From: Isurus oxyrinchus
Taxonomy: Eukaryota
Direction: 5' to 3'
NCBI GenBank assembly: GCA_026770705.1
Contig: JANJGN010000010.1
Span: 39,742,001-39,806,000, forward strand
Length of the DNA stretch: 64,000 nucleotides
Below, one piece after another: positions 1 through 64,000 of this stretch. The notes under the pieces were generated by a model. The model was not told where the DNA came from. It searched no databases and saw only the letters and a list, made by a program, of their open reading frames with translations. The translations under genes were made by a program, and so were the position numbers. Numbering within the stretch: the first letter of the stretch is position 1; every line of letters starts with the position of its first letter.

Positions 1-58
1 TTTCCCACTTCTGGGTGTACAGGATCTGCTGTAACTTCTGTTACCTTTGGCATTGACA
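1..58 (-). CDS. Gene A exon 8 (5' part), probable further Ig domain, truncated by the window edge
   Basis: gtgcAG|TG TCA ATG CCA AAG gives (V)SMPKVTEVTADPVHPEVGK. Phase 1, and the same xPKV start as exons 6 and 7. Confidence 0.65.
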
Positions 59-489
59 CTGCACACAATCAACATAAACAGTGTTAATAAGACTGCATAA
101 CTGAAAGAACACCAAAATATTTTAAAAAGACTAGTGCATCTTGACAAATTGTCAAACATCAATTTCTTCAATAAAAAGTATCCTTTTTCTCTGCCGCTGT
201 TTTTCCTCGCACCCTGTTACAGGCCACAATTGCTCCCATATCTCTCGGAAATTTCCACTCACTGTCTGTGAGATTGAACATTGAATACTCGGAGGCTATT
301 CAAGCCTAGCCTTGCATTCAACAGGGAATCATTAGAAAGTGATAATTCATCAAGTCCATGGAAGCGGGGGTGGGGGTTTTGGGGGGGGGGGTGGCCCAAG
401 GCAGATTGTAGCACTCCACCAATACCTCAGCTGGGATCAGATAACTCAGGGATTGGACTTGTAACCTTACAGTTTTAAATCACTAGTTA

Positions 490-880
490 AGCCCCAGTTG
501 GAGTATTGCATTCAATTCTGGGCACCATACAGTGGGAAGGATGTTTAGGGGCACGGGCGAGATTTACCATAGTGGCACCAGGGATTGAGAGGTTTCCATT
601 ATGTGGAGGGGCTGGAGAAGCTGCAACTGTTCTGCTCAGAACACAGAAGGTTAAGAAAGGATTTGACAAAAGGTGTTTACAGTCATGAGCTGCCTTAGGG
701 TGTCGTGGAGGCAGAATCAATCGTGGCTTTCAAAAATGAATTGAAAAATTATCTGAAGATAAAAAAAATTGGAGGACTAATGGAAAAGATGGGGGAGTGA
801 GAATAGCTGAGTTGCCCCAGCAGAAACCGGCACAGACATGACAGGCTGAATGGCCTCCCTGCTGGAGCCATTCTATGGTT
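490..880 (+). mobile_element. CR1 (HER1-like) LINE 3' fragment
   Basis: TTGGAGTATTGCATTCAATTCTGG and the GGCTGAATGGCCTCC tail shared with other copies in the window. Confidence 0.6.
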
Positions 881-1595
881 CTACTTCTCAGTTGTTCAGG
901 CCGAAGTTGGGTGACATGTTCTCCCAATGGGCTAACAGAGAGCTGCAAACAATCCTTTCCAACACCATTCACCTTGGTTCACTTGTACTACCTTTTGCCT
1001 CTGAAGAAGGCCTAGTTTCTACTGCTGCTCCAGGACTTGAAGTAATTTGCAGTGTTAGGTCAGCACAATACAAAAACAGTACTGCAGCACTGAAAGCAGC
1101 TGGATCCACCTCTTCAGGTGGACATAAAAGATCTCATTGAACTTTTTCCAAGAGTAAGGGATTCTCCTGGGCTAGCCAACATTTCACCCTCAAACAAACT
1201 CAGCAAAAAAACAAATTAACAGGTTGTTCCTCACATCGTTGTTGGTGGGACACTGCTTTGTACAAATTGCCCTGTTTGCCTACAAAACCACAGACAACAT
1301 TCCAAAAAGAATTCATTAACATCATGGAATCGTCCCAGATTTCCACTAAGTGGGGTAAAAGGCAGGTAAAATGTCAATTTACCTGCCATTGTGGCTGGTG
1401 GGTTTTCACGCCATATCTTCCCAAACTTGCCACACTATTGACGCATTCCCGGGAAACACGTAGTTTCCATGGCAGGAAAGCTCTCATTCACCCACCTGCC
1501 ATCACCTCGCCACTTTGTCACGCCAGGAGTCATATTTAAAGTCCAGCCATGCGCACACATCTCAGTGCTTCCAGCCCATGACTGCTGCAGAGAAG

Positions 1596-3145
1596 ATGTC
1601 CCCGAGCCCCCAGGTTTAGCGGTGTTTCACTGGAATGCCTTTTGAATGCTGTGGAGTCCCACCAGGATGTCCTCTAACCCTGCTCTGTCCGCAAGATGGG
1701 CAGCAGAGTGATCTACCTGGTTGGGAGGCGGTGGCAGTAATGCTCAGCTTTCAAAAGAGGATAAACATTCAGTGCCTCAAGAGGGTGAATGATCTCCTTG
1801 GTTCTGCCAGGGTAAGTCACTCTTTTCATCACTCTCAACTCACACACACACAAATCCATCTCACATCCACAGGGATCTCACTCACTGATAGTTCAAGGGA
1901 CATCACCATTCAATCTCTCGCACTCACCGTCATTGTCCTCATCCCATCCATGGGACCACTCACCACCCACACTGGCATACTTATCATCTGGCCTGACAAG
2001 CATTCTGCTTACACTTTCTCCATCTCTATTCATGCAGGACAAGCTGACACACAACAACGAGTGGTGGCAGACCGATGGGGGACTGCCTGAAAGCAAGATC
2101 CTCATGAACTTTGAAAACTACCATCCAGTTGGTCGGTGAGGATCTGGACCAGCCCTGTGCTGACGGAGAGATCAGCGCTGCTCTACCAAGTGATGATCCT
2201 GCAGTGCAACATCCATCAGACAACCATGTGAGTGATGTTCCCTGTTTCACAGGCCACTGACATGCACTAATCTCCTTGCTTTCGCAGGCACATCTGGGAA
2301 ACAGCTGATGGAGTCCATAACCCAGGGCTTCCAGTCAAGCCATGAAGAAACCTCTGATGAGGAATCTGGAGGCACCCTCCTTGAAGTCCCATCACAGCGC
2401 TCACCTACACCCTCCACCAGCATAGAGACATACGCCTCAATGGGCCCCAGCTTTAGAATAGCCTCAGGATCACAAACTGGGGAGCACATCACGATGTCTG
2501 ATCCACAGCAGGGACTTCCCAGGTCCTTGGCACTCAGAGGACTGCTGGAGGCCAGAAATTTGCTGAGTCCAAGTCAGATGATGAGCCTTTGGACTCAATC
2601 ATATCTCAGTTGCTGCAGCTGCAAAGGCAAGCGAGGGAACATCAGGAAGGGATGTCCATTGCACTCCTCAGATTGCAAGGCATGATGGAGAAGTCCATCT
2701 GCCTGCATTCTGAGGTGATAGCGCCGGAATTGCAATGCACCAGGGTCAACAGTTATAGGAAGGTGGCCTCCATGGAGGCCTTGGTCCAGGACATTACTTC
2801 TACACTGCTGCACGGGCTCAACACCATCACTGATGCCATATTTGGCCTCCAACAGTCTGTACGCAAGAGGGGTGGCAGGCAGCTTGATCTCACTCCAGCT
2901 ATCTCTGCTCCTCAAGGGGGCAGCCGGGGCCCTCGGGCACCCATAGGGAAGAGAACCAGCAGGTGCACACCCCTGGGCCAACCATCCAGGTGACTCTGAG
3001 AGTGTCCATCCCATCCTACTCCCCTCTTCCTGTGTCCTCAGCAGCTCCAGCTCCACAGGCCGAGGAGGGTGCCACTGCCACACAGCAGGACCCTGAAAGC
3101 AAGCTGGGGCCTTCCAAGTCTTGGCCCTCCAGAGGACAGGGTTAA
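1596..3145 (+). pseudogene. Harbinger Myb/SANT-like DNA-binding protein, 3 exons, decayed
   Basis: PRAPRFSGVSLECLLNAVESHQDVL*..GWEAVAV..QCLKRVNDLLGSAR|gtaagt; exon 2 DKLTHNNEWWQTDGGLPE; contains stops and frameshifts. Confidence 0.75.
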
Positions 3146-3950
3146 GAAAAATTAGCTGTTCCGCCTGGACATAGGTGTTAATCACTTGTACATACTGTTC
3201 ACTATTGTCAGTGAACTCCCAAGAATGTCTCCCTGCCTATGGCTCCTTGTTCTGTTGAGCAGTGTTCTTGTCACTCAGATATGAAACCTTTCTGCACAAG
3301 ATAAAGGCAGGTGTCTCAGTCCAGGGCCTTTTCCCTGTGCTCTGTGCACCTTCAGACCAAAGTGTTCGTATGGCCTCACACTCCCTGGACACATTACTGA
3401 TGCCAGCACCCCGACGGTGCTGGTCATTGCTGCCAGAATGTAGTGGGCAGGCGCCACCGAGCTCCATCATTCTCTCTGTGCGCTAAAAACCTTCAAGGTG
3501 GGGCTGGCCCCCATCTCTTCAGTATCTGTGACCAGTGACGCTGTACTCCTGAAGGGGTCAGGTGCTGAAGGCACCTGACGAAGGGTAAGAAGCTTCTAAA
3601 GTTTCATGGCTGCGTCTTTATAATATGACCCTGATCATGGAGCGCAAACGAGCTGCCCTCGGCCAGACAGGAGTCAGACATTCTCAGGGGCTACATGAAG
3701 ATCTATGGAGTGTCCTCACTGCATGTCGTCATCATCCTCCTGCAATCGAGCAGCTTCGAGCAGCTATTAGGGCCTCCACTGTGTCTCCATGAAAGGAGCA
3801 TTCTTATCGAGGATATTCGCACTGCCATAAGCCAGACTGGAGTCAAACGTTCCTAGATGCAATGTGAGGATCTATGGGGTCACCTCACTGCATGTCGTCA
3901 TCACCCTCCTCAAATCGAGCAACTATGAGGGTCTCCTAAGTCCACTTGCC

Positions 3951-4877
3951 TCATCTAGCCAGTGCGAGGGCCTCATCTCCATCATCATCGCCTTCGAGCA
4001 CCCCCTCACCCTCATCCCCATCGGCTTTCTCCTCATCGGAGGAAGCCTCCAGCTTCCCCATCTCCTCTCCAGCCAGCTCGTCTTTCCATTGCAGCACCAG
4101 GTTGTAAAGGGCGCAGCAGACAACGACGATGCAATGCACACTCTGTTGACTGTATTGCAGGGCTCCACCAGAATGCTCCAGGCACCTGAACCACATCTTC
4201 AGCATCCCGATGGTCTGCTCCACCAAGTTGTGAACTGCAGCATGAGCCTCATTATAGTGTCGCTCTGCTGCAGTCTGAGGCCGCTGCACAGGTGTCATCA
4301 GCCACGGCCTCCGCAGGTAGCCTTTGTCCCTAAGAAGCCATCCCTGCAGCTTCCGTGGACCCTGGAAGACTTCAGGGATCTGTGACCGACTGAGGATGTA
4401 GGCGTTGTGCATATTCCCTGGAAACCATGCGCTGACCTGCAGGTTGCGTTTCCGGTGGTCGCACACCAGTTGCACATTCAGTGAGTGGAACCAATTGTGG
4501 TTGATGTAGTTCACCGCTTGTTGTGATGGAGATCTGAGTTCTACCTGAGTGCAGTTGATCGCACCTGGAACCTGTGGGAAACCCAAGATCTGGGTGAATC
4601 CAATCGCTCTTGCATCCTGGATGTCCTGGTTCCGGACAAAATGCACAAAGTTGTGTGCCCTTGTGAAGATGGCATCCGTGACCTCATGGATGTATTTGTG
4701 GGTGGCGGATTGTGAAATCCCACAGGGGTCACCTGTGGAGCCCTGAAAGGAGCCATTGCCATAAAAATTGAGCACCGCTGTCACTTTCACAGCCACTGGC
4801 AGTGGATGCCCTCCATGTCCCTGTGGCGCCAAATCCTGCAGTAAGTGGCAGATGTGACCGACCAGGTCCCTAGACAT
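3951..4877 (-). pseudogene. Harbinger (HARBI1-like) DDE transposase, probably inactive
   Basis: GISQS, GFPQVPGAINCTQV (GAID changed to GAIN), SLNVQLVCD, WLLRDKGY..LMTP, YNEAH..VEQTIGMLK..FRCL, acidic tail. Confidence 0.88.
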
Positions 4878-7179
4878 GCGCAGTCTTCAGTGATTCTGGT
4901 TCTCGGTCATTTGCAGGAATGAAACGTGGCCTCTATGGACACTGGGTGTCACTCGGCACTGACCAGTGACAGCTCTCTGGGGCTCTTTGGCAGCCGGGCT
5001 CCTCCGTCACTTTCTCCTCTGTCATCTTTGCTCTCTGTAGGCCAGCCGGGATACAGCTGGTTCACCAGAGCATACTAAAAACCTGTCCTGGTTAAGTGTG
5101 ATGGCCCCTTAACGCTTCCCAGAGAGTGTTGGCCATCATCTGGATGGCCAGAGGTCAGTGTGCCACATGGCTGCCTGAAACCCCACCCAACTCTGCCCCA
5201 ATCCACCTGACCAACTGGTGGCAGCTTTGCCCATTGGACTGCAACCTGCGCTTTCAGCCCAGGCATTCTCCTAACCTGCACTGCAAGGCTGCACTGTTAG
5301 CTTCAACCATCGAGGAGACTGGTCCAAACCGGGATGCTGACATTACAAGGGGCTGCGACGCCTCCACCAGTGACTGCTCCATGGCCAGCTTTAGCAAGGA
5401 GATTGTACAATGTGTGCAGTCATCCAACTGTTCTGCAGTCCACTAAAATGATTATGATTTTGCAGTCTGTGCCGGGTTGGGGGGGCGGGGGGGGGGGGGG
5501 GGGGGGGGGCGGGGTACAAACCTCTGGAGCACTTGGTGAGTTTAACACCTCTGAGTTGCTCAAGTAAGCACATAAGCTAGAAACCCAACTCCAATCATAT
5601 CAATGTGGCTGCACCTGAACTATCTCAGCTGCTGAGATTACCTTATACAAGTTTCCCTAAGGAGTGGCTGCTTCCCTCGCCCACCCTACCCCCACCCCGA
5701 ATGCTTGTGCGCTATATTCAATGACAGGGTTGCCCTTGTGCTACCCCCATGTCGCCTCAACCGCAAGGAAGCCCTTGCTGCCGCCCCACCCCCACAAGTC
5801 ACCTCAACAGCAGGGCTGCCCTTTACATCCCCTCCAACACTCCTCAAGCTTGAATTCTAACAGGCGACCCTGGTGAGCGCTGCACATTGTTGTTGTGTGC
5901 TCAGCTCCGAGTTCCCCTCAAAGTGCAGCCCACCTAGTGCACACCTTTTATGTGCTGTTGTGAAACACAGCAGCGTGCTTTCCTGCCGATGTGGATAGAA
6001 GATCCAGCAGGGGGCTGATTCCAGCGGGCTGGCCTAATAATGAGATGCTGATTGCTGATGTATTAAAAATGAGGTTCCTGACATCCGATGGTGGGAAACG
6101 CGGCCCCTGTTACTGGGCTGAGCAGACAATCGCGCCATATTGTCCACTCACTCCATGAAACACGCCCGATGCCAGCAAACAGGGAAAATCCTAGCCCTAG
6201 TGTTTATGGACTTAATTGGGATATGAGGGGCAAGATTTAAATGCAAGTTCTTTCTTTGTTACAATTGTTCGCAGTTATTCCAAGCTTTCGTATTATTATT
6301 TTCCTGAACAAAAAAGAAAAGAATGCAGGTGGAATATATTTCATGGACAGAGAAAAGATCAACTCAGATTTTCTCAGTTTGCTAAAATATAGAAAAAAAA
6401 TAACCAAGTTGAAATAGAAATCTTGACCCAAGATTTGGGTTTCTTTACTTCCCTTGTCTCTAACCAAATCACTCTAGGTCTGGGCCTTCACATGGACCTT
6501 TTCTAATGCAGGAACAGACCAGCAGAATTGTCAGTCATCAACTTAAATCTGCATATGAATCTCAGCTTGTTAACGTTTTCTCATTTACAAATATTCACCA
6601 TTTTTGCATTTTTAAATCAAATCAGAAAATTTAAATACCCAACTCAAGTATTCCCCAGATTGTGCTGTTGATAACATGATGAGACGAATGACACATGCCA
6701 CTATTTATATACAAATTGCACAACATCAGGCAGTGGAAGGGGGTGGGGGGGAGGGCGCGGCGGTGGTAGATGTGGGGTTAAACAGTTTAAAAATGAAATG
6801 TCCCAAGGCACATCAGAAGAGCATTATGAAATAAAGCATCTCACTGAGCCGCGAAAGATGATATTAGGTCAGGTGACCAAAAGCATGGTCAAAGAGGTAG
6901 ATTTTAATGAGGAAGAAAGCAAGGGACAGAGGCGTTGAGGTATATTCCAGAGCAGGGTATTCCAGAGTTTGAGGCCAAGGAAACTGTAGGTGTGGCCACC
7001 AATGCTGATGTATTTAAAACTCGGGATGAATAGGAGACTAAAATTAGAGGAGCACAGATATCTCTGAGGGTTGTGGTGACGGAGGAGAATACTGAAATAG
7101 AGATGGGCGAGGCCATGGACGGATGTGAAAACAAGGATAAGTCCTGAACCAGCAACAGGATAGACCCACCAGACGTGAC

Positions 7180-10100
7180 AAGGATTTGCCCTGGGAGTCT
7201 TCTACTTCAATTCCAGACCCCATGAAGTCTCATGATAATAGATCAGACAGAGGCAAGGAAACCTCCTGCTCATTACCACCTACCACCCTCCCTCAGCTGA
7301 TGAATCAATACTCCACTATATTGAACACCACTTGTAAAAAACACTGAGTGTAGCAAGGGCACAAGATATAGTTTGGGTGGGGGACTACAATGTTCACAAC
7401 TAAGAACAGCTTGGTAGCATTACTGAACAAGCTGGCACAGTCCTGAAGAACGTAACTACTAGACTGGGCCATCAGAAGGTGGTGAGCAATCTAGAAAGAA
7501 GGAAAAGTCTTCTTGAACTCATCTCCAACAATCTGTTGCACCAGTCATTCTCATATTGTTAGGAGTGAAGCCCAGTTTTCACCAAGGTCACCTTCTATCA
7601 TGTTACATGATACTAACAGCATAGTAAATGGGATAAATTTAGTACCAATCTAGCAACTCCAAACTGAGCATCCACGAGGTGCTGTATTCCACCACAGTCA
7701 GTAACCTCATGGCTGTGCATATCCTTTACACTATTATTACCAATAACCCAGGTGATCAACCCCAATACGATAGGGAGTATGGAGGAGCATAGAGGTGTCA
7801 ACCTAGTGAGTTACAACAAAGGACAACATTCACGTGGAACTGACAAAGCAGATACTTTATATATAGCTGAGCAATTCCACTACCAATGGATCAGATCAAA
7901 AGCTCTGCAAACCTGCCACATGCAGTCATGAATGATGCTATCCAATTAAACAATTAATGGGAGGAGAAGGCTCCATTTATCTCCCTGTCCTCATTGATGA
8001 CAGTCCAGCATGTGAGTGCAAAATAACATTAGGCTGAAGGTTTCACACCCATCTTCAGCAAGAAGAACCAAGTGGATGATTCATCGCTGCCTCCTCCCAA
8101 GATCCTCACCATAACAGAAGTCAATCTTTAGCCAAATTGACTACCTCTGAGCTTTAATCACAAAATCACTGATTGCACCGGATACAGCAAGGACCATGGG
8201 CCCTGACAACATCCTGGTTGTAGTACTGAAGACATGTGCTTTAGAACTAGCTGCACTCTAGCCAAACTGTTCCAGTACAGTTACAAAACTGGCATCCACC
8301 TGGCAATGTGGAAAATTGCCCAGGCATGTCTTAACCACAAAAACCAGGATAAATGCAATCTGACCAATTTCTGCCCCATAAGCCTCCTCGCAATCATCAG
8401 CAAAGTGTTGAAAGAGATCGTTGACACTGTTATCAAGCAGCACTTACACAGCAATAACTAGCTCACTGATGCTCAGTTTGGGGTTTGCCAGGCCCACTTG
8501 GCTCCTGACCTCATTACAGCCTTGTTCCAAACATGGACAATAGAGCTGAACTCAAGAGGGAAGGAAAAAGTAACCGCCCTTGATATCAAGGCAGAAATTG
8601 ACCAAATGATCCTTGGCAAATCTGAAGTCAATGGGAATCAGGGGAAAAACTCTCTGAGGGTTGGAGTCATACCTAGTACAAAAGAAGATGGTTCTGCTTG
8701 TTGGAGGCCAACCATCTCAGTCCCAGGACATCGCTGCAGGAGGTCCTCAAGGTAGTGTCCTAGGCCCAACCATCATCAAGTGTTTCCCTCAATAATATGG
8801 TCCAAAGTGGTGATATTTTCTGATGATTGCATAGTGTTAAGTACCATTCCATCACATTCCTGATTTGTGCCTTGCAGATCAAGTCAGGATGTGAGTCATT
8901 CACCTCATAATTCCCAGTCTCTGACCTGCTTTTTAAGTATTCACTCCCTCAACTACCAGTTTGGCAGTTGACAGCAGTATGTACCATCTACAAGATGTAC
9001 TGCAGCAACTTACTAAGACTCCTTTAGAAAGGCACCAGGCACATAGGAACACTGCCACCTAAAATTTCCCCTCAGGATGATAAATGGTAAATAACATGCA
9101 GGCCACACAAGTGCTAGGCAATGACTATTTCCAACAAAAGAGAATCTACCCATCTCTCCTTGAGGTTCAATGGCATTACCATCACTGAGTCCCCCACTAT
9201 CAACATCCTGGGGGTTACCATTGACGAGAAACTGAACTGGACCAGCTGCATAAATATTGTGACTACAAGAGCAGGAGTTCAATATTCACTCCCTCCACCA
9301 CTAACACACAGTGGCAGTAGTGTGTACTATATACAAGATGCACCGCAGCAACTCACCAAGGCTCTTTCGACAACACTTTCCAAACCTCCTACCTCTGCCA
9401 CCCAGAACAAGGGCGGCAGATGCATGGGAACACCACTATCTGCAGTTCACCTCCAAGCAAAGTACCGTTCTGATTTGGAATTATATCGCCGTTCCTTCAC
9501 TGTTGCTAGGTCAAAATACCGGAACTCCCTCACTAACAGCAATGGGGGTGTAACTGCACTAGATGGATTGAAGCAGTTCAAGGGCAGTTAGGGATATCCA
9601 ACAAATGCTGGCCTTGCCAGCATCACTCACATCCCATGAAAGAGCAAAAAAAAAATCCCAACCTCAGGCTAGTGTCCTAAGCCCAACTATCTTCAGCTGC
9701 TTCATCAATGAACTGCTCACCTTTATAAGGCCATAAGCGGAGATATTTGCTGATGATTGTCCCATATTTAGTTCCATTTGCAACTTGTCAGATAATGAAG
9801 CATTATCTGTTCACATGCAGTAAGACACGAGAACAACATTCAGGCTTGGGTTGATAAATGACAAGTTACATTCAGACCACACATGTGCCAGACAATAGCC
9901 ATCTTTAATGACAGAAAGTGTCTAATCACCTCCCCTTAACATTCAATGGCATCATCATCACTGAATCCCCCATGATCAATATCCTGGGGTCACCATTGAC
10001 CAGAAATGTAACTGGACCAGCTTCATAAATATTGTGGCGACAAGAACAGGTTAGAGATTAGGTACAAAGCAGCAAACATCCAGCATCAGATGGCATTAGT

Positions 10101-10620
10101 GATGGAATACTCTCCACTTGCCAGGATAAGTGCAGATCCAACAAAGCTCCAGGAATTCAACACCATCCAAGACAAAACAGTCCACTTGTTTGACATATTA
10201 TCCGCCATTTTAAATATTCACTCCCTCAACTACCAGCGCAGTTGTTGACAGTGTGTGCCATCTGCAAGATGCACTGCAGTAACTCAACAAGATTCCTTCA
10301 AAAGCACCTTCCATTAAACCAGCAACCTCTGCCACCTACAAGTAGAAAGGTAGCCGGCACATGGGAGCACCACCACCTACAATTTCCCCTCCATCCTGAC
10401 TTGAAAATATGCCACCATTCTTTTATTATTGCTTAAATATGGGTGAAGACGATCAGCGCACAGGTTAAAAATCTGGAACACTCTGCCCCCACAGCAAGGA
10501 GCACAAACTGCAGCAGTTCAACAATGTGGCTCGCCACCACCTTCTCAAGGGAAACTAGGGTTGGGACTTTGTGAACCTTGTTCAGTGACACCCACAGCCC
10601 ATGAACAAGTAAAAAATCTT
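7180..10620 (+). mobile_element. Fragmented CR1-clade LINE (endonuclease and RT remnants, several 3' ends)
   Basis: WKIAQ..HKNQDK..PISLL..ISKV; TALDIK; INILGVTIDEKLNW; repeated GGGCAGTTAGGGAT..AAATGCTGGCC tails. Confidence 0.8.
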
Positions 10621-10781
10621 CAATCTGGAATGCCAAGGAGATAGATAGCTGCATTCCCTGTGCAATCAGGCATCAGATACCCAGTTTCCTGCGCTATGAT
10701 GTCATCAGCTCACAGAAACTTGCCATATAAAACATGCAAAAATCTGAACATGCAAGAGAATTTCCAACTAACGCTATGAGA

Positions 10782-11833
10782 TGTTCGATTGCTGCAATTT
10801 TTGTCTTTTTTTTTGTCTAAATGTTTGGCAAAAATTAGTAATCATATGCTCTGGTCAGATAATGTGATGACCTTTGACCAGAAGCAGAACAGTAAGGAAA
10901 ATTTGTAAATTCTTTAAAAGGTCTGTGGAATCCAAAATTATTTTTAAGAATTTTTGAAAAGGACTTTGGCGAGTTCGCATCAGTTGTAAAGGAATTAACT
11001 ATAATTTTCTTGGATAAAAAAATACATGTCCATGTGACCTGGCCGCCCTTGACCTGGAAATAGTACAAACAGGAAGGAAGTTAAGTAAGAAGCAGTGTGG
11101 CTGGCAAGCACAAAGAAGATCTGCAAGCAGAGGTATTGGAGGGTGAAGGTGATCAGTGCACAGATGCAGGCACCAAGAAAAAGAAGACAGAGATAGTGAA
11201 AGGAAACACAGAATTCTTGTGTGGAGAAGAAGCAAATTATTCTCAAGGAGAGGTCAGTTTTTCTGTTTGGCAGAAAAGGAGACAGGGGCTCTTGGGAGGT
11301 GCTGTGTAAGCTGGCCAAAAGGGTCGAAAATCTGGAAAGTGATGCAAATAGCTTGGAGACACATAAGAGCTGGGTGGTTTCCCAGAAGTGGCCAAACTGA
11401 ACCAGGGTGTTTTTGGTTCATCAGCTGTAAAGGAACTCTGGAGAGCATCAGGATGGTGACCCAAAGGAGAGAGGGTTAGTAGAAGTGTGCTTGCTGGTGA
11501 GAATCATACCATGAAACTTGAAGGTGAAAGCTATTGTGGGATAGGACTCCTGACTTACCTTGCGTGAATAAAAAACAGCATACTGCAGAATTTGTGTATG
11601 AAGTGATGCATATGCTTGTGGTTGCGCAAGATCTATTTTTGTTGTAAATCTATCTAAAGTGAAATTTGATTTGAAGTATCATTTACCTGTTAATTCATGT
11701 TTAATTTGTGTTGGTTCTGATTCATGTTGAAGTGAAGGCTACAAAAAGTGGATTTTGGGAATTTTTTCCATTTCGGGGTCATTCAGTAAACTCAGTTATT
11801 TTGGTTTATGGTTTCCCCATGGGGATTGTAACA
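10782..11833 (+). mobile_element. Probable solo LTR (Gypsy-type)
   Basis: Ends ATTGTAACA; putative start TGTTCGATT; internal AATAAA. No clean TSD found, so the left boundary is uncertain. Confidence 0.5.
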
Positions 11834-11845
11834 ATGGTTACTTAC

Positions 11846-12157
11846 CCAGCTGATCGAGTACCCAGTCAACCTCCAATGGCTCCATTAGGCTTTTATGTTC
11901 TACTCGGCACATATATTTCTTCTTAACATCAGCTCTGGTAGGTGTACTCTTCACACTACTTGTCAAGTAACAGAGTCCATCACTTCCCACAGTTGGCTCA
12001 CATTCTTCAGGTTCTTCTATCATTTTTTCACCATTTTTGAACCATGTTACTGTGATATTATGGGGATAAAAAGAATGTATTTGACAGCTTAAAGTCATGG
12101 GCTCTCCTGCAACTAGTTTTTCTGCTCCATGTATTATCTTGTCCACTTTTGGAGGGG
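11846..12157 (-). CDS. Gene A exon 7, post-TM IgC1 domain
   Basis: tttcAG|CC...CTGG|GTAAGT, 312 nt. TLSCQIHSFYPHNITVTWFKNG..DGLCYLTS..YMCRVEHKSL. Confidence 0.92.
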
Positions 12158-12474
12158 CTGAAAAAGAAACATGTAAAACAAATTTACTTTAACAGTGGGA
12201 TGTTAGAGATATTGGAGTCTAGATTCTATCTAACCTGCAGTCAATGGCCAGAAAATTTAATCCACTGTGTTCTGAAAATTTGGAAATAGGACTCAAGTAT
12301 AAAATAAAAAGTTACACAATGACCTCAATTAGAGAAATATGGTGCTCAGGGCACTTCATTCTTCACAGGATTTTCCAAATAAAATCAGCAATTTTGTTGC
12401 ATTGTAAAAAACAGTGTCTGTAAACAAATTTAATTCATTGTTCTAAATAAGGAAATGTCAAAAATATTACATAC

Positions 12475-12855
12475 CTATAACATTCAGAGTTATTTCTTTC
12501 TGCTCTTCACTGTGAGTGCAGTCATGCTGTACCACACAAATGTACTTTGTACCTGTGTCTTGCAGTATATCTGGCCTAATAACTAGTACACTGGTGATAC
12601 CATATGATTTATCTTCATACTCAACTTCGCTTATTTGATGGTTACAGTTAGACTTCTTCCCGTTGTCAGAGGCAAAGGTTGTTCTGTTGTTATGATCCAA
12701 ACGAACAATTTCATTCAACTCATTATTCCTCCGTATTTGTTGCCATATGATTGTTAATGGTCTTGGTTTAAATCCATTAATTGAACAAGTCAAGGCCACA
12801 AGGTCATTATGATGGGTGTGAAGTGGCACCACAATGTTTGAAACCTTTGGTGGGA
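12475..12855 (-). CDS. Gene A exon 6, post-TM IgC1 domain
   Basis: caaAG|TC...ATAG|GTATGT, 381 nt. LTCSINGFKP..IIW..SYGITSVL..KYICVVQH. Confidence 0.9.
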
Positions 12856-13112
12856 CTTTGGGAAAGAGAAACAAAACAAATAAGTTGTTTATTTAAACCG
12901 AAAGAATTTTTCAGGTGTTAATAAGAGCAAGAAAATGTTATTTTCCAGGCTGAACCTTCTATTAATTTAGGGACTACAGATGACAGAACTGCATTACCAC
13001 AGTTAATCACATGTCACTTCATATTTACAAATACACAAGTTAAGAAAGGAAATATAGAATGGATTCAAGGAACATAAATAATAATGATTAAAATCAAATG
13101 CTCATGAGTTAC

Positions 13113-13550
13113 CTCCTTTAACATCCAATGTTATAGATTTCACAGCAGGTTTTGCAAGAGTTTTATGGTGAACGTGAAGAATTAATTCAGCCTCATCATC
13201 TCTGTCCACATCAGGAAATATTTTGGTTTCACAATGTAGTTTGTAAGTTCCATTTCTGTCCTTAGAAAGTTTTGGCTGCAAAGGCTCAAAGGACGTGTCT
13301 GCTTCACAACAGTTCATGAGAAGCTGCACCGTATCTGCATTTCCACTGGACGCCAAAGAACTTCTGTTCTTTGCGATATCCTCTGGGATACGCCATGTAC
13401 CAATTTGTGTTTTGTGTTGATCCCCTTTCCTCTTTAAGCTTAAAACAATATTAATTTTCTGAGGTCTAAATCTGTTAACTCTGAAATAGATGCTGGCTTC
13501 TTCGAAATGGCGAAGGTCGGAAAGTTTACTGCATTCAATTTCTGGAGGAA
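13113..13550 (-). CDS. Gene A exon 5, atypical post-TM C1-like Ig domain lacking the canonical cysteines
   Basis: gttAG|TT...GGAG|GTAACT, 438 nt open frame. VPP start, FRPQKI (FYP-like), DRNGTYKL, PD..DD and HVHHKTL (VxH) motifs; the B- and F-strand Cys positions are occupied by other residues. Confidence 0.85.
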
Positions 13551-14319
13551 CTAACAAAAAAAAACAACTTGACAATCTAAACGTTCTCATTTGTTTTCTC
13601 TTATTTTCTTGCTAAGCTACAGGCAGAAGTATATATAGAAGACATGATACTTTGTGTATCTCCACAGGACAGGAGTTTCAGTCGTGCTGTGCTTTTCTTT
13701 TAATCATTTCAGCCAAAGGCGGCCAACGCAGTGCAAATTACATCTAGTGGAAATCGAATTTCTGTGATCTTTTGTGCTTGTTTCGAACATGTTGCACTAG
13801 AAGCCAGCTGGACCCACACAACTGGCAACGCCCCAACATCAACTTAATCCCCACTGCCAGCTCTGTTAATCGGACTCATTTCGAGGAGGCTCTTAAATGA
13901 AGAAGAATGAAAACTCAGCAGGTCCGACAGCAGCTATGGAGAAAGAAACAGTCAATGCCTCAGGTCAGTGATCCCTCGAATCAGTTGGATCTGTTGAGAT
14001 TTTCCAGCATTTTCTGTTTCTATTTCTAGCATCCACAGTGTTTTGATTTTTTTAAAACTAGCCTTTTTTTAGGCACAAGAACACTAATAGTCACATTTTG
14101 AAAGCTTTTGAATATGACTTTCCTGTTAATTTACAAATAAATTGACTACTCTACAGCAATAAAACTAAAAACATACAGAACTATTTGAAGTAATTTTCAG
14201 TTATTTAAAGTTGGGTCATTCACAGGACACTCCTTTAAAAAATCTTTTTTTTTGAAATGCACAGCAGAAAGCTGTATTAAACACACTGCACCAAGTTTCA
14301 TAGTTATATCCTGAAATAC

Positions 14320-15125
14320 AAGCGTGGTGCCTAAGAACTGGAGAATTGCAAATACTACGTCCTTGTTCAAAACAAGGTGCAAGGATAAATCCAGCACTTG
14401 CAGGCTTTTCAGTTTAACCCCAGTGGTGGGGAAGCTTATAGAAATGATGTTCCGAGACAAAATTAATAATCAGTCGGACAAGTGTGGATTAATTAAGGAA
14501 AACCAGCACAGATTTTTTAAAGGCAAATTATGTTTAACTAACTTATTTTAAAGAAGATAACAGAGGATTGATGAAGGCAATGGGGTTGTTGCAGTACATA
14601 TGGATTGCCAAAAGGTGTTTATAAAGTGTCACTTAATTAAGAGAAGTTAAAACTCATGGAATAAATGGGACAGTGGCAGTGTGCTTATGAAATTGGCTAA
14701 GTGACAGGAATCAGAGTTTTTTATTCATTCACGGGATGTGGGCTTCGCTGGCTGGGCCATCATTTATTGCCCATCCCTAATTTCCCTTGAGAAGGTGGTG
14801 GTGAGCTGCCTTCTTGAACCGCTGCAGTCCATGTGGTGTAGATACACCCACAATGTTGTTAGGGAGTTCCAGGATTTTGACCCAGTAGTGAGAGTAGTGG
14901 TGAACGGGTATTACTCAGACTAGAGAGAGGTTTACAGTGAGGCGCCCCAGGGATCAGGTAGGAAAATAGAATTACAAGCCAAAATTGGACCAGCCATGAT
15001 CTTACTAAATGAATCAAGGGGCAAGGGCAAGGACTGGAACAAACTGGATTGCTCTTGTAGAGAGCCAGCATGGACTTGATGAGCTGAATGGCCTCCTTCT
15101 ATACTGTAACCATTTTATAATTCTA
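14320..15125 (+). mobile_element. HER1-like CR1 fragments with a nested minus-strand CR1 3' end (about 14718-14885)
   Basis: VPKNWRIAN..SLTPVVGKL..QHRFFKGKLCLTNL; GAATGGCCTCCTTC tail. Confidence 0.75.
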
Positions 15126-15458
15126 AGTTACAATGTTTAAGTAAATGAAGCAACATTTCTTAAAGCAAAATTTAAAAGAAAACACTCAAACTAGCTGATT
15201 GTTAATGACGGTTTCACATCAGACAGCATATAAATTAGTTTAAGTAGAAACACGCAAAACAATTTTGGGCTGTGATTTGCAGCTAGACATAAACCCCAAG
15301 TTCTTTTCTCTAACACCATGGTGGCAGCACAAAAAAACCACGAGGACTGTTACGGGGGAAACAATAAACAGCCAAAGAAATTGAAAGAACAAGGTCCACA
15401 CAAGTACCAATAGTCATTGTACAATTAAAAAAAAAAGTTTCACCACTATATACATTAC

Positions 15459-15575
15459 CTCCTTTAAGTCTGAACCAATAGAAAAATCCAACAACAACCA
15501 ATAGTGCACATAGCAGCAACGTACAAATTATGCTTGCAACAACTGGTCCTACTGCTGAAGAAGGTTCCTCAAGTT
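15459..15575 (-). CDS. Gene A exon 4, transmembrane
   Basis: tttcAG|AA...GGAG|GTAATG, 117 nt. ELEEPSSAVGPVVASIICTLLLCALLVVVGFFYWFRLKG: one hydrophobic span followed by basic residues. Confidence 0.9.
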
Positions 15576-16539
15576 CTGAAATTTGAAACATAAATACAGA
15601 AGCATTGAGATTACACTAAATTATCACTTGCACCAAATATGTTATGGGGTTGTTCCATTTTTTAAAGTTAGAATTTAAGATACTTAAACATAGACTTTAA
15701 AGAATTTGAAATGACAGACGTGCAGTTAATTACCTCTCTAAACAATAGCATTCCTTTTTCACCAATGAAAAATAAGCTGCAGTTACCAATGACTTGGAGG
15801 GGTGTTTACTCTGTATTTCATGGGTCAGTTCATTTGCTTGTGTATTGGCTACTGAAAAACAGGAGTAATTTGCTGTGTTGCATGGAAATTACAGTAAAGG
15901 TTTTAAAAAGCTAGTTTTAGCTGAAGACTGCAGCAGCAGCAGGGAAATAAGGAACTGTGCTCAACTTAGGCCTGAATTTTCACAATGACTGAGATCCTTT
16001 CTTCCAAATGCAGAAGTCCCACCTCCAAACACAGCACCTTTTGCAGGGGGGAAGAAAAGGGGCAGGTTCCAAATTGCACATCCATGGTTCACAGAGGCAG
16101 CTACTCGTATAATACAGCCTCCAGTGATTGTTAGCCAGAAGTGGGAAACACAAGGTTTGCAGCTTAGGCTCCGACCCACGGAGAGCTAACTGCACCGCCC
16201 CCGAACAACCCCACATCCTGCTCCAATCTCATTCACTTCAGATTTACCAGGGCTCCTTGGTGGTATTTTTATTGAAGCCCATTGTAGGTTATAGCTTATA
16301 CATGATGTTATAAAATGATAACTAAAGCTAAATATAATATATCAATAACGTAGTCTTCATACACAAAATTTATAAATTCACCCTATCAGCAAATTTTGTT
16401 GGATAACTTAAACAAACAGCAATAATTAAGAAAGATATTTACTCACAAATCCAATATGGTTATATTGAATTTTGATGCATCTCTGTCTCAACCCAGGAGA
16501 ATTCTCAAAAAGAGAACTCTGGCCCTTTATGCGGGGGGT

Positions 16540-17040
16540 GGGTGGGGTGGGGGAAACTACCTCCTGAATGCATACCCACTAGGCTGCCATCTTTGATGGA
16601 TCTTACCTGCTGATGGGGCAGGACATACCCAAGTCTGGTGATGGTGGTGTCTGGGACATGATCTGTAAGGTATGATTCCATGATATGACCATGTTAGGTA
16701 GATTCTTGACAGCCTGTGGGGAAGTTTACCCAATTTTGGCACAGGCCCCCAAATGTTAGTAAGGAGGTCTTTGCAGGGCTGACAGGGCTGGGTGTGCCAT
16801 TGTTGTTAACGGTGCCTGGGTCGATGTCAGGCAGTCTATCCAGTTTCATTCCTTTTAGGCTTAGTAGCGATTTGATACAACCAAATGGCTTGCTCAGCCA
16901 TTTCAGAGGGCATTTAAGAGTCAACCACATTACTGTGGGTCTGGAGTCACATGTTGGCCAGACAAGGTAAGGGAGGAAGATTTCCTTCTCTAAAAGGCAT
17001 TAGTGAACAGTGAACCTGACCGGTTTTTACAACAATTGAC
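16540..17040 (-). mobile_element. 5' segment of a CR1-clade LINE (same family as 38870-41545)
   Basis: Shared 5' sequence and endonuclease start NIWGPVPKLGKLPHRL. Confidence 0.65.
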
Positions 17041-17167
17041 AATGCAAGTCCTCGCTTTAGGTTGCCCCACTTAACATTGTTTGTTATTTAGGGCTTTTTT
17101 TTCTGACACGTGTCATCATTTTCAAGTTTCCATCATTTGCACTCTATCACCCGCCACCACCAACGCG

Positions 17168-17198
<31 letters not shown>

Positions 17199-18395
17199 AC
17201 ACAAAACACACCACATGTTGCACTCTGGGCCAGCTGCCACCATGTTCTGATCCCGGAGCCGCCACGATCTTCATCAGCGGCCAAAGCTGCAGCAAGTGAA
17301 CGGGGCACGGGACCCAGGAGGAAGAGCGCAAGGCAGGGGGCCTGACAGAGAGGCTCAGCCAGGTCAGGGACAGTTAGTGCCGCTTGGAGCAGTGCCAAGG
17401 CAGCTTGGGATGGGAAGAGAGCAAGTGAGCTCTCCAGCTAAATCCACAGCCTCCTCCCACCCCACCCCTACTCAATCCATAGTGCAGGACAGGGGCTTTG
17501 CCCCTGTTGACTGTCAGGAAGAGGACCAGGCACTGGCCCAGGTACGGCCTTGGACTGGGAGTTAGCCAGAGTGCAGCTCTAGCCTTGCGGGGGGGGGGGG
17601 GGTCATGGGGTTTAGGCAGAAAAGAGACAGAGGTTGGGAAAGAATGGAGATCAAGAAGACAGAGTGAGAAAGGAAAGGGAGCAAAAAGTTGAACTGAGTT
17701 TCTGTGGATCAGACAATGAAGCAGTGCTACTCAGGGTTTGTCTGGGTGATTTAGTGTCATCTAATTTGAATTTCCACAGTATTTCTCTTATATTCAGTGA
17801 TTTATTTTATTTTGCAAGTTAATCCAGGTAGGAGTGCACCCTGTTTCACATGTACAGTACAGTATTCAACTTTTACTTCGGCTCCTTCAGGCATTTCTTG
17901 CCCAGAAAAACCAAACTCCACCTTTTAATACAGGAATCAATGATTTGCATAAAATTGTTTCACTTAAAGTTGCAATTTTCAGGAATGCAACCACAACTTT
18001 GTGAGGGCTTACTGTTTTTATTGTTCTCAGTATTTTCAAATTAATCCGGTCACCATATCCGCATGGGCACAAGCAGCTTCCACTGTACAGACTGTTTAAA
18101 GGTTCTAAAAACAATGTGCACATAACTCTAATGTGCAGTACCATTAAACAGCTTTTAAACACAGATTACTCCCTCCCATTATGAAATTTAGACTTGTTAT
18201 GTCTGGTTAACTTGGATAACCATTATTGTGTACAATAGTAATTTAATTGTGGAATAATAAGGGATGAATTCCTGATTTAAGTCAGATGCAAATCTCTGTA
18301 GAAATTCAGTGTTAAAAAATAGGATAAACTTTTTAAACTTTTGTGAGCTTTAGTAAAATCACACTAAAAAATCTTTTACAAAGATGAGAACATAC

Positions 18396-18722
18396 CTTGC
18401 ACTGAGAGTTTAGTTTCCTCTGAAAGACTGTCAGGAAGTGACCGGTGAGTCATGACACATCTGTACACATTACCATCATCATCCAATGTTGGTTCAATTC
18501 TTAGTCTACTGGAAACACTGAAGGTTCCATCATTATTGGAAATTAGAGCGCCAGTGCAGATATCATCTTTTAGTTCCCTAGGTTCCTTAGGTTCCTTTGG
18601 TATCTTTTGCCAGATGAGTTTGTGCTGCTGTGGATAAAATCCTGTAACATTACAACTCACTGACCCCTCAGATCCAAGCAAAATAGTGATCTCCTTTGTG
18701 GACAAATGGACCACTGGTTGAG
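18396..18722 (-). CDS. Gene A exon 3, IgC1 domain (ectodomain)
   Basis: gcAG|CT...CAAG|GTATGT, 327 nt. C1 motifs SCNVTGFYP, W, ICTGALISNNDGTFSVSS, YRCVMTHRSL; resembles the B7-H6 C1 domain. Confidence 0.93.
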
Positions 18723-19109
18723 CTGCATTAAAGATAAATGTAAAAATAGGTCAGACTGACATAAGGCACATTACCAAATATATATAAAGGCAGCCCTACG
18801 TTAATCTGTACAAACAATGACTGAAAACAACACTTTCCTTCCTTCAGCAATTTCATTCATTTAATCATCTACTTGGTTTCTTCAAGAGAGTGCACAATTA
18901 TATCTGGAATAAATTAAGTAACTGCTCCAATGCCTCAAATTCAGACTAAAACACTCCAGATTTCTCCAACCAATACACATGAGGGGAAATGGGTGAAAAG
19001 ATAAGTACAAAGTGGAGGAGATGAAGATCAGGAAGAGGAAGAAGACAAAGAGGAGGACAACATCTTTACATAACTTCTAAAGTATGAAAAGGAAATGAAA
19101 GAAAAAAGA

Positions 19110-19545
19110 CATGCATCAAAGTATCACCTTTAACAACCACAGAACATCCCAAAGCTTTTTACAACAAATGAAGTACTTCTGAAGTGTAACTGTTGTAATG
19201 CAGGAATCACGACAGCCAATTTGCACACAGCAAGCTCCCACAAACAATGTGGTAATGACCAGGATGATCTGTTTTTGTAATGTTAATCGAAGGATAAACA
19301 GTGGCTAGGAAACCAAAGGCAACTCTCCTAATCTTCCTGGAGATAGTGCTGTCCATCAGAGATAGACAGGACCTTGGTTTAATGTCAAATCAAGAGACCA
19401 CACCTCTGACAGTGCAGGATCCCTCAGTTTTGCACATTGCAGTGTCAGGTTTTGATTCTTTTGGCTCAAGTTCTAGAGTGGGACTTGAATCCACAAGTTT
19501 CTGACTGAGAGGCAAAAGTACAACCAAATGAGCCAGAGCTGACAC
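19110..19545 (-). mobile_element. Deu-domain SINE (SacSINE1/AmnSINE-like) with tRNA head
   Basis: Deu core GGGAGCTTGCTGTGTGCAAATTGGCTG and B-box-like GGATTCAAGTCC on the minus strand. Confidence 0.7.
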
Positions 19546-19759
19546 AAAAGTTGTTTTGGAAGGAAGTACTTAGGTTACTGAGAGAAAGGTGGGATGGGGG
19601 AGTACAGGGTACTTCAGCGGCCACAGCCAGAAGAATGGTGTATTCTGGATGGGGTTTGTAAGCCTGGAGGAGATTACAGAGATATGGAAGGCGAAGGCCA
19701 TAAAGGGGTTAAACCACTATTTATGCCACAGTGTTTTTTTTTAAATATAAAAATATAAC

Positions 19760-20565
19760 AACATAAGAAATAGCAGCAGGAGTAGACCATATGGCCTGTT
19801 GAGCCCAATCCGTCATCCAATGACTGATTTCCCACTTCAGCTCCACTAACCTCTCCTTGTATCCTTTAGTTCCCTGAGACGCCAAAAATCTGTGTACCTC
19901 ATCCTTAACTAAATTAACTCCAAAGATTCACAACCCTTTGAAGAAATTTCTCCTCATCTTTGCCCTAAATGATCAGCCCTTTGTCCCAAGACTGTGTTCT
20001 AGACTCTCCAGCCAGGGGAAAAAACTTTACAGGAACTATCCCATCAATCCCTTCATAATCTTGGAGGTTTCAATCAAATCACCTCTGAATTCTTCCATTC
20101 TTCCAGAGAATACAGACCCAATTTACTCAGCGTCTCATCATTGGTCCCTGTGATGAGAGGGTTGTCCTATATAATGAACCCTCAGTGTACTGCCTCCAAT
20201 GAAAGTATATCCTTTCTTAAGTATGGGGAACAAAAGTGCACACAATATTAAACAATGCAATTATGGTAAGACTTGTTTATTCATGTACTCTAATCCCCGT
20301 ACAATTAAGGCTAAAATACCTTTTGTTTTCCTCATTGCTTGTTGTACCTGCATGCTAACTTTTAGAGTTACTTGTACGAGTATACTCAAGTCTCTCTGAA
20401 CATCAACATTCATAAGTTTCATGCCTTTTAAAAAGCATGCATTCCCAACTGGATTTGTAAAAACAGCAAACTTAGACTGATCACTCTCCGATTCTTTGTC
20501 TAAGTCTTTAACATCAATTGTAAATAGCTGAGGCCCCAGCACTGATCCTTACGGTACTCCACATT
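19760..20565 (-). mobile_element. HER1-like CR1 3' fragment
   Basis: LGPQLFTI..SKFA..QRDLSILV..VQQA. Confidence 0.75.
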
Positions 20566-20694
20566 GAAATTTCCCAAATCGTGGACACGAAGTAGACAAT
20601 ATTTTCATGCCATTGAATTTGGTGAGAATTGCTGCAGAAATTGGGCATCAGTAGACAGATTTTTCAGTGCTATGCAAATAATACACAATCAGAG

Positions 20695-21345
20695 CAGCAT
20701 TTTCCCCCGTCCAGGGGGTGGGGGGGGGGGGGGGGAGGAGATGGCGCAGGCGGATGGATTTTGCTGCCATTTTACGTGGGCATGATGTCTGCTTGTAAGC
20801 GCTGAGCGCTCAGGGGGATTCCTTGAGCCGGGAGTGCGCTCTTTCACGCATGTGCATGAAAAAGCACACAGATCTCCCCTAGGCAAAGTGCTGCCTCGGA
20901 GCACGGCTCAAATTTGAAAACTTTATTAAAAAGAGAAAAAAAAAAATTCCTGAAATGTACCCTCATGTGACACTGTCATACGAGCAGGGACATGTCAATC
21001 ACTTTTATTTTTAAATTTTATACACATTTTAAACCCCTCATGAAACCTCATCCCGCCTGCGAATGAGGTTTCATGTTTTTTCTGAAGCCCGCCTGGGCTC
21101 TTCGCCTGCCCACCAACCTAAAGGTTGGACGGGCAGTATCATTAATTGGGTTAATTAGTTGTTAAAGCCTTAAGTGGACGTTGACAGTTCGGTGGACGCA
21201 CAGCCGACTCCGGTGCGCGCCCGCTGAACTAAAGATCGGAATGATGCGCAGTGATGTTGGGATGCACACCCGATGTCCCCCTGTGTCATTTTACGCTCAG
21301 CGAGTGGGTCCTGTTCCCAATCACCATCCGGAAAATGCAGCCCTT
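20695..21345. mobile_element. Non-autonomous Harbinger-type MITE (related copy at 41545-42140)
   Basis: CAGCATTTTCC...GGAAAATGCAGCCC termini; internal sequence shared in inverted orientation with 41545-42140. Confidence 0.55.
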
Positions 21346-22086
21346 AGTGATAGTGATGATAAAGAAAGCCCTCAGATTCCCATTAGTATATCCCGCAAAT
21401 TAATATTAATTTCTTGTGCAACTTTTTTAAATGATGTTTTATAATGATAATCTTGGAATTGTTTATAACTTGTATTTGTCCCCACTTGTTATATCGGCTT
21501 CATTTTTTCAATATAGGGAGTATTCTCATTGCTGATTTTAGGTCACCAGTTCCTTCATGGCTGTGTGGGGACATTTCTTGTGCAGCTTACTACTTTTGTG
21601 TTTTGATCAGTTAAGGTTGTCGGAGCACTCTGATAAAATTTTTGAACATTTTTTGTACTCATCACAGTTCGGCATCAGAAGGTTTTTCAATTGTTTTAAT
21701 CAACTGTCAGCAAACAAATACATGTAAATTGTGTTGTTACCAATTAAAACTCTTCTACTCTGCCCCAACATTGAACCTTACCTTTAACCTACTGCACCGT
21801 TCTAAGTTTCCAATTTCCCACACTGCCTTCTTGCTGACCTTAGGGGTAAAATTGCTCATTCCACACCAAAATTAAGACTGTTCAAATTCATTTCATAAAC
21901 ACTGCTAGGAGATGGATTAGAATATCATTCCGTCAATATGGATTGCATTAAGAGCCTGGCTTCATAGGAGAAAAGGTAGTGTGCCAATCCAAGGAACCAT
22001 TGATTCTATTTGGAGCATGTTTATTTTACAGCTCTAATTTAGCATTTTACCCAACACAACAAAAGATAACATTTCGGTACTCTTAC

Positions 22087-22425
22087 CTGACACCCGCAGT
22101 TCTGAACTCTTTTTTACCTTTTCAGGTGTGACAAATACAATACATGTGTATCTCCCTTCTTCATCTAGCTGTATATTTGGAAGATGAAGTGAAGCATCTC
22201 CTTTCTGTAACTGCAACTGAGAAATTCTTGCTCCTTGTCTCTTTGGAGAAAATTTATGTCCATCAAACTCACAGATCATTTCATTTTTGGCCCCAATCCA
22301 CTGGACACCTACATTTGTTAAGCTGAGGTTTACTGTGCTATAGCCACTAAATTTACATTCCAGAGAAACATCATCATTCACTAAGACATCCTTTGGGCTC
22401 GCAAATATGGTCATGTCCAAAGTTT
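22087..22425 (-). CDS. Gene A exon 2, IgV domain, B7-H6-like
   Basis: tttAG|AA...TCAG|GTAAGA, 339 nt. VSLECK..VGVQW..GARISQLQLQKGDASLHLPNIQLDEEGRYTCIVFVTPEK closely resembles the human B7-H6 V domain as I recall it ([39 protein letters not shown]). Confidence 0.93.
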
Positions 22426-22589
22426 CTAAATAAAAAGAACATTAAATATTAGTATCATTACTCAATTGTCAAAACTATAAAAAAGATTCAAAATATATGA
22501 TTTAAAGTGGCACAGTAGCACTTCAGAGACTCATCATCAAAGCGCTGCCATGGAACGAATAGGTGCAAGTCACATCTATAATTCCCTAA

Positions 22590-25500
22590 TGTGTTTCCTT
22601 TTTTAATGCTGTAATGGGATATGGACATGCATCGCAAGGCCAGCATTTGCTGCCCACCCCAATTTCCCTTGAGAAAGTAGTGGTGAGCCACCTTCTTGAA
22701 TTGCTGCAATCTACCTGATGTAGGTGCACCCACAGTGCTGTTAGGTAGCGAAGGAATGGTGATATAGTTCCAAGTCAGGATGGTGTGTGGCTTGGAGGGG
22801 AATTTAGGGATGGTGGTGCTCCTCCTTGTCCTTCTAGCTGGTAGAGGTTGTGGGTTTGGAAGGTGCCGTCAAAGGTGCCGTTTGGAAGCTTGGCACGTTG
22901 TTGCAGTGCAAGTTGCAGATGGTATACACTGCTGCAACTGCGCTTAGGTGGCAGAGGGAATGAATGTATAAATTTCTGGATGGGTACCAATCAAACAGAT
23001 TGCTTTGTCCTGAATGGTGTTGAGCTTCCTGAATGTTGGAGTCATAGTCATTTAGGCAAGTGGAGAGCATTCTACCACGCTTGTGACTTGTGCTTTGTAG
23101 ATGGAGGGCAGGCTATTGGGATCATATGATTGTAAGAAATAGGAGCAGGAGTAGGCCATTCAGCCCATCATGCCTACTCTGCCATTCAATTAGATCATGG
23201 CTAATTATCTACCTCAACCACTTTCCCACACTATCTCCATAGCCATTTATGTCGTCAGTTACCAGAAATCTATTGATTTCTGTCTTCAACATACGTTGTG
23301 GGGTAGAGAATTCCAAAGATTCACTAGCCTCGAGTGAAGAAATCCCTCCTCATCTCAGTCTTAAAAGGCCTGACTCTTATTCTGAGACAATGTCCCCTGG
23401 TTCTAACTCACCAGTCAGGGGAAACATGCTACCTACATCCATCCTGTCTTTCCCTGTAAGAATTCTGTAAGTTTCAATGAAATCACCTCTAATTCATCAA
23501 AACTCTTGAGAATACAGGTCCAGTTTTGCCTTTATGTTTTTCGTTAGTTTGCATTCATATTCATTTTTCCCTTTATCAGTTTCTTGGTCATCCTTCCCTC
23601 GATTCTAAACTGTTCCCAATCCTTGGTCCTATCACTTTTTTCTGGCAACTTTATAAGCCGCTTCCTTTGATCTAATGTAATCTTTAAACTTCTTTTGTTA
23701 GCCACAGTTGATTCATCTTTCTGTTGGGGATTTTTGTGCCTTAGAGGAACGTAGATCTGTTGTAGACCACGTAATACTTTTTAAATACTAGCCATTGTCT
23801 GTTGACCACTAAATCTTTTAGTTTGTTTTCCCAATCCACTATGGCCAACTTGCCCCTCATACCTTCAAAATTTCCTTTGTTCCGATTTAAGGCCCTAGTT
23901 TCAGAATGAACAATATCACATTCAAATTTAATGTGAAATTCGATCATATTACAGTCACTATTTTCCAAAGGCTCCTTCACAGCAAGGTTATTAATTAGCC
24001 CTTTCTCATTACATAATAATACTAAATCCCTAGTTAGTTCTTCAAAGTACTGCTCCAGAAACCAGTTCGCTCCAGGAATTTATCCTCCACAGCATTAGTA
24101 GTGATTAGGTTTTTACCCAGTCTTTTTGTAAATTGAAGTAGCCCATTATTACTGTATTACCCATGTTACATGCATCTCTAATTTCTTGACTGATACCTTG
24201 CCCAACATTACCACTACTTTTAAGTGGCCTATAAACAACTCCCACCAATGTTTAGATAAAAGCCAAATACTGTGGATGCTGGAAAGCTGAAACCAAAACA
24301 AAAATTGCTGGAAAAGCTCAGCAGGTTTGACAGCATCTGTGGAGAGGAAGACAGAGTTAACGTTTCAAGCCCGCATGACTCTTCATCAGAAGAGTCCTAC
24401 AGTTCTGATGAAGAGTCACACGGACTCGAAACATTAACTCCGTCTTCCTCTCCACAGATGCTGTCAGACCTGTTGACCTTTTCCAGCATTTTTTTCGTCC
24501 CATCAATGTTTGCTGTCCTTCGCTGTTTTTACATCTTGATACTTCTATCCAAGATAATCTCTCACTAATGTACTGATCTCTTCCACCTCTTTTTCTTTTT
24601 GCCAATCCTCCCTAAAAGACGAATAGCCTTGGACATTCAGTTCCCAATTCTGATTACCCTGTAGCCACAACTCTAATGGCAATTAAATCATACCCATTTA
24701 TCTCAATTTGTGCCTTTAAATCAAGTGTTGCGAATACCGCAAGCCTTCAGAAAGCGTGCCTTGAATTCTGACTTTTTAACAATATTCTGCATTCTGATCC
24801 TATTTGAATCTTGCCTTTGCTTCGTCTGTCTCCTAATTTTGCTTACTACTTTTCCACTTCCTATTAGCAGTTTTGCTTCCCTGCAATCTGAGCTCCCTTT
24901 CAGGTTCCCACTCCCCTGCTCATCTCATCTAAACCCTCCCCAACAATAGCAAATATCCCTGTGAGGGTATTAGTCCCAGTCCTGTGAAATTGCAACCCAT
25001 CCATCTTGAACAGGTACCACCTGCCCCAGAACCGATCCCAATGCCTCAGAAATCTGATGCCATCCTCCTACACCATGTGTTTAATCGCACAAATCTGTTA
25101 GCAGGTAGGGCTGGGGGTAACCCTGAGGTTACTGCTTTTGATTTCTTGCTTTTGGACCACTGAGCCTGCTCTGCCATTCAATAAGTTCAATAAGATCACA
25201 GCCGATCTGAGAATGGCATTAAGTCCGTGCTTTCCACTGGGACCCCATTTTGAGGCTTCGAGATTGCCATGAGTCCTCAGTGGGAGTTGTAAGAAGAGGT
25301 GACAGAGGTTTTAATCTTCACATGTCTTTAAGAACTTACCTTTTCAGTTCTTGTTTTTGGAGCAGTGATCAGGTCTCAATCATCAGCCACTGAGGCCGCA
25401 TCCATCATTTAAAAAAAAAAGGGGATTTAAAGGAGGCCTGTTGAGATTCATCTGACGCTCCACAGCAGCACTTATGACCCTAGAATTTCCTCCCAGTTGG

Positions 25501-26240
25501 GAAGATCTACCTTAACTCCACTTTCCTTCCTGACCCTCTTAACCCTTACACAATCTGTCTAGCTCAGCCATGGATATATTCAACTCAGCCTCCACTGCCC
25601 TCCAGGCAGCAAATTCCAAAATGGGAGACCAGAAATAAGTTATTTGCCAACAAATTCCCAGCCTCTAACCTCCTTTGGGAAGTCAGAGTATTTTTATGGC
25701 TGGACCAGTTCAGTTTCTGGTCAATGGCAATCATCAGGATGTTGATAGTGGGGGATTCAATGATGGTAATACCATTGAACGTCATGGGGAGATGGTTAGA
25801 CTCTGTCTTGTTGGAGATGGTCATAGCCTGGCACTTATATGGCATGAATGTTACTTGTCACTTATCAGCTCAAGCCTGTATGTTGTCCAGGTCTTGCTGC
25901 TTATGGACACGGGCTGCTGCTGTATCTGAGGAATCATTAATGGTACTAAATACTGTGCAATCATCAGCAAGCATTCCCGCTTCTGATGGATGGAAGGTCA
26001 TTAATGAAGCAACTGAAGATGGTACATCCTAGGATATTAACCTGAGGAACTCCTGTCACGATGTCCTGGGGTTGAGAGGATTGGCCTCCAACAACCAAAT
26101 AGATTTCCTTTGTGCTTTATATGACTCCAACCAGTGGAAAGTTTTCCCCCTGATTTCCAGTGACTCCAGTTTTGTTAGGGCTCGTTGACACCACACTCAG
26201 TTGATGTCAAGGGCAGTCACTCTCGCCTCACCTCAAGTTC
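22590..26240 (-). mobile_element. Cluster of CR1 LINE fragments (two families) in intron 1 of gene A
   Basis: KEPLENSDCNMIEF..KGNFEGMR; CQAMTISNK..FNGITI; family-typical 3' tails. Confidence 0.75.
24254..24497. mobile_element. Palindromic Penelope-derived mini-element with two back-to-back hammerhead motifs
   Basis: Inverted arms; TSD TCCCAYCAATGTTT at 24240-24253 and 24498-24511; CTGATGA-stem-GAAAC on both strands. Confidence 0.75.
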
Positions 26241-26362
26241 AAGGGGAGCGGGAGCAGGAGAGGGGATGTCAATTTATTCTGAAACAGGAAACCAGATGCC
26301 AAGGGGAGGGGGAGCAGGAGAGGGGATGTCAATTTATTCTGAAACAGGAAACCAGATGCCAA
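26240..26362 (+). repeat. 60-bp tandem duplication (2 copies)
   Basis: CAAGGGGAG.GGGAGCAGGAGAGGGGATGTCAATTTATTCTGAAACAGGAAACCAGATGC twice, nearly identical. Confidence 0.9.
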
Positions 26363-26573
26363 TCTTTTACTTAATACTAGATTTATTCACTAAATACAAC
26401 ATAACAAGTGTCTGCCTCCATCTTACCCAACGCCCAGTGTCCCAGAAGACTCACTTTATACAGTTTAAAAGAAACCAATGAGAATGAAACAAATAAATAA
26501 AACAAATGATCAACACCTTAAAGTCTTCATTATTTCAGCAGAACCTATAAAACTTTAACAGAAAATTGTCAAA

Positions 26574-27500
26574 TTATAATTTCACTTTGGGTGCTTTGAT
26601 GCTCTCCAGCAAACCACACTGCCCACTGCCCCCTGCCACCCCCCACCCCCCACTCCTGCTGGCACCCAGCAGACACCATGTGCACCATCTCCAGATACCC
26701 CAGGCATGGATGCAAGCACGGAAGCGAGACAGACAGTCAAGATAAACAACGCCCTCAACTGTCCATGGCCTAGACCTGTTCATGGACACCTTGGCCAGTC
26801 CCAAAGGTAGACCAATGAGGAGGTCCTCTAATCTGGCTGCCAACCCCAATCCCTTCGTGTGCACTGCATGGCCAAGATCACAAGTGTGGGACTAAAGTGC
26901 AACCAAATACTGAGAAACAGCCCCTTTGGATAATGAAAAACCTCTGCCCTCAACATAAACATGGAACACAGATTTCAGAAGGCTGCAGAAAACATGGGCA
27001 GCCTGGGAATTTGTGAACCAATTTAACTTTCTATTGCATGGGACTGTCACATGCAACATCCTCCATACCAAATCCCTGGTGTGCAGAGGGAGACTCCATT
27101 GAGAGTACCTTCCCCGGGGCTCTGCCTCCTCTGGAAGGCAGAATGGAATACTACATGGAATGTCTGGACAGCTGACAAGAGGGAGGAAGTAGAGGTTGTG
27201 CAGTAACAGCCTGTACAGTAAACCCCTCTGAAAGATGGCTTAGATTGTGGGACTAAGGCTCCTGAGGGAGGTTTTGTCTGGGCCAGTGAGAAATTCTGTC
27301 TGAGCAGGGGTCAATTTGGACAGAAGCGCTCCACAAGCCAGTGCCACCTCGACATCATAATTGCAGTTGGGGCCGAGCGCCATGATTTTGAGGCTCTGGA
27401 TGGGTTTGGCTACAAGCTCCACATCGACTGACTCACATGACACAGGTACGTCTGGCGACATCCAGCCTGCTCCTCCACCATCCAGTATGTCCTAACTCTG
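26574..27500 (-). mobile_element. Tx1/L1-type LINE 3' remnant
   Basis: LEDLLIGLPLGLAKVSMNRSR..FR..W..W resembles a Tx1 ORF2 C-terminus. Confidence 0.55.
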
Positions 27501-28031
27501 GTCACCTTGCAGCCCAAGCCACATGAATCTGCTTTAATGCAGGTGGCATATGAGACCCAATTGGCACCATTTTGGAGCAGCCTCTCCCGCTACCTGTGAC
27601 TCTCTCCCACTCCGAAGTCTCATCCACTCACCCAGACTCTCCCATTCACCACTTTCCTGCCCAACACTCTCACTTGCCACTTCCCTGCCTGACTCTCCCA
27701 CTCACAGCCCCTCTTGCACCCTTCCTCCCTCTTGCGACCTCTCTCGAGTTCTCGCTTACAGGATGTGGGAGGCTCAGCTTACGGGGAGTCAACTTGCACA
27801 AGGGAGTTAGCCTGTGTGAGGCCAGTAGAAAAAGCTAGTCTATTTCATATTTTAAAATGTATTTGAAAAAAGTTATTTCATTTTCAAATGTAGGAATTTG
27901 GGAAAGTACTGAACAGTATTTCAGCTTAGAGTATAATGTTTTAATGTTCCTTTCTGACAACAATAGTCCAACAGAACCTGACTGCAGTTTTTACATTGGT
28001 TGCTATAGGAAAATCTTATTCACTTGAAGTT

Positions 28032-31000
28032 TGTATTTTTTTGAAAAATATACTTTCTTCATAAAATATCTGGAAGAACATTACAAAACATTTCTAAATC
28101 GCCATCACAAAAAGTACAATCAGATTCAACTTTTACACAAGGATCACCAGGTGCTTCAATACAATCAATGAATATTACAATCATTTCAATATGGTCATTA
28201 CAGAAAATCAGACAACTCCAATACCATTGCACTATCAACATACATCATGTTGCACTCTGAGGTGCTTCAATACAATTATAATGTATTCAATGCATACATA
28301 TTCATTAGTATTTAATGCATATATTCATTGTGAGCCGTACAGCCTCAGGGGTCTATATCATTCCCAGCCCCTCCGTGCACTATGGCTGAAAGGTCTTAGA
28401 CAGCAACCTTTCCCCTTTGCACTGTTGTGGCGGCTGCCCCAAGCTTTAATGCGTCCCTCAGCACGTAGTCCTGGACTTTGGAATGTGCCAGTTTGCAACA
28501 CTCGATCAGGGACAACTCTTTGCACTGGAAGACCAACAAGTTTCAGGCAGACCAAAGAGCGTCTTTCACCGAGTTGATAATTCTCCAGCTGCAGTTGATG
28601 TTTGTCTCAGTGTGTGTCGCTGGGAACAGCCCGTAGAGCACAGAGTCCTGTGTCACAGAACTGCTCAGAAGAACCTCGACAGAAGCCACTGAATCTCTCT
28701 CCAGACCTTCTTTGCAAAGGCACAATCCACAAGGAGGTGAACAATGGTCTCATCGCCACCACAGCCACCTCAAGGGCAATGTGCAGAGGGGGTGAGACCT
28801 CAGAAGGGTCAGAAGGGTCTGACGAAGAGGGCCTTTCTCAGCACCAGCCACCCTACACCTTGGTGCTTGTTGGAAAGTTCTGGCGATGAGGTATTCTGCC
28901 AAATGACTTTGACAGTCTGTTTGGGGAACCATCCCACAGGATCTACCCTCTCCTTTTCCCGCAGGGCCTCTAAGACGTTACGTGCCAACCACTGCCTGAT
29001 GGACTTGTAGTCAAAGGTATTTCTCCGCATAAATTTTTCCATGAGGGACAAGTGGTACAGCACGGTCCAACTACTTGGAGCATTTCGCAGCAGCGTGGCC
29101 AGAGCCATCCTTCACAACTCCGGGGACAGGTAGAACTTCAGCACGTAGTGACACCTGGTGTTTGCGTACCGAGGGTCTACGCACAGCTTGACGCAGCTGC
29201 ACAAAGGCAGCCATGAGGGCGATGTTGGGCAAATTTTCCCCCCTTGTCTAGAGGCTTGTACATCATGTCCCTGCGGAGACGATCCATTTTCGACCTCCAG
29301 ATAAAGTGAAAGATGGCTTGGGTGATCACCATCGCGCAGGAGTGTGGAATGGGCCAGACCTGCGCCACGTACAGCAACAGTGAAAGTACCTCACGCCTGA
29401 TGACCAGGTTCCTACCCACGATGGAGAGGGAGCTCCCACATGCCCAGTTTTCTTTTCATCATAGACACTCACTCCTTCCACTTTCTAATGCATGCTCCAG
29501 TCCCTCAAAACCATATTCCCAGCACCTTCAGGCCGTCAGCCCTGACGGTGAAGGGGACAAAGGATCAGTCAGCCCAGTTCCCAAAGAACTGGTCACAGAC
29601 GTGGATCAGTCTGCGCACCGACAGAGGATCCGAGCAGAAGATGGCAACATTGTCCATGTACAGGGAGGCTTTGACCTGAGTACCTCCACTGCCTGGGATT
29701 GTCACTCCTCTTATGCCCGGATCCTTCCTGGTGGACTCAGCAAAAGGTTCTATGCAACACAAAAACAGGACAGGGGTGAGAGGGCAGATTTAATAGGAAA
29801 GCTATCTGATTCCCACCCATTGATTGAGACTGTGCTACTGATATTAGTGTAGAGCAGTTGGATCCAGTTGTGGATTCCCTCCCCAAACCCCATTTTGGAG
29901 AGCACATCCATCATGTAGGTGTGCAATATTCTGTCAATGGCCTTCTCCTGATCCAGGCTGATGAGGCAGGTGTCCACACCCCTGTCCTGTACATAGGCAA
30001 TCGTATCCCTGAGCAGCGCGAGGCTGTCAGAAATCTTCCTGCCGGGCACAGCGCAGGTCTGGTCAGGGTGGGTCACCAATTCCAAAGCGGACTTGACCCG
30101 AATGGCAATGACTTTGGACAGAATCTTATAGTCCACATTCAATAGTGAAATGGGTCGCCAATTTCTAATTTCCTCCCTTTTCCCCCTTGTGCTTGTAGAT
30201 GAGGGCAATGATGCCTTTCCTCATGGATTCCGACATGCTACCGGCCAGAAGCATACTCTCGTACACTTCTAGCAGGTCTGGGCCGATCCAATCCCACAGA
30301 GCTGAATACAACTCAGCCGGTAAGCCATCGCTTCCGGGAGTCTTACTCTTCTCGAAGGACTCAAAGGCCTTAGTCAGGTCGTCAGGAGTTTGTGGTTTCT
30401 CCAGGCTCTCCCATGTACTGTCGTCGAAGATCTCCGTGATAGAGGACAGTAAGGACTGGGAGGCCGTGCTGTCTATGGGCTTCACGTCATACAATCCGGC
30501 ATAAAAAGGATTTGCTGATCCTCAAAAATATCGGACTGCGATGACTTTATTGAGCCGTCTTCTTCCTTCAGGCTGCTGATCACAGAGCTCTCTCTGTGTA
30601 TGTTTTGGAAGCAGAAACAAGAGCACATCTCATCCTGCTCCACGGAGCGGACTCTGGACTGGAAGATGATCTTGGAGGCCTCCGAGGCAAACAGCAAGGC
30701 TTGTTGGCTCTCCACCTCTTGGAGGTCCTCCTTGATATTGACCCCCATCAACTGCAGCTGGAGCAGATTCTGCCTGTTTTTCTGGAGTTGGGATATTTCC
30801 CTTTGTTCCTTTCTAGCTTTCTGGATGCCTTTGAGGATGAAAAACCTCTTGACGTTTCCCTTGATCGCTTCCCACCAGTGTGTTAGGGACTCAAAGAGGG
30901 GTTTCACGGTTCTCCAAACTTTGTAATCCCTCGAGCTCCTCAATGTTCTCTGGGGTCAGCAGTTGCACGTTCAGCTTCCAAGCCCCCCTGCCAACCCTCT

Positions 31001-31573
31001 GGTCTTCCTGTAAGCAACAGTCAGCCAGCAACAGGCAGTGGTCAGAGCAGAACACCGGCTTGATGTCGGTGGATCTGACTGTGAACGTATGGGACACAAA
31101 CAGGAAGTCTACAGTGGAATGGATGGACCTGTTTGGCTGCGACCAGGTGTATCTACGCTGCGCTGGGTTGCTGAAGACATCATGCAGCTTGGTATCCTTA
31201 ACTGTTTCCATCAGGGATCTGGACGTAGCATCCAATCTGTCAGCCCTGCCGCATCGTCCAGCCACATCGATGATGCAGTTGAAGTCACCGCCCAGAATGA
31301 GCGGCCTGGAGGTTGCCAGCAGCAGTGGGAGCTGCTGAAAGACCGCCAGCTGCTCCCCCTTTTGTGCTGGGGCGGACACATTAATTAACCGGAGTGGAGC
31401 ATTATTGTACATTACGTCTGCTATGAGGAGGCGCCCGCCCACCACCTCCTTAACCTCGTAGACGATGAAGTTGCCTCCCCGCAGCAGAATACCTAGGCCG
31501 GAGGAACGTGAGTCGTTTCCTCCTGACCAGATCGATGGTCCATGGGACCACCATTGTGACCACTGCCTGTAGG
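28032..31573 (-). mobile_element. Tx1-clade LINE, 5'-truncated ORF2 (APE endonuclease + RT), decayed
   Basis: GGDFNC, SDHC, TPGSDGLPAELY, NWRPISLLNVDYKILSK, LDQEKA, LYMDN. Poly-A at the left end; 9-bp TSD CTTGAAGTT at 28023-28031 and 31574-31582. Confidence 0.92.
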
Positions 31574-32344
31574 CTTGAAGTTGTTTCACTTAAAGTTGCA
31601 CTTTTCAGGAATGCATCTACAACTTTGAGAGGAATTACTGTATATCCACAATGCCACAACACTTCTTACTGCACTGCCTGTTTACCAAACTGTAATTTTT
31701 GGAACTCTGGGAACCACTAGACATAACACAATTAAATTAAATACCCACTTAATATGTAGGAGGGCATCAGTTATTTTCAATATTCATTCACAGGCTGTAA
31801 GTGTCACCAACAAGGCAAGTATTCATTGCCTTGATGTGTTGGTGGTGGGTCGTCTTATTGAACTACTACAAGCAGTTCAATACAACTTAATGGCTTAGGC
31901 CACTTCAGATGGCACTTACAGGACTCACATTGGGACAGGATTTCTTCACTGAAGGTTTCGTTGAGTATTTTTATGACAACATTCATGGTCATTTTTGACC
32001 ATACTGGCTTTTTTATTACAATTTTTTAAAAAAACTACTGAACTTATTTTGTTTGAAACTAAAAAATGGCACCACAGCAAGACAATGGGCGGGGCTGGAC
32101 TCGTAGAACATGATATGATATCCTAAACGTTTCCACAGAAATAGACATATTGTTAATCACAAGGACTCACTATAGCATACACATGCGAACGTTCTAAAAC
32201 TGCTTGTTTAATATATTCAGTTCCCGAGAAGAATTATATGGAAAATACTTCTGGTGGGGTTTAAGACTCCATTTTATCAATCAGGTTTTCTATTTTAATA
32301 ACACAATTTACACGGGACAACTCAGCAGCGGTCAGTTTATTTAC

Positions 32345-32456
32345 CTGTCGGAGAGCCACACCACACCGTGAGCAGAGCCCATACCAGGAATGAGCGCCCC
32401 CCAGCCCAAACCCTTGACTGACGATGGTTTACTTCGAGCATATTTGCTGCAGCCAT
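32345..32456 (-). CDS. B7-H6/NCR3LG1-like gene A, exon 1 (leader/signal peptide)
   Basis: Hand translation MAAANMLEVNHRQSRVWAGGRSFLVWALLTVWCGSPT + 1 nt, then donor AG|GTAAAT. 112 nt gives phase 1 and joins the V exon in frame (G+AA = Glu). Hydrophobic core SFLVWALLTVWC; CpG-rich context with an adjacent ISRE. Confidence 0.75.
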
Positions 32457-32482
32457 TTCGCGAAATAAGAAAAGACAACTTT

Positions 32483-32494
32483 ACTTTCGATTTC
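32483..32494 (-). promoter_or_regulatory. ISRE / IRF-binding element
   Basis: Minus-strand GAAATCGAAAGT fits GAAANNGAAA; about 27 bp upstream of the exon 1 ATG. Confidence 0.6.
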
Positions 32495-32508
32495 GCATTC
32501 TTAGTGAT

Positions 32509-32514
32509 CACGTG
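32509..32514. promoter_or_regulatory. CACGTG E-box (USF/MYC/MiT type)
   Basis: TGATCACGTGGTCA, about 15 bp from the ISRE in the CpG-rich proximal promoter. Confidence 0.4.
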
Positions 32515-32619
32515 GTCAATTAGAAGACCTGCTGCAACATTTCCGCACTGCTTATATGTTTCAATACTGTCGCCTCTTCGACATGTTCTTGATAAGTCAG
32601 TTCAACAAAGATGTTTCGG

Positions 32620-33340
32620 GTAAAAGCAAAATACTGCGCATGCTGGAAATCTGAAACAAAAATAACAGAAGCATGTTTTTCCTTGGTAAAGATGTTTCAG
32701 GGACTGAGGCTTTGTGAAGTCCTTACACAACTCCCATACTTGATTAAAAAGCAAAATACTGCGGATGCTGGAAATCTGGAACAAAAACAAAAATACCTGG
32801 AAAAACTCAGGTCTGACAGCGTCTGTGGAGAGGGATACAGTTGACGTTTCGAGTCCGTATGACTCTTCATCAGAACTAAGAAATTATATGAAATAGCTGG
32901 TAGAAGGCGGTGGGACAGGTAGAGCTCGATAGGAGGCCAGCAATAGGTGGAGGCCAAGAAGAGACTGCCAAAGATGTCATAGGCAAAAGGACAAAGGGGT
33001 GTTGATGGTGGCGATATTATCTAAAAGATGGGGACGTTAAGGGAAGCAAGCTAGTGGCAGATGGCCCCAGTGCAGGTGGAGTGGGGGGAAGGAATCAAAT
33101 TGGGCTAAAAGGTGGATATGAAACAATAGATCAAAATAAATTTAAAAATAGGAGGGAAAAAAATATAGTGTGTATAAATTATTGAAAAAGGGAAATCGGA
33201 AAGGGAGTGGGGATAGAAGAGAGAGTTCATGATCTGAAACTGTTGAATTCAATATTAAGTCTGGTAGGCTGCAAAGTATCCCTCTCCGCAGGTGCTGTCA
33301 GACCTGCTGAGTTTTTCCAAGTATTTATGTTTTTGTTCCC
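32620..33340 (-). mobile_element. Penelope-like element 3' end
   Basis: Shares AAAACTCAG..GTCTGACAGC and GTTGAATTCAATATT sequence with the GIY-YIG-bearing copy at 56209-57504. Confidence 0.75.
32839..32877 (-). ncRNA. Minimal type I hammerhead ribozyme (Penelope-associated)
   Basis: agtt CTGATGA A GAGTC atacg GACTC GAAAC GTC aact: intact core, stem I AGTT/AACT, 5-bp stem II, palindromic ACGT stem III, GUC cleavage triplet. Confidence 0.7.
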
Positions 33341-34054
33341 ATACCTGACCTCGTCCACATGCCAAAACCAACTTGTGGAGGGAGCCACAAATGATCCGAA
33401 TGACCTAACACTGGACTTCCATTTACCACCATGAAATCAATCATTTTTCTTGTCTGCTAATCATAATCAAGTCCATTTTTAAGACATTTGTTTGAACGGG
33501 TTTGTGTGTCAGCATAAGAATCAGAATCATTGAAGAACAAAACTGATCAGTATAAATTGCTGAGTTGTTGCAGGCAGCTGAGGGAGGTACTGTGAAATTG
33601 ATGAAAAAGCTGTTGAACAAATTTATTTTCGAAGAGCATGTGCCTGAAAACTGGGGAAAGCTAATAAATATTATAATCTTAAAAGGAGACAAGAGTAAAC
33701 ACAGCAATTACAGAATAATCAATTTAAGAAAAGCCTTTGGCAACAAAGGTGGAAAAGATACACTGAAATGAGACTACATGAAGAAAAAAGCTGTTTTTAG
33801 ACCAGGGTGAAATATGATAGATCAACTGTTTATCAAACAGATTTTGCAGAAATTTATAGAATGCAATGTTCATTATTTCAACAACTTCATAGATTTTAAG
33901 CAACAACAACATAGCACCTTTAACTGAATAAAACACCCCAATTTGCTTCACAGGAGTACTATCAAACAAAGTCTGACACAACTACATAAGGAGGCTTAGA
34001 CGTAAAAATTGAAACAAGGGTTTTAAGTGGTGTCTTAAAGGAGGCCTTACATGG

Positions 34055-34429
34055 TGTAAGGTGATAAGAGATAAGGAATGCCCTAAGGATGTATGGTCAG
34101 GCTGATAGAAAATGTATGTAACAAGTCACTGAATCTTCTCAGCATGTATATAATTGTAAAGGAACTGTTTATGTCAAGCGTTCACAAGCTGAGGTGTGAG
34201 TAGCTTCTTCTTTGGGAGGTATGTAGATGAAATTGCCCAGTGATGGTTTTGAAGTATGATGCAAATAATTAACCATTTTCTTATCTAATTTTTAAAAACT
34301 CATTTTTTAATTGTGTTTTACGCATTTGTGCACCTGTAAAAGAAATAAAAGGTTAGAATATTTCTCGCTAGACATTAGATCTGCCTGTTGTATTTTTTCC
34401 GAAGTGTAAGGGAAACAGCCTGGCTCACA
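34055..34429 (+). mobile_element. Possible short solo LTR
   Basis: TGTAAGG...GCTCACA with AATAAA near 34344; no convincing TSD. Confidence 0.3.
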
Positions 34430-34699
34430 GTCGGGCTGACAGCTTTGTGTCTGTCCCACTGATCATCAGTGAACCCTTAGCTTGTTCTATGAGTTTCTTT
34501 GAGCAGGCCGGAGGTCTCAACAGAGGACCTGTCCTCTTCCAAACTACTTGGAACTGGCAAGGCTACCTGAAGCACCACATCATCGAGAAGGAGAAGACCA
34601 TCACTCATATTTATCTGGTCATTTGCCCGGAGAAGCGAGACCTCTAAACACTGGCACTTTTCTGGGAACACAAGACTTGCAGGGTTCAGAAGGGCAAAA

Positions 34700-35350
34700 T
34701 CTAAGTGCGGGGGCCTCCAGCATATATTGCCCATTCCTAGTCACTCTTGAGAAGGTGGTGGTGACCTGCTTTCTTCAACTGCTCCAGTCCATGTGGTGTA
34801 GATACACCCACAATGCTGTTCAGAAGGGAGTTCCAGGATTTTGACCCAGTGACAGTGAAGAAACGGCAATATATTTCCAAGTCAGAGTGGTGAGTGATTT
34901 GGAGGGGAGCTTCCAGGTGCTGGTGTTCCCATCTATCTGCTGCCCTTGTCCTTCTAGATGGTAATGGTTGCAGGTTTGGAAGGTGCTGTCAAAGGAGCCT
35001 TGGTGAATTCCTGCAGTACATCTTGTAGATGGTACATACTGCTGGCATTCTATGTTGGTGATGGAGGGAGTGAATGTTTGTGGACAGGGTGCCAACTGCT
35101 TTGTCCTGGATGGTGTCAAGCTTCTTGAGTGTTATGGGAGCTGCACTCGTCCAGGCAAGAGGAGAGTATTCCATCATACTCCTGACTTGTGCCTTGTAGA
35201 TAGTGGCCAGGCTTTGAGGAGTCAGGAGCTGAGTTACTCGTCACATGATTTCCTTCCCTAATGGACATTAGTGAACCAGTTGGGCTTTTATGACAATCGA
35301 CAATGGTTTCACATTTGCCACTAAACTTTTAATTCCAAATTTTTATTGGA
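34700..35350 (-). mobile_element. CR1-clade LINE 3' end
   Basis: MEYSPLAW..LKKLDTIQDKA..SLHHQHR..IYKMYC. Confidence 0.8.
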
Positions 35351-38069
35351 TACAAATTCATCTCAACTTTATGTAACAGCTAAAGAAGGCTAAAGGTATT
35401 TTGGTTAAAAATGAAAGTGAGACCAAAATGTGGTTTGGTGATAAAGGTCGCACCATCATCAGGATTCAGCATCCTGCCCATTGCAATTGCTTCAATGGCA
35501 TATGTTGTTGGCAGAAGAGAGTACTAAATATGGCAAAATCTCTGGATAATTAGTTAGCTGTGAGACAGGACCATTGAGAAATATAAAGATATAACATTGG
35601 ATGCAAGACTATTACCTGACCATTCATTCTGAATCAGAGAAAGATTTTCTGTTTAAATAAACCATCTGCAATCTGGACTGCACATTGAGAATTTTTATTT
35701 GGAGTTGAACGAAAATCAGACTTTTTTTACACTCGACATCCAGTGGGGTAAAAGCTTTATTCTAGTCTGCATTCATATCAGCTTCCTGAGCATGATGGAT
35801 GCTTTCACAATACTCTAAGCATCAGGTCCACTGTCTGCTGACAGCATCCCAAGTCCAGATAAGATTATTAAGTCCAGGTGCAGCCTTTTATAAAGTTAAG
35901 ACCTGTGGAGGCAGGAGCCCTGGTAGCTCGACAGGGAACATTGAATCCTGCTCCAAAGAGTTCTGGCCAATCAGAGGCTGGTAGTTTTCCATTACTGGCA
36001 GCGCAATCAGGAGTGGCCACTGCTGCTGCTAAATTTACTTGAGCCTTCATCAAGGTTCATTATTGGATCCCTGGAGAAATTTAAGTGACGGTGGAATGGG
36101 GGTCGCAGGGTGGGGTCGCCGGCAAGGGGAGTTGGGTGTGGTCAGAGGAAAGGGCAAGGGGGTGGCTGGCAAGAGGCACCCCACTTCCCAAAGCCAGGAC
36201 CCTCGATCAGGCACTGAGTGTCTCTGAACGAGGGACTGAGCCTCCTCCACAAGGCTTTTGGTGAGTTTACTTATTGGCCTCCCTTGCATGGCGAGACCCT
36301 GCTCACTGTTGGCTTTAATTGGGGAGAGGCAGAAGGCTCTCCAACCTGCACCCTCCAACTCGATCAAACAGCACCTCTAGGCTCGGAACAAACCTCGGTG
36401 GGGAGGGTGTGGAGGGAGGTGGGAGTCAAATTTTGCACATTAACTCTGTTTCTCTGCACAGATGCTGGTTGAGATAATGTGTGTTTCCAGCATTTTCCGT
36501 TTTTACTTCAGATTTCCAGCACCTGCAGTATTTTGCTTTGGATTTATATCGTGGCTGTAATGTAATAAAACATCTCAGGACACTTCACAGGGACAGATGA
36601 ATGGAGTTTGAGGCCAGGACTGAAGACAATGGATTTAGTTTTCCCAACATTCAAGTGGAGCAAATTTCTGCTCTGCCTCGAGAACCAGAGGTACAGAATT
36701 AAGATAATTGGCAAAAGAAGCAATGGCAAAATAAAGGAAAACATTTTCACGCAGTGATTGGTTAGGACCTGGATTGAAATGTCTGAGAGTGTGATGGAGG
36801 CAGAGTCAACTAAGATTTTCAAAAGAAGATCGGATCATTATCTGAAAAGAAAAAATTTTGCAGAAGTGGCAGTTGGTGAATTGCACCTTCAGAGGGCCAG
36901 CACAGATATGATGGACTGAATGGCCTCCTTCTGTGTTATCACCTTTCTACATTTCTATGATTCTATTTAATGCACAGAATATATTTTACATTTACAAAGC
37001 TGGTCAACACCTCTCTACCTTTTAAACAGTGATAGGATTTCAGGTTGATTATTAGTCGATTCTCAGGGTAAAGAAAAGGCCAAATATGTGACCATTTAGA
37101 ACAGACTAAAACGTAAAAGTTTCCACATTGAAATTCAGTATTGCTTTAACAACTCTTGCATGTAATAACCTAAGAATGATTTCCTTCAGAAAAATTAGCT
37201 CAGCCAACTGAGTGACTGAGCTGATTTACAGAGTTAATACTGATTTGCGAGAACCGCCTAGTTCCCATTTGATGTTGTCCTGAAATATCACTAAGAAAAA
37301 AGGCAGAAGTTGCATACAGGAACAACCCTTAAAGGGCTACAATCCAAACTTAAACAGATACAGCCATTTAAAGGACATGAATGTAATGTACAATGTGATC
37401 TTTTGCTACCAAAATGGAACGATGCGCCTTTAAGGATGCATCCACACTATAATTGTAATGTTGCAGCACATTGTTTCAACTGATCCTGTGTTGACCTAGG
37501 CAAATATAGGGAACGCATTTAGTGCTAAAAGGTAATGGAGAAATTGAATTATATGCCTAGGCCTAAGAGAAAAATACTGCAGCCTTGAGAACAATGCCAT
37601 CTTCTCTGACCACAGTTGTAGGATGAGCCCTGAGACATTCCAGTTTGTTCTTTCTCATGCTGAATGTAATCAGGATTGTGATAAGTATTTGCGTAAGCAC
37701 CACATCTGCTGTGCTGGGAATGGAAATTTACTGAAATATGGATTGGTCAGTTAACTTATGCAAATAAGTGGATAGGTTTGTGCAAAATTTACTGACTGGC
37801 TGTAAAAATGAAAAAATGGTACAGTAGCTCTCATTGTATTATCTCCCTTATGCACAAGTAATAAATGGGGTTTCTATGCATTAATGATGCCTTGTTGTGA
37901 TTAATCTCTGACAATCCAACTACCCTGACATTAGAGCAAAGAAGTAGATTCACACTGCTTCACTTCAAATTCAATTTGTCTCTTGACAACCAATTTACTC
38001 TTCACGGAATTGCTTTTGAGTACCTTCACCTTGCCATCAAAACCTCCCAGCAGAGGAAAGAGTGCTAAC

Positions 38070-38870
38070 TATAGAACCATAGAAAAGTTACATCACAGAA
38101 GGAGGCCATTCGGCCTATCTTGTCCATGCCAGCCCAAGGACACCCAGGTGCCCTTTTTAATCCCACCTTCCTGCATCTGTCCCAGAGCCCTGCAGCTTAC
38201 AGCACTTAAGATGCAGATTCAGGTACTTTTTAAAAGAGTTTAGAGATTCTGTCTCTACCTCCAACTTGGGCAGTGAATTACAGACACTCACTACCCTCTG
38301 CGTAAAAAGGTTCTTCCTCATGTCCCCCCTACACCTTCTGCCACTTATCTTGAATCTATGTCCCCTGGTTCTAGAATTCGCCACCAAGGGAAACAATTTT
38401 ATCCTGTCCACTCTATCTATTCCCCTCATAATTTTGTACACCTCAATCAAGTCACCTCTCAGCCTTCTTTTGCCAAGGAAAATAACCCCAACCTATCCAA
38501 TCTCTCCTAATAGCTACACTTTTCTAACCCTGGCAACATTCTTGTAAACCTCCTCTGCACTCTCTCCAGAGCTATTACGTCCTTCCTGTAATGTGGTGAC
38601 CAGAACTGCACACAGTACTCCAGTTATGGCTTCACTAGTGTTTTATAAAAGTCTGACATTATATCCTTACTTTTATATTCTATACCTCTGCCAATGAAGG
38701 AGAGCATTCCACATGCCTTCTTTACAACACTGTCTACTTGAAATGCTGCCTTCAGGGACCTGTGCACTTGTACGCCAAGATCTCTCACTTCATCTACCCC
38801 GCTTAGTATGTTCCCATCTATTGTGTAATTCCTGTAACTGTTTGACCTCCCTAAATGCATTACCTCACAC
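38070..38870 (-). mobile_element. HER1-like CR1 3' end
   Basis: IEVYKIMRGIDRVD..RTRGHRFK..FTQRVV..NSLP. Confidence 0.85.
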
Positions 38871-41545
38871 TGTTGAAGGAGCCTTGGTGAATCCCTGCAG
38901 TGCATCTTGTAGATGGTACACTCTGCTGCTACTGTGCATCGGTGGTGGAGGGAGTAAATATTTGTGGATATGGTGCCAATCAAGCGGTCTGCTTTGTCCT
39001 GGATGGTGTCAAGCTTCTTGAGCGCTGTGGGTGCTGCACTCGTCCAGGCAAGTGGGGCGTATTCCATCACACTCCTGACTTGTGCCTTGTAGATGGTGGA
39101 CAGGTTTCAGGAGTTAGGAAGTGAGTTACCGTCACACGATTCCGCACCTTTGACCTGCTCTTGTAACCACAGTATTTATATGGCTAGTCCAGTTCAGTTT
39201 CTGGTCAATGGTAACCCCCAGGATGAAGATATTGGGGGATTCAGTGATGGTAATGCCATCGAACATCAAGAGGCGATGGATTGTCCAGGTTTTCCTGCAT
39301 TTGGACATGGACTGCTTCAGTATCTGAGGAGTTGCGAATGGTGCTGAACATTGTGTAATCATCAGCGAACATCCCCACTTCTGATCTTATGATGGAAGGG
39401 AAGTCATTGATGAAGCAGCTGAAGATGGTTGGGCCGAGGGCACTTTCCTGAGGAACTCCTGCAGTGATGTCCTGGAGCTGAGATGACTGACATCCAACAA
39501 CCACAACCACCTTCCTTTGTACTAGGTATGACTTTAACCAGCGGAGTGTTTTCCCCCTGATTCCCATTAATTCCAATTTTGCTAGGGCTCTTTGATGCCA
39601 CACTCAGTCAAATGCTGTCTTGATGTCAAGGGCAGTCACTCTCACATCACCTCAGAAGTTCGGCTCTTTTGTCCATGTTTGAACCAAGGCTGTAATGAGG
39701 TCAGGAGCTGAGTGGCCCTGGCAGAACCATGAGCAAGTTATGTCTAAGCCAGTGCCGCTTGATAGCACTGTTGATGACCCCTTCCATTACTTTACTGGTA
39801 ATCAAGAGTAGACTGATGGGATGGTAATTGGCTGGGTTGGATTTGTCCTGCTTTTTGTGCATACTTGGGCAATTTTCCACATAGTCAGGTAAGTGCCAGT
39901 GTTGTAGCTGTACTGGAACAGCTTGGTTAGGGGTGTGGCAAGTTCTGGAGCACAAGTCTTCAGTACTATTGCTGGAATATTGTCAGGGCTCATAGCCTTT
40001 GAAGTATCCAATGCATTCAACCATTTTTTGATATCATGTGGAGTGAGTCAAGTTGGCTGAAGGCTGGTAACTGTGATGCTGGGGACCTCCCGGAGGAGGC
40101 CAAGATGGATCATCCACTTGGCATTTCTGGCTGAAGATTGCGAATGCTTCAGCCTTATCTTTTGCACTGATGTGCCGTGCTCCTCCATCATTGAGGATGT
40201 GGATATTTGTGGAATTGTTTAATTGTCCACCACTATTCATGACTGGATGTGGCAGGACTGCAGAGTTTAGATCTGATCCATTGGTAGTGGAATTGCTTAA
40301 CCCTGTCTAATGCTCTGCTGCTTCTGCTCTTTGGCACTAAAGTGTTATAGCTTCACCAGGTTGACACCTCATTTTCAGGTATGCCTGATGCTGCTGGGCT
40401 GTCATGTCCTCCTGCACTCCTCATTGAACCAGGGTTGATCCCTTGGCTTGATGCTAATGGTAGAGTGGCGGTAGATGCTGGACCATGAAGTTACAGGTTG
40501 TGTTTGAGTACAATTCTGCTGCTGCTGATGGCTCACAGTGCTTCATGGATGCCCAGTCATGAGTTGCTAGATCGGTTCCAAATATATCCCATTTAGCACG
40601 GTGGTAGTGCCACACTATACGATGGAAGGTATCCTCAATGTGAAGGCAGGACTTTGTCTCCACAATGATTGTGTGGCGGTCACACTTACCGATACTGTCA
40701 CAAACAGATGCATCTAAGAATGAGGTCAAGTATGTTTTTTCTCTCACCACCTGCCACAGACCCAGTCTAACAGCTATGTCAGTTAGGACTTGGCCAGCTC
40801 GGTCAGTTGCGGTGCCACCGAGCCACTCTTGGTGATGGATGTTGAAGTCCCCCACCCAGAGTACATTCTGCATCCTTGCAACCTGAAGTGCTTCCTCCAA
40901 GTGGTATTCAGCATGGAGAAGCACTGTTTCATCGGCTAAAGGAGGGAGGTACATGGTAATCAGCACAAGGTTTCCTTGCCTATGTTTGGTCTGACTCCAT
41001 GAGACTTCATGGGGTCCAGATTTGATGTTGAGGACTCCAAAGGCAACACCCTCCCCATTGTATACCACTCTGCTGAGCCTGTCCTGGGCCAGTGTTGTCT
41101 GGGACATTATCTGTCAGGTATGATTCCATGCAGAAGACTAGTCAGGCAGCTCTCCCAATTTCAGCATTAGCCCCCAGATGTTGGGGAGGAGAAGTTTGCA
41201 GGGTCAACAGGGCTGAGATTGCCATTTCCCATGCCTAAGTCAATGCTGGGTGGTCCATCTGGTTTCATTCCTTTCTTGTGACTTTTTAGCAGTTTGTTAC
41301 AACTGAGTGGCTTGCTAGGCATTTCAGAGTCAACCACATTATTGCTGTGGGTCTGAAGACATGTGTAGGGCCAGACTAGGCAATGTCCTTCCCTGAAGGG
41401 GCATTCATGAACCAAACAGGCTTTTACAACAATTGATATTAGACTTATTAATTCCACCATCTGCCTTACCAGGATTCGAACCCGGGTACCTGGAGCATTA
41501 CCCTGCACCTCTGGATTACCATCCAGTGACAATACCACTACACCA
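38870..41545 (-). mobile_element. Near full-length CR1-clade LINE (APE + RT) with a tRNA-like 5' head
   Basis: WVGDFNIHH, GVPQESALGP, FADD motifs. The 5' end carries A-box TGGTGTAGTGG and B-box GGTTCGAATCC. Confidence 0.85.
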
Positions 41546-42140
41546 ACTCTTCCCCATTAATAGCCAGCCAGCATGAAACACACACTGAGAAATGCTCAGT
41601 GTTGCCGGGGTGGGGTCAGGAAGATGGTGGGCACCAACCTGAGGGTGTGGGTGAGCACTTCTCGCGAGCTCCCTGAAACAGGCAGCTGCCCAGGGAGCTG
41701 CAGATCTCCACAGAATAAAGGAATTGACAAAAATGCTGCAAATATATGTCCATGCAGCAGAATCAGACACCTGAAAAAAACCTCATAAAATACTAGTCCC
41801 CAGATGTCTCTTTTTATTTTATTTCCCCACGGAGATTTCATTCCGCCCTGGATCGGGGTTTGAGCAAAAATGTGAATGTCGCCTGGGAGAATGGCCTGTC
41901 CGCCAACCGTAAATGTGGATGGGCCACATAAAACCTCTGTTAATTGCATCGTTAATGGGTTTAATTGTTCACTTAATTGTCGGCGGCAGTTCTTCCGGCT
42001 GCTGCACGTACCCACCGAGTGAAATATTGTGCAAGTGCATGATGATGTCGGGAATGCTCACCTGACGTCACCTCGCGCGATTTTATATCCGCTCGGGTTG
42101 GGCGTGCACTGGTCCGTGGGGCGTAAAGTTCTGGCCAAGG
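41545..42140. mobile_element. Harbinger-type MITE
   Basis: Homologous to 20695-21345. Confidence 0.5.
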
Positions 42141-42164
42141 GCTGAGGTAATCCAGTTTGCTCAT

Positions 42165-42700
42165 TTAATCCCTAAATTTGATGAAGCAGACCTGAAAGCC
42201 TCCTTTATCTCTTTCAAACGTTTAGCACAGCAGTTAAAGTGGCCAGCCCAACATTAGACCATGCTATTGCAAAGTAAGCTTTCAGGCAAAGTTCACAAGG
42301 TTTACTCCCACTTGCCTGAGGGAAGTGCCATTGACTAAGAGGCAGAAAAAAGGACCATTTTAAGTGCGTAGCAGCTAGTGCCGGAGGCGTACCATCAGAA
42401 ATTCCTTACTCTCAGGAAATGGCCTGACCGATACATCTGGAACTCGAAAGGCTTAAGCAACTTATTTTTGACCAGTGGGTGCAGTCACTTAAAACAGAAG
42501 CCACTTACAAAAACCTCTGTGAGGCAATTCTCCTCTAGGACTTTAAAAACTCCATAGCCTTCCCGATAAGAATGCACGTGGAGGAACAGTAGGTAACAGG
42601 GACCAGGCAGGCAGCCACACTGACTGATGATTATGAACTGATCCACAAACTCTTGTCCCAAAAGAGACCCTCCTCTTGTCACCCCTAGCCAATGGGAAAG
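42165..42700 (+). mobile_element. Gypsy (Gmr1-like) gag/SCAN remnant
   Basis: LIPKFDEADLKASFISFKRLAQQLKWP..LLQSKLSGK..LVPEAYHQKF, with stops. Confidence 0.7.
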
Positions 42701-42849
42701 GGTTCTCCAGAACATAATTCAAAGTTGAAGGCAAATTGAAGATCGGAGTAACATCAAGATTCAACTTTGAAAGCAAATATAACTGTTTTTATCTATTCAG
42801 GGGATGTAGGGACTGGATTTTTTCCCAATCTATATACAGGATTGTTTTT

Positions 42850-43410
42850 TTTTTTTATTCATTCACAGGTTGTGGGCATCACTGGGTCAGCCAGCATTTC
42901 TTGCCCATCCCTAATTGCTCCTGCAAAGGTGGTGATGAGATGTCTTCTTGAACCGCTGCAGTCCATGTGGTGTAGGTACACCCACAGTGCTGTTAGGGAA
43001 GGAATTCCAGGATTCTGACACAGTGACAATGAAGGAACAATGATATGTTTCCAACTCAAGATGGTGTGTGGTTTGCAGGGGAACTTCCAGGTGGTGGTCT
43101 TCCCATGCCTTTGCTGCCCTTGTCCTCCTAGATGATAGTGGTCATGGAAGGCACTGTCTAAAGAGGCTTGGTGAGTCCTTGCAATGCATCTTGTAGATGG
43201 TACGCACTGCTGCCACTGTGCATCGGTGGTGGAGGGAGTGAATGTTTGTGGATGGGGTGCCAATCAAATGGGCTGCTTTGTCTTGGATGAGGTCGGACTT
43301 CTTGAGTTGTTGGAACTGCATTCATCCAGGCAAGTGGAGAGTATTCCATCACACTCCTGACTTGTGCCTTGTAGATGATGGACAGGCTTTGGGGAGTCAG
43401 GAGATGGGAG
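42850..43410 (-). mobile_element. CR1-clade LINE 3' end
   Basis: Same tail family as 34700-35350. Confidence 0.8.
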
Positions 43411-43689
43411 AGGAAATTACCCGAAATTCACTTGTAACTGTGGTCATTCTTATAAATGCCAGAGCAAATGACCTTTTACAGCATCAAATATGTGCATAAT
43501 ATTCCTTAGGTTCCCAATAAACAACTGCTTTCCTCTTAAGGTGTGCTTATGCCTTTAACTTTGTTTATTTTTTGTTTTGCTGAGGTTCCCAATAGTTTGT
43601 TTTTTTATAAACTCTTTTGCTAAAACAAAAGTTGCCAACCCCTAGTCTAAATGTACAAGATTAATGAATTACAGACCAGTGAGTAATAT

Positions 43690-43965
43690 AGTACAAAACA
43701 AAAACAAAAATACCTGGAAAAACTCAGCAGGTCTGGCAGCATCTGCGGAGAGGAACACAGTTAACGTTTCGAGTCTGTATGACTCTTCAACAGAACTAAG
43801 TAAAAATAGAAAAGAGGTGAAATATAAGCTGGTTTAAGGGCGGGGGGGGGGGGGGGGGGGGGGGCGGGGGTGTGTAGTGTAGAGGGGAGGATAGAGCTGG
43901 ATAGAGGGCCAGTGATAGGTGGAGATAACCAAAAGTTCTCATAGACAAAAGGACAAAGAGGTGTA
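43690..43965 (-). mobile_element. Penelope-like 3' end with a hammerhead variant
   Basis: CTGTTGA-AGAGTC..GACTC-GAAACGTTAACT at 43759-43797. Confidence 0.7.
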
Positions 43966-44298
43966 TCTGCTCTCCAAATGTTGCGATCCCGCTGCATCCA
44001 TTGCTCTTTATGTAAGGTTATGCCTAAGTACAAGGGCAGTGGAATTAAAGGAGGCAACATAAAATATACAGAATGAGTTGGATAAAATACATAACTGGAC
44101 AGAGCGATTAAGGACTTGACATGCCAGTGACTAGTTTTCCACTACATGTAATGATGGATTATTTTGCCCATAATATTCTTGAAACCATTCCACAACAAGA
44201 TAGTTTCATTGTGTCAAAATAAATGGACATGTGTATCTCTTTATAAACAAGATTTCTTTGGTTCTGTTCACTTAGCCCCACTTGTAATTTACATTTAC

Positions 44299-45833
44299 TT
44301 CCTTCAGCTTTCAGCTTGACTTTCTTAATTATAGGCTTTTCAAGGGTACTATGTATGACTTGAACCTGGATGATAGCTTCATCATCTTTATGAATATCAG
44401 GCCAGAACATAACTTTGCAATTCACACTGGAGCTACCATCATTGTTGTGTTCAACAGTTGGCATCTCAAATTTGAAGGATTCATCTTGTTCACCAAGTTG
44501 AGAACTGAAGGGTTCTCAAATTTCCCACATTTTTCATATCATCAACAAGGATATGACTTTTGGACTTTTAAACTGTTGAGTTAAATGCAAAACCCTGCAG
44601 ACAGGAGGCTGGGCCCATGAAGGCCTGGGGCTGCACATGCCCGGGCTTATTGAGTGTGGATTGTTTTGCCTGAAACCAGACAACGAGAGGAGACAGAATA
44701 TGTATTCTTCCCTTTAATACAATCAACCCGGAGAAAGACTTCACCTCACATGAAACTGAAGCCCATCAAAATCAAAACGAGACATCAATCACCGAGGGAA
44801 GCCCACCAAAATCAAACAAAGAACTAACCTTGATTTGGATTGAGATAAGAAATTTGAAAGACAGTATAACTGGGCAGTCAGCTATGAAGGAGAGAAAGAG
44901 AAATCAGCTAGCAGAAAGGTGAGGGGGGGAAACCAGCTAGCAGGCAGTGAGCAGTTGAGAGCGGTTGAAACAGAGTTTAAGCAAGAAGATCTGGAGGTTT
45001 TGCAGGCCTGCAGGCAACATCATGGCGAGGGGCACGGGGTGGCAGGCTCAGCCGAAGACAACAAGGCTGCAACCGCAGCCCTCCACGAAGATCGACCACC
45101 CACAACTGCGTCCTCCATTCAACTGAAGAACCTTCACAGATTCCACAGACCAGGACCGCGTGGGGACGGCAGGCCCCAGAGGACACAAAGAGGGTACCCC
45201 AAAGCTGCAACCGGCTTACCTGGCTGGATTTTGAACTGTCAAGGAGCCCTGGGTTGGTGAGCATGATCCCTGACCTCTCCTAGTTCAATTTAGTTAGTCT
45301 TTGGGGGTGGGACAAGGGTAAGGGGATTAGGAGCGTGATCTTTCCCTCATTATGCCATGTGTTCCCCATTCTTAAATAAGTGTACTTTGTAAGTCTGTAT
45401 AATCTCAGTGTAATCCTATAAATTCATTTGTGAGTTCAATAAACTCAGTTTTTCTTGCACCAAAACCAGTTGTCTGCTGCACTTTGTCACAACTCCCAAA
45501 TAAGTTCAAGGTCTAGAACCCAGGGAGTGGGAGCAATTCAAAGTGCTCAGGAGTCAGAGGTGAACCTGACTCACACCACCACCCCCTACAGATCCACTTT
45601 TTTGAAATAAGCTCCTGATGGACATCTGCCACAGGATCCTGCAAGTCCCTCGCTGTATAGTTCCACTGATGAATGGTATTTGGTTTCTTGTCCCAATTTC
45701 TTTGTAGCAACCAGTGAACAGAAATATTCTCAGGCCTATACCCAGAAATCTGACAATTCAGAAGAGCTTCTTGCAAATGTATAATCCATGGAGGTTTGCT
45801 GAGGTTTGCTGATATCAGAAATTTTTGGAGGAA
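44299..45833 (-). pseudogene. Paralog B post-TM Ig exon (homolog of gene A exon 5), split by an LTR
   Basis: tttAG|TT CCT CCA gives VPPKISDISKP. A 10-bp duplication at 45791-45810 shifts the frame. Then LLNCQISGYRPENISVHW.., the LTR at 44506-45590, then HNNDGSSSVNCKVMFWPDIHKDDEAIIQVQVIHSTLEKP, matching gene A CETKIFPDVDRDDEAELILHVHHKTLAKP. Confidence 0.87.
44506..45590 (+). mobile_element. Solo LTR inserted in a paralog B exon
   Basis: Termini TGAAGGG...CCCTACA; near 4-bp TSD GAAC/GATC; AATAAA at about 45438; interrupts an Ig reading frame. Confidence 0.75.
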
Positions 45834-47683
45834 CTAAAAAAGAACATTTGGCAGTTAATCCATTCTTTACCACAGAGCCTGTCATTTCAAAAATATCAGC
45901 ATGAATTCATCCAATGCTGGACATTATTACTGGAATAACAAATATTAACACAATTCAACAGTAGGGGTAATCTCTAACTAAAAATGAAATAAAATAACTT
46001 GTTTCTTATTGAAACAAATTAGGATTCCTAAGTTAAAATAAAGGTATGAGGGGTAGAAAGGCACAAATAGACAAATCACAAACCAAGTATGAAACTAAGG
46101 CAAAAGTACAGAAACATCAGGACACAAGGACAGAAGTCAGTAACTAAACAGAACAGCAGAGATCTGTAATGCATGAAGGAAGCCAGTGTTCCACAAAATA
46201 GTGAGAAAATCATCCAAGAAAAAGCTAGACCCAGAGGGAAAATCAAATAGGCATAGAGATCTGAGGAGAAAGATCAGTGGACATAAAAATCAGGCAACCA
46301 CCACAATGAGCATCACAAGAAGGGAGAGAGAGGACAAAATAGAGAGACATTATGTGTCTCACCATGAGCAACATTATAGGAGATTTAAAATATACTGGTA
46401 TCTTAAAAACAATCTTACATCTCCAAAAATGCCCCATGACACTTGACTTCCTGCTATCACTCTCTTATTACCCTTTTTATAAATTGTTCTGCCCAGATTT
46501 ACAATGATTTTGCTGATGTAACCAAGTCATTCTGTGAAATCTTGGAACACAAGTTCCCACAAATAACTCAAAATACTTTGTAAAATAGTATTACATCCAA
46601 CATTATAACTATTAATTACAATGGGAAATAATATCAAAATAAGATGTATAAATATTTGTAATTACATATCATATCAACATGATTAAATTCATTGATGTCT
46701 TCTAATGCATTCATTAAGGTTTTAACTGAAGACTTCAGCCTGGCCCAAAGCCTTGGCTTAGAATTGATGCAATTGCTTGAATCTGAGACTTTTAGTTGAA
46801 TTTATTTTTTGCAGTATGGCCATGTGTAGAGCACCGAATTTCTCTGGGTACATTAATACCAGTTAGCTGTACCATTTTCATCATCTTTTAGCACGTACAC
46901 CCTGAAGTATTCTTTGGAAAGAAATCAAATGGGATAATTTCTAAAGCATAATAAAATATAATGATTTTTTTAATAAGAAAAAGAATATATTTAGGAATGC
47001 TCAGCACTGGTGTGTTAACAGAACAATGTATTGTGTTTATAAACTCAGAAAATATATTCAGCTGAGTGTGAGACAGAGGTGAGAACACATAAAGGGGTGA
47101 GAGGAAGAGCACTCACAAACATGATAGTGGTGTGGCGGGAGGGCAAACAGGGAGAAGCAGTAGTTTTCAAGCTCTTTGCATTTAGTTCCTACATTTTCTG
47201 TTCCTCATTTCAGAGCTGTTATTTCATTTTGAGTCAAATGTTGAAGCCAGACAACAGAAGTCCATGATATTTTATTAATATTTATACTTCCCTCTTTTGA
47301 TGGACATTGTAACTCTAAACTGAGCTGTTTGGAAATAAACAAATGCAAAGTATTTAGTCACGTGCAGAGTAAAATAGTTATTTTTAAAAATGTTGAGTTT
47401 GGTAACTTAAAAAAAGCCTGGGTTAATACTTTGTTTACAGTACTTTTGATTGACTATTTGCAAATAATATTGATAAAACTGAGTTTATACCCAAAAATCT
47501 AAAGTTTCTTATTTGAAAGGCCTGCTATGTTGGGGCTCCTTGCCAATATACTGCAGTGATATCACTCATGTTGCTTCTTGCATAATTTTAGATTGACCTC
47601 TGATAAAATCAATAGTTGCCATCTCAGTACAGATCAAGAATAAGCCCTCTTGTATTTCTAAAGTGATTTGAAGAATATTTTAC

Positions 47684-47800
47684 CTTTTCTGAAATACTTC
47701 AAGTACATTAAAAATCCAATGCCAATGATTGCTGTACACACCAATATGCTAACAATGACACTTGCAGTTATTATCCCCACTGGTATAACAACTTCTGGCT
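47684..47800 (-). pseudogene. Paralog B transmembrane exon
   Basis: ctacAG|AG...AAAG|GTAAAA, 117 nt, the same length as the gene A TM exon. EPEVVIPVGIITASVIVSILVCTAIIGIGFLMYLKYFRK. Confidence 0.88.
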
Positions 47801-48614
47801 CTGTAGATAAAATAAACATGTATTTCAACTGTGAATAGCAAAATGGAGCAATATCTGTAAATTGAGACTTATTCCAAGACAATGGTTTATCTTAAAAGTA
47901 AAATAAAGTACAAATGATAGAGAAAGTTTAATATTCCATGTTAAAGGTTCCTCAGAGTTGTGATTAATATTAACCTATATCCCTCAAATGTTGGTCAGCC
48001 TTTGCATCTTTTCAGAATTTCTTGATTTTACTTGGAGCTCCAGAATTTGAAGTTTTTCTAAATCTTCACAATACTTCTAAGAAATGAAAACATTACTATG
48101 ATGTAGCTTTCTTAACTCATTGTACACTGCACTATACAGGAACAGTATGTTACATCAATTAAAAAAAAACAAATGAAAAATTCCAGATACTAGAAATCTG
48201 AAACAAAAACAGAAAATACTGCAAACATTCTGCTGGTCAAGTGGTATCTGTGGAGAGAGAACAGAGAAATTAATTTTTTGGGTGCTGAATCATTATCAAA
48301 ACAGAAGAAAGAGGTATACAGGGGTGTTAGTACAATTAGATGCGATGGGGAAAACTTTTTTTTAAACAACCGCCAAACCCAGTAAGGAATCATTAAGTTC
48401 AAAAGACCACTGAACTGGATTAAAACATTAAATAAAGAATATGACAAATGAATAGCATTTAAAAAGGAACTGCAGAAAATGAGACAAGAAGCCTGAGAGA
48501 TATAAACAAATAAGGAATATACATTACACAGAGTACATGCAAACAGCTGAGGCTGTAGGAAGCTAGGCAGATAGAATTAAAGTACAGTAAACTGACAAAG
48601 CGAAGTTCAATCCA

Positions 48615-48922
48615 AAACAAAAACAGAATTACCTGGAAAAACTCAGCAGGTCTGGCAGCATCAGCGGAGAAGAAAAGAGTTGACGTTTCGAGTCCTCATG
48701 ACCCTTCGACAGAATTTGAGTTCGAGTCCAAGAAAGAGTTGAAATATAAGCTGGTTTAAGGTGTGTGTGTGGGGGGCAGAGAGATAGAGAGAGAGAAAGG
48801 TGGGGGGGGGGGGGGGGGGTGTTGGGGGGGTGTGGTTGTATGGACAACCAAGCAGTGATAGAAGCAGATCATCAAAAGATGTCAACGACAATACTACAAT
48901 AGAACACATAGGTGTTAAAGTT
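48615..48922 (-). mobile_element. Penelope-like 3' fragment
   Basis: Near-identical to the arms of 56209-57504; 13-bp TSD GAAGTTCAATCCA at 48602-48614 and 48923-48935. Confidence 0.85.
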
Positions 48923-50399
48923 GAAGTTCAATCCAGCAGCTCAGGAACCTTGGAAAAAAATAAATAAAAGCAGTTTAATACCAAGAACGCAGGTTGCCTG
49001 CTAGTCAAGCATTTCCTAACCTGGAAACACAAGCACATCCATCCCAATCACCAGTACCTCCTACCAAAGAGAAAGTGGGAACCGAAGCGAGTAAAGTCAA
49101 GGTTAAGATTAAAGGATTGAAGAGTGCTTGATAGAAAGGTAAGGTGCTCTATCTGGAGCTTGATTTGAGCTTCATTAGAACAATTTAGAAGGCTAAAGAC
49201 AGACATGACAGAGTGGAAATATGATGGAAAAAGTAGCAAGCAATAGGAAATTTTGAACCACACCTATGTTCAGCAAAATGATCACTGAATCTGATGTTGG
49301 AACTGATGGAAATGGAGGAAGATCATCTACTGGATATGGAAGTGGACCCAGTGAAGGTTAAAATAGCACAAGGAGGAGCAAGAGCAGACTCAAAATCTAA
49401 TGTGAACTTTTCAAAACATTTTTACCACAGCTAAAGAACTGCTAAAATTCAAATTAAAGACGTGTTTTACTGAGTGTTTCTTTCAAATCTGGTTAGATAG
49501 TGAACATCAGAACTTGAAAATTGTTTCCAAAGAGATATGGGAAATATTCTGTTCCTCTTCTACAGTTGGTCTGTACGATTATAGTGCTGTTTTTTTGGAG
49601 AAGCTGGTGTCTGTCTTTAATTCATTTGGTCTTAAAATCCTGGCTACACCAAAAAATAATCTTAGGTGAGAAACGTCTTGCAAAACATTAAAAGATTTTG
49701 AAACAACTGCATTTAATCTAAGTTTGAGAAAAGTTGAAGAAAGGATAGCAAAATAATCTTTTGAAATTCAGAGTTTAAAATGGAGTTTGGATCTTCTGAT
49801 CAGAGTGTTTAAAAAATACTTCAACTGACAATTGTGAGCATTTGAGAATGTCTTCCTCCACCCCTTGGAAAAACAAGCAGAGAACCCTTTTTACTGACAG
49901 CTGTTTTTTAAACTCACCACACAACTTTCATATTGCTATGTGCATATATTTTAGACCTTACTAAAATTTAAGTTTCTAAATTTATAGATATTAAAAAAAA
50001 TTATAGACAGATTAACCCATTGGGCTCCTAAAAACAGCCAAAATGGATTCTGTTTTTTGTGTTTCTTTTTTAAAACAGGTTTCCAGGGCTAGATGAGTAC
50101 TGATAATACAGCAAGGGACCAGGTGTCTTACAAATTCAAGAACTTATCTACAGACATCAAACTTGGACTAAAGGTTTTGCCTTGTGACTTGGTTTTAACC
50201 ATTTAGTCTTTTGTTACCAATTGTTATCTTTCGAGATAAAGTGTTTGAGTACTGGGAGGCAGGGGAGGGGGGGCATGAAAGTCACCTCTAAACTGACTGC
50301 AAACACTTCTGTCTTTAAATATAAAAACATCAGTTAAAACCAATCCTGGGCATAATTTCTGAAATTGGAACTGATAAAATAACTTGCTATGAATTGCTA

Positions 50400-51490
50400 T
50401 TTATTAGTATTCTTTGTGAGATCATAAGCCTTTTCCTTTAATCTAGTACTATTCTTTACCTCCTTAGTAAGCCACAGATGGATCTTTCTTCCTGAGTTTT
50501 TGATTTTCAATGGAATGTGTTTTTGTTGAACGGTTTGAATTGTTTCTTCAAAGAGTGAAGAAATTATGGTAACTAACATCAGTAAAGAAAATGTATTGGA
50601 GAAACTTCAGGGACTAAAATCCAAAAAATCCCCAGCACCTGTTGGCCTATATCTCAGAGTTTCAAAAAAGAAAGCTTCAGAGATAGCTGGTTATGGTTTT
50701 CTGAAGTTCTCTAGATTATGAAACAATCTCAGCAGATTCAAAGTCAGCAAATGCAACATTCATAGTCAAGAAAGGATGGTGGGAGAAAAAAGGGAGAAAA
50801 CTGGCCAGTTAGCTTGACATCGGTTGCCACAAAGGTACTGGAATCTATGGAGGGAGTCTTAGCAATGCATTAGAAAATCATAGTATGATCAGACGAAGTC
50901 AACATGGATTTACAATTGTGTTTGACAAATTTATTAGAGTTTTTTGAGGATGCAACTAGTAGGGTAGATAAAGAGGAACCAGTAGATACAGCATATTTGG
51001 ATTTCAAAAAGACATTTGATAAGGTGCCACATTAAAGCTTAATAGACAAGATAAAAGCTCATAGAGTTGGGGGTAATATATTAGCATGGATAGAGATTGG
51101 CTAATGGACAGGAAGTGAGGGATAGGGATAAATGCCACAAGGATCAGTACTGGGACCTTGGCTATTTGCAATCTATATTAGTCACCACGACGGAGATACA
51201 GAGAGTAATGAATCTAGGTTTGCTGATGATACAAAATTAGGTGGGAATGTAAGCTGTGAAGAGGTCACAAAGAGGCTGCAAGGAGTTATAGATAGGTTAA
51301 CTGGGTGAGCAACAAGGTGGCAAGGTGAAGTATAACGTGAGGTAGCATCAAGTTATTCACTTGGTTGCAAGAATAGAAAAGCAGAATATTTTTTACAAGG
51401 AGTGAAACTTATAAATGTTGAGGTGCAGAGGGACTTGGGTATACTCATATAAGGAACAGAAATTTAGCAAGCAGGTACAGCAGTGAGGCT
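50400..51490. mobile_element. HER1-like CR1 fragments
   Basis: YLDFKKTFDKVPH, QGSVLGP and RFADDTKL motifs on the plus strand, plus a short inverted piece. Confidence 0.75.
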
Positions 51491-51639
51491 ACATATCAGT
51501 GAGGCTTGATGATAAACACCAAATTTACATCCAAGGATGAAATTCAGGTTTGATTAAGTGTGGCTAGAGGCATGACCAGTGACTTAAGTAGCTGTTTAAA
51601 AGTAACAGCAGAAGCTATTCTGATGAGAACCACCATGAG

Positions 51640-52430
51640 AAAGTCCATCTGAAAAGACCACCTGGAGATGGTTTTGGTGGGGAAAGAGATCATTGTCTAC
51701 TTCCCTCCAGAGTGTGCCTTTGCAAATAATGGAGAGTGATCCAGCGGTTTGTGTTGAGGTTTATCCTGAGCAAATCTATCTGTGGTGCAGTATTCTGTGC
51801 TCTCTAGTTTGTTCCCAGGAACGCACACAAAGATAAATATCAACTACGGCTGGAGGGCCATCAACTTGGTGAAAGATACACATTGGTCTGCCCGAAATTT
51901 ACTGTCTTCCAAAGAGTTGTCCTCAACTGAGTATTGCAAACTGGCACATTCTAAGGCCCAGGACTACGTGCTAAAGGACACACTAAAGCTTGGGGCAGCT
52001 GCAGCAGAGGCAGAGGCACAATGGGGAAAGACTGCTTCTAAGGCCTTTCAGCCATCGTGCAATGAGGGGCTGGAAACTATGTAAAACCCTTGGGGCTGTA
52101 TGACTGACGAAGAATGTACATTATGAACATCAAGAGTATTGAAAGGGTATTGAGGGGCCTCAGAATGGAACATGCTGTATAGAAAAAAGTTGAATTCTAT
52201 TACACTTTTAATTTTTAACATTTTGCCCAATGGTTGTATTCTTGACATGGAATGTATATTGTAAATGTCAAGAGTACTATAACTCTATTGAGGCACCCAA
52301 GAGTAGAACATGCTGTATGGGGACAAAATGAATTTTATTGCACTTTCTGTAATTTCCAAGTTGAAATGTTTTGAATTGTACTACTACAAATTTTATGAAT
52401 AAAGTATATTATTGGGGGGAAAAAAAATCC
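51640..52430 (+). mobile_element. Tx1-clade LINE 3' end
   Basis: Homologous to the 3' end of 28032-31573 (YCKLAHSKAQDYVLKDTLKLG); AATAAA and an A-rich tail. Confidence 0.8.
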
Positions 52431-52509
52431 AAAAAGCTATCAAACCAGCCACAAGACAATTCAGTCAAGGTAAAACAGCTATACCTGGAAAGAGGGGAAA
52501 GAAATCTGA

Positions 52510-52539
52510 CCCCCCCCCCAACCCCCCACCATCCCCCCC

Positions 52540-52589
<50 letters not shown>

Positions 52590-52610
52590 ACCCCCCCCCC
52601 CCCCCCCCCC
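52510..52610 (+). repeat. About 100-bp poly-C tract
   Basis: Directly visible. Confidence 0.9.
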
Positions 52611-53591
52611 ACCGTGCCGCCCACCCAGCTTGTTCCACCTTCAAGTTCACCTGAGAACTAACCTCCTGACAATTCAACTACAAGAACCTCGGAGGTTATT
52701 GAGAATCCTCCGCTTTTACCCAAACTACACTACAGCTACAGCATTCACTTAAGAAACTACAGGTCTGCTACAAAAGAGACTGAAACCATCACAACTTGTA
52801 ATGGTAGTGCTTTTCTACTCATCCTTATCTATTGTGTGTGAGATATCATGTTAAAACCACAGGACAAACGTGTGATAATAAGTAATCTTCTTTATTTTTA
52901 AAATTGCAAAAGCTTGCTGCTGGAAATATTTAAATTAAGACAAATAATTCTGAGGGTAACTAAATACACACACGTCACACATAAAAGACACTTTAATCAC
53001 AGACAACAATAAGACACACATATTCTGACCATGATATTAAATAATCAGAATTATTAAAATGCTCTGCACACTTGTGTTGTTTTTTTCCCTCACCAAGTTT
53101 CTTCCAGAAAGTTCCATGGGCTATAGTCATCATCTAACACCTTATTCAAGCAAGTCATTGTTGATATGCTAAAATTGATACTCAGTTCTGGAAGGCTATT
53201 TAACTATGGAGATCAAATCAAACTTGATACAACCATAATACTCCAAAATCAGAAACTTACAACAGGGGTCATTTAGTCCATATAAATTTCAGATTGTTTT
53301 GGGTTTCTATCACAATTGCCAATCGGGGCACTGAATTTTCAGTTTAAATTATAAGAATAAAAAAACTCAGCTTGAAATTAAGATAGATACTTACTACATT
53401 CATATGAAATTCCACTCTCTTCCAATTTCATTACAACCATTAAACCGAAAGCGCAGAATTTCAGATGAGTACATTAAACTTCAATGCACATTTTGATGAT
53501 CTCATAATAAAATTACAGTGTTCATTTTGCATCTGCAGTTTCTAACATAAACCATACTTAATGTGCAAGTACAAAAAAAACATGAACTTAC

Positions 53592-53911
53592 CTTTGACAG
53601 TCAGTTGGGTTGTTAATTGTAAAGTTTCACTAAGTGATTGGTGTTTCACATAGCATATATAATTATTGCCATCATCTTGGAGAGTTGGGCGCAACCTCAA
53701 ACAGCTAGAAACACTGTAGGTTACATCATCAGTTTTAATTGGGGATCCTGTGCAGATGTGTTTTGAAATGAATTGTTCCCATCTTTTGTTTTCTGTCTCC
53801 AATTCATCTCAATTGAGACAGGAAAAAAGCCAACACTGTCACACTTCACTGACTTCTCCGTACCATTCTCAATTGTGATTGTGGCCAAGGATAAGCTCAC
53901 CTATGGTGGGG
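53592..53911 (-). pseudogene. B7-H6-like paralog B, IgC1 exon (disrupted)
   Basis: cacAG|CC CCA CCA TAG: in-frame stop at 53901-53903. Then ..KSVKCDSVGFFPVSIEMNW.., a 1-nt deletion near 53778 (exon is 320 nt), then ICTGSPIKTDDVTYSVSSCLRLRPTLQDDGNNYICYVKHQSL and AAAG|GTAAGT. Homologous to gene A exon 3. Confidence 0.88.
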
Positions 53912-54249
53912 CTGTGAAGGTCGATGTAACAGATGTTTAATATTTAATACAGGCATTTTTTTCACCCTTTCACATCATGTGGACGCGTAATGATGACACA
54001 TGTTGAAATGTATGGAGCTGAAAATATCCTTTCCTCACAACTGGAGAGAAAGGCATACAATGTGTAGGGAAAAGCATTACATTGGTAGAACATAGGATAA
54101 TCAGGTGTCTCTACCCTCAGAAAACAGGCACTTGATGTTGTTGCCATTTTCTAGTTTAATGCAAGGAAAACTAATACAAAAAATACAGTTCACTGAATGT
54201 CGATGTCAATTAATCAGCTCGCTCTTTCCATGCCATTCTCAGTTTATTT

Positions 54250-54694
54250 ACATGTAACTGTGATGTGTGAAGATAACATTTTTTTTATCCTACAGTAAGA
54301 AAACATTTTATCCCCCAGGCATGAATGGAAACACAATTACTTCACATTCTGACCTCAACTCATGCAATATTCTCTCAAAATCCTTCAAAGAACCATATCA
54401 GATTTTACCATATCATATCATATTGCATCATGTTAAATGCTCCCTGAACAAGGGCAGTTAGGGATGGGAAATAAATGTTGGATTATGCTTGAAATGCTCA
54501 TGAATGAATAAAAAAAAGATGCAATATATGATATGGTAAAATATGATATGGTTCTTTGATGGATTTTGTGAGAATATTGCATGAGTTGAGGTCAGAGTGT
54601 GAAGTAATTGTGTTTTCATTCATGCCTGAGGGATAAAAAGTTTTCTTACTGCAAGATAAAAAAAATGTTATCTTCACACATCACAGTTACATGT
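54250..54694. repeat. Long inverted repeat / foldback (arms about 180 bp)
   Basis: 54250-54429 is the reverse complement of 54518-54694; the spacer is a CR1 3' tail. Confidence 0.9.
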
Positions 54695-54699
54695 CGGCC

Positions 54700-54910
54700 A
54701 GCAGATTCCTTTCCTAAAGGACATTTGTGAACAACATGGGTTTTTATGACAATAGTCATCATCAGACTTTCAATTCCAGATTTTTTTTATTGAATTCAAA
54801 TTTTGGCATCTGCTGTGGCAGGATTCAAACCTGGGTCCCCAGAGCATTACCCTGGGTCTCTTGGAATACTAGTCTAGTGAAAATACCACTATGCCACCGC
54901 CATCACCTCC
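54700..54910 (-). mobile_element. tRNA-head SINE or LINE 5' head
   Basis: TGGCATAGTGG A-box and GGTTTGAATCC B-box; same head as 41400-41545. Confidence 0.65.
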
Positions 54911-56208
54911 CCCTCTGATTCAGCAACATGAGTAGCCTGCTAATAAGTTCGCTAAATAAACTTTATGACAGGATGACGTCAAGTTTGAAATGCTACCTTG
55001 ATTTGAGAACTGTGCATTGTTTAAATTCATTTACAGGGTTTGGACGTCGCTGGCTAGGCCCATCCCTCATTGCCCTTCGGAAGGTGGTTGAACGCTTCAT
55101 GTCGATAAAAGAACAATGATGGACAGGGAAAACCCCACTCGTCCAGCAGCTTGTCCCACACAGTTATGACACTTGTGTATCACAATATATAACAGACTCC
55201 ACACAAAATCATGAGAACTCCTGGCAAGAGTTGAAAAAAGATACAAATCCTCCCAACCCTCTTATGCAATTGAAAATAACCCTAGGGATCACCTTGGCCC
55301 TGATAAATTTTATGCTGTCCCTACCTTTTGTATGAGGTGGCCCCCATTCCAGCCAAAAATATCTCCAGGTCTCACCTGAAGGGATTCAGCACATTGGCCG
55401 AGTATATATGTTATCACATGTAGGTTCAGGGTGATGGTGCCAAGTTTGGAGGTGGGGGGAGTGGTGCAGAGGGGTAGATGGGAAAGGCAGTTGCTCAGGA
55501 TGCATATGAGCTATCCTGTAATACCATACCAATAGCTCCAATTACATAACATTGTTTCAACATGGGCTCCTCAAATGCCCATAAAAATTATTCAAATCCA
55601 ACTTTTAGCAATCAAACAGCAAAAGGTCTGACCCAGATAAAAGATGGGTGGCATTTTAAAAATTTTTTTGTAATTAGTAAATTAATTTAATTTTTCAAAA
55701 AACATTCAACGCTGCAGTGATACCAGAGGACCAATATTGTCCAATAGGATTGACGTTTTCCAAACTTGTGGCAATCAGGTTACTATATTCACCAGATTAT
55801 GCAAAATATGTAGAGTAATAATAAACCAAATGTGTAATCTTTTGAAAATAGGTTTCATGTTTTAAACCAACAGCAATAAAGATCAAAATAGACACTGTCA
55901 AAGCCAGGAAAACAGCTTTAAAAGGGTTTTGCAATTCAATTGTTCTGCGAAGCAAGCCTCCTGTGTACACTCTCAAAGGGTAGTGACAATCTGTTACCTG
56001 AAATGTTCTGATTCTGAGAGTGTGCTCCAGTTAATTTCAAAAAACACTTTTTTACAAGAGTAAACCATATTTATTTTATCAGATTTGATATTTCAGGAGA
56101 CTTGGTGGGGGAACAGACAAATTTCTATGTTTGGTGTACATACAGTGTTGACTCTTGCCTTGCTTATGATGTTGCCTGCCATTCCTGAACACAGCACCTG
56201 AATGTGGC

Positions 56209-57504
56209 ACAACAAAAACAAAAACAGAATTACCTGGAAAAACTCAGCAGGTCTGGCAGCATCGGCGGAGAAGAAAAGAGTTGACGTTTCGAGTCCTCAT
56301 GACCCTTCGACAGAACTTGAGTTCGAGTCCAAGAAAGAGTTGAAATATAAGCTGGTTTAAGGTGTGTGTGTGGGGGGTGGAGAGAGAGAGAGAGAGGTGG
56401 AGAGGTGGAGGGGGGGGTGTGGTTGTAGGGACAAACAAGCAGTGATAGAAGCAGATCATCAAAAGATGTCAACAACAATAGTACAAAAGAACACATAGGT
56501 GTTAAAGTTAAAGTTGGTGTTATTATCTAAATGAATGTGCTAATTAAGAATGGATGGTAGGGCACTCAAGGTAGGTGGGAAAAGGAAAATCTTCAAAATT
56601 TATTGGAAAAAAAAGGAAGGGGGAAACAGAAAGGGGGTGGGGATGGGGGAGGGAGCTCACGACCTAATGTTGTTGAATTCAATATTCAGTCCGGAAGGCT
56701 GTAAAGTGCCTAATCCACATGTGGTCTCCTCTACATTGGAGAGACCAAACATAAACTGGGCGACCACTTTGCAGAACACCTGCGGTCTGTCAGCAAGAAT
56801 GACCCAAACCTCCCTGTCGCTTGCCATTTTAACACTCTACCCTGCTCTCTTGCCCACATGTCTGTCCTTGGCTTGCTGCATTGTTCCAGTGAAGCCCAAC
56901 GCAAACTGGAGGAACAACACCTCATCTTCCGATTGGGCACTTTACAGCCTTCTGGACTGAATATTGAATTCAACAACTTTAGGTCGTGAGCTCCCTCCCC
57001 CATCTCCACCCCCTTTCTGTTTCCCCCTTTCTTTTTTTTCCAATAAATTATAAAGATTTTCCTTTTCCCACCTATTTCCATTATTTAAAAAAAACACCCC
57101 CACTAGAGCTATACCTTGAGTGCCCTACCATCCATTCTTAATTAGCACATTCGTTTAGATAATATCACCAACTTTAACTTTAACACCTATGTGTTCTTTT
57201 GTACTATTGTTGTTGACATCTTTTGATGATCTGCTTCTATCACTGCTTGTTTGTCCCTACAACCACACCCCCCCCCCACCTCTCTCTCTATCTCTCTCCG
57301 CCCCCCCACACACACACCTTAAATCAGCTTATATTTCAACTCTTTCTTGGACTCGAACTCAAGTTCTGTCGAAGGGTCATGAGGACTCGAAACGTCAACT
57401 CTTTTCTTCTCCACCGATGCTGCCAGACCTGCTGAGTTTTTCCAGGTAATTCTGTTTTTGTTTTTGTTTTGGATTTCCAACATCTGCAGTTTTTTTGTTT
57501 TTGT
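56209..57504. mobile_element. Penelope-like retroelement, 5'-truncated, with an inverted 3' repeat
   Basis: GIY-YIG C-terminal half CGLLYIGETKHKLGDHFAEH..LGTLQPSGLNIEFNNFRS* at about 56720-56989 (+); arms about 500 bp; 13-bp TSD ACCTGAATGTGGC at 56196-56208 and 57505-57517. Confidence 0.9.
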
Positions 57505-58135
57505 ACCTGAATGTGGCTCATGGCCAACCTCCTGCAAGCTCTTCTTTTACGGTAATAGCGCCCTATTCTTTTCAATTGCATATTTCAACAGATCTATTAA
57601 CATGAAGACTGAACACATTTTGAGTGTTGCTCCACCACCTCAGCTAGCCAAAATTGCACATTTCAATCAACATTGTTAGCCTTGCAGTGTTGTCTGTCAT
57701 TCACCTCAACCATTTTGCAAAAATCATCTTAAGTACTGTGAAAACACAGGCTGCTGTTGGTCACTGGTTACCCCCATTTCTGATTGCTACTTTCTTCTCC
57801 TTCCTGGTCAGTGACTCCCATTTCCAGGCCACCCCTGTCTTCCAATACCTACCTGAGAGTTACAGTGGCCAGAAATTAATATAGTCTTGCCAAGCTGCTT
57901 GTGGGTACCCAGCAGGCATGTGAAGTTTGCCGGTCTCATGTTGGAAGCAGTTTAGAGAAGGTTTACAAAACTATTACCTGGATTGGATGGGGTGTTTTGT
58001 GAGGAAAGGTTGGACAGGCTATGCTTGTATATGCTGGAGTTTAGAAGAGTAAGAGGCAACTTGATTGAAACATATAAGATCCTGAGGGGTCTTGACAGGG
58101 TGGATGTGGAGAGGATATTTCCTCTTGTGGGAGAG

Positions 58136-58686
58136 TGTTATGGTCACTTTGACAAAAGGACCACAGGAGTCTCAGGTACAGGTCACAATCGTTTATTCAA
58201 GCAATTGCAAGGTGTGAACCATCTCAATGCAGCTTGAGATAGCATTCTGCTAAATTACAAATGTTCAACATATTTATACATTATTGATCATGTGCAAGAA
58301 CAGTTTCCAGATTCCGATCTCGTCAACATATAGGTTTACATTAAACAGACATCTCTGGTAACAGGTACATGCATTGTATGTCCCTATTTTCACCCAGGCA
58401 GAGACCTTCCCTCTTACCTAAACTAGGACCATCTGTTCTTTCCCTATCTGTGGTAAACAAGCTCAATCTTTGTCGTTTTTTACAATCTAAGTCTCCAGTC
58501 TGACTCACTTGCCGGTGATTGCAAACCCTGAGGGTGTACAAAGTTCAAGACTGTATAAAGTTCATCTGGTGCTTTTTCACTGTTTATGTACTTGCAGGCA
58601 CAGGCTGCTTGGAGATTCCAACACTATCATTCCCTTACAATGAATTCTCTTACCGTAAATTCTCATTTACTTTCTTCCTCCAAACA
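58136..58686 (-). repeat. ERV 3' LTR (551 bp)
   Basis: Polypurine tract AAAAGGGGGGAC immediately before TGTT; ends TAACA; TATAAAT near 58275 and AATAAA at 58192-58197. Confidence 0.85.
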
Positions 58687-58825
58687 GTCCCCCCTTTTGG
58701 CCCTTGGCTTAGCCCAAGGTAGCCAACTACAGTGGTGTTGTCCGCTCCCCACCCACTTTACGTACCACCACCCATTGATACTGGCCAGGTATACAGTTTT
58801 GGGACGTAAAGGATATGGGTACTGG

Positions 58826-60751
58826 TCAGACCATCTGTATCATCCGGTCGTTTAATCCAAACCTCCGGCTTACCAGATTCCTGCTCCACCTACTAAAGCT
58901 CCCCCAATGCCATCTTTTTTGTGACCTCCGGGTGCGGTATATCAAGGACGTTAGATACATCATCAATATTAACTGTAATATAACTGGAGATAATCTGAAT
59001 CCAGGGGTGTATCTGCACATTCGAGCACCAGTTCCACAGATCCTCCCATCAGGTGGAAGCATCCATTTGTTCAATATCTGTCTTTAAGGCCCTAACCTGT
59101 TGCTGCAGTGTATAATATGTTCTGTATATCTGCTGAGCCTGTCTTCGAATCATGGTTAGGTACTCTGGTAATAGGGGAATAGGGAGAACTGGTTCAAATA
59201 CTGTGTCAGGTTATCCTTAAGGCTTTCCTTGACCTGAATAGTAGTTGTTCCTCTCTTGTATATTTCAGCCAGTTCCACTTTCCCCACCCTTGCTGGCACC
59301 TGTGGGTGTAGGCACACCGAATGATTGTGGATGGGGTATATCTGGTTACCCCCATACTGGATTCTTTCCTGGCATGTGGTGATACAATATCTCCCACTCC
59401 CTGTATAAGCAACATGGGTCAGTTCTTTTGCAGCCCATATAGTTTCCATTGTACAGTTTGCTGCTGCTTTAAATCCACACTTCGCTTCCTCCATCTCATA
59501 TATTGGATGAGCACATACTACTGCGGTGGCTTCTATGCTCCTAATGCTTCTAATGTGGTGCTAACTATATTTCCTTCTCTGACTACTGCTTATGGCAAAA
59601 TATCTTGATACTTAATGTGGTAATCCCCCCGTATCACCCCAATATTTTCTACTCTATATAAGGTCTTGCAGGGTGTTGACATAGGTATGACAGATATTAC
59701 TAATACAATGCCTATTAGCATATTACTATTCACTATACATTCAACATTCATTCTATATGTGCGTGTTAAACCTCTGAGCTGGCAACCGGTCAAGTCATGA
59801 TCCTTGTGTCGTGAAAGATTAAATAAATGCTCATTAGTTATCTATAAGGGAACTACCCCTTCATTAATCTGTCTTAAATTCTCTCGGGTTTGTTCCAGTG
59901 CCCAAGATCCATAGGTGCTGCAAACATCATTTCTGCTTGCTTCCTCTGAAATATTTTTCATCCCAATCAGTTTATTGATAGTCCTTGCATGACTTTCGAG
60001 CACGGTAGCCAGGTTTTGGATTAACTGTGTCATGTCCTGGTCTGTATTTAATTGGGTATTATGAATTCCCTGTCCCCACTCTAGAATCTCCTTAAGCTTA
60101 AAGCTCAGGGTCCAGACCTTCTGCTCAATAGTTGCCAGGTTCTGAATTAACCACTGATGTCCCTATATTAAATATCATAGTGGCATCATTTATCAGGCTG
60201 CGCTTAACGCGGTTCCCTCCCAAGCCTGATCGCATCTCGCTATTGAACTGAGATGCTTCAGTCATCTGCTGGCCCATTAGAGCCTTATATAGTGCTCGAA
60301 TATGTGTTGAGTACCACTGGGCCAGGACAATTCTGGATATGTTCAAGACTACGGATACCAGCTCGTGGTGTACATTATCATACAAAACTTCTGATTAACC
60401 AGTACCAAACCATTCGTCAGTCCTGGATGCATAGTCGGACAAGGTGGGTCAGTTGGTGTAGTTTGAGTGGCTTCAATTATCTCTACTTGGACTGTGGAAG
60501 TAGATGTGGAAGGTGGCTGGATAGTGGTGGACCTCCCATGCCCGATCTGAAGTAAACCCTTACTACAATTCAAAAGCACTTGTTCTCCTCCTGTTACATT
60601 TATCATTCCCCATTGCACGTCGCATTCGGCAATGTCCGTGCTGTGCCAAGGTTTCACCTGCGGTGCGGGATGAGTACTGATGATCCCTGACCTTGTTTCC
60701 AGTACTGATACGCCCACAACCAGGATCGTAGATCTGTGGTGACAATAACAT
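58826..60751 (-). pseudogene. env: ERV env (frameshifted class I fusion glycoprotein)
   Basis: Signal-like N-terminus, S/T/P-rich segment, furin site RVKR then SLINDATMIFNIGTSVVNS, heptad region LIQNLATVLESHARTIN, Cys-rich region, W-rich WEDLWNW, TM VILQLILMMYLTSLIY. Confidence 0.8.
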
Positions 60752-60779
60752 TGGCTCCTGTTCTCCGGGTTACCGCTTG

Positions 60780-61400
60780 GTCAATTGTCATGTATCCTTA
60801 ACTGTGTGTAATGCCTCCATTGACTTTCTGTTTTCATATCTGCAAGTGCGCATGTATCACCTGTCAAAATTACTTCATATGGTTTGTGCCTGTTTGCTCC
60901 GGGCTCACCTTGACCATCACCTTATTTCCCACTTGGGGGGTGGGGGTCCATTGTTGCTCTTTGGATTTGCCTGTTTCCATATCCTTAATCACCTGTCAGT
61001 CTCTGACTTCCTTCCTTAACTCATGCAATTGCTTACTTACTTCCCTCACATAGTCTCGCATCCTTCCTTTTAGTGGTCCTACAGCTCCCACTCCTACTAT
61101 GATTCTCTCAGATAACTGTATTGCTCTCCTTGTCAATATTTGAAATGGGGTGAACCTGGTGGTCCTGCTTGGGGTAGTCCTAAGGCGCATTAGAATATTG
61201 GACTATTCCCTGTCCAATGAATTGCTTTTGTTATTGATGTTTTTTTAAAGTTTGCTTCATCCTTTCCACCATTCCCGAGCTCTTCGGCTGGTAGGGAATG
61301 TGGAATTTCTGTTTAAATTTAAATTTATACATTTCTTTAATGACTCTTCCTGTGAAATGAGTTCCCTGATCTGAATCCATCTGGACAGGCACCTTCCACT
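60780..61400 (-). pseudogene. pol: ERV integrase (core 3' half and C-terminus)
   Basis: VPVQMDSDQGTHFTG..HIPYQPKSSGMVER..LRTTPSRTTRFTPFQIL. Confidence 0.85.
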
Positions 61401-63167
61401 CGTTCCAGTCTACTGTCTCCTGCTGCTTCCCATGTCGGACCTCAATTCCTTAAACTGCCGACACAACTCTACAATGCACCTTCTTATCCTATCTTTCAAT
61501 GGCCACTTCCAGTGATGGTTCTCTCTGGGAGCCGCTTAACTCTGTCTGTCATCATAGTGTTAATCCTGTGGTCTTACTTTTTGTAGCTCGCAGGCACATT
61601 AATACAATCATTAATACATCTTTTTAGCCTTTTTCCAGCTTTCCCTTTACCTCTCTCCATCCTGTGATAAATTGTTGTTAAGTATTATTTCTCCTTACAT
61701 TTCAATTTCTGAACTCCAGATTCCACATAGTTTTACCTCTAAGTTTTTTCCCCTGACTATGATCATCCTAAGATTCTCTTGATGTCAGTTTCTCTATTGT
61801 CTTGATCGTTTATAATCTTTCCTTGCTCTTTAGGCCGTATTAACTATCCCATGTCAGTGAGGATCCCTGTCTCTAGATCTTTGCTTATCTCCCCCTGTGT
61901 GTTTCCAATGTCTCAGTTGATGGCCAGGTTATCAAATTCACTTCCCTTAAAAAAGTTTGTACATTGTGTCCTCTTTCCCTAACTCTTTCTCCTACTTGCC
62001 TCATACCATTTTACACATGCAACAACTACTATCTTATCTTGTTCAGGTTGCCTGGAGAGACTTTAAAATAAAGAAAATATTCTCATAACAGTTTTAAAAA
62101 CAGAAATCAGGCATTGACATGTTCCTTATCTTCTTCTCAAACAACATTTTATTGTCTCAAAAGTAACCCACTAAATTGTGTCTGACCCGTTTCTTTTAGA
62201 ATTATCCCAGATTCATTAACTCGGCCAAAAATTGGATTTCTGCCAAACGTTGTCAAGGTCTTGAGCTTAGCTTCTTATTTTGGGAACAGACTTACAAATA
62301 CAAAAGCTTGCAGCATTTGAATTAGTGCCAATTGTTGTCAAACCTTTTAAAATGAAAATTCCCTTTTGAGAAATTATCAGGAACCAAACCTCAAATTTTA
62401 AACTTTGTAAGAAATGTAATTTACTCTACCAAAATTAAAACAATCTCTTTCTTATGTGTATTGATTTGCATCCAAGTTATAATTCCCGTATGTTTATCGA
62501 CACATTCATTATCTTAGATAGCATCCTAGTAATCAAAAGTAATCTTCTAAACTACACTAAACTTTACACCACGAGCCTTGTCCCGACTTCAAATAGCAGT
62601 GCTATTGGGATGCAGATTACCTTTCATATTTAATTCATCTCTTCAAAAGAAACCCTTATTTATCCATTGGAACCACCTAAAATGTGTGTTTATGCCTTTT
62701 GGTTTTCCTAGAATCCCTTGAACTTCAGATAATGTTTCCCCTCAGAATTTTAGAATACTAACTCGTAAGAGTTAATGCAACTCGTATGTATCAATCCCAA
62801 TCAGCTCGGAAGCTGGTGATACTAGTCTGCAAGGAGGAAGTACAAAGGTTGGTTCATCTAACCCTGTTTAATGACTTAAAACTCTCATATTCTAAATGAA
62901 ACTTCAAATAGCAGTGGGGGAAATAAAGGGATCTTGAAGGCTCCACCTATAGGGTCAATCAAACTGACGAAAGCTCATGTTTCCCCAGCTCCAGCCTGTT
63001 CGTGCTTATTAACTCCCTAGGGGTACCCCCTTTTTTCTCTTTCTCTCTCTCCTCTCTCTCTCTCCCTCTTCAGCAGAAGCAGCTCTTGTAACTTAGATCA
63101 ATTCATTTTTTTAAGTTACAAAAATTCAGTAGCGGACCTTTCGGGTCCCAATCAGCCTTCTACATTT

Positions 63168-63897
63168 TCAGGAAAATCTTGTCATCCCGCACGGGCCATT
63201 ATACACCCCCAAGGCTTCCTTAACTGCCTCCTCAAAGTCGCCGTGCAGGGCTGTCACCTTTTCCTGATCTAGGACGTCCCCAGGTTTTGCCCAGTCCCCA
63301 CTTCTAAACTGCAGGGGAAGTCTTCCCCAGATATCCCCTGGGCATTTAGCCTTCACCAGTATGTGGGTATCAAGAGGGTGCATTGTTTGGAATTCTTGCA
63401 TTTCCCTCATTTTGGTCCAAAAATCTGGGTTGCTATGCCAAGTTCTAAGTCTCGGCAGTTCTTTAAGCAAAACCTGCTTCTCCCCCGGGCTGAATGGTAC
63501 CTGCTTAACTTTCTCCGTAACCCTCTTAATCTCCTCAATGCCTTCTCCCGATCTGGGACGTCCCCAGGTTTCTCCTTTGGAGCTCTCCTCCTCTTGATCA
63601 GTATCACTACAAGTTGCCACCACTGCCCTGATCTGTCCTGAATGTGACTTTGTCTCTATCTCTCTAGTCGACTGGAACTTAATATTAACCCGTCTGCACA
63701 ACTGCAGGTACAAGATAATAATAACCATCAACCCTTTCTTTTCCTTATTCTTTTTCTGCTCTATCCACCACTGTTTTTGTTCTCCTGGGGTACCCTGTGG
63801 ATTCCACCCCTCCTTCTGCATTTTTAGTGATTAGTTTTGACTGCTGTTCCGCTATGAACCTCATAATGGAGTCCGCAGTTCCCCAGTTGAGTTCCAT
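63168..63897 (-). pseudogene. gag: ERV gag (frameshift near 63822, truncated)
   Basis: MELNWGTADSIMRF.. then a 217-aa ORF with VPFSPGEKQVLLKELP, a capsid-start-like motif; located upstream of IN and env. Confidence 0.65.
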
Positions 63898-64000
63898 AGC
63901 GCTATTTTGTTTCCCTGACTGCATTCTGTTCCTGTTTTCCGTCTATCCCTCCGCAGTACATTCGCACAGTCCTAACAACTTAATTATCTGAGGTCTGTGT

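What the first reader, a model, noticed from the sequence alone, without database searches (positions are those of the whole stretch)
1..32456. B7-H6-like receptor with a tandem array of C1-type Ig domains on the cytoplasmic side
Seen: seven complete exons plus the start of an eighth splice in frame at phase-1 GT-AG junctions with no stop (675 codons through exon 7), giving leader-V-C1-TM-Ig-Ig-Ig-Ig... There is one signal peptide and one TM followed by basic residues. Known: V-C1-TM is the B7/B7-H6 ectodomain (B7-H6 is the NKp30 ligand), and C1-set domains are essentially extracellular modules of Ig, TCR, MHC, tapasin and SIRP. Inference: at least four C1 domains face the cytosol, forming an intracellular Ig scaffold on an NK-ligand-like protein. 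I have an unverified recollection of amphibian B7H6-like genes with cytoplasmic Ig domains, so novelty needs a literature check.
Basis: partly seen in the sequence, partly recalled or inferred. Interest (0 to 1): 0.88.

Follow-up and report, generated by a model that had tools for sequence, protein, structure and literature searches.

The report
Shark B7-H6 with post-membrane Ig array
This is a real, expressed shark gene for a B7-H6-like (natural-killer-cell ligand) surface protein. Its main mRNA puts a long chain of antibody-constant-type domains after the single membrane helix, so probably inside the cell; the layout is shared by many non-mammalian vertebrates and I found no paper describing it.

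Summary
On the minus strand, seven complete exons and the start of an eighth join at phase-1 GT-AG sites (2026 nt, 675 codons). They encode leader, V, C1, TM and then Ig domains. Spliced RNA contigs from four runs (three studies) carry the junctions C1|TM, TM|exon 5 and exon 5|exon 6 at exactly the predicted bases.

For both ectodomain exons, human B7-H6 is the best match among solved structures. Exon 5 is a C1-type domain that has lost its disulfide. Exons 6 and 7 are canonical C1-set domains. The closest annotated protein is great white shark LOC121283083 (1108 aa), with seven Ig domains after the TM and no second hydrophobic segment.

The same layout occurs in sharks, rays, chimaera, coelacanth, lungfish, amphibians and alligator.

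A cytosolic location for the array remains an inference.
- For: topology rules, loss of the disulfide pair in 63% of post-TM domains, and no enrichment of N-glycosylation sites.
- Against: invariant cysteine pairs in one tail domain (D3), and NCBI isoforms in four other species that skip exactly the TM exon, which would give a secreted form.

This scan already reported the same architecture in paralogues on other DNA of this genome. I found no paper describing it, but four key papers were not readable.

The parts
32484..32494 (-). ISRE/IRF-like element GAAATCGAAAG, 28 nt upstream of the start codon
   Evidence: Pattern scan. It is the only promoter-proximal match; the other matches lie in polypyrimidine tracts or elsewhere. 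Function not tested.
32345..32456 (-). Exon 1: start codon and signal peptide (37 codons plus 1 base), phase-1 donor
   Evidence: 92% identical to residues 1-37 of great white shark LOC121283083.
22087..22425 (-). Exon 2: B7-type V domain (no J motif)
   Evidence: Pfam V-set 3.4e-8; best solved-structure match is human B7-H6/NCR3LG1, 9.1e-13; phase-1 AG/GT.
18396..18722 (-). Exon 3: ectodomain C1-set domain
   Evidence: Pfam C1-set 2.2e-9; best solved-structure match is the human B7-H6 C domain, 1.8e-16; RNA joint 15575|18396 in 4 runs.
15459..15575 (-). Exon 4: 39-codon transmembrane cassette exon (acidic stalk, about 27 hydrophobic residues, then RLK)
   Evidence: RNA joints on both sides in 4 runs; it is the only hydrophobic segment in the orthologue. 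Exactly this exon is absent from some NCBI isoforms in four other species.
13113..13550 (-). Exon 5 (D1): divergent C1-type Ig domain without the disulfide pair and with a long C-D loop
   Evidence: No Pfam or PDB sequence hit. Profile-profile match to the E7 family at 99.6% probability. AF2 model pLDDT 87.8, with beta-2-microglobulin and MHC II alpha-2 as top fold matches. RNA joints 13550|15459 and 12855|13113.
12475..12855 (-). Exon 6 (D2): C1-set domain with an insert and the conserved GFKPRPLTIIW motif; Cys pair kept
   Evidence: Pfam C1-set 1.2e-7; PDB hits to CH3 and C-mu domains; 100% identical to the great white shark orthologue.
11846..12157 (-). Exon 7 (D3): canonical C1-set domain; its Cys pair is invariant across the family
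   Evidence: Pfam C1-set 7.9e-17; PDB hits to MHC I alpha-3, beta-2-microglobulin and SIRP C1 domains down to 4.5e-21; invariant C597/C656 in alignment A2.
1..58 (-). Start of exon 8 (D4), which runs off the left edge
   Evidence: Acceptor gtgtgcag|TG; the translation VSMPKVTEVTADPVHPEVG is identical to residues 677-695 of the orthologue.

Best explanation
The gene belongs to a lamnid shark. Its nearest annotated protein is great white shark LOC121283083. It is a member of an ancient B7-H6 (NCR3LG1)-like family. The protein has a signal peptide, a B7-H6-type V domain and C1 domain outside the cell, and one membrane helix encoded by a 39-codon phase-1 cassette exon. A tail of seven C1-derived Ig domains follows; D1 to D3 and the start of D4 lie in this window. 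In the predominant mRNA the TM exon is included, so the protein should be type I with the Ig array in the cytosol (inferred, not shown). The ectodomain most likely serves as a ligand for NKp30-type receptors (inferred from similarity). The array is as conserved as the ectodomain. It most likely acts as a protein-binding scaffold that couples events inside the cell to display, clustering or trafficking of the ligand (inferred). Skipping the TM exon, as annotated in four other species, would give a secreted form of the same chain.
For: Splicing is shown directly. Joints C1|TM, TM|D1 and D1|D2 occur in four runs from three studies, and E3+E4+E5 lie in single contigs. B7-H6 likeness is tested: human B7-H6 is the top solved-structure hit for both ectodomain exons, and the alligator and frog members are named NCR3LG1 by NCBI. 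The tail is built of Ig domains: Pfam, hhalign at 99.0-99.9% probability between domain families, an AF2 model of D1, and nine confident beta-sandwiches in the full-length orthologue. Topology logic holds: there is one TM, an acidic N-terminal flank, a basic C-terminal flank, no other hydrophobic segment, and the proteins end right after the last Ig domain. Signatures of life in the cytosol: both canonical cysteines are present in 30 of 31 ectodomain C1 domains but in only 51 of 139 post-TM domains. The loss follows a position-specific pattern shared from sharks to tetrapods (D1 1/29, D4 1/17, D5 4/16, D6 4/15). Sequon observed/expected is 1.54 in the ectodomain against 1.04 after the TM. The tail is under constraint: shark versus coelacanth identity is V 38%, C1 42%, D2 48%, D3 42%, D5 47%. 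The architecture is found in at least 30 named proteins from cartilaginous fishes, coelacanth, lungfish, amphibians and alligator.
Against: No topology experiment exists. The D3 Cys pair is invariant in 24 sequences, and D2 and the last domain mostly keep their pairs. That would be expected in an oxidising compartment. NCBI isoform pairs in Heterodontus, Hemitrygon, Bombina and Rana differ by exactly the TM exon, so part of the selection on the array may act on a secreted form. A sequon in D5 (NVT) is present in about half of the sequences. C1-set domains are otherwise known only outside the cell. Only contigs were laid, and contigs hide rare isoforms; 19 of the 34 joints found were not displayed. 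NKp30 binding is untested.
Confidence: 0.68

Rival explanations
1. The functional product is mainly a secreted, TM-less chain of nine Ig domains (V-C1-D1..D7) made by skipping the cassette TM exon. In that form the C1 array works outside the cell as a stalk or oligomerising region. The TM-containing form is then a membrane-tethered variant whose tail has little function of its own.
For: All exons are phase 1, so skipping the TM exon keeps the reading frame. NCBI isoform pairs in a horn shark, a stingray and two frogs differ by exactly the 31-38-residue TM exon. The Cys pairs of D2, D3 and the last domain are conserved, and that of D3 is invariant. C1-set domains are otherwise extracellular. 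A secreted multi-C1 relative is known in sharks (UrIg; PMC12227049).
Against: In this shark, the high-depth contigs of all four runs include the TM exon, and no 13550|18396 joint is among the joints listed. Most tail domains lack a disulfide pair, with an ancient position-specific pattern. Sequons are not enriched in the tail. The TM exon is retained at the same position across about 450 million years. I could not inspect the RNA support for the NCBI isoforms.
Confidence: 0.2
2. The model fuses two neighbouring genes: a V-C1-TM B7-like gene and a separate multi-C1 gene with its own leader. The fusion would arise from read-through or mis-assembly.
For: Ig-superfamily genes here lie in tandem, a decayed paralogue lies upstream in the same window, and assembled contigs can be chimeric.
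Against: Exact GT-AG joints TM|E5 occur in four runs from three studies, and single contigs span E3-E4-E5. No leader-like exon or contig start lies between 15459 and 13550. The same order is annotated in more than 30 proteins of distant species, with D1 immediately after the TM.
Confidence: 0.03
3. The gene is transcribed but decaying: an expressed pseudogene whose tail exons no longer matter.
For: The neighbouring upstream copy is frameshifted. D1 differs from the great white shark protein at 6 of 145 residues, while D2 differs at none.
Against: There is no stop or frameshift in 675 codons. The tail domains are as conserved as the ectodomain over about 450 million years, and AF2 models all of them confidently as folded domains.
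Confidence: 0.04

Closest known systems
Human B7-H6 (NCR3LG1), ligand of NKp30
   Same: Signal peptide, V domain, C1-type domain and single TM. Human B7-H6 is the top solved-structure match for both ectodomain exons (9.1e-13 and 1.8e-16). Alligator and frog members of this family are annotated as NCR3LG1.
   Different: From my own knowledge, human B7-H6 is 454 aa with a short non-Ig cytoplasmic tail that carries signalling motifs. Here the tail is about 800 aa of seven Ig domains. Whether the human tail descends from D1 was not tested. Binding to NKp30 is untested.
Shark UrIg / UrIg2 (non-rearranging VJ plus multiple C1 domains; PMC12227049)
   Same: Shark proteins with one V domain followed by a long run of C1-type domains; exon duplication of C domains; secreted (UrIg) or membrane (UrIg2) forms.
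   Different: UrIg and UrIg2 have a VJ-type V domain, and the UrIg2 TM lies after all nine C domains, so every Ig domain is extracellular. Here the V domain is B7-type without a J motif, and the TM sits between the second and third Ig domains.
Cytoskeletal Ig-domain proteins (titin, obscurin, filamin)
   Same: Chains of Ig-fold domains working in the reducing cytosol, mostly without disulfides, as protein-binding scaffolds.
   Different: These are I-set or filamin-type domains on soluble proteins, not C1-set domains, and they are not attached to an immune-ligand ectodomain through a membrane helix (own knowledge; two searches found no paper on cytoplasmic C1-type or IgSF domains).
Butyrophilins (B7-related V-C-TM with an intracellular B30.2 sensor domain)
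   Same: A B7-family ectodomain joined through one TM to a folded intracellular beta-sandwich domain. In BTN3A1 this domain senses an intracellular ligand and changes what the ectodomain shows to lymphocytes (own knowledge). This is the nearest functional analogy.
   Different: The intracellular module there is a single B30.2/SPRY domain, not an array of C1-derived Ig domains. No B30.2 exon is present in this gene.

Membership tests
B7-H6 / NCR3LG1 family | B7-type V domain most similar to B7-H6, with no J motif | tested here: met
   Pfam V-set 3.4e-8. The top three PDB hits are human B7-H6 at about 1e-12; the next is CD276 at 7e-10. The exon ends ...SELRVS without an FGxG motif.
B7-H6 / NCR3LG1 family | Membrane-proximal C1-type constant domain | tested here: met
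   Pfam C1-set 2.2e-9; top PDB hit is the human B7-H6 C domain, 1.8e-16.
B7-H6 / NCR3LG1 family | Type I single-pass membrane protein | tested here: met
   A leader exon plus one hydrophobic exon; the orthologue has one segment with Kyte-Doolittle score above 1.5, at residue 272. The TM exon is included in the RNA.
B7-H6 / NCR3LG1 family | Binds NKp30 (NCR3) | not testable with these tools
   Needs a binding assay with shark NCR3-family proteins.
B7-H6 / NCR3LG1 family | Orthology or synteny with mammalian NCR3LG1, or linkage to NCR3 or the MHC | not tested
   The window holds only this gene, a decayed paralogue and transposons. NCBI names the alligator and frog relatives NCR3LG1, which is annotation and not a test.
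Immunoglobulin C1-set domain (post-TM domains) | Match to the C1-set profile | tested here: met
   E7 7.9e-17 and E6 1.2e-7. E5 fails Pfam, but its family profile matches the E7 family at 99.6% probability, and its model matches beta-2-microglobulin and MHC II alpha-2.
Immunoglobulin C1-set domain (post-TM domains) | Canonical B-F disulfide cysteine pair and the strand-C tryptophan | tested here: inconclusive
   E6 and E7 have C, W and C. E5 has F, L and L at those positions. Across the family only 51 of 139 post-TM domains keep both cysteines, against 30 of 31 ectodomain C1 domains.
Immunoglobulin C1-set domain (post-TM domains) | Extracellular or luminal location | not testable with these tools
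   Predicted to be cytosolic for the TM-containing form; needs topology assays.
UrIg / UrIg2 | VJ-type V domain, with the TM (if any) after all C domains | tested here: not met
   The V domain has no J motif and is B7-H6-like. The TM lies between Ig domains 2 and 3. UrIg2 features are from PMC12227049.

The most novel reading that the evidence does not exclude
The post-membrane C1 array is a true cytosolic recognition module. In this reading it is a chain of antibody-constant-type domains that binds intracellular partners, such as stress, viral or trafficking proteins, and so controls display of an NK-cell ligand, much as butyrophilin B30.2 domains do. The cassette TM exon would let splicing move the same array between the cytosol and the outside of the cell. 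This would be the first case of C1-set Ig domains working inside the cell, and probably the ancestral state of B7-H6.
Probability: 0.2. Interest if true: 0.9.

Novelty: new variant of a known kind. Interest (0 to 1): 0.72.

Why it matters
C1-set domains define the adaptive-immunity toolkit (Ig, TCR, MHC, beta-2-microglobulin, tapasin, B7-H6) and are regarded as strictly extracellular. Here they follow the membrane helix. They are conserved as strongly as the ectodomain from sharks to crocodilians, and many of them have dispensed with the disulfide bond. If the array is cytosolic, it shows that the ancestral B7-H6 carried a large intracellular Ig module that mammals lost. It would also open a testable link between intracellular events and NK-ligand display. 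If instead the secreted isoform is the working form, these are a new class of long soluble B7-H6-like molecules in cold-blooded vertebrates. Either way, more than 30 database proteins labelled 'uncharacterized' (or 'hemicentin-like', 'poliovirus receptor-like') can now be placed in one family.

Tried and rejected
Spliced model. Exons were searched one by one by reference, and full-length analyses used public orthologues (P0071, P0049).

Searches that gave nothing:
- E5 alone against the 5.8-billion-protein set found nothing, because only proteins of 80-254 aa are candidates. This says nothing about TM-skipped fragments.
- E5 against PDB sequences gave no hit.

Papers not held by the library:
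- Flajnik 2012 (by DOI and as PMC3709836).
- Ohta and Flajnik 2015 (PMC4594805).
- Ohta 2019 (tried as PMC6761025, an id I gave from memory).
- Kinlein 2021 (PMC8273117).

Literature searches:
- Phrase searches for cytoplasmic, intracellular or cytosolic Ig, IgSF or C1-set domains returned nothing relevant.
- Searches on B7H6 with shark, Xenopus or NKp30 found no description of the tail.
- One broad search was uninformative.

Readings rejected:
- UrIg2 identity, because the V type and TM position differ.
- Two adjacent genes, because of the RNA evidence.

Evidence I decided not to count:
- Position-wise sequon conservation was not decisive. One ectodomain site and two tail sites are each present in a third to a half of the sequences.
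- The acidic dileucine motif [DE]xxxL[LI] in the D1 loop, a lead from note s1-871000, sits at the same aligned place in 11 of 32 family members. However, the two leucines border a beta-strand in the AF2 model, so I do not count it as evidence of cytosolic exposure.

Full report
**What is in the sequence**

The feature is a minus-strand gene. The start codon is at 32456. It is followed by a 37-codon leader (MAAANMLEVNHRQSRVWAGGRSFLVWALLTVWCGSPT) and a cag|gtaaat donor. Six further open stretches have a polypyrimidine-AG acceptor and a GT donor, all in phase 1:
- E2: 22425-22087
- E3: 18722-18396
- E4: 15575-15459
- E5: 13550-13113
- E6: 12855-12475
- E7: 12157-11846

An eighth exon starts at 58 behind gtgtgcag and runs off the left edge.

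Pfam calls E2 V-set (3.4e-8), E3 C1-set (2.2e-9), E6 C1-set (1.2e-7) and E7 C1-set (7.9e-17). E5 has no Pfam family. E4 encodes an acidic stalk, about 27 hydrophobic residues and then RLK.

**Is it one transcript?**

I laid contigs of four public runs (three studies, two organism labels) on 12760-18750.
- All four runs show the joints 15575|18396, 13550|15459 and 12855|13113, each with CT..AC ends (GT..AG on the minus strand).
- One contig in X2 (915 nt) and one in X5 (1306 nt) carry E3, E4 and E5 together.
- Because they are spliced, these contigs are RNA.
- No joint that skips the TM exon is among the 15 joints listed. A further 19 weaker joints were not shown, and contigs drop rare variants.
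- No contig begins between the TM exon and E5, so there is no sign of a separate leader or promoter there.
They rest on the orthologue described next.

**What the gene is**

Human B7-H6 (NCR3LG1) is the best match among solved structures for both ectodomain exons: 9.1e-13 for V and 1.8e-16 for C1.

A search of 1.84 billion representative proteins with E5 alone found 44 relatives. Most have a signal peptide, a hydrophobic segment at residues 240-300, an E5-like domain directly behind it, and long tails of up to 2158 aa.

The 30 representatives I looked up by name come from the following groups:
- sharks (Carcharodon, Cetorhinus, Scyliorhinus, Heterodontus, Rhincodon and others)
- rays and skates
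- the chimaera Callorhinchus
- coelacanth and lungfish
- frogs (including Xenopus), a newt and a caecilian
- alligator

No teleost, bird or mammal was among the names I looked up. Most are labelled 'uncharacterized'. The alligator and some frog proteins are labelled NCR3LG1.

The closest is great white shark LOC121283083 (P0071, 1108 aa). It is 92-100% identical to each window exon and identical over the E8 start. The window therefore comes from a lamnid shark very close to it. One of the two RNA organism labels carries the 3-nt insertion in E3, which fits the extra Asn of the great white shark protein.

The orthologue gives the whole layout: signal peptide, V, C1, TM, D1 to D6, an acidic linker and D7. 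It ends four residues after the last strand. Its only strongly hydrophobic segment is the TM.

Exons were handled one by one, and public orthologues were used for full-length work.

**The post-membrane domains**

E5 (D1) has no sequence match in the PDB. Other evidence shows it is an Ig domain:
- A profile of its family aligns over its full length with the E7 family (99.6% probability), the E6 family (99.9%) and the ectodomain C1 family (99.0%).
- An AF2 model of the exon with a 27-sequence alignment has pLDDT 87.8. It is a beta-sandwich whose best fold matches are beta-2-microglobulin and MHC class II alpha-2 domains.
- So D1 is a C1-type domain that has lost both disulfide cysteines and gained a long, poorly ordered loop.

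E6 and E7 are canonical C1 domains.

An AF2 model of the full orthologue shows nine confident beta-sandwiches (pLDDT about 80-93). The leader, the TM region, the D1 loop and the linker before D7 are poorly modelled.

The domain order D1, D2 and so on is collinear from sharks to coelacanth, lungfish, frogs and alligator. The tail is as conserved as the ectodomain. Shark versus coelacanth identity is V 38%, C1 42%, D2 48%, D3 42% and D5 47%.

**Which side of the membrane?**

With a cleavable leader and a single TM, the TM-containing protein should be type I with the array in the cytosol. The flanks fit this: acidic before the helix and basic after it.

I looked for independent signatures of location.

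1. Disulfides. In 29 family members with a clear TM, 30 of 31 ectodomain C1 domains keep both canonical cysteines; the exception is N-terminally truncated. Only 51 of 139 post-TM domains do. The pattern is position-specific and shared across lineages: D1 1/29, D2 18/24, D3 15/21, D4 1/17, D5 4/16, D6 4/15.
2. N-glycosylation sequons. They are enriched 1.54-fold over shuffled expectation in ectodomains (68 against 44) but not after the TM (101 against 97; ratio 1.04).

Both results are what a long history in the cytosol would give.

Two observations point the other way. The Cys pair of D3 is invariant in 24 sequences, and D2 largely keeps its pair. One D5 sequon is also present in about half of the sequences.

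**A complication: the TM exon is a cassette**

Isoform pairs in NCBI annotation differ by exactly the TM exon in four species:
- horn shark Heterodontus, X1 against X3, 31 residues
- stingray Hemitrygon, X4 against X6, 38 residues
- the frog Bombina, NCR3LG1 X1 against X2, 34 residues
- the frog Rana, 37 residues

Because every exon is phase 1, skipping keeps the reading frame. The product would be a secreted chain of Ig domains with the array outside the cell. I could not inspect the RNA support for these models, and I could not count such junctions in this shark. This remains the main rival, or a complement: selection on D2 and D3 cysteines could come from a secreted form.

**Literature**

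I found no paper describing Ig domains after the TM of B7-H6-like proteins, or cytoplasmic C1-type domains in general (passages read).

Shark UrIg2 (PMC12227049) is different. It has a VJ domain and its TM lies after all nine C domains.

The four papers most likely to mention the feature were not held: Flajnik 2012, Ohta and Flajnik 2015, Ohta 2019 and Kinlein 2021. The claim 'undescribed' is therefore provisional.

Earlier agents of this scan reported the same architecture for paralogues 29 kb and 98 kb to the left in this genome. My tests were made independently on this gene. They add the cysteine and sequon censuses, the D1 fold and the cassette-exon isoforms.

**Verdict**

I give about two chances in three that the main product carries the array in the cytosol.
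- Topology is unproven, and a secreted isoform may share the function.
- This is a new variant of a known kind: the B7-H6 family with an unprecedented tail.

Noticed in passing
window 44162-53915, minus strand: A decayed upstream paralogue of the same gene type. It has a C1 exon split over two frames (53915-53593, a frameshift), a TM-like exon (47891-47661, ...IGIGFLMYLKYFRKG), D1-like pieces at 45906-45516, and a D1 C-terminal half at 44515-44162 (4e-10 to E5). No V exon was found for it in the window.
   Followed up: partly
window 32484-32494, minus strand: An ISRE/IRF-like element, GAAATCGAAAG, lies 28 nt upstream of the start codon. This suggests interferon inducibility.
   Followed up: partly
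window 3951-4877, minus strand (intron 7): An intact 308-aa ORF of a Harbinger/PIF-type DDE transposase (Pfam DDE_Tnp_4, 8.4e-28).
   Followed up: partly
window about 28800-31589, minus strand (intron 1): Fragments of a LINE: an endonuclease domain (Exo_endo_phos, 1e-8, at 30894-31589) and reverse-transcriptase-like ORFs further 3'.
   Followed up: partly
window 14560-14960 and 16760-17160: Intronic repeats with contig depths in the thousands to hundreds of thousands, and many joints and loose ends leading elsewhere. These are highly expressed interspersed repeats, not exons of this gene.
   Followed up: no
window 18595 (E3): RNA contigs labelled organism B carry a 3-nt insertion here and 8 substitutions in E5. 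This fits the extra Asn and the 6 residue differences of the great white shark protein. Contigs labelled organism A match the window almost exactly.
   Followed up: partly
orthologues P0071 and P0049, linker before D7 (left of the window): The acidic linker holds an ITIM- or Grb2-like tyrosine motif (V-x-Y-E-N-I) in the two lamniform proteins. It is not conserved in rays, coelacanth or alligator.
   Followed up: no
P0001, P0045 (Heterodontus), P0006, P0013, P0028: A subfamily whose tail consists only of D1-like domains, repeated up to seven times, with W at the position of the B-strand cysteine and spaced by acidic linkers.
   Followed up: no
P0083 versus P0085 (Rhincodon typus): Whale shark isoforms differ by exactly the D1 exon (147 residues). 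Ig-domain exons of the tail are therefore also annotated as cassettes.
   Followed up: no
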